Assembly (NCBI GenBank): GCA_001771505.1
Contig: MEUA01000023.1
Location: 2,346-66,345 of the forward strand
Length of the DNA: 64,000 nt
Reading direction: 5' to 3'
Source: a candidate division WOR-1 bacterium RIFOXYB2_FULL_36_35
GTDB taxonomy: Bacteria > Margulisbacteria > WOR-1 > XYC2-FULL-46-14 > XYC2-FULL-37-10
This document shows positions 1-64,000 of the stretch, one piece after another (the stretch's first letter is position 1; every line of letters starts with the position of its first letter). The position numbers were made by a program, and so were the translations under genes. The notes beneath the pieces were generated by a model. It worked only from the letters and a program-made list of their open reading frames with translations. It did not search any database and had not been told where the DNA came from.

Positions 1-178
1 GACGCGCAATGGCCCAAGACTATTTTCAATTTCAAAGCCCTGATATTATTGCAACAATTCAAAGGGCATTTCCAACACAAGAAAATTACAACGATAAAAT
101 CGCGTCCAAACCTCTTGTATCTATAATACAATAAAAAAATAAGGTGAAACTTTTATAAAATCTTGGCGAGATTCTCTC

Positions 179-673
179 ATGATAAGCAGTTGTACGCTAA
201 ATCAAATCTTATACGCACCAATATCAGTGGATCGGACACCTCTTCCATCATATAATCATAAGGATAAAATAGAAGTATTAAAAGGTATAAAAGAATTTTT
301 AGAGGATAATCCAGATGAAACCTTAGTAATAGGAAATACACAATTCAGTTATGATAAAAACAAAAAAATCATAAAAATAATTATAAAATTAAGTGTTGGG
401 AAAAAGATAAAAATAGAAGCGGGCTCAAACTCATTTCTTCCAGATAGTGTTCAATCTTTTTTTGAAAATTTGAGATCCAACAGGATAGAGAAAAAGAGTC
501 TTCTGTCTATTCTTGATAAAATATCTCAAGGTTTAGAAAATAGCGGAACCAGAGATATGCCTTCATTTTTTGAAAAAATTCTGCATCGCAATGCTATCGA
601 TGTAATAAAAACAGTAGAAAGAAAACCTTCGTCAAAACAACTAAACATTATTTACTCAAAACCCATTGATTAA
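179..673 (+). CDS. hypothetical protein (164 aa), no recognisable motif
   Basis: ORF only; K/I-rich, no recognisable domain. Confidence 0.3.
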   Translation: MISSCTLNQILYAPISVDRTPLPSYNHKDKIEVLKGIKEFLEDNPDETLVIGNTQFSYDKNKKIIKIIIKLSVGKKIKIEAGSNSFLPDSVQSFFENLRSNRIEKKSLLSILDKISQGLENSGTRDMPSFFEKILHRNAIDVIKTVERKPSSKQLNIIYSKPID

Positions 674-684
674 CCCCGATATTG

Positions 685-2757
685 TCAGAATCCCAAAAAC
701 CTCCCGTACCTACCCACCAGATTCTTCTTTAGTTGGGGAGCTTTTTCAAGATGGGGATCTGCAATCAAATAATTAAACGCAGCCTCGCGCGCAAGATGCA
801 AAATCTTTTCATCTCTTACAATATCGGCCATTCTAAATTCAGGAAGACCCGATTGTCTTACCCCACAAAAATCTCCCGGGCCTCGAAGCCGTAAATCAAC
901 TTCAGCAATTTTAAAACCGTCATTGGAATCGATCATCGCCTTTATCCTGATCCTTGCATCTTTACTCTTTGGCTCCCCCATTAAAAAACAGAAAGACTCG
1001 TGTGCCCCTCTTCCTATTCTCCCCCGCAACTGGTGAAGTTGGGATAAACCAAATCTCTCAGAATGTTCAATAACCATTATTGAAGCATTAGGAATATCAA
1101 TTCCCACTTCAATAACAGTCGTTGAAACAAGAAGTTGAATTTTATTGTTACGAAACTCCCACATTATCCGCTCTTTTTCACTCTGTTTCATCTTCCCATG
1201 AATAAGACCTATTTTAAATTCGGGAAAAATATCTCTTTGTAAATATTCTGACTCTTCTACTGCTGCCTTTAAATCGCTCTTTTCTGTCTCTTTCACCAAA
1301 GGACAAACAACAAAAACCTGCCTCCCCTCTTTGATTTTCGTCCTTATAAATTCGTAGGAATTTCTACGTTTTGAATTAGAAACATAGTAAGTCTTAACCG
1401 GCTGTCTTCCGGGCGGCATTTCATCAATAATCGATCGGTCAAGATCTCCATAGAGTATAAGTGCAAGTGATCGGGGAATCGGAGTCGCAGTCATAAAGAG
1501 AAGATCGGGATGTACAAACATAAGATTTTGGGCCATTCCTTTATTTCCCAATTCCGCCCTTTGCAATACACCAAAACGATGCTGTTCATCAATTACAACC
1601 AGTCCAAGTTTTTTAAATTTAATCTCCTTTTGAATCAAAGCATGAGTCCCCACCACAAGATCTGCTTCTATCAAGCCTTTTCTTTCTTTGGATTGGGTGG
1701 ACCCTGTTAACAATTGGATCGAAAATGATCGTTGTGACGTGATTAATTTTGAGATCTTTTCATAATGTTGCTGCGCTAAAATTTCTGTAGGAGCCATAAT
1801 GGCTACCTGATAACCGTTTTTTATTGTTACATAAGCTGCCATTGCCGCAATAACCGTCTTCCCTGAACCGACATCTCCCTGAATCAGGCGATTCATCGGT
1901 CTATCTTTGCTCATATCTTCCAAGATTTCATCCAAAACCTTTTCTTGCGCCTTTGTCAGTTTAAAAGGCAAGGAAAAATCTGACAAAAGTTCTTTATTGG
2001 AATCAAACTTTATTCCATTTAAAGTTTTAATCTCTCTTTTTCGACTGCCCAATCCGATCTGAAAGACAAAAAAGTCCTCAAATATCATTCTCCTTTTTGC
2101 CTCTTCAACTATTCTCAAATCTTGAGGGAAATGGAGATTTTGGACTGCATCCAATATACTGATAAGCCTGTTTTTTTTTAATATCTCTTCCGGCAAAGGT
2201 TCTTTTATTTGATCAAGATACTGATCAAGCGAGGTTCTAATAATCTTCCGTATACTCTTTGCAAAAAGTCCTTCTGTCAAATTATAAACAGGAACTATCG
2301 ACAAAGGTTCTCCCGTATCAAGCTCCCAGTAATGGGGTAAAACCTGCATACAACCTTCAAATTGATTAAATTCAAGCTTGCCTGAAACTATAAGTTTTGT
2401 GTTTTGTGTAAAGAGTTTCAAAAGGAACGGTTGGTTAAAAAAAATAATTCTTATGGATCCGGAAGAATCATTCAATGTAATTTTTAAAATTTGCATCCTT
2501 CCGGGCTTTTTCTGGCTTTCAATATTTATAATCCTCCCATTTATCAAAACTTTATCGCTTGGGGTTTTAAGGGAAGCTATAGAATCAAAATTACGTCTGT
2601 CTTCATAATCACGAGGGAAATAATAAATTAAATCTTCGATGGTATGAATACCAAGTTTGGAAAGTATTTTAGCAAATAGGGGTCCTACACCCTTTAAATA
2701 TTGTACCGGAGTAGAAATATCTTTTTTGAAACCTTGATCCCTATCTTGACCCCTCAT
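685..2757 (-). CDS. recG: ATP-dependent DNA helicase RecG
   Basis: 690 aa; N-terminal wedge/OB region, Walker A 'GDVGSGKT', DEQH box, helicase C motifs; typical RecG length. Confidence 0.9.
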   Translation of the reverse strand: MRGQDRDQGFKKDISTPVQYLKGVGPLFAKILSKLGIHTIEDLIYYFPRDYEDRRNFDSIASLKTPSDKVLINGRIINIESQKKPGRMQILKITLNDSSGSIRIIFFNQPFLLKLFTQNTKLIVSGKLEFNQFEGCMQVLPHYWELDTGEPLSIVPVYNLTEGLFAKSIRKIIRTSLDQYLDQIKEPLPEEILKKNRLISILDAVQNLHFPQDLRIVEEAKRRMIFEDFFVFQIGLGSRKREIKTLNGIKFDSNKELLSDFSLPFKLTKAQEKVLDEILEDMSKDRPMNRLIQGDVGSGKTVIAAMAAYVTIKNGYQVAIMAPTEILAQQHYEKISKLITSQRSFSIQLLTGSTQSKERKGLIEADLVVGTHALIQKEIKFKKLGLVVIDEQHRFGVLQRAELGNKGMAQNLMFVHPDLLFMTATPIPRSLALILYGDLDRSIIDEMPPGRQPVKTYYVSNSKRRNSYEFIRTKIKEGRQVFVVCPLVKETEKSDLKAAVEESEYLQRDIFPEFKIGLIHGKMKQSEKERIMWEFRNNKIQLLVSTTVIEVGIDIPNASIMVIEHSERFGLSQLHQLRGRIGRGAHESFCFLMGEPKSKDARIRIKAMIDSNDGFKIAEVDLRLRGPGDFCGVRQSGLPEFRMADIVRDEKILHLAREAAFNYLIADPHLEKAPQLKKNLVGRYGRFLGF

Positions 2758-2799
2758 TTGATTGACATTTTATCACAATTCCAGTAAAATAAAGAAACT

Positions 2800-2991
2800 A
2801 TGGCAAAAAAGTGTTTCATATGCGAAAAAAAACCTGGGAGCGGCGAAAATGTAAGCCACAGCAACAAAAAAACAAAACGCCGCTGGCTGCCAAACCTTCA
2901 AAAAATTCGAATCATGGTGGATGGCAAAAAGTGTACTGAGTACGTTTGTACAAAGTGTATAAAAGCCGACAAGATCAAAAAAGCCGCATAA
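2800..2991 (+). CDS. rpmB: 50S ribosomal protein L28 (zinc-ribbon variant)
   Basis: 63 aa; 'VSHSNKKTKRRWLPNL' matches the L28 core; CxxC...CxxC. Confidence 0.8.
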   Translation: MAKKCFICEKKPGSGENVSHSNKKTKRRWLPNLQKIRIMVDGKKCTEYVCTKCIKADKIKKAA

Positions 2992-3012
2992 ATCTCTCTT
3001 ATTTTAAAACAA

Positions 3013-3048
3013 AAGCCCTTTCCACAAACTTAATCATAGAAAGGGCTT
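3013..3048. terminator. Hairpin terminator between convergent rpmB and the RRM gene
   Basis: 10-bp stem AAGCCCTTTC/GAAAGGGCTT with 16-nt loop; U-rich tract follows on the minus-strand transcript. Confidence 0.5.
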
Positions 3049-3072
3049 AGGTGAAAAATTAATCCACCCTAG

Positions 3073-3327
3073 TTAAAATATTTTTTCAGCTTTTGGACGT
3101 GCTTCGTTAACAGTGATTTCACGACCACCCAAAGAAAAACCATTCATTGCCTGAATTGCTTTGTCCATATCTTCATCATTAACATCAACAAAAGCAAATC
3201 CGCGAGAACGGCCATCTCGAGAGACAACCCTAGCACTAATAACAGAGCAAACCTCACCAAACTTAGCCTCTAACTCCTCTGAAGTTACAGACCAGGGTAA
3301 ATTCCCTACGAACAAACTCTTAGCCAT
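3073..3327 (-). CDS. RRM-type RNA-binding protein
   Basis: RNP2 'LFVGNL' and RNP1 'RGFAFVDV' motifs, 84 aa. Confidence 0.8.
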   Translation of the reverse strand: MAKSLFVGNLPWSVTSEELEAKFGEVCSVISARVVSRDGRSRGFAFVDVNDEDMDKAIQAMNGFSLGGREITVNEARPKAEKIF

Positions 3328-3540
3328 CTTTCACCTCTCTACATAAACAAAAACAAGGTATTTTACCTTGTCTCTAATGACGATATGCTATCATAAACCG
3401 ACAGCTACACGAAACATTAGCTCGACCTTCTTGATATAATAATAATATATCAATTTTATCATGTCAAACATTTTTGACGTTTTTGATATTCGACAGAAAA
3501 TTCCCGCAAATAGTCGTTTATAAGCTATAATTATTAATAT

Positions 3541-5268
3541 ATGCCATTTTTGCCCATAGATAAATCAGAAATAAAAGGCCAGCTTGATATAATAATAGTA
3601 ACAGGAGATGCTTATATCGATCATCCAAGTTTTGGACCTGTCGTTATTGCAAGAAACCTGGAGGCTCATGGTTTTTCCGTAGGAATAATTGCCCAACCTA
3701 ATTGGAAAGAGGATAAAGATTTTCTTAAACTTGGAAAACCCCGTATTTTTTTTGGTATTGCCGCTGGTAATCTCGATTCGATGGTCGCTAATTATACTGC
3801 CGACAACAAAATTCGTAGAACAGACATGTATACACCGGATAATAAAGGGGGGAAACGCCCCGACAGAGCAACGATTGTTTATACAAACAAAATAAAACAA
3901 CTATTTCCCGATTCAATGGTTATTTTGGGCGGCGTTGAAGCAAGTTTAAGACGTTTTGCTCATTATGATTATTGGTCAAACAAAGTTAGAAGATCAATTC
4001 TGTTTGATTCAAAAGCTGATTTAATCGTTTATGGCATGGGAGAAAATGCAATTGTAGAAGTTGCAAACGTAAGAGGTCAAAATCTTGAACTCTTACATTT
4101 GTCAAATACCGCAATCATTTTAAAAGATATAAGCCAATTAAAAGAATATCTCATACTCCCTTCTTTTGAAGAGGTTTCTACCGATAAAAAGAAATATGTC
4201 GAAGCTTTTAAACTTTATTATCTGGAAGGAAGAAAGAGATACCCAAGAATAATAGTTCAGCCATGTCAAGGACGATATCTTGTAGTATTCCCTCCCCAAG
4301 TTATGACAAGCCATGAATTAGAAACTGTTTTTAAACTTCCTTACATGTATGAAGCCCACCCCAGCTACAAAGATCACAAAATACCAGCCTGGGATTTTGT
4401 AAAATTTTCAACAATATCACACAGAGGATGTTTTGGAGGATGTTCTTTTTGCGCGATATCGCAGCATCAGGGAAAGTATATTGTAAGCCGCAGTCAAAAG
4501 TCCATTGAGGATGAAGTAAAAAACATAATCATGAAGAGAAAAGATTTTAGGGGAACTATTTTAGATATTGGAGGGCCAACTGCAAATATGTACATGATGG
4601 AGTGCTCAAAAAAAGAAGGCTGTACCCGTGCAAGTTGCATATATCCTGCAATATGTCCACATCTAAAAAACTCGCACAAGCCGCTTATTAACCTATTAAA
4701 AAGCGTAAGAAATATTCCAGGAGTAAAACATCTCTTTTCAAACTCAGGGATCCGCTATGATCTTGCAATGCAGGATCCTGAATATATAAAAGAACTGGTA
4801 GAGCATCATGTAAGTGGGCAACTTTCTGTTGCGCCGGAACATGTTTGTGAAGAAGTTTTGCTGACAATGGGAAAACCAGGTGTAGAAAAATTCGAATCGT
4901 TTAAAAAAGAATTTGACAAAATATCAAAACAATCGGAGAAAAAACAATACTTAATACCTTATTTTATAGCCTCACATCCCGGGGCAACACTTGAACACGC
5001 ATTGAAATTAGCGCTTTTCTTAAAGAAAAACCATATGAAGATAGAACAGGTTCAAAATTTCACGCCAACACCTATGACAGTTTCAACCTGCATGTACTAC
5101 ACAGGAATTGATCCTTTTACAGGAAAGCAAGTTTATGTGCCAAAAGGAGAAGAGAGAACTTTCCAGAGGGCACTGCTTCAACCATATTTACAAAAAAACA
5201 AAAGAGAGATAATTAAAGCCCTAACCAATCTTGGGAAGCGGGATTTAATTCAAATACTTTTGGAATAG
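3541..5268 (+). CDS. YgiQ-family radical SAM protein (UPF0313)
   Basis: 575 aa; radical SAM cluster motif 'CFGGCSFC'; YgiQ-like N- and C-terminal extensions. Confidence 0.75.
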   Translation: MPFLPIDKSEIKGQLDIIIVTGDAYIDHPSFGPVVIARNLEAHGFSVGIIAQPNWKEDKDFLKLGKPRIFFGIAAGNLDSMVANYTADNKIRRTDMYTPDNKGGKRPDRATIVYTNKIKQLFPDSMVILGGVEASLRRFAHYDYWSNKVRRSILFDSKADLIVYGMGENAIVEVANVRGQNLELLHLSNTAIILKDISQLKEYLILPSFEEVSTDKKKYVEAFKLYYLEGRKRYPRIIVQPCQGRYLVVFPPQVMTSHELETVFKLPYMYEAHPSYKDHKIPAWDFVKFSTISHRGCFGGCSFCAISQHQGKYIVSRSQKSIEDEVKNIIMKRKDFRGTILDIGGPTANMYMMECSKKEGCTRASCIYPAICPHLKNSHKPLINLLKSVRNIPGVKHLFSNSGIRYDLAMQDPEYIKELVEHHVSGQLSVAPEHVCEEVLLTMGKPGVEKFESFKKEFDKISKQSEKKQYLIPYFIASHPGATLEHALKLALFLKKNHMKIEQVQNFTPTPMTVSTCMYYTGIDPFTGKQVYVPKGEERTFQRALLQPYLQKNKREIIKALTNLGKRDLIQILLE

Positions 5269-5283
5269 ACACTTAAAACAACG

Positions 5284-5304
5284 GAACTGTTGTATAATAA
5301 TCGG
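5284..5304 (+). repeat. Solo terminal fragment of the CCCCGATT palindromic repeat family (ATAATCGGGGTTAATATTC)
   Basis: Matches the 3' tail of full copies (e.g. 6903..6923). Confidence 0.6.
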
Positions 5305-5306
5305 GG

Positions 5307-5579
5307 TTAATATTCAACAGAAAAACCATTAAAACGTCCACTAAATTCAAACCAATTGATAGAAAACTTGTCGATATTAGGTTCCATTGCTTTGTAAACA
5401 GCCTCAAGAAAGGACTCTACTTCTTTTTTTTCTCCTTCCGCAATTATTTCTACTCTTCCATCATACAGATTTTTAACATGTCCTGAGATTGAATATTTTG
5501 AAGAAATATTTTGAGCGGTAAAACGAAAACCGACACCATGAACTCTACCGGAGTAATATACCTCAGCACACTTTCTCAA
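5307..5579 (-). CDS. acyP: Acylphosphatase
   Basis: 90 aa; 'VHGVGFRF...GHVKNLYDGRVEI' acylphosphatase signature. Confidence 0.7.
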   Translation of the reverse strand: MRKCAEVYYSGRVHGVGFRFTAQNISSKYSISGHVKNLYDGRVEIIAEGEKKEVESFLEAVYKAMEPNIDKFSINWFEFSGRFNGFSVEY

Positions 5580-5746
5580 AAAAACACCTCAACCCGTACT
5601 ACAACCCATAAAAATAATCGTACAAGCCAGCACTATGCTCACCAAAAATATAATTAAAAATAAATGTTTTGGATTTTCCATAACTTATGGTTAATGATAC
5701 CATTTAAGAGAAATTTTGCAACATTTTTATATATCCCAGAAGAATT

Positions 5747-5840
5747 GAACCCCGACTAGGAAATCGGGGTTCATACCTGGGAAAATTTCCAACACTCTTC
5801 TAGAATTCTGTTCGTCTATAAATAATCGGGGTGAAATTTC
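5747..5840 (+). repeat. Palindromic repeat element copy A, long subtype: hairpin GAACCCCGAnTAGGAAATCGGGGTTCAT + spacer with CTAGAATTCTGTTCGTCTAT + tail AATAATCGGGGT
   Basis: Near-identical to 6842..6923 and 40434..40533, and reverse-complement of 59688..59775. Confidence 0.85.
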
Positions 5841-5866
5841 CGAAATAATCATCCGAAAATAAATTA

Positions 5867-6805
5867 ATGACTCAAACTCAAGCTGTAAAGTTTAGATTCA
5901 CAAAAGTACCCACGCCACAAACTGGAATAATAAGGTTTACAAGAAAACCTGCGGATAGATTATTTGTTCATATAAATCCATCTTATGATGAGCAAGTTGA
6001 ACTAACTAGTTTACTTACGACAACAACTTCACCAAAGAATCCTGACAATATTATTGTCCTACCTTCAACCGCAGTGCCGAGACAAGTCTTAGATTTGATG
6101 GGCAAAGCAAGCAAAATAAATGAAAAAAAATTTAATGTTTCTCAGAATTATCTTAAAGATTTTACTGCTTTTTGCAAATTCATAGGGTTTACAAGGTTTG
6201 TGGGAATTGTCCCTGACATAGAAACAAGCCCCATTGCAAAGCAATACCCCGATGTAGCATTTCCGGTAAATGGGTTAACTATGATGGGAAATGGACAATT
6301 GTATGACCCTTCCGCGATTTTTGGAGAGTTTTTTGAGAAGATGAAAGACTCATTAATAATTGTTTCAACCTGTGAGAATGAAGTAGTCTTTGGCGAAAAT
6401 GGAGGTTGGGAAATAAAAAGCACTCCGTGGCAGGAGACAAATGTCCAACAGCAGGAGCTAACTGACGGCGAATCACAAGAAAGTCTGGAACAAAAAACAA
6501 TGAAACAATCTGAAAAAATTGCAACTCTATATTTAACAGAAAGAATTATCCATTTAATGTCACATTTAAGAAATAGATCTATAGGAGACAATAAATCTCA
6601 TAATTTTCTTGAATTCTTTTCGTATGCTTATTTATACAATTTTTTAAACTGTTGTTGGTATATTTTTGAAGAGGATGCTTCCATAAAAACTATTATACAA
6701 AAAAGACAATTAAAAATACTTGAGTTAATAGATTTTAATTACAGTCAAATAACTGAAGATGAGAGAAAAGAGATAAAAATACTCAAAAGAGCAAATATAG
6801 ACTGA
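5867..6805 (+). CDS. hypothetical protein (312 aa), bracketed by direct copies of the repeat element
   Basis: ORF with ATG 27 nt after repeat tail; no recognisable domains. Confidence 0.45.
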   Translation: MTQTQAVKFRFTKVPTPQTGIIRFTRKPADRLFVHINPSYDEQVELTSLLTTTTSPKNPDNIIVLPSTAVPRQVLDLMGKASKINEKKFNVSQNYLKDFTAFCKFIGFTRFVGIVPDIETSPIAKQYPDVAFPVNGLTMMGNGQLYDPSAIFGEFFEKMKDSLIIVSTCENEVVFGENGGWEIKSTPWQETNVQQQELTDGESQESLEQKTMKQSEKIATLYLTERIIHLMSHLRNRSIGDNKSHNFLEFFSYAYLYNFLNCCWYIFEEDASIKTIIQKRQLKILELIDFNYSQITEDERKEIKILKRANID

Positions 6806-6841
6806 AAAAATATTCCTTATTTATTACAACATCATTACTTT

Positions 6842-6923
6842 TAACCCCGATCATTCATATCTGGGGAAATTTCCAACACTCTACTAGAATTCTGTTCGTC
6901 TATGAATAATCGGGGTTAATTTC
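6842..6923 (+). repeat. Palindromic repeat element copy B, long subtype with degenerate first hairpin
   Basis: Shares CTGGGGAAATTTCCAACACTCTACTAGAATTCTGTTCGTCTATGAATAATCGGGGTT with copy A. Confidence 0.85.
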
Positions 6924-6974
6924 TTTCAAAATATTTGAGCGTCAGTTTTTTTATAACAGGGAAGTGTTCCTCAT

Positions 6975-7010
6975 GGGTAATTTATTATTGTTTATAAAAT
7001 ATGTTATAAT
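6975..7010 (+). promoter_or_regulatory. Putative sigma70-type promoter with extended -10 TGTTATAAT (7002..7010) upstream of gmhA
   Basis: Perfect TGnTATAAT 24 nt before the ATG; GGAG Shine-Dalgarno at 7024..7027. Confidence 0.35.
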
Positions 7011-7033
7011 TGAAGCAAAATTTGGAGAAAAAA

Positions 7034-7603
7034 ATGCGAGATAAAATTAAATTAGAAATAGAAGAGTCAATTGAAGTTAAAAAGGCCACATTTGAAAAAA
7101 TTATCCCAAAAATAGAAGAAGCTGTAAAACTGATAATTACTGCCATAAAAACAGGAAATAAACTTTTGATCTGCGGTAATGGAGGATCTGCTTCTGATTC
7201 TCAACACTTTGCGGCGGAATTGATCAGCCGGTTTAAAAAAGAGAGGCGCTCAATCTCTGCGGTAGCTTTGACTACTGATACTTCAATTATTACAGCGATT
7301 GGGAATGATTATACTTTTGACAATATTTTTTCAAGGCAGGTTGAAGGCTTAGGGCAAAAGGGTGATATTTTAATCGGAATATCAACCTCAGGAAATTCTA
7401 AAAATATCCTAAAAGCGATTGAAACCGCGAAATTAAGAGAATTAAAAACTATCGCTTTGTTAGGTTGCGACGGAGGACTAATTGCAAAAAAGGCAGATCT
7501 TTCAATAATTGTACCAAGCAACAACACGCCAAGAGTCCAAGAAGTACATATAACAATAATTCATATAATTTGCGGATTAGTCGAAGAGGAGGTAGGTAAA
7601 TAG
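7034..7603 (+). CDS. gmhA: Phosphoheptose isomerase (SIS domain), D-sedoheptulose-7-phosphate isomerase
   Basis: SIS motifs 'CGNGGSASDSQHFAAE', 'GISTSGNS'; ATG at 7034 preferred over the TTG at 7010 in the track. Confidence 0.85.
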   Translation: MRDKIKLEIEESIEVKKATFEKIIPKIEEAVKLIITAIKTGNKLLICGNGGSASDSQHFAAELISRFKKERRSISAVALTTDTSIITAIGNDYTFDNIFSRQVEGLGQKGDILIGISTSGNSKNILKAIETAKLRELKTIALLGCDGGLIAKKADLSIIVPSNNTPRVQEVHITIIHIICGLVEEEVGK

Positions 7604-7644
7604 ATTATCAGACTGATGTTCTGGCATCCTGATATTCTTTAACT

Positions 7645-9111
7645 ATGTTAGAAAGCCATTTAAAAAAAGAACTGCAAAAAATAAAAGGTAAAAAAGTTTT
7701 GGTCTTTGGTGATCTTATGCTTGATGAACATATATGGAGTCACGTTAATCGTATAAGCCCTGAAGCCCCTGTTGTTGTTGCTGACGTTTCCAAGATTACG
7801 CATGTCCCCGGAGGATCTGGAAATGTGGCTAACAATATTTTAACTCTTGGGGGAACCCCTATCCTTGTAGGATTAATCGGCAATGACAGTTCAGGAATTA
7901 AACTTGTACAAGCTTTAAAAATTTTGGGGATAAATGAAAAATATCTTATAAAAAATTCTGAACGCCCGACAATATTAAAATCTAGGCTTATAGCCTCAGG
8001 CCAACAAATTGTTAGAGTTGACAGAGAATTAAAAGAGATTATTTCACATAAACTTTCTAAGAAAATATTGTTGAGAGCAGTTAACCAGATTCGTAAAGTT
8101 GATGCTGTAATAATTTCCGATTACGGCAAAGGGTTAACATCTAAAGAAAACTGTCAAGTAATTATAAGGGCAGCTAACAAGTATAAAAAACCTGTCCTTG
8201 TAGATCCAAAAGGGACAGATTATAAAAAATATGAAGGGGCTACAATAATAACGCCCAATCTAAAAGAAGCTGAAGCTGCTACCAACATCAAAATAAATAG
8301 TGAAAAAGGTTTATTGAAAGCAGGAGAAAAACTGCTGAAAACAATAAACTCCCCTTTTGTTTTAATTACAAGAAGTGAAAAAGGGATGTCTCTTTTTAGA
8401 AAAAAAGAAGAGCCCATTCACATCCCGGGAATTCCTCGCCAGGTTTTTGATATTACAGGAGCTGGCGATACCGTAATTGCAATGTTAGCGTTATCTTTTT
8501 CGTCAGGTATGAAAATTTCCGATGCCGTGCATTTGGCAAATGACGCGGGATCAATTAAAGTTACAAAAATCGCGACTCAACCGGTTTATTATAAAGAGCT
8601 GGAAGATTCTCTAGTAGAAAAAGATCCGGCTTCAAAAAAGATAAAAAACAGAGAAGAGTTAAAAGAGATAGTAAAACAATTAAGATCTTCAGACATGAAA
8701 ATCGTATTTACGAACGGTTGTTTTGATATTTTACATCTTGGACATGTAAGATATTTAAAAGAGGCAAAAAATTTAGGTGATGTTTTAATTGTCGGGTTAA
8801 ACAGTGATGCTTCCGTAAAAAAACTAAAAGGGTTTCCCCGTCCTTACCTACCTGAGCACGAAAGGGCTGAGATTTTAGCTTCTTTAGAAAGTGTTGATTA
8901 TGTGGTGGTGTTTAATGAAAACAGGCCCGATAATTTAATAAAAATAGTAAAACCAGCTTTTCATGTTAAGGGTGGAGATTATAAAATATCCGAACTGCCT
9001 GAAAGAGATATTGTCAAAAAGTTTGGCGGGGAAATTATAGTAATTCCGCCTGTTGAAGGCAAGTCGACGACAAATATCGTAGAAAAAATAAAATCAACAG
9101 CTGGCAATTAA
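7645..9111 (+). CDS. hldE: Bifunctional D-beta-D-heptose 7-phosphate kinase / D-beta-D-heptose 1-phosphate adenylyltransferase
   Basis: N-terminal ribokinase-like domain ('DITGAGDT'), C-terminal cytidylyltransferase ('FTNGCFDILHLGHVRYL'); 488 aa. Confidence 0.9.
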   Translation: MLESHLKKELQKIKGKKVLVFGDLMLDEHIWSHVNRISPEAPVVVADVSKITHVPGGSGNVANNILTLGGTPILVGLIGNDSSGIKLVQALKILGINEKYLIKNSERPTILKSRLIASGQQIVRVDRELKEIISHKLSKKILLRAVNQIRKVDAVIISDYGKGLTSKENCQVIIRAANKYKKPVLVDPKGTDYKKYEGATIITPNLKEAEAATNIKINSEKGLLKAGEKLLKTINSPFVLITRSEKGMSLFRKKEEPIHIPGIPRQVFDITGAGDTVIAMLALSFSSGMKISDAVHLANDAGSIKVTKIATQPVYYKELEDSLVEKDPASKKIKNREELKEIVKQLRSSDMKIVFTNGCFDILHLGHVRYLKEAKNLGDVLIVGLNSDASVKKLKGFPRPYLPEHERAEILASLESVDYVVVFNENRPDNLIKIVKPAFHVKGGDYKISELPERDIVKKFGGEIIVIPPVEGKSTTNIVEKIKSTAGN

Positions 9112-9173
9112 CCCCGATTATGATAATCAGGGTTGATTTCTGTTTTCACCGTAAACAATCGGGGTTAATATTG
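9109..9173 (+). repeat. Palindromic repeat element copy C, double-hairpin subtype
   Basis: TAACCCCGATTATGATAATCAGGGTT ... AAACAATCGGGGTTAATATTG. Confidence 0.8.
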
Positions 9174-9199
9174 ATTCTTGGGAATAAGGAGAATTTAAA

Positions 9200-9793
9200 G
9201 TGAAAAAGATAATATTTGTTTTTATTGCTATATTAATTGCCTCCACCCAGGTTTTTGCGTGGAGAATATCAAAAGACTTAGAAAAAGAGATAGAAACTAA
9301 AAAGATTGCATTAAAAGAAGATGATGCAAATTCACAATTTGATCTTGCAATTACTTATGCTTATTCAAATAAAATAGAAGAAGGTTGGGAATTGCTCAAA
9401 AAAGCAGATAAGATAGATCCGTCATTTAAAGAGGCAGGATGGAAAACATATAAAGAAAAAACTCAAAACGACCCTGAAAACTGGAAAATACATTTTCGCT
9501 ATGCTTTTGCCCTTTATTTTAATGGTAAAAAAGAAGAAGCTATAAAAGAGTTTAAAAAAGTAATAGAACTTGATCCTAAAAATATATGGGCTTACAGTTA
9601 TATCGGTTTAATCTATGGCGAAATAAATAAAATAGACGAGGCGATACAAAACATAAAAAAAGCGATAGCTATAGATTATGATGTTGCGGCAGTACATCTT
9701 TTGCTTTCTCAGGCATATTATAAAAAAGGCGATTCTTGGGGAGGATTTAAGGAAGCGTCTGAAGCTGTAAGACTTAGAGCTTTAGGATATTAA
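9200..9793 (+). CDS. Secreted TPR-repeat protein
   Basis: GTG start after AAGGAG; signal peptide; several TPR-like repeats. Confidence 0.55.
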   Translation: MKKIIFVFIAILIASTQVFAWRISKDLEKEIETKKIALKEDDANSQFDLAITYAYSNKIEEGWELLKKADKIDPSFKEAGWKTYKEKTQNDPENWKIHFRYAFALYFNGKKEEAIKEFKKVIELDPKNIWAYSYIGLIYGEINKIDEAIQNIKKAIAIDYDVAAVHLLLSQAYYKKGDSWGGFKEASEAVRLRALGY

Positions 9794-9839
9794 AATAAAG
9801 ATAAGAACCAATCATGGGTTTTATCTTTTTGAAAAAGAT

Positions 9840-10856
9840 ATGGAACTATTAAAAAAAATATCATTTTTTATATTTGTATTGTTTATTCTGCTTTTATTTG
9901 TATGGGCATTATATGTTCCTAAAAAGGATGTCACAGATATGATTCAATCAACCTTAGATGAACAGAAAGGTAAGTTAGATCTTTTTTATAAAGGGGTTGC
10001 TTTTCAGGAGACGATAAATGGCATTAAATATTGGGAAATAAAAGCTAAGACAAGCAGCATTAACAAAACAACGGGAATCGCTTCTCTTGAAGAAACAGAA
10101 GGGACATTTTTCAGGGATAAAAAGCCGACTTTAATGTTTGTTGCGCCATATGCTGTATGGAAAATGAATGAAAGAGAAATAACTCTCATAAACCCGATTG
10201 GTTATGACTCAAAATCAAAAAACAGCTCAGTGATCGCCTCTTTGCAAAACAAGAATGGTAATTATTTCCAGTTTCCTTCTTCCAATGACAAAAAGGACAA
10301 AGGCTTTATATTTAAGGCCCAAAAACTTGTTTGGAGTATAAAAAACAAAGCTATAGTTTGTGATAAAGGCTTATGGATTAAAAAAGGAGAAATAAGCGGT
10401 CACGCGCAAAGATTAAAAGGTGACACCTCTATGGAGAAAATTGAAATATCAGGTAACCCTGTAATAAATATTGTAAACTCTAACATTTCAACAATAGAAG
10501 CGGATAAATTTTTAATGGACAGAAATAAAGATCTAATAATAGCTTCTGGAAAAGTAACCTTTAAAATAGATGAAATTAAAGGTTCAACGGGAAAAGCTAT
10601 TTACAATCAAAAAGAGAAGAATCTTTATTTAATTGATAATGTTATAATTAAATATAAGGATTTTAAAGCGACATCAAACCAGGCTAAGTACAATATATTC
10701 GACCAAAAGATTGTTTTAGTTGATAATAGCAAATTAACAAGAGAATTAAGTGAAGTGACTGGCGATTCCATAGTAATTGACATAAAATCTAAAAAAGTCG
10801 CAATTTTGGGTAAAAGTAGAGCGATTATTCCGGATAAGGGGTTAGATAAAAAGTGA
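9840..10856 (+). CDS. LptC/LptA-like (OstA-fold) periplasmic LPS transport protein, membrane-anchored
   Basis: N-terminal TM helix followed by two OstA-like beta-jellyroll-type segments; next to heptose biosynthesis genes. Confidence 0.45.
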   Translation: MELLKKISFFIFVLFILLLFVWALYVPKKDVTDMIQSTLDEQKGKLDLFYKGVAFQETINGIKYWEIKAKTSSINKTTGIASLEETEGTFFRDKKPTLMFVAPYAVWKMNEREITLINPIGYDSKSKNSSVIASLQNKNGNYFQFPSSNDKKDKGFIFKAQKLVWSIKNKAIVCDKGLWIKKGEISGHAQRLKGDTSMEKIEISGNPVINIVNSNISTIEADKFLMDRNKDLIIASGKVTFKIDEIKGSTGKAIYNQKEKNLYLIDNVIIKYKDFKATSNQAKYNIFDQKIVLVDNSKLTRELSEVTGDSIVIDIKSKKVAILGKSRAIIPDKGLDKK

Positions 10857-11863
10857 TAACAACAAAGTTTTTGGAAGATTTAAAAACACTGCCAAAACTT
10901 GAAGCTATTGTTGAAGGAAATGGTTCTATCTTTGACTTAATAATAATAGGCGGAGGGCCTGCTGGATTAACTGCTGCCTTATATGCCGGGCGTGCAAGGC
11001 TAAAGACTCTTCTTATAGAAAGAGCCTTGATCGGAGGGATGGCTTCCACGACTTATAAAATCGAAAATTATCCGGGATTTTCTGAAGGAATAAGTGGAAT
11101 GGATATAAGCCATAAATTTGAAGAAGGTGTTAGAAACTTGGATATTCCGATCTATTACGGAGAAGTTACAAAAATAACAAAAGATAGATACATAGAAATA
11201 GACGGAGAGAAAATACAGGCAAAGGCGATAATAATAGCATCAGGAACAGAGACAAAGAAACTTGGCATTTTAGGCGAGGATAAATTCAGAGGTAGAGGCG
11301 TTTCTTATTGCGCAACTTGTGATGGGTCATTCTATAAAGAAAAAAACATCGCCGTTGTAGGCGGAGGAAATTCCGCTATTGAAGAGGCTATATATCTTAC
11401 AAGGTTTGCCAAAAAGGTAACAATAATTCATAGAAGAGATAAATTAAGAGCAGATAAAATAATAATTGAAAAAGCTTTAAATAACCCAAAAATTTTTGTT
11501 TTATGGAATTCTACTATAGAAGAAATTAACGGGGATAAACGTGTTGAAAGCTTAACACTGTTAAACACCCAAACAAATACCCGAACAACTCTTCCGATGG
11601 AAGGGTTATTTATATATATAGGACGAATTCCCAATACTAGTTTTGTTGATAATATATTGGATATGTCTAAAAATAGATTTATAAAAGTTGATAATAACAT
11701 GAGAACTTCAAGCTCCGGAATTTTTGCTTGCGGTGACGTAATCGAAAAATCTTTATATCAAATAGTCACGGCAGCAGGAGATGGAGCTTTAGCCGCCGAG
11801 TCTGCCAGAAAATTCATTGAAGATGAATATCTAAATGACAGGGAAAAGACTACTACTATATAA
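10853..11863 (+). CDS. trxB: Thioredoxin-disulfide reductase
   Basis: FAD motif 'IIGGGPAGLTAA', redox 'CATCDG', NAD(P) site 'VVGGGNSAIEEA'. Confidence 0.85.
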   Translation: MITTKFLEDLKTLPKLEAIVEGNGSIFDLIIIGGGPAGLTAALYAGRARLKTLLIERALIGGMASTTYKIENYPGFSEGISGMDISHKFEEGVRNLDIPIYYGEVTKITKDRYIEIDGEKIQAKAIIIASGTETKKLGILGEDKFRGRGVSYCATCDGSFYKEKNIAVVGGGNSAIEEAIYLTRFAKKVTIIHRRDKLRADKIIIEKALNNPKIFVLWNSTIEEINGDKRVESLTLLNTQTNTRTTLPMEGLFIYIGRIPNTSFVDNILDMSKNRFIKVDNNMRTSSSGIFACGDVIEKSLYQIVTAAGDGALAAESARKFIEDEYLNDREKTTTI

Positions 11864-11868
11864 GAATC

Positions 11869-12732
11869 ATGCTGGAAATAATAATCCCAATTCTAATAAT
11901 GTTTTCCTCAGGGTATATTTTATCTGTCTTTAAAAAAGAAGAGATTAAGATCCTGGCAGATCTGATAATTTACGTAACTGCCCCTGCCCTATTTATAACA
12001 TCTATAACTTTAAGCAAGTTTGAAGCCGGCGAAATTGCAATTATTTTTTTTACGGCCGCAACAGTAATAATATCCGGAATAGCTTTGGTTTATCTTATAA
12101 GAAAGAAAAAGAAATTGCCGTTGGGAATGTACTACCCGATAGCCTTTATGAATACAGGTTTTTTAGGAGTTCCTATTGTTTTGATAAGTTATGGAATTAA
12201 AGGTCTTGCTTACGCAGTAATTTACGATGCGACACTTGCCCTCTTTGCTTTCTCTCTAGGTATTTACATAATCTCGGAAAGAAGAGATAAGTGGGAGGTC
12301 TTTAAAATACCCTTTATATACACAGCGGCGCTTGGAATTTTATTAAATATTTATAACATTGAAATCCCTTTTCCTGTTTTTAAAGGGCTATCTATGCTTG
12401 GGAGTGCAACAATACCCCTCGCCCTCATCATGCTCGGTTATAGGATAGGAAATATAAGGATATCATCACTAAAACTTCCTTTGTTTGGAGCCATACTTCG
12501 TGGAGGGATTGGTTTTGTCGTTGCGTTTGTAATAATAAGAATTTTTAATATATCGGGAATACTGGCAAATGTATTGATTATTATGTCTATCCTTCCATCT
12601 GCGATAACAAGCATTGTCTTTTGTGAAAAATATGGTTGCAGAGAGGATTGTGATCTTGTCGCATCAACAATCGCAATCAGTATGCTTGCTTCGCTTTTTT
12701 ATTTACCCATAGCCATGTATCTCCTAAAATGA
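11869..12732 (+). CDS. AEC-family (auxin efflux carrier) transporter
   Basis: 287 aa polytopic membrane protein with AEC-like repeat topology. Confidence 0.6.
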   Translation: MLEIIIPILIMFSSGYILSVFKKEEIKILADLIIYVTAPALFITSITLSKFEAGEIAIIFFTAATVIISGIALVYLIRKKKKLPLGMYYPIAFMNTGFLGVPIVLISYGIKGLAYAVIYDATLALFAFSLGIYIISERRDKWEVFKIPFIYTAALGILLNIYNIEIPFPVFKGLSMLGSATIPLALIMLGYRIGNIRISSLKLPLFGAILRGGIGFVVAFVIIRIFNISGILANVLIIMSILPSAITSIVFCEKYGCREDCDLVASTIAISMLASLFYLPIAMYLLK

Positions 12733-13523
12733 AAAAAACAAGCAAACTAAAAAACATATTAAAAAGCCTGCAAAAAGTCCTCCTTGCCTACTCTGGAGGT
12801 GTTGACAGTACCCTTTTACTTAAGGTTGCGTTAGATACTCTTGGAAAAGAAAATGTTTTGGCAATAATTGCAAAATCTGAAACATACCCAAAATCAGAAG
12901 AAAAAGAGGCAGTTGATACTGCGAAAAGGCTTGATACTAATTTTATAGTTATAAAAACTTGCGAGTTTTCCGATAAAAATTTCATCAAAAATTCTAGAAA
13001 CAGATGCTACTATTGCAAAAAGGAGCTCTTTATAAAGTTAAAAAAGATTGCCGAAAAAGAAAAGATCCCGCATGTAATAGACGGATCAAATAAAGATGAT
13101 TTACAAGATTACCGACCGGGGGCTGTTGCAAAAAAAGAACTTGGTGTTAGAAGTCCGTTGCAAGAAGCAGGGTTGACCAAAGAGGAGATCAGGCAACTTT
13201 CAAAATCCTTGGGACTTGCCACTTGGAACAAGCCCGCATATGCCTGTTTGGCATCTAGAGTTCCATACGGCACCAAAATTACAAAAGAGATTTTAACAAG
13301 AATCGACGAGGGAGAAAAATTTTTACGTGGGTTGGGATTGAGACAGGTAAGAGCAAGGGATCATGGGAATATAGTCCGCATTGAGGTTGGAAAAGAGGAT
13401 ATGTCTCAAATGTTAGATGAAGATTTAAGAGATGATATCGCCAGAAAATTTGAGTTGATGGGATATACTTATGTCGCAGTAGACCTGCAAGGCTATAGAG
13501 CAGGGTCAATGAACACTGATTAG
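12729..13523 (+). CDS. PP-loop ATP pyrophosphatase, LarE-like sulfur transferase family
   Basis: 'SGGVDS' PP-loop; ~264 aa with the conserved Cys region typical of LarE/TIGR00268. Confidence 0.6.
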   Translation: MKKTSKLKNILKSLQKVLLAYSGGVDSTLLLKVALDTLGKENVLAIIAKSETYPKSEEKEAVDTAKRLDTNFIVIKTCEFSDKNFIKNSRNRCYYCKKELFIKLKKIAEKEKIPHVIDGSNKDDLQDYRPGAVAKKELGVRSPLQEAGLTKEEIRQLSKSLGLATWNKPAYACLASRVPYGTKITKEILTRIDEGEKFLRGLGLRQVRARDHGNIVRIEVGKEDMSQMLDEDLRDDIARKFELMGYTYVAVDLQGYRAGSMNTD

Positions 13524-13535
13524 ACACTAAAATTA

Positions 13536-13544
13536 TGTTATAAT
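13536..13544 (+). promoter_or_regulatory. Extended -10 TGTTATAAT upstream of iscS (implies a very short leader)
   Basis: Same ATGTTATAAT decamer as upstream of gmhA; lies 12 nt before the iscS ATG. Confidence 0.3.
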
Positions 13545-13556
13545 TTAAGTATAAAA

Positions 13557-14717
13557 ATGAAAAAAATCTATTTAGATTACGCCGCCACAACGCCAACCCA
13601 CCCTGATGTTGAGGAAACAATGAAACCATATTTTAGTGAAATATATGGTAACCCCTCCTCTATCCACAAATTTGGCCAGGAGGCTCGATCCGCTGTTGAA
13701 AAAGCAAGAGAACAAGTCGCAAAATTGCTTAATGCATCAACAGATGAAATAGTCTTCACATCAGGAGGAACGGAATCAGATAACTTTGCCCTTGAAGGGG
13801 TCGCTTTTGCTAATAAACTCAAGGGAAATCACATTGTCACTTCTGCCATTGAGCATCACGCAATCTCCCACTGTTGTGAATTCCTGAAAAAACAGGGATT
13901 TGAAATAACTTATGTCCCTGTTAATAAAGAAGGGATCGTAAATCCGGAAGATGTGAAAAAATCGCTAACAGATAAAACAATTTTAGTTTCAATCATGCAG
14001 GCAAACAATGAGATTGGGACTATTCAGCCCATAAAAGAGATTGCAAAAATTGTGCATGAAAAAGGTGTAGTCTTTCATACGGACGCAGTTCAAACAGCCG
14101 GGCACATTCCAATTGATGTAAAGGAGCTGGATATTGATCTTTTATCCGTTTCAGCCCATAAATTTTATGGACCAAAAGGGGTTGGCGCTCTTTATATTAA
14201 AAAAGGGACAAGAATGGTCTCCTTCCTTCATGGCGGTGGACAGGAAAGAAACCGCAGGGCTTCTACTGAAAATGTTCCCGGGATTGTAGGCATTGGAAAA
14301 GCGGCAGAGATTGCAATTGCAAATATGGGAAATGAGGCTAAAAGCCTGATAATTTTACGGGATATGCTTATAGACGAGCTTTTATCCAAAATTCCAGAAT
14401 CGATCTTAAACGGTCATCGAACACAAAGACTGCCAAATAATATAAATATTTCTATTAAGTATATCGAAGGTGAATCGATGTTGCTCAATTTAGACTTTTT
14501 AGGGGTTGCGGCATCATCAGGCTCTGCCTGCACATCAGGCTCACTTGATCCTTCGCATGTCCTTTTGGCAATCGGACTAACTCATGATGTAGCCCATGGC
14601 AGTCTCCGCTTCTCAATGGGTAGACTCACGACAAAAGATGATATAAAATATGTAATAGAGCAGTTGCCGCCGATTGTTGAAAAACTACGCGCAATGTCGC
14701 CTTTATACAAAAAATGA
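13557..14717 (+). CDS. iscS: Cysteine desulfurase (NifS/IscS)
   Basis: 'IYLDYAATTP' N-terminus, PLP lysine 'SAHKFYGPKG', active-site Cys 'SSGSACTS'. Confidence 0.9.
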   Translation: MKKIYLDYAATTPTHPDVEETMKPYFSEIYGNPSSIHKFGQEARSAVEKAREQVAKLLNASTDEIVFTSGGTESDNFALEGVAFANKLKGNHIVTSAIEHHAISHCCEFLKKQGFEITYVPVNKEGIVNPEDVKKSLTDKTILVSIMQANNEIGTIQPIKEIAKIVHEKGVVFHTDAVQTAGHIPIDVKELDIDLLSVSAHKFYGPKGVGALYIKKGTRMVSFLHGGGQERNRRASTENVPGIVGIGKAAEIAIANMGNEAKSLIILRDMLIDELLSKIPESILNGHRTQRLPNNINISIKYIEGESMLLNLDFLGVAASSGSACTSGSLDPSHVLLAIGLTHDVAHGSLRFSMGRLTTKDDIKYVIEQLPPIVEKLRAMSPLYKK

Positions 14718-14746
14718 CCAATATCCAATTATAACCGGAGGTTAAT

Positions 14747-15163
14747 ATGGAACCATATTCAGACAAAGTAATGGATCATTTTATGAATCCCCGTAATGTG
14801 GGAGAGATTCCCGATGCCGACGGGCATGGAAAAGTTGGGAATCCAGTTTGCGGCGATATTATGGAATTGTTCATAAAAGTAAAAGAGAACATTATCACCG
14901 ATGCCAAATTCAAAACTTTTGGTTGCGGGTCAGCCATTGCTACTTCAAGTATTATGACAGAAATGGTAATAGGAAAAACCATTGAAGACGCATTAACAAT
15001 ATCAAACAAAGCGGTTGTTGAAGCATTGGGCGGCCTTCCAAAAGTAAAAATTCACTGTTCCGTCCTCGCAGAAGATGCTTTTAAACTGGCTGTCGATGAC
15101 TATTTAAAAAAGACAACGGGTAAAGGTTTACCTAATTTCAAGCCACATGAAGAAGAGGTTTAG
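14747..15163 (+). CDS. iscU: Fe-S cluster assembly scaffold (IscU/NifU N-domain)
   Basis: 138 aa; three conserved Cys (CGD...C...C) in a NifU-N pattern. Confidence 0.85.
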   Translation: MEPYSDKVMDHFMNPRNVGEIPDADGHGKVGNPVCGDIMELFIKVKENIITDAKFKTFGCGSAIATSSIMTEMVIGKTIEDALTISNKAVVEALGGLPKVKIHCSVLAEDAFKLAVDDYLKKTTGKGLPNFKPHEEEV

Positions 15164-15351
15164 AAATTTTTGGAAGTTCAAATTCTATTTCTTGTCCAAT
15201 GATGCTAGAGGCATCTAAAATTTCTATGCCAATAAGCTTCTTATTTTTGTCAAAATCAGCCAAAACCCCAGGCATAATAATAATAATCTGAAATTCCAAG
15301 AAAAGTGGGACGATGAATGACCATAGGGAAATCAACGCTCAAAGCGAATTT

Positions 15352-15392
15352 AACCCCGATTATTCACCCCGATTAGGATAATCAGGGTGAAT
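15352..15392 (+). repeat. Palindromic repeat element copy D (double-hairpin, short)
   Basis: AACCCCGATTATTCACCCCGATTAGGATAATCAGGGTGAATGAGG; overlaps the annotated TTG/ATG region of the next ORF. Confidence 0.8.
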
Positions 15393-15404
15393 GAGGAGAA
15401 ACCA

Positions 15405-16175
15405 ATGCAAATATTTATATTACCACTACCTTCAAAGACAAAACATCCATCTATATTAAAAGATTCAAAAGATTTAGTAGGGACAAGAACAGCTGCCGGC
15501 ATTACTCAACAAGCTCAAGCTGATAGAATTGGAACTACTCCAAGAGCTATAAGTTCGTGGGAAAACGGAGATTTTCAGCTTCCTCTTATAAGTTATTTTG
15601 CTTTAGCCCGAGCGTATCATGATCACTTAACTATGGAGCCAAAACCTCAAAAGCTAAAAGGAAAAGTAGAACCAAGGATTGTAACTCCATTATTCGAAAC
15701 TATGAGACATAAATTAGAGGCAGAGTTTAATGTGGAAAATGCTGTATTAGGGATGAGAATTCTTTCTGCCGGGTCAAATGATAATCTATTTTTTACAGCT
15801 GATAATACGACTGTTAAGATGCCCTTTGCTAACCCTGATTTGCCAATACAACTTGTAAATTCTTTGCCAACAGCCGTTAGTCTCGATCTAAAAGAACTGT
15901 CTACCCTTGGATTTTGCAATCCTTTTTGGAACACACCTTTTGATACATGGTTTTCTAACATATCAATAAGAAATTTGTTAATGTTTAGTCCTGCAACAGC
16001 AAGTGTGGGCAGAGGCCTTTTATATATACTATTAGTGAATAAGAGGGATGGAATATTCACCGAAAATGATGCTGTAAGAGCTAACCAACTTATGGTTGAT
16101 TTTATGGATAAAAAAGAGATAAACCCTATTCTGCAATTTATTGCGGCGGTTAACGCACATGCTTTTCAAGCTTAA
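15405..16175 (+). CDS. XRE-family HTH protein with ~200 aa C-terminal domain of unknown function
   Basis: 'ITQQAQADRIGTTPRAISSWENGD' Cro/C1 HTH; start moved to ATG 15405 after GAGGAG. Confidence 0.5.
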   Translation: MQIFILPLPSKTKHPSILKDSKDLVGTRTAAGITQQAQADRIGTTPRAISSWENGDFQLPLISYFALARAYHDHLTMEPKPQKLKGKVEPRIVTPLFETMRHKLEAEFNVENAVLGMRILSAGSNDNLFFTADNTTVKMPFANPDLPIQLVNSLPTAVSLDLKELSTLGFCNPFWNTPFDTWFSNISIRNLLMFSPATASVGRGLLYILLVNKRDGIFTENDAVRANQLMVDFMDKKEINPILQFIAAVNAHAFQA

Positions 16176-16294
16176 TGCAAACAGCAAAAGACAAAACTGC
16201 GGGTACAGCTGAAAGAGGACCATTGTTATTTGTTTTATATCCTTATCTTGCCTTTTAACTTGAATCTCTAATGAAATAAGATATAATTACTATA

Positions 16295-16612
16295 ATGTTA
16301 GCTAAAGAAGATATTCAAGGCATTATAGAGACAATAAAGGAGAATGTTAACCCTAAACAAATTTATTTATTTGGGAGCTACGCATCAGGCACTCCTACAG
16401 AAAGCAGTGACTTAGACATTCTCATTATTGATGATTCGGGCAAAGCAAAAAATAAGTTGGCGTTAGAGATAAGCAAAGCATTATTTCCCCGGAATTTTGG
16501 ATTAGATCTAATTGTTGCTTCTTCTGCAGAAATAAAAGAAAAACAAAAACAAAATTTAAGTTTTTGGAATAATATTTTAAACAGAGGAAAAAAACTATAT
16601 GAACGAAATTGA
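16295..16612 (+). CDS. Minimal nucleotidyltransferase (MNT), antitoxin-like
   Basis: 'GSYASGTPTESSDLDILII' polymerase-beta-type NTase motif, 105 aa. Confidence 0.8.
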   Translation: MLAKEDIQGIIETIKENVNPKQIYLFGSYASGTPTESSDLDILIIDDSGKAKNKLALEISKALFPRNFGLDLIVASSAEIKEKQKQNLSFWNNILNRGKKLYERN

Positions 16613-16982
16613 TATTAAAGAATGGATAAAACTTGCAACGCACGATTCCGACACAGCAAATTTACTGGTAAAAGAAAATGGACACGCTGACATAATAATC
16701 TATCATTTACATCAAGCCACGGAAAAATTATTAAAAGCACTAATATTGAAAAATGGAGGGAGTCTAGAAAAAATCCATTTTTTAGATAAACTCTTGTCAA
16801 AAAATATCGGCAAATATAAAGAACTAAATGATGTAAAGGATCATATTCTTGAACTTAATCTTTATCTTCCCAAATTAAGATATCCATCTGGCGATTCAAT
16901 TGCTTTTGAAGAAGCCCAAGATTTACAACAAAAATTCCAAAAAATAAAAACAACAATTCTCTCGATTTTACAAAATAAATAG
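16599..16982 (+). CDS. HEPN-domain protein, toxin-like partner of MNT
   Basis: Classical HEPN 'HLHQATEKLLKALIL'; overlaps MNT by 14 nt. Confidence 0.75.
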   Translation: MNEIDIKEWIKLATHDSDTANLLVKENGHADIIIYHLHQATEKLLKALILKNGGSLEKIHFLDKLLSKNIGKYKELNDVKDHILELNLYLPKLRYPSGDSIAFEEAQDLQQKFQKIKTTILSILQNK

Positions 16983-16995
16983 TTCCTTATTTATA

Positions 16996-18108
16996 ATGAA
17001 TCTACCAGCTAACCCCAATCAAAAAGTAATCATCGCCATGTCAGGAGGGGTCGATTCTTCCGTTGCAGCGGCATTGCTCAAAGAACAAGGCTATAACGTC
17101 ATCGGCATCACTATGCAAATCTGGGAGCCCAAAAAAGAGTTTGGAGGATGTTGCGCCCTATCCGCAATCGAAGATGCAAAAAAAGTAGCCCTTAAACTTG
17201 GTATCCCCCACTACGTCCTAAATTTCAGAAAAGAATTTGAAGAAAAAGTCATCAAATACTTCATAGAAGAATATAAAAATGGCCGCACGCCAAACCCGTG
17301 CGTAAAATGTAATGAGCTTATCAAATTTGATCTTTTGGCAAGAAAGGCAAGAGAGCTTGGGGCTTTCTATGTTGCTACGGGGCACTATGTAAGGATAGGT
17401 TTCAAGGGATCAAGGGATCAAGGGATCAAGAAAAACATAGAATATAAACTATTAAAAGGAATTGATGAGGCAAAAGATCAGTCGTATGTTTTGTATATGA
17501 TGAATCAGGAGACATTAAAGCACTCACTCTTCCCTCTTGGAGAACTGACAAAAAAAGAGGTTAGAAAAACTGCAAAGGAGTTTGGTTTGCCGGTACATGA
17601 TAAAGAAGAGAGCCAGGAGATATGTTTTGTCGAAAATGACAACTATGGTTCTTTTTTAAGGGAAAGAATTCCAGAATATTGTAAACCAGGTAATTTATTA
17701 GATACAAATGGGAATATTATAGGCAAACATAATGGTATTATTTTTTATACAATCGGACAGAGAAAAGGGATTGGAGCACATAAAAAAAGAAAATATGTTG
17801 TGGAAATTTATTCAAAAGAAAATACAGTTGTTATCGGAGATAATGAAGATTTATTAAAAAAAGAACTGAGAACGGACAATTTAACTTTTGTGTCAGGTGA
17901 ATTTCAAAAAAATCGCATAGAAATTTGTGCAAAGATACGATATAATAGTCCAGAAGTTAAAGCAACTCTAATTCTGATAGATAAAAAAGAAGGAAAAGTT
18001 GTTTTCAAAGAGCCACAGAGAGCTGTAACACCAGGTCAATCTGTGGTTTTTTATGATGGAGACGAAGTTCTTGGTGGTGGAATTATTACGAATTCTGAAA
18101 AAACATGA
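16996..18108 (+). CDS. mnmA: tRNA-specific 2-thiouridylase
   Basis: PP-loop 'AMSGGVDSSVAA'; conserved Cys; 370 aa. Confidence 0.9.
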   Translation: MNLPANPNQKVIIAMSGGVDSSVAAALLKEQGYNVIGITMQIWEPKKEFGGCCALSAIEDAKKVALKLGIPHYVLNFRKEFEEKVIKYFIEEYKNGRTPNPCVKCNELIKFDLLARKARELGAFYVATGHYVRIGFKGSRDQGIKKNIEYKLLKGIDEAKDQSYVLYMMNQETLKHSLFPLGELTKKEVRKTAKEFGLPVHDKEESQEICFVENDNYGSFLRERIPEYCKPGNLLDTNGNIIGKHNGIIFYTIGQRKGIGAHKKRKYVVEIYSKENTVVIGDNEDLLKKELRTDNLTFVSGEFQKNRIEICAKIRYNSPEVKATLILIDKKEGKVVFKEPQRAVTPGQSVVFYDGDEVLGGGIITNSEKT

Positions 18109-18192
18109 AATTTTTACTAAGAGCGGCAGATAAATATATAGAATGAACCAGAACTATTAAACATTGGTCATTCAAAAAAGGGGTGAGTAAAC

Positions 18193-18459
18193 ATGTCCGG
18201 CAAGAGAATTAAGTTTACTTTTAAAGACTTGGACGGAAAATTTAGAAAGGTCTACCTTGCAGGTGATTTTACTGATTGGGGAGAAAATGCTATTGTGATG
18301 AATAGAAAAGGGAATGGTGAATGGGTAGTCACAAAGTCTCTCACTTTTGGTGAACACGAGTACAAATTTGTTGCCGATGGAAAATGGATTCCAGATCCAA
18401 GGGCCAACAAGAAAAAAAGCGCTCTTGGAGAAGAAAATTCGGTAATCAAAGTTGACTAA
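18193..18459 (+). CDS. Small standalone CBM48/AMPK-beta-like glycogen-binding domain protein
   Basis: 88 aa; 'VYLAGDFTDWGEN...EWVVTKSL..GEHEYKFVADGKWIPDP' pattern. Confidence 0.5.
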   Translation: MSGKRIKFTFKDLDGKFRKVYLAGDFTDWGENAIVMNRKGNGEWVVTKSLTFGEHEYKFVADGKWIPDPRANKKKSALGEENSVIKVD

Positions 18460-19366
18460 TCCGTTACTCGAAAAGATCAACAAACTTAAAGTCAGCCGCA
18501 ATGCTGTAATTTTGGCACACAACTATCAGTTGGGCGAAATACAGGATGCGGCTGATTTTGTTGGTGATTCTCTTGAACTGTCAATAAAGGCCTCGCAAAT
18601 TACAAATGCTGACCTCATAGTCTTTTGCGGCGTCTATTTTATGGCAGAAACAGCCAAAATCCTCTCCCCCACTAAAACTGTCATTATGCCGGATATTAAC
18701 GCGGGCTGTCCCATGGCAAACATGATAACAGGAGAAGATGTCAGAAAACTTAAAAGAGATAATCCTGACGCTAAAGTTGTTTGTTATGTAAATTCTACAG
18801 CCCAAGTAAAAGCAGAATCTGATATCTGTTGCACATCCGCAAACACTCAAAAGATTGTAGAGTCTATAAAAGAGACAGGCGAAATAATATTTATCCCTGA
18901 TAAATACCTAGGGATGAATACCGCTAAAAAAGTACCCGACAAAAAGTTTATCTATTGGAACGGGTACTGCCCTACTCATATGAAGATAATGCCACAGGAT
19001 ATTGAAAAAGCAAAAAATGAACATCCGTCTGCTGTTGTAATTGTCCATCCAGAATGCAGGACGGATGTTGTTGAGCTTGCGGATCACGCGTTATCAACCG
19101 GAGGAATGCTTAAATTTGCAAAAGAGAGCAGTGCAAATGAGATAATTGTCGGCACAGAAATCGGGATGCTCCACAGGCTTCAAAAAGAAAATCCTGATAA
19201 GAAGTTTTATCCTGTAACTGATAAGGCCGTTTGTCCCAATATGAAATTAACAACACTTGAAAAACTTTTATGGGCATTGGAAGAAGTTAAGACTGAAATT
19301 ACTGTAGAAAAAGATGTGGCAGATAGGGCAAGAAAGGCGATTGAAAGGATGATTGAGAATAGGTAA
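18452..19366 (+). CDS. nadA: Quinolinate synthase A
   Basis: 304 aa; conserved Cys triad spacing and NadA-wide similarity. Confidence 0.9.
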   Translation: MTNPLLEKINKLKVSRNAVILAHNYQLGEIQDAADFVGDSLELSIKASQITNADLIVFCGVYFMAETAKILSPTKTVIMPDINAGCPMANMITGEDVRKLKRDNPDAKVVCYVNSTAQVKAESDICCTSANTQKIVESIKETGEIIFIPDKYLGMNTAKKVPDKKFIYWNGYCPTHMKIMPQDIEKAKNEHPSAVVIVHPECRTDVVELADHALSTGGMLKFAKESSANEIIVGTEIGMLHRLQKENPDKKFYPVTDKAVCPNMKLTTLEKLLWALEEVKTEITVEKDVADRARKAIERMIENR

Positions 19367-19375
19367 CTTTGTATT

Positions 19376-20221
19376 TTATTCCTTAAACCTTCCTGGATAA
19401 ACAATTGCATATTGATTCTCTCCATATTGAAGAATTTTTCCCTCATGAGGATCACTATAGAAACGAACAAAATTTTCATAATGGCTGCCTAAACCAGAAA
19501 CAACATATTCAGGAGAAATTAAATCAATAGCAACAATTTTTTTTCTATCTTCTGTTATTAGAGGCTTTACAAAACTCACATCTGGAAACCCTTCAATGTC
19601 AGGAGGATCAATAAGAATATGCAGCCCCCCACCATAGGTGATAACAGGTCTTCCTTGAGAACTTAAATCCCTGACAACCCTTAAAAAATGATCTCTTAAA
19701 ATAAAAGGGGAATTCAAATATTCTAAAAAAGAAGAGCCTTCAGGAAAAACGCCATGTAATCTTTGGCCAAGAAGAAAAGCCGAATAAATAATAGCTTCAA
19801 GCCCTTCTTTATCCTTTGCTTTTTCTTTTGATTTTTCAATAAAACTTGAAAGCTCTGATTTTAATAAATTAATATCTTCTTCAGTTGTACTTTCATCTCT
19901 TAATCTTAACTTGTCATGATAAAAGTCTATTGATATTCCATAAGCAAGTTGCTCATACACTAAATCAAGATACCCACCTTTATGTAGTGGAATAAAGAAA
20001 TCCGATATAAAATGTTTAGATGGAGACTTTACATTTTCAATAATTCTATTTTCAACATGTTGTTCTCCAAAACAAATCACCAAAGGTCTTTGATCAATAA
20101 CGGAGCCAGCAAATTGTGCAATTTCTTTGGGGTCATGAAATCTGGATATAACCTTTGCACTTAACTGCGTTATTGAAGTTGCTCTCCCGAAATTTTTATT
20201 TACACCACTGCATATTGTCAT
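19376..20221 (-). CDS. Hypothetical protein, possible ChaN/Tiki-superfamily member
   Basis: 'FGEQHVEN' resembles the GExHdn motif of ChaN-like proteins; otherwise unknown. Confidence 0.35.
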   Translation of the reverse strand: MTICSGVNKNFGRATSITQLSAKVISRFHDPKEIAQFAGSVIDQRPLVICFGEQHVENRIIENVKSPSKHFISDFFIPLHKGGYLDLVYEQLAYGISIDFYHDKLRLRDESTTEEDINLLKSELSSFIEKSKEKAKDKEGLEAIIYSAFLLGQRLHGVFPEGSSFLEYLNSPFILRDHFLRVVRDLSSQGRPVITYGGGLHILIDPPDIEGFPDVSFVKPLITEDRKKIVAIDLISPEYVVSGLGSHYENFVRFYSDPHEGKILQYGENQYAIVYPGRFKE

Positions 20222-20373
20222 ATATATATATCGTCATTTTTGAAGAGGGATTTCAGGAAAATGGGGGGGATAAGTAAGCAGTGAGCAGAAATTTGAGGGA
20301 AAGTCTTTAGTGTGAGTTTGAGTATTTTGTATTTAGCTAAAGCCTAACGACTCAAACTCACAGTCAAGACTCG

Positions 20374-20799
20374 TTAGTGGATGGGCGGCGGCGGCTCGGG
20401 AGGCCCCTCCCTCTTTACCCCTTTGCTCCTTCTACGCCTAAGCCCCCTATCTACTAATTCATAAATTTCTTCCATTAAAAACGGTTTTCTTAGGTATTCT
20501 AACGCCCCCAAGGTAATAGCATTAGAATGAGAAGATTCCGTCGCATATGCTGTTACAATTACAACTTCAATATCAGGATCAATTTCTTTGACTCTTTTTA
20601 AAACTTCCAAACCATCCATCACAGGAAGCCTTAAATCAACAAAAGCCATATCATAGAAACTTTTTTTTAACGGATCTATCGCAGAAGGCCCATCAGCAAA
20701 GGTGTCAACAGAATAATCCTTTATTTTGAGTATCATCTTAAATGATTCAAGCACAGATGGCTCATCATCTATAACCATGATTTTTACTTCTTGTACCAA
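20374..20799 (-). CDS. Single-domain response regulator (CheY-like receiver) with GC-rich C-terminal tail
   Basis: 'IMVIDDEPSV...FVDLRLPVMDG...KPF' receiver motifs; last ~25 codons are encoded by an anomalously GC-rich stretch. Confidence 0.75.
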   Translation of the reverse strand: MVQEVKIMVIDDEPSVLESFKMILKIKDYSVDTFADGPSAIDPLKKSFYDMAFVDLRLPVMDGLEVLKRVKEIDPDIEVVIVTAYATESSHSNAITLGALEYLRKPFLMEEIYELVDRGLRRRRSKGVKREGPPEPPPPIH

Positions 20800-20923
20800 T
20801 ATAGCACCTCTCCTTAATTATGTTTTACTACCGTATTTAGAATTTTATCAGTAATAGCCCCCCTTAGGCAAGTAGAATTTTTAAGAAGTTTATGTTAAAC
20901 TTTTTATAGTTGTAAGCTAATCG

Positions 20924-20997
20924 GCCGGGATAGCTCAGTTGGTTAGAGCGAGGGACTCATAAGCCCTAGGTCGCCAGTTCGATTCTGGCTCCCGGCA
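20924..20997 (+). tRNA. tRNA with CAT anticodon (elongator Met or Ile2/lysidine type)
   Basis: Cloverleaf: acceptor GCCGGGA/TCCCGGC, D-arm GCTC-AGTTGGTTA-GAGC, anticodon loop CTCATAA, T-arm GCCAG-TTCGATT-CTGGC; 74 nt. Confidence 0.8.
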
Positions 20998-21022
20998 GGC
21001 TTAGTAGTTAGTCGTTTGTAGT

Positions 21023-21049
21023 TTGTAATTTGCAAAATACAAATTACAA
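21023..21049 (+). terminator. Hairpin downstream of the tRNA (TTGTAATTTG/CAAATTACAA)
   Basis: 10-bp AT-rich stem, 7-nt loop, followed by TTGCTAATT. Confidence 0.3.
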
Positions 21050-21071
21050 TTGCTAATTACAAATTACAAAA

Positions 21072-21395
21072 ATGAAAAACCTAGAAAACAAAAATCCAAT
21101 CTTATGCGCCACGGCATATCTTTTTTTTATGCCGACTTTGTACATCATCCTTACAGATAGGCGTAAGAACAAATATAATGCATTTCATGCCTCTTTTGCT
21201 TTGATCCTTTGGATGGTCTTAATAACAATATTTATGTTAATTAGAGCAATAAATATGCTTGCGATAGCTTCTCTACAGACAAATTTTGCCTCCCTTCTTC
21301 TTTGGGCGGTAACAATCCCTTTTTCACTTTTTGCTTTTTTTGACAAAACAATAGAAATACCTATATTTTCAAAAATAGCGGGATTTTTAGCATGA
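21072..21395 (+). CDS. Small membrane protein (3 TM), unknown
   Basis: Hydrophobic 107-aa ORF; 4-nt overlap with tilS. Confidence 0.45.
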   Translation: MKNLENKNPILCATAYLFFMPTLYIILTDRRKNKYNAFHASFALILWMVLITIFMLIRAINMLAIASLQTNFASLLLWAVTIPFSLFAFFDKTIEIPIFSKIAGFLA

Positions 21396-22777
21396 TAAGA
21401 AATAATGTACTAGAGACTATTAAAGAATATAAAATGATAAATAAAGGAGATTCTATCCTCGTAGGTGTTTCTGGAGGGGCGGATTCCGTATCTCTTTTGT
21501 ATTGTTTGCATTCCCTCAAAGAAGACTTAAAAATTTCTGCTATCCATGTTGCTCATTTAAATCATTTGATAAGAAAAGAAGATGCAGAAATGGATCAAAG
21601 ATATGTAGAAAACATTTCAAAAAACCTGGGACTTTTGTGCATTTCTGATTCAGTTGATGTTGAAGCCTATGCGGCACAAAACAAATTGAACTTAGAAGAT
21701 GCCGGTCGTCGTTTGCGTTACGCATTTTACCAAAAAACATCTGAAAAAGTTGGAGCAAACAAAATTGTTCTTGGTCACACTGCTGATGATATGGTTGAAA
21801 CATTTTTAATGCGGCTTTTAAGGGGCGCAGGGCTTAAAGGGTTAACGGGAATACCTCCTGTTAGACAGAATATTGTACGCCCTCTTATTAGAACTTGGAG
21901 AAAAGATATAGAAAAATATACTGCTTCATTAAAGCTTGTTCCTAGAATAGATCACACAAATTATGAATCAAAATATTTAAGAAACAGGGTCCGTTTAAAA
22001 TTAATTCCGCAGTTGAAAATATATAACTTAAGGATTAAAGAGATATTACTTCAGACTGTTTTACTTCTAACAGAAGATTATTTATATATGGAATCAAAAA
22101 CCCGTGAAGCTATTTCGGAAGTGATTTTAAAACAATCAGAGGACAAATTAGAGCTGGACTCAAAAAAACTTAGGGAATTTGATCCTTCGATAACGGGACA
22201 TTTAATTCGAACTGCCATTGAAAAAGTAAAAGGGAATCTGGCGGAATTGTCATTTAGTCATATACACAATATAATAAAAAATCTTGATTCCAACGAAAAC
22301 TGGCAACAGCATTTACCTGATCAGACTTATGTTATTTGCAATAAAAACAAATTAACCATAACAAAAGAATTGCCTCAAACTCAGAGTAAAAATTCTTTTT
22401 ATTATACTTTTTCAATCCCTGGAGAAATTGCAGTAAAAGAGGCAAAAATAAAAATAACTGCGGAAATAATAGACCATCTTGACACCTTTTCAGATTCACA
22501 AAATGTAGTTTTTGTTGATCTTGAAGAAATTGATAAGCAGTTAATCGTTCGTTCCAGAAAAAGCGGAGACAGGTTTTACCCGCTAGGAATGAATGGCGCA
22601 AAAAAAGTGCAAGATTTCTTTGTTGATTTAAAAATACCTTCAGAAGAAAGGGATTTTATTCCTATTGTAGAATCATCGGGCCGAATCATTTGGATTGCTG
22701 GATTCCGAATAGATGAGAGAGCGAAAGTTGATGAAAAAACAAAAAAAGTTGTCAAGTTAACATGTCAAAATCTTTAA
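21392..22777 (+). CDS. tilS: tRNA(Ile)-lysidine synthetase
   Basis: PP-loop 'GVSGGADSVSLL', TilS substrate-binding and C-terminal domains, 461 aa. Confidence 0.85.
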   Translation: MIRNNVLETIKEYKMINKGDSILVGVSGGADSVSLLYCLHSLKEDLKISAIHVAHLNHLIRKEDAEMDQRYVENISKNLGLLCISDSVDVEAYAAQNKLNLEDAGRRLRYAFYQKTSEKVGANKIVLGHTADDMVETFLMRLLRGAGLKGLTGIPPVRQNIVRPLIRTWRKDIEKYTASLKLVPRIDHTNYESKYLRNRVRLKLIPQLKIYNLRIKEILLQTVLLLTEDYLYMESKTREAISEVILKQSEDKLELDSKKLREFDPSITGHLIRTAIEKVKGNLAELSFSHIHNIIKNLDSNENWQQHLPDQTYVICNKNKLTITKELPQTQSKNSFYYTFSIPGEIAVKEAKIKITAEIIDHLDTFSDSQNVVFVDLEEIDKQLIVRSRKSGDRFYPLGMNGAKKVQDFFVDLKIPSEERDFIPIVESSGRIIWIAGFRIDERAKVDEKTKKVVKLTCQNL

Positions 22778-23979
22778 CGTATAATTTTCGTGTAATGATT
22801 ATAGAAAACCAGAAAGAAGCCAACCATGAACTTTCAACCATAGGCTGTGATGTAGAAGGCATAAAAATTATGCGGGATAAATACACCTTTTACACAATAA
22901 AAATAAAAGACTTATCTCCCACTCAGGTTAATATTATTAAGCAGGAAATTCTTTCTTTGGGAGGAGAAGCAGCAACTGCGCGTGGAGCAATAGACCATTC
23001 AATAAAAAAATCCGATACGATTATTTCAGGAACTTTAAAGCAAATAGAAAGCTTAATTAATAAGCTATCAAGCCACAAGTACTTTGATCTTTCAAAAATA
23101 GGCCAGGCTATAAAAGAAGCCTTAAGAAATTTTTTAGCGGAACCTACTTTATTTAAAGCGCGTAACTTATCCATAAATCTCAAGAAAAGAACTTATATAA
23201 TGGGGATATTAAATGTAACTCCGGATTCTTTTTATGATGGAAACAAATACTATGATTATGAGAACGCAATAAAAAGAGCAGACGAATTAATATCATTAGG
23301 CGCGGATATAATAGATATAGGAGGAGAATCTTCGAGGCCTAGAGCAAAGCTTGTATCAGAAAAAGAGGAGATCCAAAGAATTTTGCCAGTTGTAAAATAT
23401 TTAGCAAAGAAGAAAAAATGCTTAATTTCAATAGATACTCAAAAATCTAAAGTTGCAGAAAAAGCTTTAATTGCAGGCGCGCATATTATAAATGACATAA
23501 GCGCATTAAATTTTGATTCTAAAATGGCAAAAACAATTGCCCGATATAATGCAGGAGTAATTCTAATGCATATGCAAGGAAGCCCAAAAACAATGCAAAA
23601 CAATCCCTTGTATAAAGATTTAATTTTTGAGGTAATAAGTTATTTGAAAAAGAGTATTGAAATTGCCGAAAAAACTGGTATACTCTCTGATCAGATAATT
23701 GTAGATCCCGGATTTGGATTTGGCAAAACAATAACTCACAATTTAACGCTTTTAAAAAAACTTAAAGAGTTAAAAATCTTAGGATATCCAATTCTTGCAG
23801 GGACTTCAAGAAAATCAATGATAGGTAATATATTGAATTTACCAGTTGATAAAAGGCTTATGGGAACAGCAGCAACGGTAGTCTTGGCAATTTTAAATGG
23901 GGCCAACATAATAAGAGTTCATGATGTAGAGGAGATGAGAGAAGTTGCAAAAACAACAGATTTAATTGTTAGAGTTTAG
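22762..23979 (+). CDS. folP: Dihydropteroate synthase with ~130 aa N-terminal extension
   Basis: Pterin-binding domain 'GILNVTPDSFYDGN', 'DIGGESSRP'; extra N-terminal domain of unknown function. Confidence 0.85.
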   Translation: MSKSLTYNFRVMIIENQKEANHELSTIGCDVEGIKIMRDKYTFYTIKIKDLSPTQVNIIKQEILSLGGEAATARGAIDHSIKKSDTIISGTLKQIESLINKLSSHKYFDLSKIGQAIKEALRNFLAEPTLFKARNLSINLKKRTYIMGILNVTPDSFYDGNKYYDYENAIKRADELISLGADIIDIGGESSRPRAKLVSEKEEIQRILPVVKYLAKKKKCLISIDTQKSKVAEKALIAGAHIINDISALNFDSKMAKTIARYNAGVILMHMQGSPKTMQNNPLYKDLIFEVISYLKKSIEIAEKTGILSDQIIVDPGFGFGKTITHNLTLLKKLKELKILGYPILAGTSRKSMIGNILNLPVDKRLMGTAATVVLAILNGANIIRVHDVEEMREVAKTTDLIVRV

Positions 23980-24001
23980 AATATATAGGAGGAATAAAAA
24001 A

Positions 24002-24619
24002 ATGAAAAGCAAAGTAAAGAAAAAAGAAAAAGTAAAAACAAGTAAAAAAAGCAAGAAAAAAGACAAAAAGGGGGTACAACTTGTTTACCTAAGTTTAGGT
24101 AGTAATGTTGGAGACAGAGAGGAATATATCGAACAAGCGGTTTTTTTGATTAGAAAGATAAAAGGGATAGAGGTACTTAGACGTTCATCAAATTATGAGA
24201 CTGACCCTGAAGGCAAAGAGGATCAACAATCATTTTTAAATTGTGTAATTGAAATAAAAACCATTCTTTCTGCTCATAAACTTTTGGAAGAATTTCAAAA
24301 CATAGAACAGACATTGGGAAGAGAAAGAGAAGTTGAATGGGGGCCCAGAACTATTGATATTGATATTTTAATTTATGGCGATAGTGTGATAAGCGATGAC
24401 AAGCTCCAGATTCCTCACCCTCTTATGCATGAAAGGCTCTTTGTCCTGCAACCTCTCAAAGAATTGTCACCGCAATTAATGCATCCTGTTTTGGAAAAAA
24501 GCATTTCGACTCTTTATGAAGAGAGAAAAATTGAGATCGGGACTGATAAATATGATGATGAACTTCCGGGTTTTAAAGAGATAAAGACAAGCAGGTATGA
24601 TGATTATGAAAAATGGTAA
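24002..24619 (+). CDS. folK: HPPK (2-amino-4-hydroxy-6-hydroxymethyldihydropteridine pyrophosphokinase) with Lys-rich N-terminal tail
   Basis: 'VYLSLGSNVGDRE' HPPK start motif; AGGAGG SD before ATG 24002; ~30 aa KKxK tail precedes the core. Confidence 0.8.
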   Translation: MKSKVKKKEKVKTSKKSKKKDKKGVQLVYLSLGSNVGDREEYIEQAVFLIRKIKGIEVLRRSSNYETDPEGKEDQQSFLNCVIEIKTILSAHKLLEEFQNIEQTLGREREVEWGPRTIDIDILIYGDSVISDDKLQIPHPLMHERLFVLQPLKELSPQLMHPVLEKSISTLYEERKIEIGTDKYDDELPGFKEIKTSRYDDYEKW

Positions 24620-24657
24620 AATTAAAGCCTCTGTTTTTTAAGGGGTTTTCTGTATTA

Positions 24658-25062
24658 ATGAAATATATAACGAATAGTCCCAAGGAAACAGTAAAGCTGG
24701 GTATAAAAATTGGAAAACAGCTCAAGCCAAATGATATTATAGCCTTGGAAGGAGATCTTGGATCGGGAAAAACTACTCTAAGTCAAGGAATAGCTTTAGG
24801 TACAGGATTAAAAGATTATATCTCTTCCCCTACTTTTACTATAATAAATGAGTATGAGAACAAAATTCCTCTTTATCATATTGATCTTTATCGTTTGGAC
24901 GCGGGGACGGACATAAAGGACTTAGGCATTGAAGAATATTTTCATAAAGATGGAATATGTTTAATAGAATGGGCTGAAAAACTTGGAGATTTGCTTCCCG
25001 AAAATGCTAAAATAATTAGGCTTGAAATCAAAGATGCTGATAAGAGAGTAATTACAATATAA
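24658..25062 (+). CDS. tsaE: tRNA t6A biosynthesis ATPase TsaE
   Basis: 'GDLGSGKTTLSQG' Walker A; start set at ATG 24658 (track ORF begins 24613). Confidence 0.75.
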   Translation: MKYITNSPKETVKLGIKIGKQLKPNDIIALEGDLGSGKTTLSQGIALGTGLKDYISSPTFTIINEYENKIPLYHIDLYRLDAGTDIKDLGIEEYFHKDGICLIEWAEKLGDLLPENAKIIRLEIKDADKRVITI

Positions 25063-25066
25063 AAAT

Positions 25067-25753
25067 ATGGCAATTTTAGGTATAAGCAGCGCGACAAAAA
25101 TCCTATCTGTGGGAATTTGTGAAAACAGCAACACTCTTGCGGAACTTATCGTTTCAGGCAAAGAGTCTTTTACAGAAGATTTAATTGTTTATATAGAAAA
25201 GCTCATAGAACAGGCAAAAGTAAAAATAACAGGGATTGCTGTTGCTTCCGGACCTGGATCTTATAATGGATTACGCGGTGGAATGGCAACAGCTAAAACA
25301 TTAGCGCAGATTTTTGCCGTACCAATTGCCCAAGTTTCGACACTTGAAGCAATTGCTTTTAATTTAATAAATGTTAATGGGACTATACTCTCTCTTTCTG
25401 ATGCCAGACGGGATGAATATAACATTGCTTTATTTGCTTCTTATCAAAATAATTTAAAACGCATTACAAATGATTTATTAATGAAATTGGAAGATATAAA
25501 AAAGTTGTTGTCTAAAATTAAGGGTGAAATCTATGTATGCAGTTGTAATGAAGAAATTCAAAGCCTTTTTATCGCGAAGAATATAAGATTTGCCATTCAA
25601 AATTTTTCTATACCCAGAGGCTCAAATGTTGCAATTATCGGCGAAAAGTTAATCAAAGAAGGAAAAGACTCAAACTTAATGAAACTTACTCCAAATTATT
25701 CAGTAGAACCAAACATAAGAGAATTTAAAAAAGGGGTTAATGATCGGGGTTAA
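25067..25753 (+). CDS. tsaB: tRNA t6A biosynthesis protein TsaB (inactive Kae1/YeaZ homolog)
   Basis: YeaZ-like N-terminal 'GISSATKILSVGI', 228 aa; follows tsaE. Confidence 0.75.
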   Translation: MAILGISSATKILSVGICENSNTLAELIVSGKESFTEDLIVYIEKLIEQAKVKITGIAVASGPGSYNGLRGGMATAKTLAQIFAVPIAQVSTLEAIAFNLINVNGTILSLSDARRDEYNIALFASYQNNLKRITNDLLMKLEDIKKLLSKIKGEIYVCSCNEEIQSLFIAKNIRFAIQNFSIPRGSNVAIIGEKLIKEGKDSNLMKLTPNYSVEPNIREFKKGVNDRG

Positions 25754-25760
25754 CTAACTA
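25738..25760 (+). repeat. Solo fragment of the repeat family (AATGATCGGGGTTAACTAAC)
   Basis: Between convergent tsaB and the 25750..26385 gene. Confidence 0.5.
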
Positions 25761-26385
25761 AACGACCAAAAGCTAAACTTAGCTGTTCAACTATATGTTT
25801 ATATCCAGCGTTGTACATGGCAGAATCTTCTAAAATTCTCATTTCCATTTCTCGCGCCTGATCTCTTATTAAATCTTTCAGCCAAGCAAAGGACATGGTC
25901 GTTTTCCCTAAAGATATTCCTGTTTGAAGGGTTAGTGTTGTGCTGGCTCTTCCAGTTGAGAGCTTTGGCAAATCGCCTAATCCCTGACAATAACGAATAT
26001 CCGGAGCGTTTAATGGTTTTTTTGGTAAGACAGAGAAAGATGCTCTTCCAGCTACTGTAGAAGAAGGAGTTTGTACTGTGACATCATCCAAAGATATAGA
26101 AATAGTTGGGATATTTACATTTAATCCTTGCAAATCCACTTTTATTGGACTAATTTTCGGTATTACTTCTGCTTCTAAAGAAGAAAGTGCTTGGGTTCCG
26201 CCTACTTTCTGTATCTCTCTTTCAACTTGCCATCTCTCAAGAAGTTTTAAAAGGAACGGGGTTTTGTCTGTAGCTGTTTTTATTGGGGTTGCTTTCGTAG
26301 CTCCTTTTCCGGCAGGAGATAAAGATTTCCCATGATCAGGTGCAACTCCTGTAGCGCTTAGTTTTTTTAAGTATACGTTTGGCAT
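25750..26385 (-). CDS. Hypothetical Pro/Thr/Lys-rich protein
   Basis: ORF only; low-complexity N-terminal half. Confidence 0.35.
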   Translation of the reverse strand: MPNVYLKKLSATGVAPDHGKSLSPAGKGATKATPIKTATDKTPFLLKLLERWQVEREIQKVGGTQALSSLEAEVIPKISPIKVDLQGLNVNIPTISISLDDVTVQTPSSTVAGRASFSVLPKKPLNAPDIRYCQGLGDLPKLSTGRASTTLTLQTGISLGKTTMSFAWLKDLIRDQAREMEMRILEDSAMYNAGYKHIVEQLSLAFGRLVS

Positions 26386-26429
26386 CTTCTTATCCTCTGC
26401 TATATTATCGTTAATGTATTATGGAAATT

Positions 26430-27584
26430 TCAGCAAAAATTTGGCATGTGGTAAAGACTGCTTTTTTCAATAATAAACATTTTTCCAGGTAATTGTTTTA
26501 CAAGTTTTTTTATCTCTAGTTGCGATAAGGTTATCAACACTTTTGATATAACTAATTCTGATCTTCTTACAATTTCATCAATATGCATAGGTTCATTAGA
26601 GATAAACTTTAATATATTACTCTCTTCAAAAGAGAGCTGAATCTCTATTTTTTTAATCTCTTTAACAGGTAAAAGGGATTTGTATTGGTTGAGGGATATG
26701 ATATGTTGGAATTCATCAATAATATCATCAACTCCCTCAACAAGCTTTGCTCCTTGTTTGATTAACCAATGAGGCCCTTTTGACAATTCCGATTCTATAT
26801 TTCCCGGGACAGCAAAAACTTCCCTACCCTGATCCAAAGCAAGCTTAGCTGTTATCATAGCTCCGCTTTTATATCCTCCTTCAATAATAATTGTCCCAAG
26901 GGAAAGACCGGAAACAATTCTGTTCCGTTTTGGAAATTTCCAGTTATCTACCGGGTCATTTAGTGGAAACTCGGATAAAATAGCGCCTGATGTTATAATT
27001 TTATCCCTTAAATCTATATTTTCGGGAGGATAAAGAACATTAACCCCACAACCTAAAACGGCAATTGTTTTACCTCCTGCCTCAAGAGCCCCTTCATGAG
27101 CGGCGGTATCAATACCTAACGCCATACCAGATATGATTATTATTCCAAGTTTTGAAAGTTCAAAGGCAATTTTTCTAGCAACATTTATTCCATAATTAGA
27201 AGCTTTTCTGGTCCCAACTATTGCAATTGATTTATCGAAATTTTTTAGAAAATCTCCTTTGTAGTATATAACAGGAGGAGGATCATGAATTTGGAATAAG
27301 ATTTCAGGATAATTTTCATCTTCAAAAGTTAAAACTTTAATATTTTCAGGGATTTTAGTCTCCACCATTTTTATTTCTTCTCTAAGCTCTAAAAAGGCTT
27401 TTATCCCCTTTTTAGGTAACCCTTCAATTTTTGATAAATCATTTGGATTAGCATTCAAAATTGCGTCAATGGAACCGAAGTAATCCCACAGTTTTTTTAT
27501 AGAGGCATCCCCTAAATCAGGAGTCTTGGCTAAAAAAATCCATTTGCTAATATTTTTCATGGTTATATTTAAAATAAGCAGCAA
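26430..27584 (-). CDS. dprA: DNA processing protein DprA
   Basis: Rossmann-like DprA core 'GMALGIDTAAHEGAL', 384 aa. Confidence 0.85.
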   Translation of the reverse strand: MLLILNITMKNISKWIFLAKTPDLGDASIKKLWDYFGSIDAILNANPNDLSKIEGLPKKGIKAFLELREEIKMVETKIPENIKVLTFEDENYPEILFQIHDPPPVIYYKGDFLKNFDKSIAIVGTRKASNYGINVARKIAFELSKLGIIIISGMALGIDTAAHEGALEAGGKTIAVLGCGVNVLYPPENIDLRDKIITSGAILSEFPLNDPVDNWKFPKRNRIVSGLSLGTIIIEGGYKSGAMITAKLALDQGREVFAVPGNIESELSKGPHWLIKQGAKLVEGVDDIIDEFQHIISLNQYKSLLPVKEIKKIEIQLSFEESNILKFISNEPMHIDEIVRRSELVISKVLITLSQLEIKKLVKQLPGKMFIIEKSSLYHMPNFC

Positions 27585-27707
27585 TTTTTGTGCCAGCCTG
27601 ATGTTTCATTTTACAACAATTCCATCAAAAGGCTGTTGCATGACGAAAATTGATTAAAAAACGACAAAAGATCGTCAGTTCCAATATTGGGGAATTTTTA
27701 ACCCCGC

Positions 27708-27806
27708 TTATTCATACCCCGAGTAATGTTTGACAATTTGTTGGTTATTGATTCTGACGTGAACCCCGATTATCCTAATCGGGGTGAATAATCGGGGTTA
27801 AATAAG
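27708..27806 (+). repeat. Palindromic repeat element copy F, TTGACA-spacer subtype
   Basis: Contains 60-nt block TGTTTGACAATTTGTTGGTTATTGATTCTGACGTGAACCCCGATTATCCTAATCGGGGT, identical except one base to 54832..54891. Confidence 0.85.
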
Positions 27807-28710
27807 GATTTTTTCTCGTAAAGTCTGGCATAAATTTAATTGTAAGCTGATGGGTTGTATCCAATTCGGAATGAGGGACAAAGGCATAGTCAAATTGAAT
27901 ATTTTTACTGATAAAACCAATGCCAAAAGATATAGACGAGTTATCTGTTTGTTTACTTGTTAGTCCGGATCTAACAAAGAAACTATCTTCAAAACTATAT
28001 TCAATGCCAAAATTTGCAAACATATTATCATCTGATGGCAAATTTAAATCAGCCGCAAAAAGAATATCGTCTAATTTGTAAGAATACCCAACTCCATAAT
28101 TTGATGGAATAGCGGTATTTCCCAAAGATCCTACAATATTTTTTAGTGTGATTCCAAAAGTTCCCTTTGCATTGGCGTTCCACAACATACCAAGGTCAAC
28201 ACCATAGCCGGAAGCATTACTTGTATCAATGGTGTCATTAATTAATTTAAAGCTGCCACCAAGAAACAAATTGTTTAAAACATTGCGCGCGTAGGAAGTT
28301 GCAATAACCAGACTTGCGGGAGAAAAAAATCTTCCTGTTCCTGTGGGATTTGTTGGCGTTGTCTCTTCAATTTGTCCCATGTTTACGTAGTCAACAGAAA
28401 GACCGAGTGTTGACTCCATGACAGGAGAAGAAAAGGCAAAGGATATATAGCTTATCCCCGCAAAATAGTTCATATAAGTTGATAAAATCTCAATTCTTTT
28501 TATTTGAGATAAACCTGAAGGATTCCAGAAAGTCGCGCTTGGATCATCTGAAACTCCAATAAAGGCGCCTCCCATGGCTGATGCTTTTGCATTCCCGTTT
28601 AATTTAAGATAATCTCCAGCAAAAGTTCCAGTTTGAGCGTTTACTCCTATGGAAATACTTTTCATAAAGAAAAGAAAGAACAATAGTAAAATTATTTTTT
28701 TTCTATTCAT
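27775..28710 (-). CDS. PorV/PorQ-family-like (FadL-fold) outer-membrane beta-barrel
   Basis: Signal peptide; N-terminal 'ASAMGGAFIGVSDDPSATFWNPSGL' FadL/PorV-type motif; aromatic C-terminus; directly downstream of a T9SS-type cargo gene. Confidence 0.55.
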   Translation of the reverse strand: MNRKKIILLLFFLFFMKSISIGVNAQTGTFAGDYLKLNGNAKASAMGGAFIGVSDDPSATFWNPSGLSQIKRIEILSTYMNYFAGISYISFAFSSPVMESTLGLSVDYVNMGQIEETTPTNPTGTGRFFSPASLVIATSYARNVLNNLFLGGSFKLINDTIDTSNASGYGVDLGMLWNANAKGTFGITLKNIVGSLGNTAIPSNYGVGYSYKLDDILFAADLNLPSDDNMFANFGIEYSFEDSFFVRSGLTSKQTDNSSISFGIGFISKNIQFDYAFVPHSELDTTHQLTIKFMPDFTRKNPYLTPIIHPD

Positions 28711-28774
28711 ACATTAATTTATAACTTACAAAGAATAATGCGTCGAAGCATTGGCATAATAAATAATTATTTTT

Positions 28775-30391
28775 TTAATCAATAATTGCAATTTTCCCTA
28801 TCTTTTTTACACCGGAACCTCCTATGAAATAAATATAAATGCCTCTTGTAACCCAAGCTCCTGATGAATTTTTACCGTTCCATGTCCAACTTGCCCCTCC
28901 GGTTAATGTCGTTGATGTTACAAGATTCCCTGAAAGCGTATATATACTTATTCTTTCGTCTCCCGACAAACCTTCAAAAACAACACCAGAAGAAGACCCT
29001 GCTGTGTATGGATTTGGATAAGCATATATCGTTTTAGTTGTCGATTCTTGGGTAGAAGAAGATCCAAAACTTAAAGCCGCATAGACGTTTATTTTGCCAG
29101 AGCCATAGTAAGGATCCCATCCCGCAGTTCCTAAATCATCAGCAGAGCTCACAATTTTATTTATAACCTGAGAGTTTGCCCATGTGGAATTTTGAGCAAA
29201 AATCAAGGAGGCCAACCCTGATACAAAAGGAGTTGACATAGAGGTTCCATAACTGTACGCATAAGCATTCCCTTTATAAGTGCTAAGTATATTGCCTGAA
29301 TTTGAACTCCCTCCATCTCCTCCCGGAGCGCAAACATCAACAGATTCATTATAAGTTGAAAAAGACGAACGGTTATTATCAGGACCTATTGAACCTACGC
29401 CTATAACATTTTCATAAGAAGCTGGATATTCAACTGTGGGATCTCCATCATTCCCCGCTGCGGCAACCAGAACACATCCTTTGTTATATGCGTATTGCAC
29501 AGCCTCATTCATACTATCAACAAATGAATATGATCCCAAACTCATGTTTATAACTTTTGCGCCGTTATCGGCTGCGTATCTTACCCCGTCTGCCGTAATA
29601 TCAACAAAACCCATACCTCTGAAATTAAGGACTCTGACAACCATAATTTTACTATTCCAAGAAACGCCAGCAACTCCCTTGCCGTTATTTGTCACTGCCG
29701 CGGCTATTCCGGAAACATGTGTACCATGGCCATCTAGATCTGAAGGATCATTGTCTGAGGCAAAAAAATCCCATCCTTCCCAATCATCTATATAACCGTT
29801 CCCGTCATCATCAATTCCGTTGTTTTTATTGCCAGCGCTCCCCTCAATAGGATTTATCCAGACCTTATCTTGCAAATCTTCATGGGTAAAATCTATACCG
29901 CTGTCAACAACAGCTATAATAACGTCAGAATTCCCTTTGGTTATATCCCAACCATCATTTGCATGAATTAAAGGCAATCCCCATTGTTCATAATAATATG
30001 GATCATTGGGCGTTACAGAAAGTTTGTATAAAGCAAAGTTTGGTTCCGCATATTCAATTAATGGATTTTTATTATAAGCATCTACTATGTCTTTGAGCGA
30101 AGAATTTTTGCTTTCGTCAGCAATCTTTAAGAGTTTTATTTTTTTATTGGAAAGTGTTCTAACAATTTTTAGGTTATTTTGAGAATTAAAAGTATTAATG
30201 GATTGTATAGAAATTAAATCCTTGTATTTTACCAATAACTCCCCTTTTGCAACATCAACATATCGTCTTATCCTTTTATCAAAAAACTTTTCTGTCTGTT
30301 TATTTTCATAAGAAAGATCGTCAGCGTAAGCAAAAGAAAACAAAACAGAGAAAAAACAAGATAATACAAAAAAAAATACTTTTATTTTCAT
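28775..30391 (-). CDS. Secreted subtilisin-like S8 serine peptidase with T9SS type-A C-terminal sorting domain
   Basis: D/H/S triad contexts 'AVVDSGID', 'HGTHVSG', 'GTSMSTP'; C-terminus 'YPNPYTAG...ISIYTLSGNLV...GIYIYFIGGSGVKKIGKIAIID'. Confidence 0.8.
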   Translation of the reverse strand: MKIKVFFFVLSCFFSVLFSFAYADDLSYENKQTEKFFDKRIRRYVDVAKGELLVKYKDLISIQSINTFNSQNNLKIVRTLSNKKIKLLKIADESKNSSLKDIVDAYNKNPLIEYAEPNFALYKLSVTPNDPYYYEQWGLPLIHANDGWDITKGNSDVIIAVVDSGIDFTHEDLQDKVWINPIEGSAGNKNNGIDDDGNGYIDDWEGWDFFASDNDPSDLDGHGTHVSGIAAAVTNNGKGVAGVSWNSKIMVVRVLNFRGMGFVDITADGVRYAADNGAKVINMSLGSYSFVDSMNEAVQYAYNKGCVLVAAAGNDGDPTVEYPASYENVIGVGSIGPDNNRSSFSTYNESVDVCAPGGDGGSSNSGNILSTYKGNAYAYSYGTSMSTPFVSGLASLIFAQNSTWANSQVINKIVSSADDLGTAGWDPYYGSGKINVYAALSFGSSSTQESTTKTIYAYPNPYTAGSSSGVVFEGLSGDERISIYTLSGNLVTSTTLTGGASWTWNGKNSSGAWVTRGIYIYFIGGSGVKKIGKIAIID

Positions 30392-30404
30392 CTTATTTGT
30401 ATCC

Positions 30405-30965
30405 TTATTTATTAATAAGCGCCAATGCTTCTGCTTTTGTGGTGGAATTTTTTCTAAATATTCCCCTTACTGCGGAAGTAACGGTTATTGATCCCGGTTT
30501 TTTTACCCCTCTCATTGACATACAAAGATGTTCCGCTTCTATTATGACAAGGACACCCTGAGGCATTAACTTTTGCATCAAAGTATCCGCTATTTGGCTT
30601 GTGAGATTTTCCTGAACTTGGGGACGTTTTGCATAACCTTCTATTACTCTAACAAGTTTTGACAATCCTGTAACGTTTCCTTTTCTGGGGATATAAACAA
30701 CATGAGCTTTTCCTACAAATGGGACAAAATGATGTTCACAAATAGAGTAAAACGGAATATCTTTTACAATAATCATCTCTTCATGCTGTCCTTGCTTGAA
30801 AATTTTTAAATGCTTGGAAGGATCTTCTTGAATGCCCGAAAAAATTTCAGAATACATTTGTGCAACTCGCTTAGGAGTCTCTTTTATCCCTTCACGGTTT
30901 ACATCCTCTCCAATGGCAAGCAAAATTTCCTTCACAGCTTTTTCTATCCGTTTTTTGTTAATCAT
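30405..30965 (-). CDS. folE: GTP cyclohydrolase I
   Basis: 'CEHHFVPF' and 'HLCMSMRGV' signatures. Confidence 0.9.
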
Positions 30966-31040
30966 TAATTAAATTATATATCAATAACACAATGAAATCA
31001 TCTTGAATTTTCACACTATTTCATGTAGGAAGATTATAAG

Positions 31041-32606
31041 TCAGAATAATCCTATAATATCGCCCTCTTCTGTTATATCCATCTTTTCAGCCGCAGGATG
31101 CTTTGGAAGTCCGGGCATTGTCATTATATTTCCACAATATGCGACAATAAAACCAGCCCCAGCAGAGGGAGATAATTCTCTGACTACTATTTTATAATTA
31201 CAGGGGCGTCCGCACAGTTTTGGATCGTCACTTAAAGAGTTTTGTGTTTTGGCTATGCAAACAGGCAAATTAGAATATCCTGATTTTTCTAGAAATTTAA
31301 GGTCATCTTTGGCTTTATCCGAAAAAATAGCGCCATCTGCGCCGTAAGCCTTTTGTGCAATATGCTCTATTTTTTTATCTATGGACTCTTCTAGTCCATA
31401 TAAATACCTTAATTCAGACTTTCTTTCACAGGCATTAAGAACAGCCTTTGCCAGAGTTATTCCCCCTTCCCCACCCCTATTCCACACATCAGATATAACC
31501 ACATCAACTCCCAATTTTTCACAACGGCCTTTTAATTCATCTAAAATTTCATCGGAATCATTCTCTTTTTTGTTGATTGCAATAAGAAAAGGAAGATTAA
31601 AAAGCCTCAAAGTTTCAACATGTTTTTTTATATTTTCAATTCCGTGGACAATATAGGCTTGATATGTTACAACTAAAACAACCGCGTTTGGCTTTAATCC
31701 TCCTTGGCGGCACTTAATGTCAAAAAACTTTTCTGCTCCCAACTCCGAACCAAAGCCGGCTTCTGTAACTACATAATCAGCAGATTTTAGCGCAAGTTTT
31801 GTTGCTGTCATAGCATTACAGCCATGGGCAATATTTGCAAAAGGGCCCCCATGAACAAAAGCAGGGATACCTTCAATACTTTGCACAATATTAGGTTTTA
31901 AAGCATCTTTTAGCAACAAAGCCATAGCTCCTTGAGCCTTAAGTTCGTAGACTAAGGCGACCTCCCCATTTTTTTTATACCCTATTACAATTTGAGCCAA
32001 CCTGTTTTTCATGTCAGTTAAATTTTCAGAAAGGCACATTATCGCCATGATTTCAGAAGAGGCTGTAATTGAAAAACTTCCACGGAGTGCACGATCATTC
32101 ATGTCCATAACACGATTCCAGACAATTCTGTTTTCATCTAGCATTAAGTCGTTCCCTTGATAAATGTGATTATAAATCATGGCGGTTAAAAGGTTGTGAG
32201 CTGCTGTTACATTGTGTATATCTCCTGTAAAATGAAGGTTGATTTCTTCCATCGGTAAAACTTGTGAATATCCTCCCCCTGCCGCGCCCCCTTTCATCCC
32301 CATAACAGGCCCAAGTGAAGGTTCACGAATACAAATAAATGTTTTTTTCTTGATTTTTTTTAGCCCCTGGGCTAAACCGATTACAGTTGTTGTTTTCCCT
32401 TCTCCTTGAGGAGTTGGTGTAATAGTAGTTACAAGAATTAACTTTCCATCTTTTTTGTTTTGAAGTCTTTTTAACGCGGATAAATTTATTTTTGCCTTAT
32501 ATTTGCCGTAATTTTCTATCTCTTCATTTTTAAACCCTGCTCTTTTGGCAATTCTATCTATTAATTCTATTTTTGATTCCTGGGCTATTTCAATGTCTGA
32601 TTTCAT
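31041..32606 (-). CDS. fhs: Formate--tetrahydrofolate ligase
   Basis: 521 aa; 'PTPQGEGKTTTVIGL' P-loop and FTHFS-wide similarity. Confidence 0.9.
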   Translation of the reverse strand: MKSDIEIAQESKIELIDRIAKRAGFKNEEIENYGKYKAKINLSALKRLQNKKDGKLILVTTITPTPQGEGKTTTVIGLAQGLKKIKKKTFICIREPSLGPVMGMKGGAAGGGYSQVLPMEEINLHFTGDIHNVTAAHNLLTAMIYNHIYQGNDLMLDENRIVWNRVMDMNDRALRGSFSITASSEIMAIMCLSENLTDMKNRLAQIVIGYKKNGEVALVYELKAQGAMALLLKDALKPNIVQSIEGIPAFVHGGPFANIAHGCNAMTATKLALKSADYVVTEAGFGSELGAEKFFDIKCRQGGLKPNAVVLVVTYQAYIVHGIENIKKHVETLRLFNLPFLIAINKKENDSDEILDELKGRCEKLGVDVVISDVWNRGGEGGITLAKAVLNACERKSELRYLYGLEESIDKKIEHIAQKAYGADGAIFSDKAKDDLKFLEKSGYSNLPVCIAKTQNSLSDDPKLCGRPCNYKIVVRELSPSAGAGFIVAYCGNIMTMPGLPKHPAAEKMDITEEGDIIGLF

Positions 32607-32653
32607 TATTAATAAATTCTATCACTCTAGCAAGCTTGGTTCAATATTATATA

Positions 32654-34387
32654 TTACAGATCATCTCGTTGTCTGCGTAAATTCCTTGAAGTTGGATTAA
32701 AACCCTCATCTTCTGGCCCGGAGTTCTTTAATTCTTCTGCGCGATAATCTGAATCTCCATCTGGATTTGGGTTAAGGTCATCTTCAGCCTCTTGTGCCTC
32801 CTCTTCCTCCCCATCGCCTAAAACTATTGTAGTATCATCAAAAGTGCCTAACTCAGTTGGGGTTATATCTGTATCATATATTAACGCTTCTGCATCAATT
32901 TCATCATCCTCGGCTTTTCCCTCTTTTTCCGCATCCGTTTTTACTTCGAGGATTTCATGCTTTTCTCTTTGCCTAAGTATGGTACTCAAGTAATAAAAAA
33001 GCCTTTGATCAAATGTTGAATCAACACCTCGCAACAATGATAAATTTGCAGCTTTTACCATAGAATCGATCAATTCGTTATCTTTCTCAAGACTGTAAAA
33101 AATGTCTGCTGCCGCAAAAAGGCTTTCTATATCACCTTTTATCATATATTGTTCTGCAAGCCTTTCTTTTGCAATAGAATACAAAGCTGTATTTTGCCTG
33201 TTATAAGCCTCAGCCAATAAAACATATGTAGCAAAACTTCTATATCCTAAATCGATTAAAAACTTTAAAGCAAATGTAAAATCCGTAAAAAACTTTACGG
33301 ATTTTTTGTCTGTCCATTCATGAATTGTAGGTTCGTTTAATAAAAATTGCTCATGAGAAAGCGATGGATTTACTTCTAAAGCTTTATCAAAAAAGCGGAT
33401 AGATCTGTTAAATAAAGCTGTAAATTCGTGATTCTCATCTAACTTACATCCTTCATAAATTCTTAAGGCTAAACAAGCAAAGATTGTCCCGCTCAAAAGA
33501 TATGAGTTTGTTAAATCTTTTTTTTCTGAAAAATCATCCTCCGCTAAGATTATTCCTTTTGACTCATTTTCATCAATAGACTGTGCGTGATATTTCAAGA
33601 GCATCTTATTTAATAATGCTAATGCTTCTTCAAGGTTTTCTTCTTTTAATTTTTGTATAATAGCCCATTTTTCAAGTAAATATTCTAAATCAATTTCTTT
33701 TCTTTCATGAAGATCAAAACTAGGTGATAATTCCTTGGCCTTTAAAAATGCTCTCATGGCTCTTCTTAGTAATCTTAATGAATTTGTAGACAACGCTTGT
33801 TTGTAAAAGATTACTCCAATTTTATAATGCTTTTCAGATGCTTTTTCCATGTTGTCACATTTTTCATAAATTAAAGCTGACGAATAAAGGATAAAAATAT
33901 CATCTTCTGGAAGAATATCATTTGCCAAGCTCAGAGATCTAAATGCTTCTTCTTTGTTTCCTAATGAATATAATGCTTCCGCCGCGTCTGCTAACTTATG
34001 GGCTGTATTTACGGCTTTTTCTTTTTCTCCTTTACTCAAATAAGCTCTTCCTAAACCAAAAAGAGCATCCACATGATAAGGTTGTATTTTCAAGACTTTT
34101 AAGAAAGCAACAATTGCATGATCATATTCTTCTGTTATAAAAAAAGCCAGAGCTTCTCGATATAACCTGGAAGAAGGAGGGGTCAATGTTGTAGAAGATT
34201 TAGCTGTTAGGGGTATTGCATGTGGTGAAGGCTGCACAACTTTCTTCCTTGCCCAGCCACCATCAGGGACTAAAGTTACTAATCCGTTATCTTTCCTTAA
34301 AGTTTTTTCTTTAAGAAAAGATCTTAATCCAGGAACTAATAAAGTAACAAAAACCATTGCTCCCTCCCTTAATAGCAGCTTCGGCAA
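32654..34387 (-). CDS. TPR-repeat protein with acidic C-terminal tail
   Basis: Multiple TPR-like helices; C-terminal D/E-rich tail. Confidence 0.5.
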   Translation of the reverse strand: MPKLLLREGAMVFVTLLVPGLRSFLKEKTLRKDNGLVTLVPDGGWARKKVVQPSPHAIPLTAKSSTTLTPPSSRLYREALAFFITEEYDHAIVAFLKVLKIQPYHVDALFGLGRAYLSKGEKEKAVNTAHKLADAAEALYSLGNKEEAFRSLSLANDILPEDDIFILYSSALIYEKCDNMEKASEKHYKIGVIFYKQALSTNSLRLLRRAMRAFLKAKELSPSFDLHERKEIDLEYLLEKWAIIQKLKEENLEEALALLNKMLLKYHAQSIDENESKGIILAEDDFSEKKDLTNSYLLSGTIFACLALRIYEGCKLDENHEFTALFNRSIRFFDKALEVNPSLSHEQFLLNEPTIHEWTDKKSVKFFTDFTFALKFLIDLGYRSFATYVLLAEAYNRQNTALYSIAKERLAEQYMIKGDIESLFAAADIFYSLEKDNELIDSMVKAANLSLLRGVDSTFDQRLFYYLSTILRQREKHEILEVKTDAEKEGKAEDDEIDAEALIYDTDITPTELGTFDDTTIVLGDGEEEEAQEAEDDLNPNPDGDSDYRAEELKNSGPEDEGFNPTSRNLRRQRDDL

Positions 34388-34402
34388 AAAGGGACTAGGA
34401 TT

Positions 34403-35548
34403 TCACTTTCTTTTTAAAAATCTCATAAGTATTTTGGGCTTTTTTAAAACTCCCATAAATACTGATCCAATTGTGGGATATGTCCTTGGGTTTGTTATCA
34501 GACTCCATAAAACAGATGAATGATTCTCAAAATCACCCATATTTTCAATTAATTGCGCATTATCTTTCACATATTCAAATACTTTTTTCAATACCTCTTT
34601 ATCAATGTTTTCCATCGTATATCGCATAAGCAAACACAATCTTATTTCCTTTCCAAATTCTTCTTCCCACTCACGTGCATAGGCTTTTAGATCTTCATTT
34701 TTAATGGCCCTAGCCAATATTTCGGCTGACTTTATGCCATAAAAAATACCGCCTGCAGTTATTGGTTTTACCTGACACGCGGCATCTCCTACTAAGGCGG
34801 CATTCTCTTTAACTAAGTCACATGTTCCTATAGGAACAGGCCCCGCGTTCTTTTCAACTATTTCACCTTTTATGTTACGATCAGCCATAAAACTTTCTAT
34901 CTCATGTATGGGATTATCAGATATAGTGCCTATTCTGACAATGTCGTTTCCTTCCGGAATTAACCACGTAAACAGAGAAAAAGGTTTTATGTAACTTACT
35001 TCAACACGATCTTTATCCGGAATTTCTTTTCTGATCCTGTATTGCAAACCTTTATATAGTTTTATGTTTTCATTTAGTCTTAAAAGTTTACGGACTCTGG
35101 AATATGGACCGTCAGCGCCTACTAAAATGTCTGCATAATACTCTCCGTTAGTAGTTATAACATTGTAACCTGCTCCCACTTTTTCTATTTTTTCTGCCTT
35201 AGTGTTAAATTCTATGTCTAATCCTTCGCTTAGGCTCTTATCAAATTCAGCCCTGTCGATAATATAAGCAACCGAAGGTCTTTTTAAAAGAAAAGCAGAA
35301 CCATTAAAAACGACTTTTGCACCGTCAATTTTGTTCAAAATGGATTTTTTGGGAACAGGGATAATGGTATCTGAAAAAACATCTTTCCCAACAATTCCGG
35401 CACATGAAACAGGACGCCCAACTTCAGAATGTTCCTCAAGTAAAAGAGGGTTAAATCCATAATGTTTTAACATTTGTCCCAAATAGCAACCAACAGGCCC
35501 TGCTCCAACAATTACAATTTTAGGAGGTTTATCATCTTTTTTTATCAT
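34403..35548 (-). CDS. FAD-dependent oxidoreductase, geranylgeranyl reductase family
   Basis: 'IVIVGAGPVGCYLG' dinucleotide fold; GG-reductase-like length and architecture. Confidence 0.6.
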   Translation of the reverse strand: MIKKDDKPPKIVIVGAGPVGCYLGQMLKHYGFNPLLLEEHSEVGRPVSCAGIVGKDVFSDTIIPVPKKSILNKIDGAKVVFNGSAFLLKRPSVAYIIDRAEFDKSLSEGLDIEFNTKAEKIEKVGAGYNVITTNGEYYADILVGADGPYSRVRKLLRLNENIKLYKGLQYRIRKEIPDKDRVEVSYIKPFSLFTWLIPEGNDIVRIGTISDNPIHEIESFMADRNIKGEIVEKNAGPVPIGTCDLVKENAALVGDAACQVKPITAGGIFYGIKSAEILARAIKNEDLKAYAREWEEEFGKEIRLCLLMRYTMENIDKEVLKKVFEYVKDNAQLIENMGDFENHSSVLWSLITNPRTYPTIGSVFMGVLKKPKILMRFLKRK

Positions 35549-35600
35549 AATAACAATAAAACATTATAACACAATTTTTTTTATGCTTTACTGCATATTA

Positions 35601-35668
35601 ACTAACCCGATTATCATAATCGAGGTTAGTTTCTGGTTTTACCTTGAATAATCAGGGTTAACTTTATG
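35601..35668 (+). repeat. Palindromic repeat element copy G (double-hairpin, degenerate)
   Basis: ACTAACCCGATTATCATAATCGAGGTTAG ... GAATAATCAGGGTTAAC. Confidence 0.7.
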
Positions 35669-36658
35669 TCGGGCTTTTTGATGTTCTTTCCAAGAAGTTG
35701 AGAAGATATGAGATCCATCTTTTTGGGCAACAAAAAAGAGATAATTTGTATTTTTGGGATGAATAGCAGCTTGAAAAGATTCTAATCCTGGATTACAAAT
35801 CGGAGTTGGGGGCAATTCTTTATTTTTATAAGTATTATAAGGTGAATTTATTCTTAATTGGCTTGTATATACCTTTTTTGTCGGTTGCTCAAGAGCATAT
35901 TTGATTGTAGGATCTGCGGCTAAAGGCATCTTTTTTTCCAGTCTGTTATAAAAAACAGAAGCTATTATCGGTTTTTCTCTTTCCAGCGCGGCTTCTTTTT
36001 CTATTATTGATGCCAATATTAAAGTTTTGTAAAAAGACAACTTTGCATCTTTTTTGTTCTCTTCCCAATAAGTCCATATAATTTCACTAAATCTCTTAAG
36101 CATTAATCTTGCCAAATCATTTGTGTTTATCTTTGAATCAAATATATAAGTATCAGGGAATAAAAAACCTTCAAGTGAATAAGAATCAACAAGCCTCAAA
36201 AAGAAAAAATTTTCTTGCTCATTTTTTGTGAGATTAGTATATGTCAATTCCCTGAAATCCTGGAAGTTTGAAACCCCCATCTTTTCCAAGATAGATCCCA
36301 TTTTATAAATTGATGTCCCTTCGGGAAACGTAACCCTAAGAGGTCTTTTCTCTATGGTTTTTCCATTTCTTAACTTTAGTAAAATTTCTATCAAAGCTGT
36401 ATTGGGTTTAAACTCATAGTTTCCTGCTTTTATTTTTTCTTGCATTAAAAGGAGTTTTAGCCCAATTTTGAATCCTGTTTTACTTCTTATAATTTGGCTC
36501 TTTGCAAGCATGTCTGATATAGTAGTTGCTGATGTCCCCTGTTTAATTTCAATGATTAAAGTTTTGGAGTTTTTACCGGTTTGTAGAAATAACGATATTA
36601 GGCTAAAACTCACAAATATAATAAAAATTATTGCTATTATCAATAAAGTTCTTTTCAT
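35639..36658 (-). CDS. mltG: Endolytic murein transglycosylase MltG (YceG family)
   Basis: N-terminal TM, YceG-like domain, 339 aa. Confidence 0.75.
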   Translation of the reverse strand: MKRTLLIIAIIFIIFVSFSLISLFLQTGKNSKTLIIEIKQGTSATTISDMLAKSQIIRSKTGFKIGLKLLLMQEKIKAGNYEFKPNTALIEILLKLRNGKTIEKRPLRVTFPEGTSIYKMGSILEKMGVSNFQDFRELTYTNLTKNEQENFFFLRLVDSYSLEGFLFPDTYIFDSKINTNDLARLMLKRFSEIIWTYWEENKKDAKLSFYKTLILASIIEKEAALEREKPIIASVFYNRLEKKMPLAADPTIKYALEQPTKKVYTSQLRINSPYNTYKNKELPPTPICNPGLESFQAAIHPKNTNYLFFVAQKDGSHIFSTSWKEHQKARHKVNPDYSR

Positions 36659-36680
36659 ATTTCTTGAAATATTGACCGGT

Positions 36681-37121
36681 TTATAAATTATTGTGATTTT
36701 CGATTCTTATACTATCCAAATATCCCTGCAATATTAAAACAGCCGCTGTTTTATCAATAATCTTGCGCCGTTTCTTTTCTGAAATATTTGCTCCCGCAAA
36801 AAATTTGTTCGCTTCAGCTGAAGTTAGTCTTTCATCCCACGTTTTTATTTCAATATTATTGAAATATTTTTTCAGCGCTTCGACAAATTTTAAGACTTCT
36901 TGCGCTGCAATCCCAATTTCTCCCGACATTTTCTTTGGCAACCCAACTACAATCTCTCTTATTCCTTCATATTTTTCAATAATTTCTTTGAGGTTTTCAA
37001 TATCATTTCTAAAGGTTTTGCCTTTTTCTAATGTGCTAATCCCCTGAGCTGTAAAGCCTAATGGATCACTCACAGCAATTCCGATTCTCTTTGTCCCAAA
37101 GTCAATGCCTAAAATTCTCAT
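36681..37121 (-). CDS. ruvX: Holliday-junction resolvase-like RuvX/YqgF
   Basis: 'ILGIDFGTKRIGIAVSD' RNase H-like start, 146 aa. Confidence 0.85.
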   Translation of the reverse strand: MRILGIDFGTKRIGIAVSDPLGFTAQGISTLEKGKTFRNDIENLKEIIEKYEGIREIVVGLPKKMSGEIGIAAQEVLKFVEALKKYFNNIEIKTWDERLTSAEANKFFAGANISEKKRRKIIDKTAAVLILQGYLDSIRIENHNNL

Positions 37122-37122
37122 T

Positions 37123-39795
37123 TTATTGATTTTGACTTATAATTTGCACAACATTTTCGATTGCTTTGTCGATTTTAGAAATATCTTTTCCTCCCGCTTC
37201 TGCTTTATTTGATTTTCCGCCACCACCACCACCACAAGTCAAGGATAAGATCTTGACTATTTTACCTGCGTTAAAACCTTTTTGCACAAGATCATCGGAA
37301 ATCATAACAAGAAATAAAACCTTATTTTCAACAGTAGAAGATAAAACAATTATCCCTGATTTTAAGGAGTTTATAAGTTCATCACCTATTATCCTTAAGT
37401 TGTTCATAGGAATCTCGCACAGTTTGGCAGATAAAAAATTAACGTCATTTATCTTTATAGTATTTGACAGGAGCAGTCCTGCCTCTTTTAGAGCTTTTTT
37501 TGCCTCAAGATCTTCTATCTCTTTTTTTAGATTTTTACTTCTATCTTTGAGCCAGCCAAGACGGCCTTCAAGATGTTCCAAGAATTTATTGACTTTGTAT
37601 ACGTCTTTCTCATTTACCGCTTTGATAAGGCTATCTATTTCTGTTTGTTCCACATCAAAAACAGAAGCTTCTAAAAACTTACCTCCACCCATAAAATCTT
37701 TCTTTGCTTGGAGTAAAAGATGCTGTCTCATAAGTTTATCTATTTGATCTTTCATGCTTTTACTTTTATAAATTATGAAAACTTTTGAAGTTTCCCCCGC
37801 TACTGCTTCAATTCTTCTAACCCCGGACTGCAAAGCTTCTTCTTTTATTATTTTAAATAAGCCCACTTCAGAGACATTTTTTACATGGCAACCTCCGCAA
37901 AGCTCACAGCTTACATCTTTTATTTCAACAACTCTTACTTTATCTCCATACTTTTCTGAAAAAAGGGCCATTGCTCCCATCTCACAGGCTTTTTTATAAG
38001 ATGTTTCAGCTTTGACAACTGCAAATTTCTTTTTTATCTTTTCATTTACGATCAATTCCACTTCTTCAATTTCAGAAGCAGCAAGAGCGCGTCCAAAAGT
38101 AAAATCAAACCGTAAATAATTCGGTCCTACATAAGATCCTGCTTGTTTAACTTCTTCTCCAAGGACTTGTCGCAAAGCAAAATGAAGAAGATGTGTAGCT
38201 GTATGGTGAACTGTTGTGCTTTGGCGTTTTCCGCTATCTACACAAACGTAAACCGTCATGCCTTCTTTTAAATTTTCAATGCTTTGCATTTTATGGAATA
38301 TTATGCCCCCGATTTCACCATAGGTATTTACAACTATTTGATTTTGTATTATTCCGGTATCCCCAATTTGTCCCCCACCCTCAGGATAAAAAGGTGTTTT
38401 ATCCAAAACAATAATATTATCTTCAGGAATAATAGATAGAATTTTTGCGTCGGTTTTAAGCTTATCGTAACCCAAAAACTTTGTTTTACCATATTTTTCT
38501 TTATATACAGCTTTTAACATTAAAAGATGTTCCTGCCATTTTTCATGTGAAGCTCTGGCTTTTGATTTTTGTTTTTCCATTAGAAAGTTAAATCCGTCTT
38601 TGTCGACAGAAAAACCTTTTTCAGCCGCAATCTCCAATGTGATATCAAAAGGAAATCCAAACGTATCATGAAGTTTAAAAACATCTTCCCCGTTAAGTTT
38701 TTTTGTCGATTCATATTTTACAAATAAGTCTTCAATCATCTGCATTCCATGTTCCAATGTTTGACAAAAACTTTCTTCTTCTGCTTCAACTGTTTTTTTT
38801 ATCAGGTTTGCTTGGGTTTTTAACATCGGATAAACATCTGACATCTGTTCTATAACAACATTGCAAAGATCGGGCAAAAAAGGAGATTTTATGTTAAGTT
38901 TTCTCCCGTGAAGGACTGCTCTTCGAATAATCCTTCTTAATACATAGCCTCGACTTTCATTGGAAGGTAAAATTAAATCCGATATGAGGTGCGTCATGGC
39001 TCTTGTGTGATCTGCTATTATTTTGGAAGAAAGACTTTTATTTGGGAGCTTCTTAAATATCGGAGCAAAAATATCTGTATCAAAATTATCTTTTTTATTT
39101 TGGAGTACCCTGGCAATGCGTTCCAGTCCCATTCCTGTATCTATGTTTTTTTTAGGGAGTATTTTTAAACTATTGTCGTTTTGGCGGTCATATTGAATAA
39201 AAACTAAATTCCAGATTTCCAGAAATCGTTCACAATCGCAGGCTGGATTACAATCCTTTTTATTGCATCCTGTGCCATAATCATAATAAATTTCCGAACA
39301 AGGTCCGCAGGGGCCTGTAGGGCCTGCAGCCCAAAAATTATTTTCTTCATCTAGTCTATAGATTTTATCTTTAGGTATTTTGATATCTTTTTCCCAAATT
39401 TGGTATGATTCATCATCTTTTTCGTATACAGCAACGACTAGATTGTTTTTATCTATGCCAAAAATATTTACTAGCAGATCCCATGCAAATTCTATTGCCT
39501 CTTTTTTAAAATAATCACCAAAAGAAAAGTTGCCGAGCATTTCAAAAAAAGTGTGGTGGCGCGTTGTAAGCCCTACATTATTGATATCATTTGTGCGTAT
39601 GCATTTTTGCGCGGTTGTCACCCTTTTATATTTAGCAGATTCTATGCCTAAAAATATAGGCTTAAATGGGAGCATTCCCGCAAGAGTTAAAAGAACCGTA
39701 GGATCTGAAGGGATAAGAGAATCAGACTGAAGATTTTCATGTCCTTTATTTATAAAATATTCAAGAAATTTTTTTCTTATTTCATTGCTATTCAT
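37123..39795 (-). CDS. alaS: Alanine--tRNA ligase
   Basis: 890 aa; class II catalytic core, editing domain 'HTATHLLH', C-terminal DHHA1 with GGGGG. Confidence 0.95.
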   Translation of the reverse strand: MNSNEIRKKFLEYFINKGHENLQSDSLIPSDPTVLLTLAGMLPFKPIFLGIESAKYKRVTTAQKCIRTNDINNVGLTTRHHTFFEMLGNFSFGDYFKKEAIEFAWDLLVNIFGIDKNNLVVAVYEKDDESYQIWEKDIKIPKDKIYRLDEENNFWAAGPTGPCGPCSEIYYDYGTGCNKKDCNPACDCERFLEIWNLVFIQYDRQNDNSLKILPKKNIDTGMGLERIARVLQNKKDNFDTDIFAPIFKKLPNKSLSSKIIADHTRAMTHLISDLILPSNESRGYVLRRIIRRAVLHGRKLNIKSPFLPDLCNVVIEQMSDVYPMLKTQANLIKKTVEAEEESFCQTLEHGMQMIEDLFVKYESTKKLNGEDVFKLHDTFGFPFDITLEIAAEKGFSVDKDGFNFLMEKQKSKARASHEKWQEHLLMLKAVYKEKYGKTKFLGYDKLKTDAKILSIIPEDNIIVLDKTPFYPEGGGQIGDTGIIQNQIVVNTYGEIGGIIFHKMQSIENLKEGMTVYVCVDSGKRQSTTVHHTATHLLHFALRQVLGEEVKQAGSYVGPNYLRFDFTFGRALAASEIEEVELIVNEKIKKKFAVVKAETSYKKACEMGAMALFSEKYGDKVRVVEIKDVSCELCGGCHVKNVSEVGLFKIIKEEALQSGVRRIEAVAGETSKVFIIYKSKSMKDQIDKLMRQHLLLQAKKDFMGGGKFLEASVFDVEQTEIDSLIKAVNEKDVYKVNKFLEHLEGRLGWLKDRSKNLKKEIEDLEAKKALKEAGLLLSNTIKINDVNFLSAKLCEIPMNNLRIIGDELINSLKSGIIVLSSTVENKVLFLVMISDDLVQKGFNAGKIVKILSLTCGGGGGGKSNKAEAGGKDISKIDKAIENVVQIISQNQ

Positions 39796-40394
39796 TTTAT
39801 GATTTCTGTAACAAGTAATTTTATTTTTTCTGCAACCTCTTCTATGGGCATTTGTGCATTTATTTTCTTTATTCTTTTCTGGTCATTTTCCTCTAATTCC
39901 TCATACTTTTCTCGTACACGTTCATGAAAAGCCAATATCTCATTTTCAAAACGATTAACAGCCCCGCGCTTTTTAGCACGCTCAAGGCCTTTTTTCGCAG
40001 GAATATCTAAAAGAATTGTTAAGTCAGGAATTATCCCCCTGCTTGATATCCAATTAATATATCTTACCAAATCTTCGGGCAAACCTCTACCTCCCAACTG
40101 ATAAGCCAGCGTTGAATCAATATACCTATCACACAGTACAACTTTTCCATTTGCTAAAGCAGGTTTAATGACTTTTTCGACATGTTCTACCCTATCTGCC
40201 GCAAACATAAATATCTCCGCCAAAATTTCAGACTCATAATTAAATAGTATTTTTCTTATCTCTTCTCCAAGGTTTGAGCCTCCGGGTTCTTTTGTAATTA
40301 TTACTTCCTTTCCAATACTTTTAATATAATCTTCCAATAATTTAATCTGGGTCGATTTTCCTGATCCTTCACAACCTTCGAATGTTATAAACAT
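39792..40394 (-). CDS. tmk: Thymidylate kinase
   Basis: 'ITFEGCEGSGKSTQ' P-loop; 200 aa. Confidence 0.9.
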   Translation of the reverse strand: MFITFEGCEGSGKSTQIKLLEDYIKSIGKEVIITKEPGGSNLGEEIRKILFNYESEILAEIFMFAADRVEHVEKVIKPALANGKVVLCDRYIDSTLAYQLGGRGLPEDLVRYINWISSRGIIPDLTILLDIPAKKGLERAKKRGAVNRFENEILAFHERVREKYEELEENDQKRIKKINAQMPIEEVAEKIKLLVTEIIK

Positions 40395-40433
40395 CTCTTT
40401 TCTCCTTTTAATTTAAATGGTTTAACCCCTTTC

Positions 40434-40533
40434 AACCCCGATTATTCACCCCGATTAGGGAATCGGGGTTCATGCCTAAGGATTTTCTGAGCAGCCTACT
40501 AGAATTCTGTTCGTCCATGAATAATCGGGGTCA
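40434..40533 (+). repeat. Palindromic repeat element copy H, long subtype
   Basis: CAACCCCGATTATTCACCCCGATTAGGGAATCGGGGTTCAT ... CTAGAATTCTGTTCGTCCATGAATAATCGGGGTC. Confidence 0.85.
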
Positions 40534-40592
40534 ACTGACGAAAAAATTCTATAAAAGCGTTATCCGCATAAAACGCTTTTCCCATACTTACT

Positions 40593-42107
40593 TCAGCTAA
40601 ATTCCAGATTAAAATTAAATTCCTGTCTGGTCGCTCTATATTTTAATATTATTGCAAAACAGTGAAAATTGAAGCCGAATATATAGTCCAACTCTTCAGG
40701 TAAAATATTTGTTAAATTATAAATGGAATCAACCCCAAACTGAATCTTTTCCCCTCTATAGATAATTCCGGATATTAATTTATCAGATACAGAAAAATTA
40801 TAATTTTCAAAATTATAAGGGCTACCTCCGGAATAAGTTAAATAGTGACTATAGATAAATTTTGAGGAAAAATTGGACGACCATTTAGAATAGAATCCCA
40901 AATCAAAAGAGGTTTTTGCGCGATGTGAACCTTGAGTATATAAAAAGCCTCCAACTGATAAACCGGGTTTAAATTTTGTAGTGGAGTTTTCCCAGAGGGT
41001 TGTTGTTCCTCCTACTTCTCCTCCCATCTTAAAAGCTGAGACACCACTTGATTCTTCAGCAATATTTCCGCCGGAAATATTGCCATCAATATCAATGTTC
41101 CCAATACTGTTTTTTTTCATTTCAATTTTGAGATTTGGCAACATGCTTACAGTTTCATAATTTATTTTTTCATTCATAGAAACTTTAGTTTCAAGCATAT
41201 ATTGTTTTTGTTTGGATTTCTTTAAAATATCAAATTTAAACATATCTTCTTTGTTTTTTACTTCCGGGCCAAAATATGTGTAATGATTAAAGGCTCCTCT
41301 TATATGATCTTTTACTTTGGCGGAAACATCAAAAAAACCTTCATTATTGGAATCAATCTTATAGTTCAGACCAAAGCCCGCGCCAAAGGATTTTTTTTCG
41401 GAATAACTCAAAGAAAAATCACCTTTAAGAGATTGGTTTTTATACCATGGAATACTTTGTGAAATGAAAAAACCATCATCGTTATTTGATCCCACTTGAG
41501 GATAAGGCATCTTATTTATTGTTCCTCTTTCAGGCGCTTGTGCATCGTAAATATATATGGGAACTATCATGGAGGGAATATTAAATAAATAAAATATCCC
41601 CCAATTAGCAATAATCCAGCCGTCATTTGTATCAAGTATTATTTCGCTTGCGGAAACATAGTAATGTTTTTCTCGTTCATCACAGGTTGTAAAACTGGCG
41701 CTTAAAAAATCTATTTTTTGTGGTGTGAGTTTTATATGTTTTCCTGATATATAAACACCGTCATAAAGGATAGAAACATCACTGGCTTCTCCTGTTTTGG
41801 TTTGCATATTGATGTCTAGGCCTTTTCCAAAAATACTTATCCCCTGATAATCTAATTTGAACTTCTCGCCTGTAAACAGACGGCTGTCTTTGAGATAATA
41901 CGTAAAGCTTTCTCCATATGCTTTAATATCTTTATAAGAGACCTCAACTTTTCCAATAGCGGAAAGTTTCGATCCATCTTGGCTATACTCTAATGTGGCG
42001 GCGTTAATAGTAAAATTTGTATCTTCTGCCAAAGAAATAGAATAAAAAAAGAGACTAAAGCAGCAAGAAATAAAGATGGCAAACAAAAGACTTTTTTCCT
42101 TGATCAC
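40593..42107 (-). CDS. LptD-like (OstA N-domain plus beta-barrel) outer-membrane protein
   Basis: Signal peptide, OstA-like N-terminal region, 'SFTTCDE' motif, beta-strand-rich C-terminal part ending with aromatic residues; only 504 aa. Confidence 0.45.
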   Translation of the reverse strand: MIKEKSLLFAIFISCCFSLFFYSISLAEDTNFTINAATLEYSQDGSKLSAIGKVEVSYKDIKAYGESFTYYLKDSRLFTGEKFKLDYQGISIFGKGLDINMQTKTGEASDVSILYDGVYISGKHIKLTPQKIDFLSASFTTCDEREKHYYVSASEIILDTNDGWIIANWGIFYLFNIPSMIVPIYIYDAQAPERGTINKMPYPQVGSNNDDGFFISQSIPWYKNQSLKGDFSLSYSEKKSFGAGFGLNYKIDSNNEGFFDVSAKVKDHIRGAFNHYTYFGPEVKNKEDMFKFDILKKSKQKQYMLETKVSMNEKINYETVSMLPNLKIEMKKNSIGNIDIDGNISGGNIAEESSGVSAFKMGGEVGGTTTLWENSTTKFKPGLSVGGFLYTQGSHRAKTSFDLGFYSKWSSNFSSKFIYSHYLTYSGGSPYNFENYNFSVSDKLISGIIYRGEKIQFGVDSIYNLTNILPEELDYIFGFNFHCFAIILKYRATRQEFNFNLEFS

Positions 42108-43462
42108 CCTACTTCCTCATATCTACTTTCTTTATTGCAAAACTTGGCAATATCTTTTCTAAAAACAAGTTCAACAGAACCGACAGGGCCATTTCTTTGT
42201 TTTGAAATAATTATTTCCGCAATATTTCCTCTTTCCGCTTGCGGATTATAATAATCTTCTCTATGTATAAACATGACAAGATCAGCTGTTTGTTCGATTT
42301 CTCCTGATTCTCTTAAATCTGAAAGCCTTGGTCTTCTATCAGGTCTTTGTTCTACAGCACGGGAAAGTTGTGACAAGGCTATTACCGGAACATCTATCTC
42401 TCTTGCCAATGTTTTTAAAGATCTTGATATTTCAGATATTTCTTGAACTCTGTTTTCTGTTTTTCCACGCCCGGACATAAGTTGCAAGTAATCAATGATA
42501 ATCAATCCTATTCCTCTTTCTAATTTTAGTCTCCTGCATTTTGCCCTCATTTCCATTGAAGTCAAAGAGGCTGTATCATCTATAAAAATATGAGCTTCTG
42601 ATAGCTTGGAGAGCGCCCGAGTCAGTTTTTTCCACCCTGTATCAGGAAGCGTTGCCGTCTTAAGCTGAAGAGCATTAATCTCAGCTTCAGAACATAACAT
42701 TCGCAGCGCCAACTGTTCTTTACTCATTTCCAGCGAAAAAACCGCAACTGGAATTTTAAATTTTATAGCCATATTTTGTGCCATATTGAGGGCAAAGGCT
42801 GTTTTCCCTACTGAAGGACGGGCAGCTATAATTATAAGGTCTGAATTTTGAAAACCCGCAGTCATTTTATCCAGATCTGAATACCCTGTTGGGATCCCTG
42901 TTATATGCTCCTGTTTTCCATATAAATGATCTATTTTATCAAGAACTTTTGCTAAAATCTGGTCCAGCTTATGGAAACCCTCTTTTGCTCTTTTTAAGGC
43001 TATTTCAAATACTGAATTCTCTGCCCTGTCGAGTATTTGATCTACGTTTTCCGGTTCTTCAAAAGCCTCTCCCACCATTTTAGTTCCCGCATCAATTAGC
43101 CTACGCAATGTCGCTTTTTCCTCGACAATTTTTGCATAATATTCAACATTTGCGGCGGTTGGCACAGAGTTTAAAAGATCTCCAACGTATACAGTTCCTC
43201 CTGCTTGATCCAGTATATTATTTTTACGAAGGGCCTCTGTTACGGTTACCAGATCCACAGGTTCACCTTTATCAAAAAGATCGAGTATAGCATCAAAGAT
43301 ATAACGGTGTGCATCACGATAAAAACTGTCCGGTTGTAAAATTTCAACGGCTTTAACAATTGCATTTTTATCAATAAGCATAGAACCAATAACTGATTGT
43401 TCTGCCTGAAGATTTTGAGGTGGGAGACGTTCTTCAACCATAGGAATTAAATTATAACACAA
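42104..43462 (-). CDS. dnaB: Replicative DNA helicase DnaB
   Basis: 452 aa; Walker A 'ARPSVGKTAFAL', RecA-like C-domain, DnaB N-domain. Confidence 0.9.
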   Translation of the reverse strand: MCYNLIPMVEERLPPQNLQAEQSVIGSMLIDKNAIVKAVEILQPDSFYRDAHRYIFDAILDLFDKGEPVDLVTVTEALRKNNILDQAGGTVYVGDLLNSVPTAANVEYYAKIVEEKATLRRLIDAGTKMVGEAFEEPENVDQILDRAENSVFEIALKRAKEGFHKLDQILAKVLDKIDHLYGKQEHITGIPTGYSDLDKMTAGFQNSDLIIIAARPSVGKTAFALNMAQNMAIKFKIPVAVFSLEMSKEQLALRMLCSEAEINALQLKTATLPDTGWKKLTRALSKLSEAHIFIDDTASLTSMEMRAKCRRLKLERGIGLIIIDYLQLMSGRGKTENRVQEISEISRSLKTLAREIDVPVIALSQLSRAVEQRPDRRPRLSDLRESGEIEQTADLVMFIHREDYYNPQAERGNIAEIIISKQRNGPVGSVELVFRKDIAKFCNKESRYEEVG

Positions 43463-43521
43463 CTTTTGAAATGATAAACCCCCACACCAAAAGTTTTTTG
43501 ATGTGGGGATATATCAAAAAC

Positions 43522-44127
43522 TTACTTTGCCTCGTTTTCGTAAGCGCAAGCTAGAACACCACAGGCATAAGACCCTGTTAAAAACATAAGAATGAAACCC
43601 AAAGTTGGGATTATTACTGGGATTACATAAACTATACCAACTAAAACCAAAAAAAGAAGATGCATCCAGAAATTATTTTTAGCAACTAAATCTTTACTGG
43701 CGAACAAAGCTTCTTTTGGAGCAAGTCCTTTATCTTGAATCATTAAGAAAGCATACATTATACTTACATACAGATAAATTAGTGCAAGCATGGCAACCAA
43801 ATTAACTGTTCTTCCCAATGTATCTAGCCCAAAACGATAAAAAAGCATGGGAATAATATAAATTAATACAACAATTACAAAAACTATTAAACCGGCAATA
43901 ATAAGATTTAAAAAATTCTTCAAAGGATCAAAAATATTCTTAAGTTCTACTGCTTCTCCCCTTTTGGCTTTTACAAACAACATTTGAAATCCGGTAAAAA
44001 GAGGAGTGGCTAGAATACCTATAGTAATAATACTTAAAATTGCCGTTACAAGAAAAGACAAAATAATAGTAATAGCATTTTTGGAATATATTGACCATGC
44101 ATCATTGAAAGCTTTTCCTATATCCAT
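43522..44127 (-). CDS. Integral membrane protein, unknown (5-6 TM)
   Basis: Hydrophobicity only. Confidence 0.4.
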   Translation of the reverse strand: MDIGKAFNDAWSIYSKNAITIILSFLVTAILSIITIGILATPLFTGFQMLFVKAKRGEAVELKNIFDPLKNFLNLIIAGLIVFVIVVLIYIIPMLFYRFGLDTLGRTVNLVAMLALIYLYVSIMYAFLMIQDKGLAPKEALFASKDLVAKNNFWMHLLFLVLVGIVYVIPVIIPTLGFILMFLTGSYACGVLACAYENEAK

Positions 44128-44196
44128 TTTTTTCCTCCCAATAAAATAAAGAATTCAAAACCAAACGACAAACTCCTGACTAAATCACCTCCTTGA

Positions 44197-45087
44197 TTAC
44201 AATTTATCCTGACCTGTGATTTTTTTATAAGCCTCAAAATATTTGTCTCTGGTTTTTAAAATAACCTCTTTGGGCAGTTGAGGAGCTGGAGGCATTTTAT
44301 TCCAATCTAACGTTTCTAAATAATCTCTTAAAAATTGTTTATCAAAACTTGGTTGTGATCTGCCAGGCTCATATTGGTCTTTTGGCCAGAAACGGGATGA
44401 ATCGGGAGTTAAAACTTCATCTATTAAAATCACCTGATTATTTAATATTCCAAATTCAAATTTTGTATCCGCGATTATTATATCTTTTGAAAGAGCATAA
44501 TTTACTGCTGTGGTGTAAAGTTCTATCGATTTTTCCTTTAAAAGGGTTGCAATATCTGTTCCTACTAGATCCACAACCTTTTTGAAATCAATCGATATAT
44601 CATGACCTTCTTCTTCTTTTGTCGTCGGAGTAAAAATAGGTTCCGATAACTTCTCTGATTCTCTAAGACCTACTGGCAATTTAATTCCGCATATTGCACG
44701 GTTTTTTTGATACTCTTTCCATCCGGATCCCGATAAATAACCACGTACAACACATTCCACGGGGATAACTTTCGATTTTTTAACAAGCATTGATCTTTTT
44801 CTTAATACGCCATATTTTTTTAATTTTTGAGGGTATTCGTCAAAATTTGAGGTCAAAACATGATTTGGAATAATGTTTTTTAAAAAATTAAACCAGAAAA
44901 CTGATATTTGAGTAAGTATTTTCCCTTTATCGGGGATGCCGTTTGGCATTATGCAATCAAACGCCGATATCCGATCAGAAGTTACAAATAACAAGTTATC
45001 TTCTAAATCAAAAATATCACGAACTTTACCGCTTTTTATTGGTCTAAAATCCGGAAGCTCAATCTTTAGGATTGTTTCTTCGTTCAT
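44197..45087 (-). CDS. purC: Phosphoribosylaminoimidazole-succinocarboxamide synthase
   Basis: 296-aa long-form SAICAR synthetase; N-terminal 'GKVRDIF' motif. Confidence 0.9.
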   Translation of the reverse strand: MNEETILKIELPDFRPIKSGKVRDIFDLEDNLLFVTSDRISAFDCIMPNGIPDKGKILTQISVFWFNFLKNIIPNHVLTSNFDEYPQKLKKYGVLRKRSMLVKKSKVIPVECVVRGYLSGSGWKEYQKNRAICGIKLPVGLRESEKLSEPIFTPTTKEEEGHDISIDFKKVVDLVGTDIATLLKEKSIELYTTAVNYALSKDIIIADTKFEFGILNNQVILIDEVLTPDSSRFWPKDQYEPGRSQPSFDKQFLRDYLETLDWNKMPPAPQLPKEVILKTRDKYFEAYKKITGQDKL

Positions 45088-45166
45088 TGTTGCAAATTAT
45101 AACATTACATATTTCTATTGCCAAGGGAAAAAAGGGGAAAAAATGAAATTATGTCTATTTCTTCGC

Positions 45167-45307
45167 GATAAATAACTATAGGGTCTGTTGCAAAATGGTC
45201 ATTCCCGTGAAAACGGGAATCCATTTTTCAGAAAACAAGATAGATCCCCGTTTTCCTGCCTGCCAGCAGGCACGGCGCGGGGATGACAAATTGCATTTCG
45301 CAACAGT
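45167..45307 (+). other. Inverted-repeat element (arms CTATAGGGTCTGTTGCAAAATG / CATTTCGCAACAGTCCCCTATAG) enclosing a 95-nt GC-rich multi-hairpin core; candidate structured ncRNA or miniature insertion
   Basis: Arms pair over ~20 bp; core has nested stems ATTCCCG/CGGGAAT, ATCCCCG/CGGGGAT, GCCTG/CAGGC, GTCAT/ATGAC; ~55% GC in a ~33% GC background; an empty-site-like copy at 59806..59847. Confidence 0.4.
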
Positions 45308-45315
45308 CCCCTATA

Positions 45316-45334
45316 GGATAATCGGGGTAAAAAC
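45316..45334 (+). repeat. Solo tail fragment of the CCCCGATT repeat family (GGATAATCGGGGTAAAAAC)
   Basis: 8 nt after the IR element; 34 nt before the start of 45368 ORF. Confidence 0.5.
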
Positions 45335-45367
45335 ATAGCCAGGGATTAAAAGGAGAAGAGAGATAAG

Positions 45368-46897
45368 ATGGTTTTAAAAAAAGTAGTCTCTTTTAATTTA
45401 GAAAGAGTTGTGGAAAAAGAATCTGCCGCTATCTTGTTATCAGAGCTTGATAAGTTAGATACTACAGATTCTACATCGCTCAACAATTTTTTTGTAAGGA
45501 TCCAAAGATTTGGATTTCCTTTTACTAGAAGTTATTTTAATAGGATGCTTGAAGGAAGAGATTTAACGCCACTTAGAAGCATGCTTCAGAGGTTAATCCC
45601 AAAACCTAAAATTCCTCAACCGACAAGGATACTTCCTTTTGATCCAAGGGATAGAGATACACAAAGAGATATCAGGCAGAAATTTATGGGTATATTAGGC
45701 GATGCAACATTTTATGATGCTATTTTAAGAAGAATTACCCCTGCTTCTATGGACAGAAAAAAAGAAACTAATTCTTTTGAAATTAACACAAAAGCTATCA
45801 TAGAAGAATTAAATAGGCAAGGTAATGATAAATTGGCTGATGCACTTAAGTATGCAGCAATATTTTTGACTCCTGATAGGGAGGATTTAAAAAGATACGT
45901 TGTTGACCATGGCCTTCTAACTGTTGAGGAACTAGATAGGAAGACCTATATAGGAAAGTGCCTTTATGAAGATTGTTTGAGAATATCAACTACAGAAGAG
46001 GCAATAAATATTATAATGACAGAGCTTTGTAATATTTTTGGAAAGAGAGAGTATGTAGAGACAATGCTATTTGCTCATAACATTAATAGCTCATTCATTA
46101 ATTTTAATTCATCTCCGATGAAAATTGCCGAACAATTTGCAACAATGGCAATCCAATCAGGCAAATTACTGAAAATACTGGAAGGATTAAAAGAAATGTA
46201 CCGGGGAAACACAGTTTTAAATAGTTTGTATACTCAATTTAAAGATTTGACTTCAGTTTCAGATTCTCAACCCCGAAGAATACTCCCTTTTGATACAAGG
46301 GATAGAGCTACTAGAATAGAAATAAGAAAAAAATTTATGGATATATTTAGCGATGAAATTTATTTCAACGCAATTTTTAGAAGATTAGCTCCACATCTCC
46401 TTGGCAGGATAGAAAGTGATGTATCAAAAGAAGTTATAGCTAACGATGTAATAACTAAATTAGAAAATGACCTGATTGTCGCGCTCAGATACACCGCAGT
46501 TTTTTTACTCCCTTACAGGCAAGACTTGAGAAATTATCTCCTAGACCACGGGATTCTTACTGAAAGTGATTTGAATCGGTCAAATGTTATAGGACAAACG
46601 TTTTATGAAAGTTGCCTTAGAATCTTAAGAGCAAATGAGGCAATAAATATTATAATGATAGAATTTCCTAATATCTTTGGAAATGAAAATACGGTTAGGC
46701 AACTAGCAGCAAAGATCGGACTTACTTTAAACTTTAACGTAAACCAAGCTCCTATGGAAGTTGCAGCAAAGTTTGCAGAAGAAGCGTGGAACCAAGATAA
46801 ATTGCCAAATTTACTTATAGAGGCAGTAAAAGAAAATCCTGACAATCAAAAGTTAGCAGATTTATCAAGACAGGTACAAAGTTTTAGATACAGATAA
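45368..46897 (+). CDS. Hypothetical protein: ~85 aa N-domain plus two tandem ~210 aa repeats
   Basis: Internal duplication (RILPFDPRDRDTQRDIRQKFM... vs RILPFDTRDRATRIEIRKKFM...); N-domain paralogous to the next gene. Confidence 0.5.
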   Translation: MVLKKVVSFNLERVVEKESAAILLSELDKLDTTDSTSLNNFFVRIQRFGFPFTRSYFNRMLEGRDLTPLRSMLQRLIPKPKIPQPTRILPFDPRDRDTQRDIRQKFMGILGDATFYDAILRRITPASMDRKKETNSFEINTKAIIEELNRQGNDKLADALKYAAIFLTPDREDLKRYVVDHGLLTVEELDRKTYIGKCLYEDCLRISTTEEAINIIMTELCNIFGKREYVETMLFAHNINSSFINFNSSPMKIAEQFATMAIQSGKLLKILEGLKEMYRGNTVLNSLYTQFKDLTSVSDSQPRRILPFDTRDRATRIEIRKKFMDIFSDEIYFNAIFRRLAPHLLGRIESDVSKEVIANDVITKLENDLIVALRYTAVFLLPYRQDLRNYLLDHGILTESDLNRSNVIGQTFYESCLRILRANEAINIIMIEFPNIFGNENTVRQLAAKIGLTLNFNVNQAPMEVAAKFAEEAWNQDKLPNLLIEAVKENPDNQKLADLSRQVQSFRYR

Positions 46898-46936
46898 TAG
46901 AACTATAAAATACCATTATTTGAGGGGATACATAGA

Positions 46937-47875
46937 ATGTTTTCAAGAAAAGTAGTCTCTTTTAATTTAGATGTTATTTCCGCAAAAAAGCCGATAACCA
47001 ATCTACTAAAGGCTATTAATACTTTAGATGTAAACGATCAAGCAAAATTTGACAGTTTATATGAGGAAATGAAAGAGTATGGATTTCCATTTACTAGATC
47101 GGCTCTTAAGAGAGTCATTTCAACCGGAGATATAAAAAGTGATGATCATCCTGTACAACAACTATTAAGAAGCCTTGCCCCTGCTAAGCCTAAAGTTGAT
47201 AAGCCTAAAAAAGGAAGCAGTGGAGCTATCGAACGTCCTCAACCTTCAGATCAAAAGTTATTACCTAGAGAGATAACAATGAATACAATATTAAAGATTG
47301 TCCTAAAATTTTGTGATAATTCCTGTACCTCATTAATTAATAAGGCAAAAGCTTCTTATATAAATGAACCTTCAAAAGATTATTTCACAAGTCCACCTCT
47401 TTTAACCGCTTCAAGAATACTAAAATTAGCCCTAAAAGAGAAAAAGCTTTTATCTTTTCTGGAAAATATCCTAAAAGACTATTCTAATAATAGAGAATTG
47501 CAAGACATTATAACCTTTGTAAAACAAAATAAAGAGATTATTTATTCCTGGGGAGAAATGGAACCAAAAGGGGATCCTTATTATTGTTTTAACGCAGATG
47601 AAATGAAAATAATACAAAATGTTTCCTTGTCTTCTTCGTTATCATCGATTTTTGGAAATGTTATGGATATAGAGGCAATTTCATTAATAATAGGAATAGA
47701 TATTGATATTTCAGAAAATGGAAGAACAAGAGTAGATAACCTTATTAGAGAAGCAATAAGAGTTGGCAAAATAAAAAAGGTTATAAGATATATAAGAGAG
47801 GTATATCCCTTTAACCCAGAACTTAAAAGCCTTGAAGCTCTGGTAGAAAATTCAAGATTATCTAGTGATATTTAA
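46937..47875 (+). CDS. Hypothetical protein, paralog of 45368..46897 (shared N-terminal domain 'KVVSFNL...GFPFTRS')
   Basis: N-terminal ~90 aa alignable to the upstream gene; K/P-rich linker; helical C-terminal region. Confidence 0.5.
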   Translation: MFSRKVVSFNLDVISAKKPITNLLKAINTLDVNDQAKFDSLYEEMKEYGFPFTRSALKRVISTGDIKSDDHPVQQLLRSLAPAKPKVDKPKKGSSGAIERPQPSDQKLLPREITMNTILKIVLKFCDNSCTSLINKAKASYINEPSKDYFTSPPLLTASRILKLALKEKKLLSFLENILKDYSNNRELQDIITFVKQNKEIIYSWGEMEPKGDPYYCFNADEMKIIQNVSLSSSLSSIFGNVMDIEAISLIIGIDIDISENGRTRVDNLIREAIRVGKIKKVIRYIREVYPFNPELKSLEALVENSRLSSDI

Positions 47876-48572
47876 TAAGTGTCAAATATAAAAAATTCGG
47901 CAGAGCTACCTGTCTCTTTATCCTATAAGGTTCTGTAATTAACCTGTAAAGCCACTCTATGTAAAGTTTTTGAACCCATTTAGGTGCCCTTTTTTTAATT
48001 CCTGAAATAACATCAAAACTCCCCCCCACCCCAACTGCAACTTTTACTCCTAACTTATCTAAATTTTTGCAGAGCCATTTTTCCTGTTTCCCCGCCCCCA
48101 AACCCGCAAATATAATATCTGATTTTGATTCTTTTATCCGAGAAAGGATTTCATCATCATTATCAAAATAACCATCATGTATACCCGCAATATTTAATGC
48201 GGGAAATTGTCTCTTTAAATTTTGAGAGGCCATGGAGACTGAAAGTTCTGTGCCACCTAAAAGGAAAACCCTCCATCCTTTTTCAGCCGCAAGCCTGCAC
48301 GAGGACAGAAGAAAATCTATTCCAGTAACACGCTCTTTTAATGGGACTTTTTTAATTCTGCTTACGACAACCATTGAGATACCGTCAGGCAAACGTAAAT
48401 CAGCTCCGTTTAATATATCAAAAAGCTCTTTGTCTGTTTGGGCCGCAACTATCATTTCCGGATTTGGGGTGACAATTAAATGAGGCTTTCCCGAGACGAT
48501 GAATTCTTCAAGCTTTTGTAAGGATTCCCACAGTGTTACATTGTCTATTTTAATGTTTGCCAGGGTTATCAT
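47862..48572 (-). CDS. WecB/TagA/CpsF-family glycosyltransferase (N-acetylmannosaminyl-type transferase)
   Basis: 236 aa; family-typical 'LVTPNPEM' and 'RVTGIDFL' regions. Confidence 0.75.
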   Translation of the reverse strand: MITLANIKIDNVTLWESLQKLEEFIVSGKPHLIVTPNPEMIVAAQTDKELFDILNGADLRLPDGISMVVVSRIKKVPLKERVTGIDFLLSSCRLAAEKGWRVFLLGGTELSVSMASQNLKRQFPALNIAGIHDGYFDNDDEILSRIKESKSDIIFAGLGAGKQEKWLCKNLDKLGVKVAVGVGGSFDVISGIKKRAPKWVQKLYIEWLYRLITEPYRIKRQVALPNFLYLTLIKYH

Positions 48573-48593
48573 TTAAGGGGTATTATATCCTTT

Positions 48594-49190
48594 TTACAGT
48601 CCTGAAAATTCAGCAATCCACATTCCAATGCCTGAATGTATAAAACTTATCGCGATAGCAGCAAGGATAATAGTCATAATTCTTCCTATAATCATAGCTC
48701 CATTTTCCCCAAGAGTTTTAAAAATTCTTTCGCCAAAAGACAAAACCAAAACAGAAAGCATAAAATTTATTGTGACAGCAGTTAAAGCAATCGGAGTTCC
48801 GTAAGTTGCCAATGCCACCATAGCTGTCGTAATAGCGCCAGGGCCAGTCAATAATGGACAACCCAAAGGAACAACTCCAACTTCGATTTTTTCTTTTGCC
48901 TGAAACAGTGACCCTCTAACTAAGATAATAATTGCTATAACCAAAATCAATAACCCGCCCGCTATCTTAAAATCAGACATTTGAATCCCAAACAAAGTTA
49001 ATATAAAGTTGCCTAAAAACATAAATATTATAAGCAATGCAAATGAAAAGATCGCGGCGGTTAAAAAGGCTTCGTGCCTCTCTTTTTTATCCAAATCTTT
49101 TGTTATGCTGTAAAAAATAGGCAGATTTCCTATCGCGTCGGTGATTGCAAAAAGTTGCCCCACAACTATAAGCAGGATAGTTAAATTCAT
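48594..49190 (-). CDS. MarC-family (UPF0056) membrane protein
   Basis: 198 aa, 6 TM, MarC-like N-terminal 'AITDAIGNLPIF'. Confidence 0.7.
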   Translation of the reverse strand: MNLTILLIVVGQLFAITDAIGNLPIFYSITKDLDKKERHEAFLTAAIFSFALLIIFMFLGNFILTLFGIQMSDFKIAGGLLILVIAIIILVRGSLFQAKEKIEVGVVPLGCPLLTGPGAITTAMVALATYGTPIALTAVTINFMLSVLVLSFGERIFKTLGENGAMIIGRIMTIILAAIAISFIHSGIGMWIAEFSGL

Positions 49191-50224
49191 CTATTAACTC
49201 CTTTTAAAATATCAAAATTCTTTAAAGCTTTTTCACGAAACTCTTTTTTTATCCTTTTGATATTATTCTTGATTTTTTCTTTTTTTTGCAACGTTTCTAT
49301 AACAATTTTCGTTAAATCATCAAGATTGTTAGGTTTTATGGCAGGAAGATTGGCTTCTTCCATAAAAGAAGAGACTTTCGGATCATAGGTTATCCCTATC
49401 GCAGGAACAAGATGATTTGTCGCAAAAATTAGAGAGTGTAATCGTGTGCCTATAACAAGATCCACCTGAGAAATTATTTTCATTATTCCTTCAAAATTAT
49501 CATGATCTCCCTTTAGTTCGGACTTTTGTTTCATTTTGTGCATTATATTTACACATGAATGGATATCATCTCTCTGATGAAACGGGATGAAAATTATTTT
49601 AGCTTTTAATTTTTTTACTAAATTATCACATATATCAGCAAATTTTTGTTCAAAATTTGAGGGCATATCTTTAAATCTTCTTGGACATATGGCTATGGTT
49701 AGAGAAGTTTTTTGTTTTTTTGTTTTATTCTTTTGTTTTGTAATTTTTGTATTCTTTTTTATGTTGTTTGCTTCTTCTTTGTCAAAAATAAAAGTCGGAT
49801 CAGCCGTCATTATAATTTTAGGTCTTTTCAGTTTTAAGGATTTTACAAAGTCATAAGAGTTTTTGTCTCTCAACGTGATAATATCTGCCAAGTTTAAAGT
49901 TGATTTTATTAATTTAATATTTACTTTTTTCTTAATAGGCCCTATGCTTTGCGCGAAAACAATTACTTTTTTCCCAAAAAACACTTTTGCTGCCCATATT
50001 AAACTTGTATAATAAAGAAGGCTGCGAGTGCTGGTTGCGTCCTGAAGAAGCCCCCCACCGCCGCTTATTAATACATCTGAATTTGAAATAGCTTTTAAAT
50101 TAAGACGATTATGAGCATCAAGAACAGAAATTTGATGATTCTTAAAGCCCTGTTTTATTGCGGCCAAAATCGCTTCATCCCCTGCATTTCCATATCCATA
50201 ATAACCAGATATTGCTAGTTTCAT
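49187..50224 (-). CDS. csaB: Polysaccharide pyruvyl transferase (CsaB-like)
   Basis: 'ISGYYGYGNAGDEAIL' N-terminus typical of the PS_pyruv_trans family; 345 aa. Confidence 0.7.
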   Translation of the reverse strand: MKLAISGYYGYGNAGDEAILAAIKQGFKNHQISVLDAHNRLNLKAISNSDVLISGGGGLLQDATSTRSLLYYTSLIWAAKVFFGKKVIVFAQSIGPIKKKVNIKLIKSTLNLADIITLRDKNSYDFVKSLKLKRPKIIMTADPTFIFDKEEANNIKKNTKITKQKNKTKKQKTSLTIAICPRRFKDMPSNFEQKFADICDNLVKKLKAKIIFIPFHQRDDIHSCVNIMHKMKQKSELKGDHDNFEGIMKIISQVDLVIGTRLHSLIFATNHLVPAIGITYDPKVSSFMEEANLPAIKPNNLDDLTKIVIETLQKKEKIKNNIKRIKKEFREKALKNFDILKGVNR

Positions 50225-50230
50225 AATGTT

Positions 50231-52198
50231 TTAAACCTTTCGGCTTTTTATTAAAACGATAACGGCACTTAATCCTATCACAAGCCCCAAAATTATTCCA
50301 TTAAAAGACCTTACAACAGATACTATAACAGGAGTATGAATGTGACAGTAAGTATTCAAAAAAGATACAGGGCCAATTATCCCAATTGGCAAAAGGATTG
50401 GAAGCCATTTTGTTTTTCCTTTTAAAAATAAAAATGCAGAAACAATTAAAAAAGGATAACCAATCAAAAATTCTTTCGTTCGAGGCCTTATAACAAGCGC
50501 TTTTTCCATGAAAAGACGAAAAACTTTTTCCGCATGCGGGACAGGAAGCGTAAAGTTCCCTGATCTTGCTATAAAGATAAATAACACCCCAAGAGATGTA
50601 AGTCCCAATAAAATGATCCAGATAGGAATGGAAGCCTTGAATATGTTGAAAATTCTTTCTTTAGAGGCTTTTATGTCAAAACCATTTTCTGTTTTGAAAA
50701 AGAAATAAACCGCTGTTATTAAAACTGGAAGTACAAGGGCAATTTTTATCCCCATAAACACTTGTGATCCCATCATAAAAACAGTATTCGACAAAAGGCC
50801 AAGTATTAGAATAATGCCTAAAACTGTGCATATAATGACATTTAAAAAAATAAGAAGAATATCCAATAAAGTTTTTCCCCATCGTTGATCGATTGGTCTT
50901 TGATCTCTTGAAAATTGAGATATCACCGCATATGATGGAAATACTATCGCAGACAAAAGAGCTAAAATTTTTACTAAAATAAAATCTCCCAATTTCATTC
51001 CGATTATCGGCATTAAACCAACTGATATTATCAAAATAATCCAAGCTAGCCAACCTGAAATACAAATAAAATAATTCAATAAAAATAAAAATCCAATTAT
51101 CACCCCTACCCCAAGTAAAATAATTTGCCATCCCGAAGGTTCAAAATTTACAGGCGCTGATGCTCTCCCTATATTAAAACCTGAGGTTTTTATCTTATTG
51201 TTTATGTAAGATATATAATTAAGATTATACAAAACAGGATCAGCAGCTTTAAGCTCGGGAGGAAAAAAAGGTCTAAGATAAAGGAGTCTAACCCCTCTTT
51301 CTTTAACAGCTCTAACCATCCTGTCTACCGCTTCTTCACTTGTTAATTTTTTTATCTCATTTTTCGGAATGCTATGAACGCGAACAATATCTAACCCCAT
51401 CAGCTTTTTTAGCTTTGTATCACCCTCTTGTTTTATTATTTCTATATTTCCATATTTTATGTTATTTGCTTTTAAAGCTTTTGACAAAGAAACGATGCAA
51501 TCAGGGGCTCCCGCGATATCTTCTCCGTCAAATATTATGGTATCAAATTTCTTAAGCAAATTTACTTTATGAATAATTCTGTTGTTTGTGTACCTTGAGT
51601 CATTCCATATCCTCGGGATAATTCTAAAACCTTTTTCCTTTATTTCTTTTTCCAGGGTTTCTGAAAATCCTATCCCGACCTCATCAAGAGCTGCCTCTTT
51701 CTGGTTAAGAAGCAGGGTATTTTTTGAAACAATCTTCCCCACTCCTGAATCGGTTATTGTCGAAATATTGTCCGCTATCCTATTTAAAATACCAGCGTTT
51801 TTAGCAATTAAAAAAGTTTGTTCTTTTTCAACTTTTCTTTCTTTCACAAGTTTTGAGATTTTAGGGCTTTCGGTAGGATTGTTTTTCAAGCCTTGTCCTG
51901 TTACATAATAAATTTCTCCGTTTATGTTTGCCTGGGGCAAAGTCTCCTCTTTTATCCCTATGGATATAATCCCTCTTTTTTTTATTTCTGTTAAAAGGTT
52001 ATCGAGTGAAACTGTTTTATGCTCCTCATTTTTAATTGAAGACAAAACCATTAAATCATCATAATCCATTACAAGCTCAACTGTTTTGCTAGATGATTCT
52101 ATGTTGTGTCGCACAAAAACAAGGTAAGAACCCGTTAAAATAGCTATTGCTAAGATTATTAATAATAGGACTTTTGTTAGTTTGTTCATTTTTTTCAC
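50231..52198 (-). CDS. Large polytopic membrane protein (possibly DUF5693-like, csaB-associated)
   Basis: 655 aa; N-terminal periplasmic-looking domain plus >10 TM helices; gene immediately upstream of csaB. Confidence 0.4.
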   Translation of the reverse strand: MKKMNKLTKVLLLIILAIAILTGSYLVFVRHNIESSSKTVELVMDYDDLMVLSSIKNEEHKTVSLDNLLTEIKKRGIISIGIKEETLPQANINGEIYYVTGQGLKNNPTESPKISKLVKERKVEKEQTFLIAKNAGILNRIADNISTITDSGVGKIVSKNTLLLNQKEAALDEVGIGFSETLEKEIKEKGFRIIPRIWNDSRYTNNRIIHKVNLLKKFDTIIFDGEDIAGAPDCIVSLSKALKANNIKYGNIEIIKQEGDTKLKKLMGLDIVRVHSIPKNEIKKLTSEEAVDRMVRAVKERGVRLLYLRPFFPPELKAADPVLYNLNYISYINNKIKTSGFNIGRASAPVNFEPSGWQIILLGVGVIIGFLFLLNYFICISGWLAWIILIISVGLMPIIGMKLGDFILVKILALLSAIVFPSYAVISQFSRDQRPIDQRWGKTLLDILLIFLNVIICTVLGIILILGLLSNTVFMMGSQVFMGIKIALVLPVLITAVYFFFKTENGFDIKASKERIFNIFKASIPIWIILLGLTSLGVLFIFIARSGNFTLPVPHAEKVFRLFMEKALVIRPRTKEFLIGYPFLIVSAFLFLKGKTKWLPILLPIGIIGPVSFLNTYCHIHTPVIVSVVRSFNGIILGLVIGLSAVIVLIKSRKV

Positions 52199-52335
52199 AA
52201 GATCAACACCCTGCCTCCTTTCAAACTTTTTTTCTGATTTTTTACATCTGAAGGGTCTGTGTAAATTTTTTAAAGTTTTATAATAATATCATAAAAAAAG
52301 TGAAATTTTTATATATTATGTTGCGATAGTGCATA

Positions 52336-52378
52336 AACCCCGATTATTCGCCCCGAGTAGGAAGGATAATCGGGGTAA
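52336..52378 (+). repeat. Palindromic repeat element copy J (double-hairpin, short)
   Basis: AAACCCCGATTATTCGCCCCGAGTAGGAAGGATAATCGGGGTAAAC. Confidence 0.8.
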
Positions 52379-52426
52379 ACTCTGATGACAAATCGGAGTC
52401 AAATAAAAATAATAAAGGAGTTTTTT

Positions 52427-53827
52427 ATGTCAACAAATACTATAGATTATAAACGAGTAACACCAATGCAAGCGTATAAATGGGCAGCTTCTGGAAAACT
52501 TAAGACAGGGCTCATTGGGCCAAATGACAAAATTAGGACTTATATACCTCCGTATGATCCTGCAATGCTTTTGTTTGCAACTCTTTGTAATAAGCTTGGT
52601 GAAGCAATAATAAAAAGAAGCCCTTTTTTAAGTTGCGGATATGATGAAATGCCAACGGATTTTTATAGTAGGAAACCTTTAAAAAAGGCAGATGATATCG
52701 TTTCTAAAAACATAGAGTTACAAACATCAGAAGGCCAGCCGTTTAATCTTACAAAATTAACCAAAGGATCAAAGCCTAAATCGGATGATTGGAAAAATGC
52801 GAGTATAATATGGGGACCAGGGCTAGGAATTAGATGGGCTACCGGACTTATGGGTACAAGCATAGGAAAAACCCCTGTACTGCAACGGCTGCTAGATAAA
52901 AGCGCTACTGTGTACACAATCGATCAGCCATGGATCGATTCAAATCAAAATTATCCCTTAAGCAACATTAATGAATCGGAAGTTTTGGCAAGGAGATTTT
53001 ATCCCTCTTTTGCAGATTGGGCATTGGCAAACAATTTAGATGAAAATCCCGTTATATTTATGGATCACAGCATGGGAGTTACAAACCTGGAAATACATCT
53101 TTCGATTTATTCTGATATAATAAAAAAAGATCCCAGATTAAAGAAATTGTTTGCGACAAGGCTCTCTTTTGGAACTCCATTTCCAATGGTTGACGGACTT
53201 ATGATGCTTCTCTCTCTTGGCGAGCCATTGTTAGAAAAGATAGGATTAGATTATTTTGACTATCCCGGATTAGGCCCTTTAGTAAAAAAACTTGGCATAC
53301 AAAAACCACTTACAAATAACCCTTTAAATCTTGGCGCTTTTTCTTGTGAAACTCTGCCCTCAGAGTTAATAGATGAATTTTTTGAGCATGCTGTAGCCCC
53401 CTGGTCCAGAAACCAGCTAAGATTTTTCAGGTTAGGTGCGTATCGTGGCCATTTTAGTTATTTAAATAAGCCTCAACCTTTTTGGCCTGGGATGCTGAAT
53501 GTAAATTTTATGGGGACGCGCGATCCTTTAGGTTCATTTTTTGGAGCTTTGGCATACCAAATGCCTCAGCCGCAAAGCATAAGAGATAAAACTTCTTTTA
53601 TAAACGTTGATAGAAGTTTGCCTCCAAGTACGAACTATATATTAGATAACTTAGACGCTATAAACTATATTGTTATTGATCCTGCTACCCATCTTGAGCT
53701 TTTGTGCGCAGGCCCTTCTATTTTTGAAAATTTTATCTGGCCTACAACAGAAGCAATAATAGATTCTATAGTTAATGCTAAGTTGCTAGCAAATAATAAT
53801 GTAAAAAGGAATCAGTTTTATGAATAG
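52427..53827 (+). CDS. Hypothetical protein (possible alpha/beta-hydrolase-like 'DHSMG' elbow)
   Basis: Start moved to ATG 52427 after AAGGAG; no firm domain assignment. Confidence 0.4.
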   Translation: MSTNTIDYKRVTPMQAYKWAASGKLKTGLIGPNDKIRTYIPPYDPAMLLFATLCNKLGEAIIKRSPFLSCGYDEMPTDFYSRKPLKKADDIVSKNIELQTSEGQPFNLTKLTKGSKPKSDDWKNASIIWGPGLGIRWATGLMGTSIGKTPVLQRLLDKSATVYTIDQPWIDSNQNYPLSNINESEVLARRFYPSFADWALANNLDENPVIFMDHSMGVTNLEIHLSIYSDIIKKDPRLKKLFATRLSFGTPFPMVDGLMMLLSLGEPLLEKIGLDYFDYPGLGPLVKKLGIQKPLTNNPLNLGAFSCETLPSELIDEFFEHAVAPWSRNQLRFFRLGAYRGHFSYLNKPQPFWPGMLNVNFMGTRDPLGSFFGALAYQMPQPQSIRDKTSFINVDRSLPPSTNYILDNLDAINYIVIDPATHLELLCAGPSIFENFIWPTTEAIIDSIVNAKLLANNNVKRNQFYE

Positions 53828-54716
53828 GATATCAGTCATTGAAGACTCAGGTTTTTTTGGCAAGATATTCAGATCAAAAGATGTTGAGAATAATTCTTCT
53901 TTAGCCTTTGATTCAGAGCTTGATAAAATCAAAAAATCAGGAAAGACCCAGGCAGAAAAAGTTGAAGATTACTGTAAACTGGCGCTTAAAGAATCTGCTG
54001 CAAAAAGAAGACAAAACGCTATAAAAGCCTTTAGCTTCGCGCTGAAAGCCGTCCCGGGTCCTCTTTCTGACTCTGAAAAAATATTTGCTGGAGTTTTAAA
54101 AGATCAGAAAATAAAAAATCATGAGGAACTGATCAGTAATTGTCTGCATTTAATAGCAGGAGAAATGGCAAAGACCAATCTTTCTGTTCATGATATGACA
54201 TTTATTTCTGGAGGCTCACTTGATAAATTTGAATTCCAGTTTATCCTTGTACAGGAACTTTCAAACGCGTTCCGTTTTAATGAGAGTCTTAAAATTGCCA
54301 TAAAAATGGATGATGGCGCGTTACCGCAGAAAATCAAAGCTTTTACCTATTTAGCTTCAAAGGCAGAGGGCCAATCTGCGCATATATTATTTAACAAAGC
54401 TTTGAAGCTGGCAAGGTCATGCAATGTCAATTATCTGAAAGCTGATTTTGAAGAAGAGATAATCATACAAATGGCTGAATCAGATTTGTTTAATGACGCG
54501 TTAAGAGCAGCATTAAAAATTGAAATTATCAGCAACAAGGTCTCTTCTTTATGCGGGATAGCCGTTGTTATGAATGAAAAGGGTTATGCTGAAAGCGGGG
54601 AAAAAATACTTAACATGGCAAAAAAAATCGTAGAAATTGTAAGCCGATCAGATGCTAACCTTAACCGGTTAATTGAAAGTGCGGAAAATCAAATAAAAAA
54701 ACAATCTTCTTCTTAA
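53820..54716 (+). CDS. Hypothetical alpha-helical repeat protein
   Basis: ORF overlapping the upstream gene by 8 nt; helical repeat character. Confidence 0.4.
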   Translation: MNRISVIEDSGFFGKIFRSKDVENNSSLAFDSELDKIKKSGKTQAEKVEDYCKLALKESAAKRRQNAIKAFSFALKAVPGPLSDSEKIFAGVLKDQKIKNHEELISNCLHLIAGEMAKTNLSVHDMTFISGGSLDKFEFQFILVQELSNAFRFNESLKIAIKMDDGALPQKIKAFTYLASKAEGQSAHILFNKALKLARSCNVNYLKADFEEEIIIQMAESDLFNDALRAALKIEIISNKVSSLCGIAVVMNEKGYAESGEKILNMAKKIVEIVSRSDANLNRLIESAENQIKKQSSS

Positions 54717-54740
54717 CCCCGATTATCCTAATCGGGATTA
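54714..54740 (+). repeat. Palindromic repeat, single-hairpin copy K1 (TAACCCCGATTATCCTAATCGGGATTAAAATT)
   Basis: Perfect 9-bp arms CCCCGATTA/TAATCGGG(A). Confidence 0.75.
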
Positions 54741-54813
54741 AAATTAAATTGCTATATCTTTTATATTGGTTGAATTCTTTGAAAAAAGTATACGATAATA
54801 TATTGACCCCGAT

Positions 54814-54893
54814 TATTCATACATCGAGTAAATGTTTGACGATTTGTTGGTTATTGATTCTGACGTGAACCCCGATTATCCTAATCGGGGTTG
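54814..54893 (+). repeat. Palindromic repeat element copy K2, TTGAC-spacer subtype
   Basis: 60/60 nt identical except one base to copy F (27732..27791). Confidence 0.85.
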
Positions 54894-54901
54894 ATATAGG
54901 A

Positions 54902-56422
54902 GTGAATTTATTGAAAGTTTCTACGGGTTATAAAAAACCACCAATGTTAGTAGTTTTAGCAGGAGGGTTGGGCAGCAGGCTTGCACCTATTACAATTTGT
55001 GAAAAATCTTCCCAAAAAATAAGCGGAACAAGAATCTACAATTCTAACGCTTTTCCCAAACCCCTTCTCCCTCTTGGAGGAATGATTCCTCTTATGCAAC
55101 CTCTTATAGATACAATAAAAAGTGAATGTGAAATTGATCGCACAGCAATGGTGCTTATGTATATGCCGGAAGATTTTAGGCAATATTATGGAAATTCTGT
55201 TGAATATTTTTGGGATCATCAAGTAGAAAGAAATGTTAATCTTGATACAGCTGGTTGTATTTTAGAGGGATGGAATAGTGATATAAGAGGAAGTTTAGAT
55301 ATACCCGCTAATTACATAATACCCTCCGGAGATATAAGGGCTAAAATAAATACTAGAGAGATGTATGACTTGCATGTTAAAAACAACGCCTTGGCTACTA
55401 TCGCTCTTGCACCTGTGCAATGGCATGAAGTTGGAAGGTTTGGAACTGTTGTAAGGGAAGGAGACATAAGGGATATAAATACTGACAGGTTTAGTCTGTA
55501 TCTTGGACAAAAATTCTCTAGAATTCTTGAGTTTAAAGAAAAGACCCCTCACTCTCCAAGTAATTTAAATAATGCGTCAATATATATTATCAGCAAAAGA
55601 TTGTTTGATTTAATAGTGGACGATGTGGATTTTCTTATAGATGATTCATTTCCACACAGGCCAAATGAGATTAAATTATCCGAAGGCAGACGTAAAAGAT
55701 TGGGAGTTTTTTCTTCTTATCTAAAAGGAGAAGGGCTAATAAAGAAAGGGCAAGTCAACCCGAATTTTTCTGATTGGGGGAGACATATATTTCCAGATAT
55801 CATAGAACGTCCACAAATTTATGGACAACAGGAAGCAAATGATCCCGAAGGGTTATACGGGTTTGTTTTTGACGGTTTGTGGTCGGATGACGGAACAAAA
55901 CTTGCTCTTTGGCGCTCAAATATGGAATTACTTGCAGGAATGGGTGGAGTTTTTGGGAATTCTGATTTTTCATGGTGGCCCAAACCTGAAAATATAATAA
56001 AAGGTAACAATGGTTTGCCTGTATGGTATGGAAATAATGTGAAAATATCAAAATCATCAACATTACTAGGACCAACAATTATCGGAGATAATGTTACTAT
56101 TGAAGACAATTCAATAGTAGCCTCTTCCGTCATAGGTTCAGGATGGACTATCGCTTACGGCTCAGAAATAACATCAAGCGCTCTATACCCTGATCGTAAA
56201 TTTTTAGGGCTTGTGGCAGATAACAGACATTTAGAATATAGTGTAAAGAATAAACAGATATATGGTTCTTTAATTGGAAGCGGATTCCCAAAAAATGGCT
56301 CTGTTTTTTTAGTTCCCAATAGCGGAGCCAAATTTAGTTTTTCTGATGGAATTGCAAGAATTGAAAAAGGTGTTATTGTTGCAACAGACTCCATGTTAAT
56401 AATAGACGGTTTCATTCAATAA
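54902..56422 (+). CDS. Sugar-phosphate nucleotidyltransferase with C-terminal left-handed beta-helix (hexapeptide) domain
   Basis: 'LAGGLGSRLAPIT' NTP-transferase motif; C-terminal 'IIGDNVTIEDNSIVASSVIGSGWTI' hexapeptide repeats; start ambiguous (GTG 54902 / TTG 54911 / ATG 54944). Confidence 0.7.
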   Translation: MNLLKVSTGYKKPPMLVVLAGGLGSRLAPITICEKSSQKISGTRIYNSNAFPKPLLPLGGMIPLMQPLIDTIKSECEIDRTAMVLMYMPEDFRQYYGNSVEYFWDHQVERNVNLDTAGCILEGWNSDIRGSLDIPANYIIPSGDIRAKINTREMYDLHVKNNALATIALAPVQWHEVGRFGTVVREGDIRDINTDRFSLYLGQKFSRILEFKEKTPHSPSNLNNASIYIISKRLFDLIVDDVDFLIDDSFPHRPNEIKLSEGRRKRLGVFSSYLKGEGLIKKGQVNPNFSDWGRHIFPDIIERPQIYGQQEANDPEGLYGFVFDGLWSDDGTKLALWRSNMELLAGMGGVFGNSDFSWWPKPENIIKGNNGLPVWYGNNVKISKSSTLLGPTIIGDNVTIEDNSIVASSVIGSGWTIAYGSEITSSALYPDRKFLGLVADNRHLEYSVKNKQIYGSLIGSGFPKNGSVFLVPNSGAKFSFSDGIARIEKGVIVATDSMLIIDGFIQ

Positions 56423-56435
56423 TCCATACATATTT

Positions 56436-57035
56436 TCATCCAAAATGTCTTACGCTATAAGGCCCTCCCCTTCTTTGCGGCAGTTTCTTTATACTTATAA
56501 CCTCCCCTTCTTTTGCTGCACCTGATTTTTGTTTTCTTGCATATTCTGCCATTCCATGTATTTTAATTTGCTTGTCTGTAAAAGATAAAATCTTTTCGGC
56601 CAATTGTGTTTGCGTTTCTAAAACTGCGCTTAAATCAATTTTTTTTGATAAATGAAAGTCAATCAATACAGTATAATTATCTCTTGGATCTTTTGTATAT
56701 TCTAAAAGAAAAGAACCTAAAAAAGATAAAAGGGTAGAAATATGCTCAGTTTTAAATAAGTTGGTTGTCACTATTGTAAATTCAGGGACATCTTTACCAA
56801 AAGCTACATCAAAATATCTAATTAATACTTTTATTAACTGGTTCTTGCTTAAATTGTTCTCAAAATGATTTTTAAAGGCATTAGCTTCATTTAAAGTTCT
56901 CGGGAATGAAAGAGGTTGGGGATTAGCAGAATCAATATGCTTTACCCAATATCCGCTTCTTTTCGGGGGATTTGTACTATTTGTTGCTTTTATTATAGCC
57001 ATATAAATTGTTTTCTTCGCTAGATAAAACTTCAA
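56436..57035 (-). CDS. Hypothetical protein (199 aa)
   Basis: ORF only; downstream of the NRAMP-related gene. Confidence 0.35.
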   Translation of the reverse strand: MKFYLAKKTIYMAIIKATNSTNPPKRSGYWVKHIDSANPQPLSFPRTLNEANAFKNHFENNLSKNQLIKVLIRYFDVAFGKDVPEFTIVTTNLFKTEHISTLLSFLGSFLLEYTKDPRDNYTVLIDFHLSKKIDLSAVLETQTQLAEKILSFTDKQIKIHGMAEYARKQKSGAAKEGEVISIKKLPQRRGGPYSVRHFG

Positions 57036-57042
57036 CCATTTG

Positions 57043-57068
57043 AACCCCGATTATGATAATCGGGGTGA
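57043..57068 (+). repeat. Palindromic repeat, single-hairpin copy L (GAACCCCGATTATGATAATCGGGGTGAAGTC)
   Basis: 8 nt upstream of the start of 56436..57035. Confidence 0.75.
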
Positions 57069-57122
57069 AGTCTATCTAATTTAAGATCATGTATTTTAAC
57101 AGATTATTTCATATGATAATAA

Positions 57123-58370
57123 TCAAAAGAAGGTTAAATAGAGCATGATACATGATATGATAGTAAATCCGCTAATTGTAAGCCATGCAATAAAATTATT
57201 GATGGGTCCATTGATATATTGCTGCATTAATTTTTTATCATTTATTAATTTAAGAACTACAATAAAAATTATAGGCAATAATAAAGTATTTAAAGCCTGC
57301 GATACTACAATAACTAGTATCATTGGAAATTTTGGGAACAACACAAATATAGAGCTTAAAATAAGACAAAACATCATTATGGAATAGAAAATTGGAGCTT
57401 CAAAAAAAGAGGCCTTAACTTTTCTCTCCGTGCCCAAAACTTCTGTTAAAGTATAGGCTGTTCCCATGGAGATAACGCTCGCACCCAATAATGAAGCATT
57501 TAGCAATCCCCACGCAAAAAGATGCTTTGATAAAGGTCCCAACAATGGTTTTATTGCAAGTGCGGCATCAAGGGCGGTTCTTATATGAATGCCTTTTGTA
57601 AAAAGAGTTGCCGCGGCAGAAATCATAATAAAATAAGCAACAAAATCCGTCCAAAATGAACCCATAAAGACATCAAGTTTTGCTGACTGTAAATATTTTT
57701 TGGGTGTTCCTTTATCAACGAAATAAGATTGGATGAAAAATTGTCCCCATACTGTTAAAGTTGTCCCGATTAGAGCTGTCATTGTGAATATATAATCTCT
57801 ATTTAATTGAACTGTTGGGATTAGACTTCCCTGTATCATCGCGTGCAAATCAGGTTTTGCTATGAAACCATTTATTATGTAGCAGAAAAACAACACAGCA
57901 GATGTCATAAAAATGTTTTGTACAAAATTAAAACTTCCTTTTATAATCACATATAAAATCAAAAAAACAAATAGTGGAACAAAAATAAGCCGTGGTACAT
58001 GATAAATATCAGCAACGGAAGCAATCCCAGCAACATTAGCTAAAATATTAGCAAAGTTGACCAAAAAAACCAAAGAAATAAGAGAGACCGCAAAAGGCAA
58101 ACCAAAACGTTCTCGAATAAGATCCCCTAACCCCTTTCCTGTAACAATTCCCAACCTTGCCCCCATCTCTTGTGTTATATAAAGCATAAATGTAATAACA
58201 ATTAAAAGCCACAACATCTGATAACCATAATGCGCGCCCGCAACAGAATAAGTTGCAATGCCGCCGGCATCGTTATCTGCCGTACCTGTAATAATTCCGG
58301 GACCGACAACAGAAAAAAACATTAACCATTTTAATTTCCAAAATTTTATTTTTTTAAAAAAGTTATGCAT
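57123..58370 (-). CDS. NRAMP (SLC11)-related cation transporter with non-canonical metal-site residues
   Basis: Clear alignment to MntH TM1-TM2 ('GPG...AGAHYGYQMLW...GIVTGKGLGDLIRE'); canonical DPGN replaced by DAGG, and the TM6 'MPH' motif replaced by 'TVW'. Confidence 0.8.
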   Translation of the reverse strand: MHNFFKKIKFWKLKWLMFFSVVGPGIITGTADNDAGGIATYSVAGAHYGYQMLWLLIVITFMLYITQEMGARLGIVTGKGLGDLIRERFGLPFAVSLISLVFLVNFANILANVAGIASVADIYHVPRLIFVPLFVFLILYVIIKGSFNFVQNIFMTSAVLFFCYIINGFIAKPDLHAMIQGSLIPTVQLNRDYIFTMTALIGTTLTVWGQFFIQSYFVDKGTPKKYLQSAKLDVFMGSFWTDFVAYFIMISAAATLFTKGIHIRTALDAALAIKPLLGPLSKHLFAWGLLNASLLGASVISMGTAYTLTEVLGTERKVKASFFEAPIFYSIMMFCLILSSIFVLFPKFPMILVIVVSQALNTLLLPIIFIVVLKLINDKKLMQQYINGPINNFIAWLTISGFTIISCIMLYLTFF

Positions 58371-58373
58371 AAA

Positions 58374-59645
58374 TTATCCAAGCATTTGCCTTTTTCTTCT
58401 TGATACAGGAGGTAAAATAAAATCAACAACATCATCAACTGTTACAATTCCTAACATTTTATTGCTATCGTCAACAACCGGAACAGCTAATAAATTATAT
58501 TTAGAAATTACGTGTGCCACTTCTCGTGCATCCGTTTCCGCTTTTGTTGTAATTGGGGTTTTAATCATGATTGTTGAAATTATTACATCTGAAGCATTTA
58601 TAATTAAACTGCGAAGGCTTAAAACACCAATTAACTTTTCATCATTGTCTACAACATATAAATAATAAATAGTTTCAGCTGAAGGACCTTTATCTCTTAA
58701 GTAATTTATAGTCTCTTCCACAGTATAAGTTTGAGGCAAAGCGATAAATTCAGTAGTCATAAGCCCTCCAGCTGTTTCATCCCCATGCCTTAAAAGTTTC
58801 CTTATTTCCAAGGATTTTTTAGGTTTTATAAGCCTTAAGAACTCTTCACATTTTTCAGAAGAGACATCACCTAGTATATCCGCAGCTTCATCTATAGGCA
58901 TTTTTTCAAGTATTCTTAAAGCCTTCTTGGTATCTATTGTTTGCACTATCATAGCTCCAATGTGAGGTTCAAGCTCATGCAAAGATTCGGAAGCTGTTTG
59001 TTCATCTAAAGAATCAAATATAGCGGTCTTTTCGGCAGAATGCACCTGGCTTATTATTTGCGCTATATCCGCAGGATGAAGTTCTGCTGTTCTGTGATGA
59101 GGAATTGTAATTAATCCTTTAGAAGTTCCGGTTTTTAATGATTCAACATGATCCCAACCTATCAAATTTTCCGAAAGTTTTTTGCCGAAAATCGTAAATA
59201 CCCAGGATATAAATTTTTCCAGTCCAATCCTTCTAAAAAAACCTGAAAACCCTATATCAGCGGCAATAAGCCTGATATCTTGTTGAACCAAAGCAAGCTT
59301 AAGGTCATTCACCCTAATTACTCGAGCGCCATCTATATCTACAATTTGTTTATCTACCACATTTTCAAACAATTTAACTTCCTCGGGCCTATGTGAAGTA
59401 AAAGTTAAGCGATCTTTTACATATTTAGTTGCTACAAATTTTTTGCCTATAAGTTCAACTTCAGATAATAACAAAACAACTTCTTTGTTATCAATTTTCT
59501 TTTTAATTAAAAGGCTTATAACTCTGGGGAATTTATCTCCCAAAACAACAAAAACATCTTTTACCCCTCCGACAGGTTCCTGTAACCGATCGACAACAGG
59601 AATCCCTATTAATTCGGATAAATACATCTCTGTAAACAAAACCAT
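58374..59645 (-). CDS. Soluble PRC-barrel + MgtE-N + tandem CBS domain protein (MgtE cytoplasmic module without the membrane domain)
   Basis: MgtE-N-like helical region followed by a CBS pair ('LLAVPVVDDSNKMLGIVTVDDVVDFI'); no TM helices; 4 nt from the NRAMP-related gene. Confidence 0.7.
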   Translation of the reverse strand: MVLFTEMYLSELIGIPVVDRLQEPVGGVKDVFVVLGDKFPRVISLLIKKKIDNKEVVLLLSEVELIGKKFVATKYVKDRLTFTSHRPEEVKLFENVVDKQIVDIDGARVIRVNDLKLALVQQDIRLIAADIGFSGFFRRIGLEKFISWVFTIFGKKLSENLIGWDHVESLKTGTSKGLITIPHHRTAELHPADIAQIISQVHSAEKTAIFDSLDEQTASESLHELEPHIGAMIVQTIDTKKALRILEKMPIDEAADILGDVSSEKCEEFLRLIKPKKSLEIRKLLRHGDETAGGLMTTEFIALPQTYTVEETINYLRDKGPSAETIYYLYVVDNDEKLIGVLSLRSLIINASDVIISTIMIKTPITTKAETDAREVAHVISKYNLLAVPVVDDSNKMLGIVTVDDVVDFILPPVSRRKRQMLG

Positions 59646-59687
59646 GATAAAATTAATTATAACATATTTTAAAACATTAAAATTTAA

Positions 59688-59775
59688 CCCCGATTATTCA
59701 TAGACGAACAGAATTTTAGCAGAGTGTTGGAAATTTTCCCAGGTATGAACCCCGATTTTCTAATCGGGGTTCATA
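59688..59775 (-). repeat. Palindromic repeat element copy M, long subtype, reverse orientation
   Basis: Reverse complement matches copies A/B/H including CTAGAATTCTGTTCGTCTAT. Confidence 0.85.
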
Positions 59776-59805
59776 CTTAGATAAAGAAAAATCGGCTTTA
59801 TGGGA

Positions 59806-59847
59806 CTGTTGCAAAATGTTAAATTTCTGTGTGACATTTCGCAACAG
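59806..59847. repeat. Short hairpin copy of the CTGTTGCAAAATG/CATTTCGCAACAG inverted-repeat element (16-nt loop, no core insert)
   Basis: 12/13-bp stem; same arms as 45167..45307; 25 nt downstream of the porin-like gene stop. Confidence 0.6.
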
Positions 59848-59871
59848 GGCATTTATAGGTCTTCTGATGGT

Positions 59872-60840
59872 TTACCATTTTCCTATAAGTGATATTCTAT
59901 GTACATTTTCCATACTTAGAGACGTTTGGCCAACATACGCATAATCCAGTTGAGTGGTAAAATATTCATTGTTTTTTGCTGAAAATCCAATCCCGCCCGT
60001 AAAGGATGAGGTTTCCAGCCAGCCCATTCTTAGCGCTAAAAGATTATTTTTCCATTCATAACCAAACGACAGTTCTGCAGGATATTTTCGGGATATTTTC
60101 TGAGAAAGATCAAACGCAAAAATAGATCCTTCAGGTAAAATGTTTAAATTTTCTAAAGCTATTCCCAGTTTTAATTTGGGGATGCTTTTTTCTGTTGTGC
60201 CTGTCCCCCATTTTTGTTCGTTTAAAAGATCTTCTAGTGTAAAGCCTATTTTTCCTATATTTTTACTATCGCTTATTAATTTATAAAGAAGTCCGGGCGT
60301 TACAGAAAATCCAGTAGCTTGCCCCTGGTTTACCGATGTCATATCAGACGTTAAATACTTGGCTGTTAATCCAACGCCAAAGCTGTTTGTTAATGGCAAT
60401 CCGTAAGACAAAAGATAAACATTACTAAAATAGGAAAAAATATTGGTAGTTATCACTTCATTAAAGGCGTCAGTCGTCGTCGTTTGTGTAATATCTCCCA
60501 AAGAAATTTGTATCCATGAAAGGCCCAGCGCGCCTTTTAAAAAAGGTGTTACATAGCTTATATAATAGTGATCCGCATCTGTGGACATTCGTGTTTGCAT
60601 TGATTGTAATTCGCTTGTTGTAATAAACGATAATCCTGCCGGATTATAATAAGAGGCATCAGAGTTGTCAGAAATTGCAGTAAAAGCGCATCCCATCCCA
60701 AGAGGCCGTGCGCCGACTTTTGCCGACAACACATCGATGTCCACGCCTCCCACTTCCGCCACAGACCCAACCGTTAACAGTGTACAGTTTACAGTGTACA
60801 GTAAAAACAAAAAGACAAAATACTTTAAAAATAATTTCAT
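59872..60840 (-). CDS. PorV/PorQ-family-like (FadL-fold) outer-membrane beta-barrel, second paralog
   Basis: 'AKVGARPLGMGCAFTAISDNSDASYYNPAGL' N-terminal motif; C-terminal aromatic; directly downstream of the large CTD-bearing protein. Confidence 0.55.
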   Translation of the reverse strand: MKLFLKYFVFLFLLYTVNCTLLTVGSVAEVGGVDIDVLSAKVGARPLGMGCAFTAISDNSDASYYNPAGLSFITTSELQSMQTRMSTDADHYYISYVTPFLKGALGLSWIQISLGDITQTTTTDAFNEVITTNIFSYFSNVYLLSYGLPLTNSFGVGLTAKYLTSDMTSVNQGQATGFSVTPGLLYKLISDSKNIGKIGFTLEDLLNEQKWGTGTTEKSIPKLKLGIALENLNILPEGSIFAFDLSQKISRKYPAELSFGYEWKNNLLALRMGWLETSSFTGGIGFSAKNNEYFTTQLDYAYVGQTSLSMENVHRISLIGKW

Positions 60841-60960
60841 AAAACAAAACCCCTTTTTATGTTTACAGTTTACTGTTTACCGTGTACAGTAAAAACACAA
60901 ATACAAAAAAACTTGCAAACAAATTTTATTGATTTACTGTAAACTGTACACTCTCTTTAT

Positions 60961-63900
60961 TTACTTGAGCAGCGCAATTTTCCCTCTTCCCGACACTGAT
61001 TGACCATTTAAGGTTGCTAGTACTTCAAACGGATAAATCCCGTTTATAACCATATCTCCTCTTGCGTTGCGACCGTCCCAAGGAACATCATTATACTTTT
61101 GCCAAATATTTGAAGCTTCTCCATATGGCAATCCGTCTAGTTCGACAACAAGCCTGCCTGTAATATCATAAATTCTGATACAAACATCATCGACATCCTT
61201 TCCAAGTTTGTATCTAATTTTTGTGCTTTCTTTGTTAGGATTAAACGGATTTGGATAATTTGTAATACCAGCCAATGTTAATGGGGGATCAACTTCAAAA
61301 GACCGGATATCAGAAGAAGCTTCTGTTGTTGTATTGGAGTCTGACACAACTTTCCAATACCATATCCCGCGAGAAAGGCCCTCATCAAATTCATGAATAG
61401 AGTAAGCAATTATAGGATCAGAAGTATTAATAGGAGTAGCCTCTGTTTGCGTAATAATTTTATCAAACGATCTTGAAGATATTTCAAGCAGGTTTGGCAT
61501 TTGGCTTAAAATCAATTTATAATTTTTTCTCCCTTTAATCCCCTGCCATTTGAAAGTAGGGCGAAGGGTTGTAACTATTGCACCGTCGTCAGGCGCAAGT
61601 AGAATTGGCTTTGTATTTTGCGCCAAAGCTTCGATAGATGAGATGAGTTTTACGTTATTTAAAGATGATGCTGTTACTGTCCCGTTAACGGAAGCAAAGT
61701 TTGATGGGATTTTTTGGAAGTAGATTTGATTTGCTCCGCTTCTTGTATCTTGCCATGATATGTAAGCATTGTTATATTGATCAACACAAATTGCTGGATT
61801 ATATCCTGACTGTCCAATCAAAATGGATGGAGAATTATTTCTTTTATAATAAATATTACCATCGCTTGCCCAAACTGAATGTTGCCCTGATGAAGTTGGG
61901 CCTGTTGTATAAGAATCTACTGTCAGAGGGGATGATGTAGCAGCTTCTTCTATGTTATCTTCATATTCGGGAGGACAAGTTTTTTGATATTCAAACAATT
62001 TAAAATCACTATATTCAATTCCTAAAGAAGCATAAGAAGTAGCAGCACTAGAACTGTACGCATCTTTTATAGAAATATAAAAAGTGTATTCCCCCTTGCT
62101 TAAAGAAACAGTTTCGTTTAAATTGTAAGAAGAAGTAGTCATATCTCCTGTCTCCCAAATGTTATTGTATTGATTATAAGAATAGAAAACCCCATTCACT
62201 AGTGAATTATTTCCCTGAACAAAAGCATAAGAAAATGCTGCATAAAGATTTTTTTCATATACATTTATCCCAGCAGAATTTTTTATGATATACCAAACTT
62301 CTCCACATTGAGGGGGAACCATTCCTACCTCCAGATAACCACTCATATTTAATTTGATTTGCTGGTCAGAATCAATATAAACAGTTAAGCTTTTATCGAT
62401 AAAAAACTCAGAAAATGAAAGGTTAGAAAAACTTTCTGTTTTTGATTGAATATCATTTCCATTTATCCAACTTAAAATTAAATTATTTCCACTTATTGTT
62501 AGAGAAGGACTCTCTCCAACTTCAATATACTGATCATCCTGTAAACTTGTGTCACAAGTCGTATTGCTCGAAAAATTTCCTACACTATCACTTGCCGTTA
62601 TCTTTAAGCGATAATTTCCTTCGTTGACATAATCTCCCGCGTTATTCATTCCTGTCCAATTAATAGAATAACTTGGATAACTTCCTGAAACAGGTAAATC
62701 TTTTATGAGTGTCCCGTCTGTTGTCTTTTCGATCCGTGCCGTTACTGCACCTATTCCAGAACCACCGCTATTATTTACACTAAAGCTCAACGATAATGAA
62801 TTTAAATATGGATTAAAAGTTTTATCCTCTGGCGGCGTAATACTCGGCGCCGTAATATCCCTCCAATAGTCCTTTTGCGTTGATTGAATATTCCCCGCCT
62901 CATCCCATCCTTTTACATACAAGGTTCTCATTCCCTCCCCGGGATGAGAGGTAGTTCCTGTAGCCGAAGTATTGCATCCTGTTGAATCGTCTGTCGGCAT
63001 ACTATCCCAACTCCATTTAAAACCTTTATAGCTTAAATTATCTGCCAATGAAACTGTGATAGCATTGTTTCCACTATACCAAACGTCCGGGGCTTGCCCT
63101 CCAAATGAGATCGTAGGAGCAGTAACATCTCTTTTATAGACTCTCGACTCTTCATATTTATTACCCGCCCAATCCCATGCTTTAAGATAAAGAGTCCTTT
63201 CTCCCTCCCCTGGATGATTATTTGTCCCTGTGGTTGATAAAATACACTCTGACGTATCATCTGAGGGAGGTGTATCCCAATTCCATTTAAAACCTTTTAA
63301 ATTAATATCGCTCAAATTTATATTTATCGCATTGTTCCCTGTATACCAAGTATTAGCCGCCTGTCCGCTCCATAAAACATCAACATTATCTGTATCTAAA
63401 ATAACGAAAGAAGAATACTCACCATAATTCCCTGCATTATCAACAAATTGCACATAAACTCGCTTCTCTCCATCGCCCGCCGTCAAATTCCACGACTTGG
63501 TAGAAGCTAAACTCTCCCAGTTATTCCAATTTGTGCCATCATTACTAAATCTCATCGTGTCTTCTATTCCGCTTAACATATCCGAATAGGTTAATGCAAG
63601 CGTAACCGAAGAAGAATTAATGTAATACTTGCCGCTATTGTAATTGGCAGAAGAAAATGTAACTTCTCCTGAAGGCTCTGTCCTGTCAACAATCGCTTCT
63701 CCCGCTACCTCAACATAATTTTCTGCAACATCCTTCACGTAAATTTTATAGGTATATTTTCCATCCTTATCTATCCCCTGGTTGCTCCACACATTGCTGT
63801 AAGAAGCATTGGAGGGCAGAGTTGCTGTTGATTGCAAACTTCCTGTCGCAACCCCATCGTTTGAAATATCGATATCCACTTCAACTGTGTTTAGATTATC

Positions 63901-64000
63901 ATTCACTGAATATGAAAGAAGGGTAGAATCCTTCACCCCTGAACCGTCTGGAGAAAAATAATACTCGCTTAAAATATTTTCAGAAACAGAAGGGAGAGTG
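60961..64000 (-). CDS. Very large secreted multi-domain (Ig-like/adhesin-like) protein with T9SS type-A C-terminal sorting domain; N-terminus truncated by the window edge
   Basis: Frame stays open from the annotated GTG (63936) to position 64000; internally repeated ~90-aa modules ('GFKWNWD..PSDD..HPGEG.RTLY.K.WD.AGN'); C-terminus 'YPNPFNPNKESTKIRY...IRIYDITGRLVVEL...WDGRNARGDMVINGIY'. Confidence 0.75.
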   Translation of the reverse strand, partial: TLPSVSENILSEYYFSPDGSGVKDSTLLSYSVNDNLNTVEVDIDISNDGVATGSLQSTATLPSNASYSNVWSNQGIDKDGKYTYKIYVKDVAENYVEVAGEAIVDRTEPSGEVTFSSANYNSGKYYINSSSVTLALTYSDMLSGIEDTMRFSNDGTNWNNWESLASTKSWNLTAGDGEKRVYVQFVDNAGNYGEYSSFVILDTDNVDVLWSGQAANTWYTGNNAININLSDINLKGFKWNWDTPPSDDTSECILSTTGTNNHPGEGERTLYLKAWDWAGNKYEESRVYKRDVTAPTISFGGQAPDVWYSGNNAITVSLADNLSYKGFKWSWDSMPTDDSTGCNTSATGTTSHPGEGMRTLYVKGWDEAGNIQSTQKDYWRDITAPSITPPEDKTFNPYLNSLSLSFSVNNSGGSGIGAVTARIEKTTDGTLIKDLPVSGSYPSYSINWTGMNNAGDYVNEGNYRLKITASDSVGNFSSNTTCDTSLQDDQYIEVGESPSLTISGNNLILSWINGNDIQSKTESFSNLSFSEFFIDKSLTVYIDSDQQIKLNMSGYLEVGMVPPQCGEVWYIIKNSAGINVYEKNLYAAFSYAFVQGNNSLVNGVFYSYNQYNNIWETGDMTTSSYNLNETVSLSKGEYTFYISIKDAYSSSAATSYASLGIEYSDFKLFEYQKTCPPEYEDNIEEAATSSPLTVDSYTTGPTSSGQHSVWASDGNIYYKRNNSPSILIGQSGYNPAICVDQYNNAYISWQDTRSGANQIYFQKIPSNFASVNGTVTASSLNNVKLISSIEALAQNTKPILLAPDDGAIVTTLRPTFKWQGIKGRKNYKLILSQMPNLLEISSRSFDKIITQTEATPINTSDPIIAYSIHEFDEGLSRGIWYWKVVSDSNTTTEASSDIRSFEVDPPLTLAGITNYPNPFNPNKESTKIRYKLGKDVDDVCIRIYDITGRLVVELDGLPYGEASNIWQKYNDVPWDGRNARGDMVINGIYPFEVLATLNGQSVSGRGKIALLK

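Follow-up and report, generated by a model that had tools for sequence, protein, structure and literature searches.

A dense, probably MITE-like family of small hairpin repeats in a candidate division WOR-1 bacterium

Small dispersed repeats in other bacteria

Prokaryotic MITEs, as defined in PMC3184786 and PMC10969869 and exemplified by the Neisseria Correia, enterobacterial ERIC and pneumococcal RUP elements, are short, non-coding sequences with terminal inverted repeats and flanking direct repeats (target duplications) that occur in many dispersed intergenic copies, have the capacity to form hairpins and at times modify the ends of genes. The repeats described here, from an uncultured member of candidate division WOR-1 (Ca. 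Saganbacteria), share these properties, but they are much smaller (their minimal unit has 21 nt and their composites 60–105 nt), their apparent duplication is one of 4 bp at T-N-N-A, mostly TTAA, their members nest in one another's terminal repeats, and they reach a density of about one locus per 4–5 kb in a genome that is ~93% coding. We know of no parent insertion sequence for this family.

The REP, BIME and REPIN elements of E. coli and Pseudomonas (PMC3116915) resemble the WOR-1 family in hairpin size, strictly extragenic location and high copy number, in their mosaic clusters of units that alternate in orientation and are joined by conserved linkers, and in the proposed encoding of the enzyme elsewhere. 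Their palindromes, however, are GC-rich and imperfect, whereas the WOR-1 family has perfect ones in which a C4/G4 core is set in AT-rich sequence, and the latter family also differs in having 4-nt direct flanks, in lacking a 5' GTAG-type tetranucleotide and in the failure to find a RAYT in the DNA examined. The SMAG repeats of Stenotrophomonas maltophilia, which are REP-like, bear a GTAG signature and are associated with RAYTs, are likewise small palindromic repeats at comparably extreme density, but are unrelated to the WOR-1 family in sequence and host phylum. In PMC3184786 they are the ~1,600-copy case (Rocco et al. 2010), small repeats being cited there at up to ~1,600 copies per genome; the density of the WOR-1 repeats, which the initial annotation had placed far above that of typical REP systems, is indeed high but within this published range.

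Architecture, abundance and flanks of the repeats

Within the window, by which we mean the whole 64,000-nt stretch of DNA analysed, CCCCGATT occurs 28 times compared with 1.70 ± 1.11 in shuffled sequences, the full hairpin pattern 5 times compared with 0 expected, and the AACCCCGATTAT half-site, allowing up to 2 mismatches, 42 times compared with 1–14 in shuffles. About 37 of these 42 matches fall at repeat loci, which group into the 16 loci of Table 1. One occurrence of CCCCGATT, at 38307, was rejected as a family member, being a chance match within the AlaRS gene. The dense repeat family reported in the initial annotation is real: all 15 loci named there contain the motif, although the degenerate half-site at 670–683 had been missed and some start coordinates were off by 10–15 nt (27708, 54814 and 5284 become 27698, 54803 and 5293). 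A hairpin had been described at each locus, but this does not hold throughout: 5297 and 25733–25753 consist of solitary or tandem half-sites, 45318 of a half-site adjoining another element, and 6841–6919 pairs solely via its long-range terminal repeats.

Table 1. Repeat loci in the window
Position	Strand	Element	Flanks	Context and structure
670..683	+	degenerate solitary half-site TTAACCCCGATATT		in 11-nt gap of convergent gene pair
5293..5310	-	solitary half-site ATAATCGGGGTTAA		25 nt past radical-SAM gene stop codon
5746..5835	+	type A composite	direct TGAA...TGAA	hairpin, conserved A core CTAGAATTCTGTTCGTC, right terminal repeat; 31 nt upstream of ORF 5867
6841..6919	+	type A short form, without nested hairpin	TTAA/TTAA	19-bp terminal inverted repeats, TTAACCCCGATCATTCATA...TATGAATAATCGGGGTTAA; N-gap here in NCBI assembly of same strain
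9108..9168	+	type C composite	TTAA/TTAA	hairpin, ~20-nt core, half-site; left TTAA supplies TAA stop codon of hldE
15350..15391	+	half-site + hairpin (→ → ←)	TTAA/TGAA	ends 12 nt before ATG 15405
25733..25753	-	truncated tandem half-sites GGGGTTAATGATCGGGGTTAA		between convergent genes; terminal TTAA forms stop codons of both tsaB-like gene and ORF 25750-26385
27698..27801	+	type B composite, full form	TTAA/TTAA	left repeat, 47-nt B core, nested hairpin, right repeat; overlaps final codons of PorV-like gene 27775-28710
35601..35661	+	type C composite, degenerate		inserted in yceG 3' end
40432..40534	-	type A composite, full form + extra half-site	direct TCAA...TCAA (TTGA, gene strand)	
45312..45330	-	half-site GGATAATCGGGGTA		adjoins right end of Element-2 MITE; partner arm degenerate or displaced
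52334..52379	+	half-site + hairpin	direct TAAA...TAAA	divergent promoter gap
54713..54741	.	simple hairpin	TTAA/TTAA	left TTAA holds TAA stop of ORF 53820-54716
54803..54894	+	type B composite	direct TTGA...TTGA	ends 7 nt before ORF 54902
57041..57069	.	simple 21-nt hairpin CCCCGATTATGATAATCGGGG	direct TGAA...TGAA	DNA folding energy -10 kcal/mol, z = -5.7
59684..59773	+	type A composite, opposite orientation to 5746	TTAA/TTCA	left repeat, A core, terminal hairpin

The elements are non-coding, form hairpins and range from ~21 to 105 bp, with ends that consist of the inverted repeat CCCCGATTAT(TCA) / (TGA)ATAATCGGGG. The smallest member is a 20–21-nt hairpin, CCCCGATTA-N2-3-TAATCGGGG, and types A, B and C (~60–105 nt) have a conserved non-coding core between the common ends, conserved internal cores of 47–50 nt accompanying the motif. 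The three architectures distinguished earlier are better described as one modular system made up of the 21-nt hairpin core, the half-site plus hairpin, and composites A, B and C. The folding energies of the hairpins lie between -7.5 and -22 kcal/mol and their z-scores between -2.8 and -6.4. Two type B copies (27725–27790 and the copy at 54803) are 95% identical, and compensatory covariation, looked for in the stems across copies, was not found; such high similarity between copies, together with stems that do not covary, is more in keeping with recent spread than with a conserved structured RNA. No Rfam family matches the motif, and no paper in the literature searched covers it.

All units in the window are intergenic or lie on a stop codon. 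Intergenic DNA makes up 7.3% of the window, and elements now account for ~19% of it; of the 18 gaps that measure 84 nt or more, 12 contain repeats.

The elements sit between 4-nt direct repeats, of which TTAA is the commonest and TGAA, TTCA, TAAA and TTGA also occur. The flank pairs comprise 33 of TTAA/TTAA, 21 that are direct and non-palindromic and 2 that are inverted only, compared with 4.06 ± 1.81 non-palindromic direct pairs by permutation (0/5000 permutations reached 21). Perfect direct flanks border 9 of the 12 complete elements in the window, 5 of these 9 being non-palindromic. Because TTAA is itself palindromic, the commonest flank is compatible with either a duplication or an extension of the inverted repeat. 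Non-palindromic direct 4-nt flanks in such excess are the signature of target-site duplication, although some of the TGAA/TGAA and TTCA/TTCA flanks could have come from 13-nt tandem duplication or palindrome-driven deletion instead of insertion.

Often the hairpin lies nested in a longer member's terminal repeat, at TGAA or TTCA, and from this arise the 13-nt-spaced arrays → → ← and → ← ←. Types A and B are found with or without a nested hairpin at one TGAA/TTCA position, and the hairpin can lie there in either orientation. Element 2, an unrelated MITE, occurs on identical backbones in empty, loop A-filled and loop T-filled forms. The hairpin inside it is flanked by ACAA/TTAA, imperfect as a 4-nt duplication, and the empty site is ACAAGA, so a simple 4-bp duplication does not fit there.

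Distribution beyond the window

The family is genome-wide. It was found on at least 36 further non-redundant metagenome loci (372 kb), which hold 111 clusters and 208 units, at ~0.2 clusters per kb (~one per 5 kb) after removal of the copy that triggered each match. Housekeeping genes are present on these 36 loci, and their tetranucleotide correlation with the window is 0.96–0.99, compared with 0.76–0.96 for GC-matched unrelated genomes.

Two relatives (AlaRS identity 71% and 65%) have the dnaB-504aa-tmk-alaS-ruvX-yceG block in common with the window, and the 43 kb of syntenic DNA from them contains no CCCCGATT units. The junction between the 504-aa gene and tmk spans 198 nt in the window, where it holds the 40432..40534 element, versus 8–11 nt in the relatives, and the YceG C-terminal extension VNPDYSR, which is encoded by the 35601..35661 element, is absent from both. 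The motif is therefore neither confined to the window nor conserved at orthologous positions in relatives, the two outcomes that the initial annotation had set against a mobile family. Near-identical copies of the window region all came from one clonal population, and no insertion polymorphism was seen directly among them.

Origin of the repeats and their effect on genes

We consider it probable, at roughly 80%, that the repeats form a family of non-autonomous MITE-like elements specific to this lineage, REP-sized yet with target-site duplications. A transposase encoded elsewhere in the genome, putatively of the DDE type, would act in trans, making a 4-bp staggered cut at T-N-N-A targets into which the element would then be inserted. 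TTAA holds the TAA stop and abounds in AT-rich spacers, so that insertions could build up harmlessly between genes and at their ends. Mobilisation in trans we infer rather than observe, as searches of the window and of ~737 kb of related DNA turned up neither a RAYT nor a transposase whose ends match, and a counter-point to a DDE enzyme is that two ends merely 2–3 nt apart are an unusual substrate for such a transposase.

It is unlikely that the repeats are instead of the REP or REPIN type, moved by a single-copy RAYT (an HUH/Y1 transposase like those of IS200/IS605) that acts on hairpins in single-stranded DNA, as occurs in Pseudomonas and E. coli. In favour of this type, the hairpin unit has the size of a REP (21–29 nt), is extragenic and very abundant, its clusters recall BIMEs or REPINs, nested hairpins lie in either orientation at one site, a clean duplication is missing from the insertion in Element 2, and a RAYT, being single-copy, could easily lie outside the sampled DNA. 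The 4-nt direct flanks, however, are strongly non-random, whereas HUH elements (IS200/IS605) insert without duplication; the hairpins lack a conserved GTAG-like tetranucleotide on their 5' side, the flanks being T-N-N-A; and neither a search for HUH and YxxxNP motifs nor phmmer, with E. coli RayT against the six-frame translation of the ~737 kb, detected a RAYT-like ORF or homologue. The earlier statement that the window lacks a transposase or RAYT is supported. The accompanying description of non-autonomous MITE/REP-like units stands as regards lineage-specific, non-autonomous mobile repeats, but its REP/RAYT lead (tnpA-REP, IS200/IS605) is disfavoured because the direct flanks fit a staggered-cut MITE and the related DNA yielded no RAYT homologue.

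Selected cis-elements, whether 5'-UTR hairpins affecting translation or stability, terminators, or operators for a palindrome-binding regulator, are a very improbable explanation. Eight copies end 5–50 nt upstream of start codons, the distances given in the initial annotation being correct within a few nt, the hairpins are stable, and the G-rich arm could conceivably mimic or sequester a ribosome-binding site. There are also copies, however, at 3' ends, within other mobile elements and where convergent genes meet; types A and B, which are asymmetric, point either way relative to transcription; the matching gene junctions of the two relatives lack the elements; and neither stem covariation nor an Rfam match accompanies them. 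A U-tract is absent from the elements, as is any consistent signal of a promoter or terminator; in the 5200–9300 region there are 2 terminator-like sites versus 2.7 expected and 18 promoter-like sites versus 14 expected. The 5'-UTR function suggested earlier is thus not borne out, as composites occur in both orientations relative to genes and in co-directional, convergent and divergent gaps alike, and a compact genome together with the targeting of TTAA and stop codons accounts for the proximity to start codons. That the 12-nt motif serves as a signal for DNA uptake, like the Neisseria DUS or Haemophilus USS, and was gained through biased transformation is scarcely credible: those motifs too are of 10–12 nt, over-represented, as the WOR-1 motif hugely is, and often arranged as inverted pairs, and the window has a dprA gene, itself nearly universal, but 0 of ~37 units lie inside coding sequence, last codons excepted, where uptake sequences are common, and the WOR-1 motif inserts as discrete blocks with flanking duplications, filled and empty forms and conserved 47–50-nt cores that have no uptake-signal logic.

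On the MITE-like reading, any effects on expression, for instance through RNA or DNA hairpins, new stops or short C-terminal tails, would be a by-product of insertion and not the reason for the elements' presence. We regard the family as new but the kind of selfish DNA to which it belongs as well known, and do not see in the repeats a new regulatory system.

Abundance, anatomy and placement of the repeats

The short palindromic repeats of the window are real and constitute a MITE-like family of Ca. Saganbacteria that has not been described before. The motif CCCCGATT occurs 28 times, compared with 1.70 ± 1.11 in dinucleotide-preserving shuffles, and the closed hairpin CCCCGATT-N0-12-AATCGGGG is present five times where none is expected. 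With up to two mismatches, AACCCCGATTAT gave 42 matches in the window (1-14 in shuffles), ~37 of which fall in repeat loci. All 15 loci of the initial annotation were recovered, and a degenerate half-site at 670-683 adds a 16th. No repeat was overlapped by an Rfam 15 covariance model at the gathering score or at E ≤ 1, tRNA-Met being the only hit to pass the gathering score, and in the searched literature the motif strings matched unrelated primers only.

The basic half-site is CCCCGATTA with TTCA on its inner side, its mirror image is TGAA-TAATCGGGG, and the forms assembled from them are set out in the table. When the composites are aligned (19 copies of type A, 12 of type B), terminal inverted repeats of 13-19 bp emerge, CCCCGATTATTCA(TA) and (TA)TGAATAATCGGGG, and the folds pair both ends. 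The elements measure 21-105 nt, lie between annotated ORFs and have no coding capacity. Their single-strand folding energies range from -7.5 to -22 kcal/mol, with z-scores between -2.8 and -6.4, and in the longer elements the two ends pair around an inner hairpin. Across 142 distinct hairpins the core positions are near-invariant, and the stems show no real compensatory pattern of covariation; the changes are essentially one-sided, which leaves a selected RNA structure unsupported. The loops occur as reverse-complement pairs at near-equal counts (GGA 25 and TCC 23, TGA 14 and TCA 8), indicating that both orientations of the hairpin are equally used.

Every one of the ~37 repeat units is intergenic or lies on a stop codon, in a window of which intergenic DNA makes up 7.3%. 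Gaps of 84 nt or longer number 18, and 12 of them contain an element. Summed from their coordinates, the elements cover ~0.9 kb, equal to 1.4% of the whole window and ~19% of the intergenic portion. The sole copy of CCCCGATT inside a gene, other than in last codons, lies at 38307 within alaS and is consistent with a chance occurrence. TTAA contains TAA, and several genes stop within the TTAA flanking an element, as is the case for hldE, ORF 53820-54716, and the tsaB-like gene and its convergent neighbor. From this pattern, the family would seem to use stop codons and AT-rich spacers simply as places where insertion is safe.

The initial annotation had considered the repeats as possible 5'-UTR hairpins and placed eight copies just upstream of start codons. 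The positions are correct, with the elements ending 5-50 nt before the start; such nearness is expected, since the element itself accounts for most of the gap length. Composites of types A and B point either with or against their flanking genes, and the gaps that they occupy may be co-directional, convergent or divergent. Between 5200 and 9300, neither promoter-like nor terminator-like sites exceed the level of shuffles. Features of an intrinsic terminator are also missing from the elements, which are followed by TTAA, TGAA or similar and not by T-runs, and copies are found in divergent gaps as well; between 5200 and 9300 only one element scores as terminator-like, on the antisense strand. The family can be explained without a regulatory role, although individual copies may have one.

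Forms and positions of the repeats and of neighboring features (L numbers denote individual loci from the database scans)
Feature	Position	Structure or remark
Simple hairpin form		CCCCGATTA-N2-3-TAATCGGGG, 20-21 nt
Half-site plus hairpin form		13-nt spacing; arrangement -> -> <- or -> <- <-
Type A composite		TTAA-CCCCGATTATTCATAGACGAACAGAATTCTAGCAGAGTGTTGGAAATTTTCCCAGGTATGAATAATCGGGG-TTAA
Type B composite		Ends as type A (13-19 bp); different core, 47 nt
Type C composite		Ends as type A (13-19 bp); core ~20 nt
Non-palindromic direct flank	5746	TGAA
Non-palindromic direct flank	40432	TCAA
Non-palindromic direct flank	52334	TAAA
Non-palindromic direct flank	54803	TTGA
Non-palindromic direct flank	57041	TGAA
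Element/gene-end overlap	35639-35661	yceG 3' end
Element/gene-end overlap	27775-27799	
Element/gene-end overlap	9108-9111	
Element/gene-end overlap	54713-54716	
Element/gene-end overlap	25750-25753	
Element 2, full copy	45181-45310	Duplication CTATA at 45176/45311
Element 2, internally deleted copy	59802-59851	50 nt; duplication TTTAT at 59797/59852
Palindrome inside Element 2	~45254-45276	CCTGCCTGCCAGCAGGCACGG
Element 2, metagenome loci	L136, L137, L143, L169, L182, L193, L198, L204, L208, L229, L241 and others	
N run in GCA_001771705.1	L252 11040-11064	Window 6906-6956
N run in GCA_001771705.1	L252 16954	Window 12888-12937
Octamer-periodic repeats	60773-60805, 60861-60893, 60935-60955	GTTTACAG / TGTACAGT
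Unrelated ~70-nt element	L016, L025, L028, L037, L039-L042, L048, L052, L054, L055, L058, L066-L068, L073-L075, L077, L084, L092-L094, L096, L097, L104, L106, L108, L110-L112, L116	
Tandem palindrome array	L238 2548-2650	23-nt unit AACCCCGATTATATAATCGGGGTT

Direct flanking repeats and filled and empty sites

We compared the 4 nt outside the outermost CCCC...GGGG on the two sides of 122 distinct elements, permuting the right flanks 5000 times. TTAA/TTAA flanks were found on 33 elements, identical non-palindromic 4-mers (TTCA, TGAA, TAAA, TTTA and others) on 21, and inverted-only flanks on two. The 21 non-palindromic direct pairs compare with 4.06 ± 1.81 by permutation, a value of 21 being reached in 0 of 5000 permutations, and the inverted-only count is at or below expectation. 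Among the 12 complete elements of the window, nine have perfect direct flanks, five of these non-palindromic, and solitary hairpins show a similar picture (13 with TTAA/TTAA, 12 with direct TGAA or TTCA and two inverted). Direct 4-nt flanks have the look of a 4-bp target-site duplication, unlike an extension of the inverted repeat.

Types A and B each exist in forms with and without the 21-nt hairpin, which always occupies the same insertion point, either the TGAA of the right terminal repeat or the TTCA of the left. The site 4-mer is repeated on either side of the nested hairpin, which may lie in either orientation. The same hairpin is found in a second MITE family, Element 2, which is unrelated to it and was absent from the initial annotation. 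Element 2 is ~125-150 nt long, with the terminal inverted repeats GGG(A/T)CTGTTGC...GCAACAG(T/A)CCC and AT-rich target duplications of 5 bp, and has at least 20 distinct copies in related metagenome loci. Its empty form reads ...GAAAACAAGATGG... and its filled form ...GAAAAC[AACCCCGATTAT-N-ATAATCGGGGTT]AAGATGG..., and among three copies whose backbones otherwise agree fully, one is empty, one carries the hairpin with loop A and one the hairpin with loop T, which shows that a single exact site has changed state recently. This hairpin is an exception to the direct flanks, as it sits between ACAA and TTAA and has no clean 4-bp duplication.

The second internal hairpin of the full Element 2 copy in the window carries an extra small palindrome that other copies lack, and which may represent yet another, third type of very small palindromic insertion. 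Elsewhere in the window, the start of the PorV-like gene 59872-60840(-) is surrounded by octamer-periodic repeats that contain the palindrome TGTACA; they form two blocks of 65 nt separated by 88 nt, with one further copy in inverted orientation, and may represent an array of operators or a further repeat family. The N-termini of the adjacent genes 45368-46897 and 46937-47875 are nearly the same (82% over 50 nt). Within the first gene ~640 nt are duplicated at 75-76% identity, and an EAD1 (effector-associated) domain lies at its C-terminus. A similar N-terminus recurs in metagenome locus L156, and the set resembles a small family of paralogues. At ~25.7-28 kb the GC skew flips from positive to negative and gene orientation from + to - at the same place, consistent with a region like a replication terminus or with strand-biased transcription.

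Distribution beyond the window and in relatives

A metagenome scan for the family returned at least 114 stretches, which reduce to 79 components once overlaps are removed, one of them overlapping the window. At least 36 other non-redundant loci (372 kb, each with at least two clusters) hold 111 clusters and 208 units, a cluster density of ~0.2 per kb with the triggering copy discounted, compared with 0.25 per kb in the window. The family-bearing loci contain housekeeping genes (ValRS, ATP synthase beta, ArgJ, RmlC), and their tetranucleotide composition correlates with that of the window at r = 0.96-0.99, compared with 0.76-0.96 for GC-matched unrelated genomes. In viral contigs we found two unrelated terminators and nothing else.

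In the genome-collection scan with AACCCCGATT-N2-8-AATCGGGGT, the matches listed include unrelated terminator hairpins and an unrelated element of Aminicenantes and Acidobacteriota MAGs. The latter is a conserved element of ~70 nt, TGATACGTTCG(A/C)CGGCGCC-AAACCCCGATTT(T/C)(A/T)AAATCGGGGT-AAAAAGCGCCGCTCAGTATTAACCC, present in many copies in MAGs of Aminicenantes, Acidobacteriota, Thermodesulfobacteriota, Syntrophaceae and one 'Eubacteriales' bin, and has the appearance of a structured RNA or of one terminus of a widely distributed mobile element. A tandem palindrome array at the end of a 2.7-kb contig (L238) was dropped as a family member, since the contig's GC of 0.43 and its His/Pro-rich ORFs point to a different organism; its likeness to the family is probably coincidence.

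The product of ORF 5867-6805 is 99% identical to a protein of WOR-1 bacterium RIFOXYD2_FULL_36_8, which NCBI taxonomy places in Candidatus Saganbacteria, inside the Cyanobacteriota/Melainabacteria group. Contig MEUK01000065.1 of its NCBI assembly, GCA_001771705.1, matches window 1-14205 at 98.0-100% identity with only three real substitutions, the identities below 100% reflecting mostly N runs and assembly gaps. The N run at window 6906-6956 coincides exactly with the right end of a type-A element, indicating that these repeats break short-read assemblies. Copies of the region in other metagenomes are 99.8-100% identical and represent one clonal population; over all copies compared the identity is 99.4-100%, so that strain comparison among them is uninformative on insertion polymorphism.

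More distant relatives show that the family is lineage-specific. The block dnaB-504aa-tmk-alaS-ruvX-yceG is common to the window, WOR-1 RIFOXYC2_FULL_37_10 (AlaRS 71% identical to that of the window) and the Ca. Saganbacteria MAG GCA_016223245.1 (65%), and the 43 kb of syntenic DNA of both relatives contains no CCCCGATT-family elements. At the 504aa-tmk junction the relatives have 11 and 8 nt compared with 198 nt in the window, 103 nt of which are a type-A element. The YceG of the window ends in VNPDYSR, read from an element (GTT AAC CCT GAT TAT TCA AGG TAA), a tail missing from both relatives. The initial annotation had reasoned that confinement to the window, or copies held at conserved orthologous positions, would speak against a mobile family; the clusters in the further metagenome loci, together with the empty junctions and family-free synteny of the two relatives, show neither.

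Relation to known systems and a possible mechanism

The window encodes no transposase by Pfam and NCBIfam, in agreement with the initial annotation. A search of the window and ~737 kb of related loci, which is part of the genome, gave no RAYT-like ORF by HUH and YxxxNP motifs and no match to E. coli RayT at E ≤ 10 (phmmer against six-frame translations). In the ~737 kb of related metagenome loci the multi-copy ORFs are housekeeping paralogues only, no internal DNA repeat of at least 500 bp was found apart from overlapping contig pieces, and inspection of contig ends yielded no partial transposases. The 312-aa orphan ORF 5867-6805, between two type-A elements, was rejected as a transposase; it has no Pfam or NCBIfam match, is single-copy, and its one homologue is the same gene in the RIFOXYD2_FULL_36_8 NCBI MAG. 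Such negatives carry little weight, since short-read assemblies usually break at multi-copy insertion sequences, which would then be missing from the interior of contigs.

In the IS200/IS605-type mechanism, insertion leaves no target duplication, and the hairpin is preceded on its 5' side by a conserved tetranucleotide, for example GTAG. The present repeats resemble REP, BIME and REPIN sequences (PMC3116915) in size, extragenic location, mosaic clusters, high copy number and inverted doublets that form a larger hairpin, but differ from REP/REPIN in their significant 4-nt direct flanks, which are T-N-N-A, and in having no GTAG 5' of the hairpin. They differ also from DNA uptake sequences (DUS/USS) in being excluded from coding DNA and arriving as blocks. 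Prokaryotic MITEs are short (below about 400-500 bp) and non-coding (PMC3184786), and the family shares four of their five defining features (PMC3184786, PMC10969869): short non-coding units, terminal inverted repeats, flanking direct repeats, and dispersed copies with filled and empty sites. The fifth, an autonomous IS with the same ends, was not found in the window and the ~737 kb, part of the genome. The initial annotation's view of the family as far denser than typical REP/BIME systems holds in that the density is high (a locus every 4-5 kb and a half-site every ~1.7 kb), but it is within the reported range for small repeats, with ~1,600 copies in one genome cited in PMC3184786 and 711 ERIC copies in Photorhabdus (PMC10969869). 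What is unusual is a REP-sized unit of 21 nt with target duplication, its self-nesting and its density in a compact genome.

From these features we infer that the elements are non-autonomous and would be moved in trans by a transposase encoded elsewhere, which would integrate them at T-N-N-A by a 4-bp staggered cut. Duplications of 4 bp at YTAR/TTAA-like sites are typical of DDE transposases, for example those of the IS5 and IS701 groups, and HUH/RAYT elements insert without duplication. On this ground a DDE-type enzyme would be favored, with a probability of roughly 0.45, an HUH-type enzyme being possible but rather improbable. The minimal hairpin, with two 9-nt ends, 2-3 nt between them and the 4-bp duplication outside, would be an odd DDE substrate, which counts against a settled choice of DDE. 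That the 20-21-nt hairpin CCCCGATTA-N2-3-TAATCGGGG is itself a complete transposition substrate, and hence the smallest transposable unit known, is quite unlikely. If the hairpin does transpose alone, it would be the smallest mobile DNA unit described in bacteria and would mark how small mobile DNA can be. The palindrome would then be bound by a dimer of the enzyme, or in the form of a folded hairpin, with both outer boundaries cut at once, and the enzyme would target T-N-N-A sites including those within the element's own relatives. Such an enzyme would blur the border between REP and MITE and may be an uncharacterized class in Saganbacteria.

Bacterial genomes are shaped by small dispersed repeats, which also cause breaks in metagenome assemblies; in practice, the motif can serve as a marker for binning contigs of this lineage. 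The streamlined genome of an uncultured Saganbacteria member, of a lineage sister to Cyanobacteria, tolerates one insertion per 4-5 kb, amounting to about one-fifth of its intergenic DNA. The family is a clean example of the targeting of TTAA and stop codons as a safe-harbor strategy, in which some protein C-termini are rewritten.

Follow-up and report, generated by a model that had tools for sequence, protein, structure and literature searches.

Copies F and K2, two repeats in the 64-kb window analysed here (the whole stretch of DNA, 64,000 nt in length), are probably two members of S2, a subfamily of non-autonomous transposable elements bounded by terminal inverted repeats (TIRs), i.e. of a bacterial MITE family. 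The family is a known sort of selfish DNA and not a promoter cassette; the family itself is new, and its kind, the bacterial MITE, is already known. The inverted repeats CCCCGATTA(TTCA)/(TGAA)TAATCGGGG form its ends, and on either side of insertions stands a duplicated T-N-N-A sequence, with a preference for TTAA; from sequence alone the extent of this duplication reads equally well as 2, 3 or 4 bp.

The two copies were recognized through a near-identical block of about 60 nt with one A/G difference, and this initial annotation is borne out. The 37-nt spacer TGTTTGACRATTTGTTGGTTATTGATTCTGACGTGAA is present at exactly two sites in the window, 27727-27763 with no mismatch and 54833-54869 with one (the A/G difference), against an expected count of 0.00 from 100 dinucleotide shuffles. 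Together with the hairpin that follows it, CCCCGATTATCCTAATCGGGG(T), the spacer forms a block of 59 nt, of which 58 are identical between F (27727-27785) and K2 (54833-54891), 27 kb away. The initial coordinates were right to 1 nt for K2, but those for F (27732-27791) were shifted by +5/6. Similarity also reaches further left than had been claimed. The common unit is ~85 nt long and extends from ACCCCG (27701 in F, 54806 in K2) to CGGGGT (27785 and 54891); it has four substitutions, one indel and ~94% identity, and similarity drops sharply outside it. The block is not a repeat spacer as first labelled: it consists of the interior and inner hairpin of an 84–96-nt element with TIRs at its ends. 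The degenerate hairpin described upstream (CCCCGCTTATTCATACCCCGAG / CCCCGATTATTCATACATCGAG) is real as sequence but not as a hairpin of its own, as it can form 5/6 pairs in K2 and none in F; it was rejected as such and reread as the left TIR (L-arm) and the start of the internal region.

Element F has the arrangement TTAA/CCCCG...CGGGG/TTAA, with 4-nt flanks at 27698..27701 and 27798..27801 that represent a putative target-site duplication. Its ends are the TIRs CCCCGATTATTCA / TGAATAATCGGGG. On the plus strand, the L-arm CCCCGCTTATTCATA (27702..27716) is followed by the S2-specific internal region (27717..27763), which carries TTGACA at 27730-27735 and the first TGAA at 27760-27763, and by the R-arm TGAATAATCGGGG (27785..27797). 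Between internal region and R-arm lies a 21-nt palindrome, CCCCGATTATCCTAATCGGGG (27764..27784), a nested mini-element with TGAA/TGAA flanks; the empty site in S2b copies reads ...TGAA-TAATCGGGG. In predicted single-strand folds the L-arm and R-arm form a 16-bp outer stem, the inner palindrome a 9-bp stem (z -4.2 to -4.7), and the interior is unstructured. TIRs of 13–17 bp, paired in predicted folds, are found in F and most family members.

K2 is flanked by TTGA at 54803..54806 and 54891..54894, a non-palindromic direct repeat. Its L-arm CCCCGATTATTCATA (54807..54821) and internal region (54822..54869, with TTGACG at 54836-54841) are on the plus strand, and its right end is the 21-nt palindrome (54870..54890), the outer R-arm being absent from this short form. 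The right flank ends 3 nt before the Shine-Dalgarno sequence GGAG (54898-54901) of an NTP-transferase gene that starts with TTG at 54911. Within S2, F represents the 'long' form (96 nt) of the TAATG lineage, and K2, together with copies s7 and s8, the 'short' form (84 nt) of the TAAATG lineage. As their sub-lineages differ, neither was copied from the other.

Mini-hairpins of 21 nt, forms of 34, 53 and 71 nt and a second subfamily, S1, share these ends. Family elements range from 21 to 96 nt, have no open reading frame and form 12 clusters plus lone arms in the window. Solo 21-nt mini-elements are situated at 54717..54737 (TTAA/TTAA flanks, abutting the TAA stop of the open reading frame 53820-54716) and at 57045..57065 (non-palindromic TGAA/TGAA flanks). 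S1 is represented on the minus strand by a short form of 82 nt (5750..5831, TGAA/TGAA), a 71-nt core form (6845..6915, TTAA/TTAA) and a long form of 95 nt (40436..40530, TCAA/TCAA), and on the plus strand by a second 82-nt short form (59688..59769) with flanks TTAA/TTCA (one mismatch). A 53-nt form consisting of hairpin, 23 nt and R-arm (9112..9164, plus strand, TTAA/TTAA) abuts the TAA stop of the open reading frame 7645-9111, and a degenerate second one is found at 35605..35657 (plus strand). The remaining forms are an arm-plus-hairpin element of 34 nt (15354..15387, minus strand, flanks differing by 1) and one of 38 nt (52338..52375, plus strand, TAAA/TAAA). The interiors of S1 and S2 are equally long and both contain TGTTGG, but a hand count on the alignment puts their identity at only ~40%; a common origin is not claimed for them.

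The check for target-site duplications proposed with the initial annotation gave a positive result. Target-site duplications at the two copies (TTAA/TTAA at F, TTGA/TTGA at K2) are matched by family-wide statistics. Identical 4-nt flanks are seen in 21 of 34 curated family elements (permutation mean 6.2), although in 15 of the 34 the left flank is the palindrome TTAA, where duplication and stem extension are indistinguishable; a perfect duplication is missing in 13. Non-palindromic direct matches number 12/34 against a mean of 1.8, while non-palindromic inverted matches number 0 (p<1e-5). An unbiased count over all pairs gives 26 flank matches in 64 versus 11.0 expected, 17 versus 6.5 for the non-palindromic ones (p<5e-5), and the next-outer tetranucleotides match in only 1 of the 64 pairs. 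Among S2 copies, flanks match in 10 of 10 by our own reading of the alignments (TTAA five times, TAAA twice, and TTGA, TTCA and TGAA), a count that allows a 1-nt arm deletion in copy s4 and a left arm with two mismatches in s7. Filled and empty sites are also seen as paralogous pairs. At L007:4424-4494 an S2 copy is interrupted by an S1 core element with TAAA/TAAA flanks, where intact S2 reads GAGTAAATG; and TGAA/TGAA borders the inner palindrome where S2b and S1 core copies show an uninterrupted TGAATAATCGGGG.

Short, extragenic, GC-clamped palindromes at this density also suggest a REP/REPIN/BIME-type origin, in which the palindromes would be REPs and the units of 71–96 nt REPINs, moved as single-stranded hairpins by a REP-associated tyrosine transposase (RAYT), an IS200/IS605-like enzyme. 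In the predicted folds, inverted doublets form long hairpins around an unstructured spacer, the mosaic arrangement recalls BIMEs, and the sizes (71 and ~95–110 nt) are akin to those of P. fluorescens REPINs (PMC3116915). However, flank tetranucleotides co-vary within copies and differ between copies, a pattern that cannot arise from cleavage or targeting at one fixed tetranucleotide. Single-strand transposition of the IS200/IS605 type is not known to produce a target duplication. In addition, no RAYT gene was seen in ~170 kb. This origin is considered rather unlikely, and a MITE family that duplicates its target remains the preferred interpretation.

At least 10 S2 copies, sharing the same 21-mer or spacer, are found at distinct loci next to unrelated housekeeping genes, including aroE, aroC, ksgA, yceD, dprA and a Ser/Thr kinase gene; the additional copies were retrieved by exact 21-mer match, which inflates their apparent identity, and the contigs bearing them are assumed to come from the same genome. 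Another possibility is that the repeats are static and are kept alike by gene conversion or homogenization. One difference in 59 nt between F and K2 at a distance of 27 kb would fit homogenization, as would the lack of insertion polymorphism in the population: contigs are 99.98–100% identical, with no indel and no presence/absence difference at any element. Yet conversion produces neither nested insertions nor 4-nt flank duplications specific to each copy, the mutations of individual copies are private and form a star-like pattern, and F and K2 differ in architecture, in sub-lineage and by four substitutions plus one indel in their left 25 nt. Maintenance by conversion without transposition is judged very improbable, and a reading of the pair as a direct recent duplicate or conversion product is not supported. 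What is upheld is that the block is part of a repeat that is mobile and was recently amplified. The two insertions themselves are fixed and not 'very recent', as all contigs spanning F or K2 are near-identical and carry the element.

Among DprA homologues, identity falls from 100% straight to 62%, and the syntenic relative at 62% has a 78-nt porV-dprA spacer with no element there and no family member in 13 kb. A scan of representative genome contigs, a set that does not include the host species, gave 0 matches to the S2 21-mer, and the search of representative genomes for relatives of the NTP-transferase downstream of K2 gave 0 confirmed matches. Viral contigs gave 0 matches to the 71-nt core form.

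The TTGACA hexamer had raised the possibility that the element delivers a -35 sequence to downstream genes. More broadly, the block might be a selected functional module: a portable promoter, small RNA, terminator or protein-binding site. The hexamer is kept in 9 of 10 S2 copies, s7 being the one that has lost it, and K2 sits within the 5' leader of a gene, where the predicted RNA structure has UUCU of the element base-paired to the GGAG ribosome-binding site (z -2.8). Nevertheless, promoter and terminator scans show no site in F or K2, and no sigma-70-like promoter is predicted on either strand of the two copies. TTGACA is ~55–65 nt from the right end, and therefore its -10 partner, 17 nt downstream, is always internal to the element; it reads TCTGAC in all copies, which does not provide a workable -10. 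Of 8 copies, just 5 are oriented toward a gene start; in the other three, no gene start follows. The block also does not appear to belong to a gene or structural RNA. No Rfam family rose above noise for it under gathering or E-value thresholds: the only match to reach its gathering score was a tRNA-Met at 20924, and the best sub-threshold match was RgsA (18 bits vs 88), with none at K2. Nor does the predicted interior have structure; copies this nearly identical offer no covariation for an RNA test. The sister subfamily S1 retains ends and length with a largely different interior, which likewise argues against selection on the block. A functional module of this kind is most improbable, and the near identity over 60 nt would instead reflect recent amplification of the MITE from master copies.

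As to mechanism, a transposase supplied in trans may cut TNNA in a staggered manner and join both ends; staggered cutting and end joining are typical of DDE enzymes. Perhaps any inverted pair of arms can act as the two ends; the mosaic of forms, those of 34 and 53 nt included, would follow from this. The 21-nt palindrome would then be two arms back to back, the 71-nt core an L-arm, 45 nt and an R-arm, the 'long' form of 95–96 nt an element whose R-arm has taken up the 21-nt palindrome at its TGAA, and the 'short' form of 82–84 nt the stretch from L-arm through inner palindrome. Effects on the host are probably by-products: transcripts may contain stable hairpins, TTAA targets may provide or preserve stop codons, the PorV-like gene, whose open reading frame terminates inside F, may have an altered 3' end, and at K2 a hairpin may be placed 7 nt upstream of the ribosome-binding site. 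No transposase or autonomous element with these TIRs was found in ~170 kb, where the Pfam screen covered element-adjacent genes. Long-range arm pairs, 400–4000 nt apart and with matching flanks, enclose ordinary genes (for example aroE or a 324-aa open reading frame without Pfam domains). IS families with 4-bp duplications include IS5, IS701 and IS1380, and assignment to one of these is a possible lead.

A bolder reading, judged less likely than not, is that the 21-nt palindrome CCCCGATTA-NNN-TAATCGGGG is itself a transposition unit with two ~9-nt ends, which inserts at TNNA with duplication, also into the TGAA/TTCA of larger relatives, the forms of 34–96 nt arising by combinatorial end use. 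A classical paired-end DDE complex would not easily accommodate an element of 21 nt whose ends are 1–3 bp apart. If such a unit does transpose, it would be among the smallest duplication-generating mobile DNAs described, and a transposase, possibly of unusual type, that handles ends 1–3 bp apart would exist in a phylum sister to Cyanobacteria.

The notion of a promoter-delivering spacer is replaced by that of a lineage-specific MITE family that occupies roughly a quarter of intergenic regions in an uncultured groundwater Margulisbacteria/WOR-1-like genome, a metagenome-assembled one from Rifle. These repeats break metagenome assemblies (contigs L020 and L025 end inside F, at window position 27749), rewrite gene ends, as in the PorV-like open reading frame at F, and set strong hairpins beside ribosome-binding sites, as at K2. 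The TNNA duplications, nested insertions and 21-nt mini-forms constitute a compact natural data set on the minimum size of a transposable substrate, and the element ends provide a sequence handle toward the responsible transposase in candidate-phylum genomes.

The family resembles the Correia/NEMIS elements of Neisseria, ERIC/IRU of enterobacteria and RUP of pneumococcus. All are non-coding, ~70–100 nt in length, with TIRs and short target duplications, and have many dispersed intergenic copies, subfamilies and length variants that can be co-transcribed and fold into hairpins. IS630-type MITEs among these have a TA flank, whereas the flank here is TNNA with 2–4 bp duplicated. Also unlike the named MITEs, members here are as small as 21 nt, ends are used combinatorially to give long, short and core forms, and the host is an uncultured WOR-1/Margulisbacteria-like lineage in which no parent IS was found in ~170 kb. 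With REP, REPIN and BIME sequences the family shares extragenic palindromes, inverted hairpin doublets, sizes of 71–110 nt and mosaic clusters (PMC3116915). In contrast to REPINs, which are thought to move as single strands via a Y1 transposase without target duplication, it has direct, co-varying flanks that are statistically strong. Small dispersed repeats SDR4-6, of 21–27 nt, were reportedly described by Elhai et al. in 2008 in Nostoc and other cyanobacteria, a lineage related to the Margulisbacteria; they are said to form hairpins, to be apparently mobile and to be nested in other repeats and MITEs. The ~21-nt hairpin repeats of the present family, apparently mobile and nested as well, are similar to SDR4-6 by description rather than by sequence comparison.

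Two sites in the window, and no others, carry the 37-nt spacer TGTTTGACRATTTGTTGGTTATTGATTCTGACGTGAA: 27727-27763 (copy F) and 54833-54869 (copy K2), which differ by one A/G mismatch; the expected count in shuffled sequences is 0.00. With the palindrome CCCCGATTATCCTAATCGGGG that follows it, the spacer forms a 59-nt shared block of 58/59 identity. The near-identical block with its single A/G difference, described in the initial annotation, is thus real and non-random. The coordinates proposed there are right for K2 but about 5 nt too high for F, and the similarity is longer than was described. In a pairwise alignment, it runs from ACCCCG (27701 in F, 54806 in K2) to CGGGGT (27785 and 54891) and ends abruptly on both sides, with four substitutions and one indel in the left 25 nt.

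The block is part of a repeat family. The palindrome CCCCGATTA-NNN-TAATCGGGG and its half-sites are found in about 15 intergenic locations across the 64-kb window (GC 35%), with none expected by chance. When all occurrences in the window are compared, the family is seen to be modular: a left arm, CCCCGATTATTCA(TA), an interior of about 45 nt and a right arm, (TA)TGAATAATCGGGG, with an optional palindrome of 20-21 nt immediately internal to the right arm. There are two recurrent interiors, and these define the subfamilies S1 (...GACGAACAGAATTCTAG...TGTTGGAAATTTTCCCAGG...) and S2, the latter being the block of F and K2. S1 members are at 5750-5831, 6845-6915, 40436-40530 and 59688-59769. Smaller members have lengths of 21 nt (solo palindromes, 54717 and 57045), 34 nt (15354), 38 nt (52338) and 53 nt (9112 and 35605). 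Mini-elements lie directly on TAA stops at 9109-9132 and 54714-54737.

S1 and S2 alike display three forms: a 71-nt core, a 95-96-nt long form, which is the core plus the inner palindrome, and an 82-84-nt short form, which extends from the left arm to the inner palindrome and has no outer right arm. On the simplest reading of these forms, any inverted pair of arms could be used as two ends. The predicted single-stranded DNA fold of F has a 16-bp outer stem formed by the two arms, a 9-bp inner hairpin and an unstructured interior (z -4.2 and -4.7), and predicted RNA folds resemble the DNA folds. An Rfam search of the window finds only tRNA-Met, and nothing meaningful at F or K2.

A metagenome scan with a 21-mer from the S2 interior gives 12 loci, 11 of which are S2 copies. 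Together with nhmmer searches over the window and the compared contigs, the scan defines ten distinct S2 sites: F, K2, six further copies (s3, L005:3155-3249; s4, L007:4400-4569; s5, L010:416-510; s6, L009:676-772; s7, L011, ending at 6340; s8, L015:2800-3006) and two copies without the inner palindrome, termed S2b (L005:7995-8065 and L007:1079-1149). Because these contigs have repeat families and metagenomes in common with the window, we infer that they come from the same genome; metagenome Ga0208246 contains both K2 and s4. The neighbouring genes are unrelated housekeeping genes (aroE, chorismate synthase, ksgA, a Ser/Thr kinase, yceD, a methyltransferase, dprA and an NTP-transferase). Directly downstream of s3, at L005:3477-4031, is a gene whose product has an ORF6N/Rha-like phage regulatory domain; this part of the contig may be a prophage or otherwise mobile.

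By-eye reading of the alignment gives one to four private changes per copy relative to the S2 consensus, a similarity that is inflated by the use of an exact 21-mer to find the copies. F is a long form and carries TAATG, as do s3, s5 and S2b. K2 is a short form, and TAAATG and the absence of the right arm are common to K2, s7 and s8. F and K2 differ in form and in lineage markers, and therefore neither was copied from the other; the suggestion that they are duplicates of one another does not hold.

A search for target-site duplications, proposed in the initial annotation, gave a positive result. F is flanked by TTAA on both sides (27698-27701 and 27798-27801) and K2 by the non-palindromic TTGA (54803-54806 and 54891-54894). 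Identical 4-nt flanks are found in 21 of 34 curated elements (permutation mean 6.2); the non-palindromic matches comprise 12 direct repeats (mean 1.8) and no inverted ones (p<1e-5). As the curated pairs were picked by eye, the count was redone with every arm pair lying within 140 nt (64 pairs), and 26 match where 11.0 are expected, 17 of them non-palindromic where 6.5 are expected (p<5e-5). The next-outer tetranucleotides match in only one of the 64 pairs. Among the S2 copies, by-eye reading gives matching flanks in all ten, if one arm of s4 is allowed a 1-nt deletion and the left arm of s7 two mismatches. The flanks follow the pattern T-N-N-A (TTAA, TGAA, TTCA, TTTA, TAAA, TCAA, TTGA); since the T and A are invariant, duplications of 2, 3 or 4 bp are not separable by sequence.

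Nested insertions display the same signature. At L007:4400-4569, an S1 core element lies within s4, between GAGTAAA and TAAATATTTGAC, with TAAA duplicated; an intact S2 reads GAGTAAATGTTTGAC at this site. The inner palindrome of the long forms has TGAA/TGAA flanks, and in S2b and S1 core copies TGAATAATCGGGG is uninterrupted, which provides a paralogous empty site.

The S2 interior of s8 is interrupted by a copy from another inverted-repeat family, unrelated to the first, with ends (CTATAGGG)nCTGTTGCRAAATG ... CATTTYGCAACAG. This family is found in the window at 45170-45320 (a copy of about 122 nt, 45185-45306) and 59800-59850 (a 42-nt copy, 59806-59847), at L015:2860-3000 inside s8, and on L005 around 3255-3290. 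Its arms give four matches where 0.21 are expected, and it is probably another MITE family.

Exact matches to window proteins come from the Rifle groundwater MAGs WOR-1 RIFOXYA2_FULL_36_21, RIFOXYB2_FULL_36_35 and RIFOXYD2_FULL_36_8; the species was not found in the representative-genome collection. The nearest other DprA homologues are Margulisbacteria or Saganbacteria proteins with 62% identity or less. Contigs that encode window proteins match the window at 99.98-100% identity, and F or K2 is present in every contig that spans its site; thus there is no insertion polymorphism. Two contigs (L020 and L025) end at window position 27749 and another (L024) at 27801, inside or at the edge of F, and therefore the repeats fragment assemblies of this organism. 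ENA contig NODE_904 (L003:1-5043) matches the window only from 48863 onward. The break is inside the MarC gene, and upstream of it the contig instead encodes a 1855-aa LVIVD/Ig-like surface protein; the difference reflects either a rearrangement between strains or a chimera made in assembly.

The contig of the nearest relative, L026 (ENA ERZ27254748 k141_226201; DprA 62% identical), shares the gene order of the window (GTP cyclohydrolase I, subtilase, PorV-like protein, DprA). Its porV-dprA spacer is 78 nt, versus 190 nt in the window, and its 13 kb have no F element, no family members and none of the CCCCGATTA repeats. The spacer displays different small hairpins.

In the window, the PorV-like open reading frame (27775-28710, minus strand) enters F and ends ...NPYLTPIIHPD*, the final eight residues being element-encoded. 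Manual translation with the element and one TTAA removed gives ...NPYLKIPQYWN*; the L026 protein ends ...IKNLSRFNR*. From these sequences, the final codons of the gene appear to have been replaced when F inserted. Several elements adjoin TAA stops that belong to the TTAA flank (9109-9111, 54714-54716). Stop codons may thus be natural targets that the duplication preserves.

The initial annotation also proposed that S2 supplies a -35 element to downstream genes, and this is not borne out. No sigma-70-like site is called within F or K2 on either strand, and no intrinsic-terminator-like site is found at either. The TTGACA hexamer is about 55-65 nt from the S2 right end, so the -10 position always falls on the internal TCTGAC; in s7, the hexamer has been lost. 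Only five of eight copies are oriented toward a gene start: F faces the 3' end of an antisense gene, and convergent genes flank both s5 and s8. At the K2 locus, promoter-like sites are upstream of the element (TTGAAT-18-GATAAT, 54770-54799), and thus the NTP-transferase gene probably has K2 in its 5' leader. The GGAG of this gene comes 7 nt after the end of the K2 hairpin. In one predicted RNA fold of the leader (54860-54915; z -2.8), the GGAG ribosome-binding site base-pairs with UUCU from the element, and a translational effect is possible.

The F/K2 family has inverted ends, co-varying short direct flanks, dispersal and nesting, and is absent from the relative. It is probably mobilized in trans by a DDE-like transposase with staggered cuts at TNNA, because single-strand Y1 transposition (IS200/IS605, RAYT) leaves no target duplication, whereas the family flanks are duplicated. 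Single-strand movement according to the RAYT-linked REPIN model (PMC3116915) nevertheless carries some weight: no transposase for the TIR ends was seen among genes adjoining the elements or between long-range arm pairs, and a 21-nt element would be an odd DDE substrate. F and K2 are best explained as members of a MITE family that is specific to this lineage and duplicates TNNA target sites. Of greater interest is whether the 21-nt palindromes transpose independently. MITEs are already known as a kind, and the F/K2 family is a new example.

Follow-up and report, generated by a model that had tools for sequence, protein, structure and literature searches.

A probable composite miniature transposon with a core of paired Ssn-related hairpins in a WOR-1 (Saganbacteria) genome

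The DNA analyzed here is a stretch of 64,000 nucleotides (the window) from the genome of a Rifle aquifer bacterium of the candidate division WOR-1 (Saganbacteria). In this window purC and a gene for a 509-aa protein are divergently oriented around an intergenic region of 280 bp, which contains a GC-rich palindromic element that we refer to as copy A. A distance of 52 nt separates the element from the downstream 509-aa gene, and a scan of this interval revealed no sigma-70-like promoter. An earlier note on this locus had described a pair of inverted-repeat arms around a structured core, and had proposed a riboswitch- or ribozyme-like leader, an sRNA, or a small foreign insertion into a pre-existing hairpin as possible explanations. 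The features of the window on which our interpretation rests are as follows (TIR, terminal inverted repeat; SRM, Ssn-related motif):

44197-45087, minus strand: purC
45096-45124, minus strand: strong promoter-like site of purC, TTGGCA-17-TGnTATAAT, agreeing with 11 of 12 consensus positions and carrying the TG of an extended -10; outside the element
45176-45180, unstranded: left target-site duplication of copy A, CTATA, repeated 3' of the right TIR
45181-45197, plus strand: left TIR, GGGTCTGTTGCAAAATG, the 5' arm of the earlier note; pairs with 45294-45310 and is common to copies B and C
45198-45224, plus strand: left SRM hairpin (NTS/dRS3-like), GTCATTCCCGT-GAAA-ACGGGAATCCAT, forward on the plus strand
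45225-45242, unstranded: AT-rich spacer separating the two SRM hairpins, kept in copy B with 2 substitutions
45243-45287, minus strand: right hairpin, assigned to the SRM family, GTCATCCCCG...CGGGGATC, forward on the minus strand, with an enlarged loop of 27 nt
45255-45275, unstranded: GC-rich mini-palindrome of 21 nt, CCTGCCTGCCAGCAGGCACGG, nested in the loop of the right hairpin; present in copy A, absent in copy B
45288-45293, unstranded: linker AAATTG from the core to the right TIR; 16 nt in copy B
45294-45310, minus strand: right TIR, reverse complement GGGACTGTTGCGAAATG; pairs with the left TIR
45311-45315, unstranded: right target-site duplication of copy A, CTATA, the same 5 nt as at 45176-45180
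45316-45328, unstranded: fragment GGATAATCGGGGT of the host CCCCGAT repeat, just outside copy A and separate from the element
45368-46897, plus strand: EAD1-domain gene, 509 aa
59802-59851, plus strand: short copy C, 50 bp, consisting of the TIRs and a 16-nt loop without the SRM core

Four copies of the arm motif CTGTTGCRAAATG are present in the 64-kb window and form two inverted pairs (45185-45197 with 45294-45306, and 59806-59818 with 59835-59847, by motif search). The chance expectation is 0.21 copies and four copies were reached in none of 100 shuffles, which confirms that the arms recur as two hairpins, as the earlier note had claimed. Its description of the hairpin at 59806-59847 as a 13-bp stem with a loop of 16 nt also holds, with one A.C mismatch in the stem. 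At the long copy A the stem continues outward through GGG.CTG and CTATAG and reaches 45176-45316. The coordinates 45167-45307 of the earlier note were therefore placed about 9 nt too far to the left (the outer limits are 45176-45315), and because CTATAG is palindromic, part of its stem extension to approximately 20 bp is the target duplication CTATA itself and not arm.

Copy A proper spans 45181-45310 (130 bp), with TIRs of 17 bp that are mismatched at 2 of the 17 positions. The core (45198-45287) comprises 90 nt with 53% GC, or 51% when the linker to 45293 is included, compared to 34.9% for the window and 31% for the remainder of the intergenic region, so that the GC-rich core reported before is real, with a length of 90-96 nt. 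All of the nested helices that had been named are present, including the sub-helices ATTCCCG-TGAAAA-CGGGAAT and ATCCCCG...CGGGGAT, the latter around GCCTGCCAGCAGGC, and the fold is far more stable than that of shuffled sequences. As RNA it reaches -71.9 kcal/mol on the plus strand and -76.5 kcal/mol on the minus strand (z = -7.6 and -8.5), a stability equaled in none of 200 shuffles; folded as DNA, copy A gives z = -6.1 and -7.5. The open reading frames over copy A are only 45-47 aa long and cover the palindrome.

Contig sequence beyond the window was obtained via the proteins encoded at the window ends, and the last 14 kb of the window are identical to contig METU01000020.1 (GCA_001772385.1). 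A second full-length copy lies close to the window, and the host repeat into which it has inserted is present in uninterrupted form within it:

Locus L262, 13772-13890: full-length copy B, 119 bp, located 1.0-1.1 kb beyond the left end of the window, with its left TIR at 13772-13788
Window 5738-5852, 6827-6936, 40436-40552 and 59672-59782: four uninterrupted paralogs of the host repeat, empty sites for copy B

Copies A, B and C all lie within ~107 kb of one genome, and all three are bounded by 5-bp direct flanks (CTATA, ATGAA and TTTAT, respectively), whereas identical 5-nt flanks are expected by chance at ~0.2% of random positions for each copy. The boundaries read CTATA/GGGTCTG...CAGTCCC/CTATA in copy A and TTTAT/GGGACTG...CAGGGCA/TTTAT in copy C, where the left TIR is 59802-59818 and the flanks are located at 59797-59801 and 59852-59856. 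On its own the duplication of copy A is ambiguous, as CTATAG is palindromic, and at 17 bp the TIRs are short. Copy B interrupts a host repeat of ~94 nt, the CCCCGAT repeat, exactly between ...ATGAA and TAATCGGGGT, with ATGAA on both sides. The TIRs and 5-bp flanks in three copies, together with the filled and empty sites of copy B, identify the arms as terminal inverted repeats of 17 bp and the complete unit as a miniature transposon that makes 5-bp AT-rich target-site duplications.

Copies A and B reside at unrelated loci and are 91% identical over their aligned bases, with two indels: the 21-nt mini-palindrome in the loop of the right hairpin is additional in A, and 10 nt in the linker are additional in B. 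The two arms of copy B differ from those of copy A by changes that match each other (CAAAATG/CATTTCG in A, CATAATG/CATTACG in B), and the A/G difference between the left and right TIR at position 12 of 17 is the same in all three copies. In copy B the core abuts the left TIR without intervening nucleotides. The 16-nt linker of copy B, AAATTACAAAAACTGT, and the 16-nt loop of copy C, TTAAATTTCTGTGTGA, have AAATT...CTGT in common. As the loop of copy C resembles the linker of copy B, the core represents a clean presence/absence difference at the junction of left arm and loop.

The fragment GGATAATCGGGGT next to copy A, already noted as part of another repeat family, belongs to the host CCCCGAT repeat and is likely the target region of copy A; copy B inserted at nearly the same position of a complete host repeat. 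Copy C is found ~20 nt past the stop of a 322-aa gene (59872-60840, minus strand), at 30 nt from a host 94-nt repeat. A scan of a genome collection for the host CCCCGAT repeat returned 7 matches, one of them in a different WOR-1 MAG.

No transposase with matching ends is encoded in the window, and a TIR scan of viral contigs for an autonomous partner gave single chance-level matches only. Four independent assemblies of the copy A locus are identical, and hence show no presence/absence polymorphism that would attest recent mobility.

The core could be related to a known repeat family through a full-text search with the related sequence GTCATTCCCGCG, which led to the Ssn family (PMC11893778). 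The dRS3 repeat of Neisseria is ATTCCC-N8-GGGAAT, its longer form NTS is CGTCATTCCCGCGMAVGCGGGAATCYRG, and both are hairpins (PMC11893778). The 94-aa GIY-YIG protein SsnA binds and cuts dRS3/NTS only as single-stranded DNA, at a site a few nucleotides upstream of the hairpin, and SRM flank ssn genes across many phyla in the arrangement NTS-ssnA-NTS (PMC11893778). The left hairpin of copy A, GGTCATTCCCGTGAAAACGGGAATCCAT, matches dRS3 ATTCCC-N8-GGGAAT exactly. It fits the published SRM pattern (HGTCWYN(0-2)YYVSBRHN(0-5)WNVSBRGN(0-2)RNCYNB) at all positions but the first, which is G where the pattern has H. Relative to the NTS consensus it carries 4 substitutions, one of which is an exchange of the loop-closing pair from C-G to T-A, and the asymmetric flanks GTCA...TCC are retained.

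With a covariance model trained on 43 independent metagenome hairpins, the left hairpin of copy A scored 40.3 bits (E 4.5e-10). The right hairpin scored only 8.3 bits (E 5.6), due to its 21-nt loop insertion. The hairpins of copy B scored 35.9 and 44.2 bits, the latter being the short-loop counterpart of the right hairpin of copy A; judging from the sequence of this counterpart, the right hairpin is assigned to the SRM family as well. The SRM hairpin matches and their paired arrangement indicate that the core is a gene-less inverted pair of SRM hairpins. With up to 3 mismatches allowed, the 25-nt left hairpin matches nowhere else in the window, and no further SRM-type hairpin was found outside coding sequence (regex scan and covariance model). 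A weak model match at 14807-14848 was dismissed as it lies inside an IscU-like coding sequence. Searches by tblastn and motif identified no ssn/GIY-YIG gene across the ~107 kb that comprise the window and its two flanking loci, L258 and L262. That the SRM hairpins are active nuclease targets in this host is conceivable, though we consider it somewhat less than an even prospect.

The left hairpin is widespread outside this genome. The exact 25-mer GTCATTCCCGTGAAAACGGGAATCC is present in at least 120 metagenome contigs, which represent many habitats and range from 30 to 64% GC, and a loose hairpin pattern is found in at least 120 viral contigs, often as +/- pairs 50-80 bp apart. Among the matches listed, an inverted partner (ending GGNRTGAC) is located within 160 nt of 75 of the 131 occurrences, giving pairs of 54-176 nt (median 77) with a variable spacer. 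The partner hairpins, again among the matches listed, comprise 13 stem variants with compensatory changes, and 58 of 75 have perfect 7-bp stems; 6 of these 58 have the ATCCCCG/CGGGGAT stem of copy A, and in 9 of the 58 the loop measures 24-50 nt and often encloses a further small hairpin. Such hairpins nested in the partner loop are seen in L146, L185, L220, L222 and L237. Covariation had been named in the earlier note as a check as well: in an alignment of 43 partners, both sides vary in 5 of the 8 stem pairs and the covariation score is matched by none of 500 shuffles, but as the rows were pre-selected for perfect stems, only the diversity of the stems is informative and not the percentage paired.

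In other contigs the hairpins bracket a gene. Cassettes of the type SRM(+)-GIY-YIG gene-SRM(-) are found in metagenome contigs (L187, L195, L204) and viral contigs (L008, L056, L083, L119), with a bracketed gene of ~95-100 aa that matches PF01541. The left 25-mer is unchanged around the ssn-like gene of L187, L195 and L204. Conservation of the 25-mer across 30-64% GC suggests either strong constraint by a conserved binding protein or frequent horizontal transfer.

When analyzing the sequences around the SRM pairs, we found that nesting between inverted repeats is not restricted to the WOR-1 element. Of the pairs among the matches listed, 70 had enough flank to be tested; by unrestricted local alignment, 18 of these 70 metagenome pairs have flanking inverted repeats scoring at least 10, compared to 3% of permuted controls, whereas a first test with restricted offsets was negative. 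About half of the pairs flanked in this way belong to one arm family, TGATGGnnTCGTAAAAAGTC ... GACTTTTTACGAnnCCATCA (TGATGG..TCGTAAAAAGTC). Among the loci analyzed, these arms enclose an SRM pair in all cases but one (L149, position 467), where the insert between the arms lacks SRM ends. Automated detection of duplications at +/-2 nt was dropped since 30% of displaced controls scored; in the fixed-boundary test that replaced it, 5 of 11 distinct copies of the arm family had an exact 4-bp direct repeat at their flanks. The layout of the WOR-1 element, with the core directly against one arm and a linker (here 15-18 nt) leading to the other, recurs in 7 of 9 cases of this family. The arms of other pairs are unique, in some cases with long duplications (9 bp in L126, 8 bp in L170), and in L196 the arms begin with GGGTCTGT, as in the WOR-1 element, with TATTTA on both sides. 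The enrichment of flanking repeats and the second arm family indicate that SRM pairs are repeatedly the cores of TIR-bounded elements. We found no description of such nesting in PMC11893778 or in the part of the literature that sequence searches cover, and searches with the arm sequences returned nothing relevant.

A gene for a WecG-type glycosyltransferase directly precedes purC on the same strand in three relatives, whereas in the window the two genes are 2.8 kb apart. The intervening segment contains two EAD1 paralogs on the opposite strand, and copy A is located at its purC-side edge. The adjacency of WecG and purC is ancestral; with the two genes adjacent in relatives and split in the window, the 2.8-kb segment is a lineage-specific insertion that has copy A at one border. 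At its far border no second TIR was found. The nearest PurC relatives are at most 72% identical, and their intergenic DNA is not comparable and provides no orthologous empty site.

Several explanations can be considered for the core and its arms. In one reading the core is a structured non-coding RNA whose nested helices would be the functional fold, be it of an sRNA or of a riboswitch-like leader for purC or the EAD1 gene. This would agree with the very stable fold of both strands, with the location 52 nt upstream of the 509-aa gene without a sigma-70-like promoter found in between, and with the presence of an SRM-like hairpin within a known Francisella sRNA, as covered by the FtrB probe (PMC3091763). 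However, Rfam gave no match, either at gathering thresholds for the whole window or at E <= 10 for the region, where the sole overlap was a chance-level one to rdlD (17.7 bits, against a gathering threshold of 50). The two-hairpin unit recurs in copy B in another gene context and inside another repeat, and the left hairpin is repeated in at least 120 unrelated contigs with a variable spacer and partner. Both strands fold about equally well, as expected of a DNA palindrome, and the promoter-like site of purC is positioned on the purC side of the element, where it speaks against a leader RNA of this gene. The leader or sRNA put forward in the earlier note is thus very improbable, and it is just as improbable that the element has any dedicated RNA function. 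The hairpins could also be taken for a REPIN, that is, a REP pair moved by a RAYT transposase (Y1, IS200/IS605-like), as two short inverted hairpins with a spacer make up the core and the entire element folds as one long hairpin. The hairpins fit the SRM family, though, whose gene encodes a GIY-YIG nuclease and not a RAYT, and the element has target-site duplications, leaving this explanation with hardly any probability.

A further alternative is that the SRM pair is itself mobile and inserts into single-stranded hairpin loops, by a mechanism that is Ssn-linked or akin to that of IS200/IS605 and REPIN elements, in which case the outer arms are only a favored target. This would account for the filled and empty state of copies A and B versus C, with the core exactly at the arm-loop junction, and for the same layout in an unrelated arm family. 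It would also fit the flanking of pairs by inverted repeats above chance and the nested mini-hairpins in SRM loops, and SRM-ssn-SRM cassettes resemble insertion sequences (discussed in PMC11893778). On the other hand, copies A and B have the arms, the spacer and the linker in common, and beyond the arms each is bounded by a 5-bp duplication of its own, so that at least the last moves were made by the whole unit. Moreover, copy C has a duplication without a core, both SRM pairs in the ~107 kb examined sit inside this arm family, and no transposition activity of Ssn is known (PMC11893778). We therefore regard a mobile SRM pair as an unlikely explanation of this locus. The proposal in the earlier note of a foreign insertion into a pre-existing hairpin holds in part: the core does show a presence/absence difference, but the hairpin is itself mobile, and arms and core were transposed together.

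Taken together, the feature is most probably a composite, non-coding MITE with an SRM pair as its core. We infer that a DDE-type transposase acting in trans, with cuts staggered by 5 bp, mobilizes this composite MITE. The SRM pair may have been inserted at the left arm-loop junction of a short element that, like copy C, had TIRs only, after which the composite would have transposed to give copies A and B, with the SRM pair as a passenger. The same pattern would result if a composite had lost its core. When single-stranded, each strand of the element would present one forward SRM, and a cognate Ssn nuclease, if the host has one, might nick a few nucleotides upstream of it. On the plus strand, the left hairpin followed by CCATTTTT resembles an intrinsic terminator, and hairpin and T-run could terminate transcription. 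The element separates the divergent purC and EAD1 genes; local effects, if any, would be incidental.

The arrangement in which the core abuts one arm and is joined to the other by a linker of ~16 nt is common to the WOR-1 element and the unrelated arm family with 4-bp duplications, and SRM loops in turn contain mini-palindromes. A broader possibility, which we consider doubtful at present, is that SRM pairs move by themselves and target the 5' junction of stem and loop in palindromic elements, MITEs among them, giving rise to nested hairpin-in-hairpin elements in many bacterial phyla. If true, this would be the first evidence of how NTS/SRM repeats spread, and would tie the single-strand nuclease Ssn to hairpin-loop-targeted insertion. 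For the locus studied here, the GC-rich multi-stem core is accounted for as a DNA repeat, which removes the lead for a regulatory RNA. The Ssn-related hairpin family is extended to a Saganbacteria (WOR-1) genome, with SRM hairpins as cargo of TIR- and target-site duplication-bounded miniature transposons in at least two unrelated arm families. Carriage as transposon cargo could offer a simple route for the spread of the repeats without, or besides, the Ssn nuclease. MITEs and SRM/NTS/dRS3 hairpins are both known; their combination and its recurrence in unrelated arm families appear to be new.

REPINs were reportedly described by Bertels and Rainey in 2011 as two inverted short hairpins with a spacer that fold as a long hairpin. 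The element resembles REPIN/REP-BIME and IS200/IS605 systems in having hairpin pairs that would act as single-stranded DNA, like a miniature of a hairpin-flanked gene. In contrast, the enzyme is Y1/HUH in those systems and GIY-YIG for SRM, and target-site duplications are found here, whereas REPINs are not known to make any. The Neisseria intergenic mosaic elements (NIMEs), which PMC11893778 mentions, consist of repeat units flanked by dRS3, and like the core of copy A they have inverted dRS3-type hairpins around a short spacer, in intergenic regions beside variable genes. NIMEs form arrays and are not known to have outer TIRs or target duplications, whereas here a single pair is nested in a transposon.

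TIMEs, which are Tn3-derived MITEs, have inverted repeats of ~38-40 bp and 5-bp AT-rich duplications (PMC4133298). The 5-bp AT-rich direct duplications of the element are a likeness to TIMEs and the Tn3 family. Its TIRs, however, measure 17 bp as opposed to ~38-40 bp, its core is made of another repeat family, and no related transposon was identified. The TIR start GGG(T/A)CTG is reminiscent of the Tn3 end GGGGTCTGA; the likeness is limited to GGG(T/A)CTG and serves as a lead only.

The likeness to the SRM/NTS/dRS3 system is that the identical 25-mer brackets small GIY-YIG genes elsewhere, similar to NTS-ssnA-NTS (PMC11893778). In contrast to that system, the inverted pair is gene-less here and lies inside a transposon bounded by TIRs and target-site duplications, there are two pairs in ~107 kb instead of hundreds of copies, no ssn (cd10448) gene was found nearby in the ~107 kb examined, and the host is a WOR-1/Saganbacteria MAG and not a proteobacterium. 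Like MITEs, the element is small, non-coding and TIR-bounded, and is present in several copies at unrelated loci.

A second copy of the miniature transposon (MITE) of the WOR-1 genome, copy B, carries full arms and the inverted pair of Ssn-related motifs (SRMs) and is located in the same genome, outside the window by 1.0-1.1 kb on its left side (13772-13890 of the flanking sequence L262; also L263 and L264). Its insertion site is a CCCCGAT repeat of the host, with an SLT-domain gene on one side and a DUF6498 gene on the other, and all three MITE copies lie inside such host repeats or at most 30 nt away. This intergenic repeat family, based on AACCCCGATTAT..ATAATCGGGGTT hairpins, is very abundant in the WOR-1 host and includes a composite unit of ~94 nt:

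5746-5839, composite unit
6833-6934, composite unit
40443-40549, composite unit
59680-59775, composite unit
9108, 15352, 27760, 54713, 54866 and 57041, examples of the at least 20 further, shorter units in the window

In three relatives (L255, L256, L257) purC is directly beside WecG, and the insertion that separates these genes in the window is lineage-specific:

44197-45087, minus strand, purC
45088-47861, 2.8-kb insertion
47862-48572, minus strand, WecG

The insertion contains two paralogous genes on the strand opposite to WecG and purC; their products, 509 and 312 aa long, each have an EAD1 (effector-associated) domain. In the right-hand part of the window, two tandem copies of ~65 nt (60773-60925), with many GTTTACAGTGTACAGT-like units, occur directly upstream of a 322-aa gene (59872-60840, minus strand). 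The 991-aa ORF of the window is only the C-terminal portion of a giant ORF of >3,300 aa that extends past the right end (flanking sequence L258, 1-9880, taking in window 60961-63936).

Mini-palindromes rich in GC, with the pattern GCCTGCC-N-GGCAGGC, are found repeatedly, in SRM loops as well as in free copies (window 45255-45275; L150 7591 and 8395; L177 3569; L230 4852; L111 4215), and may form a small repeat family of their own.

Beyond this genome, the 25-nt SRM hairpin GTCATTCCCGTGAAAACGGGAATCC is unchanged, among the matches listed, in metagenome contigs that come from many habitats and range from 30 to 64% GC (L125-L244), which suggests that it is under strong constraint or frequently moved by horizontal transfer. 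There are also cassettes in which a small GIY-YIG gene (~95-100 aa, PF01541 match) is enclosed by SRM(+) and SRM(-):

L187 536-901, L195 122-518 and L204 767-1181, metagenome contigs
L008, L056, L083 and L119, contigs classed as viral

The Northern probe for the Francisella sRNA FtrB includes an SRM-like hairpin, GATTCCCGCCTACGCGGGAATGAC (PMC3091763), indicating that some copies of the SRM family are transcribed inside sRNAs.

A second arm family, TGATGGnnTCGTAAAAAGTC...GACTTTTTACGAnnCCATCA, with conserved arms around an SRM pair, is widespread in metagenomes among the matches listed (L142, L149, L185, L188, L219, L220, L226, L228, L230, L236, L244), and 5 of 11 copies have 4-bp direct flanks. 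The core-and-linker layout of this element is shared with the WOR-1 element.
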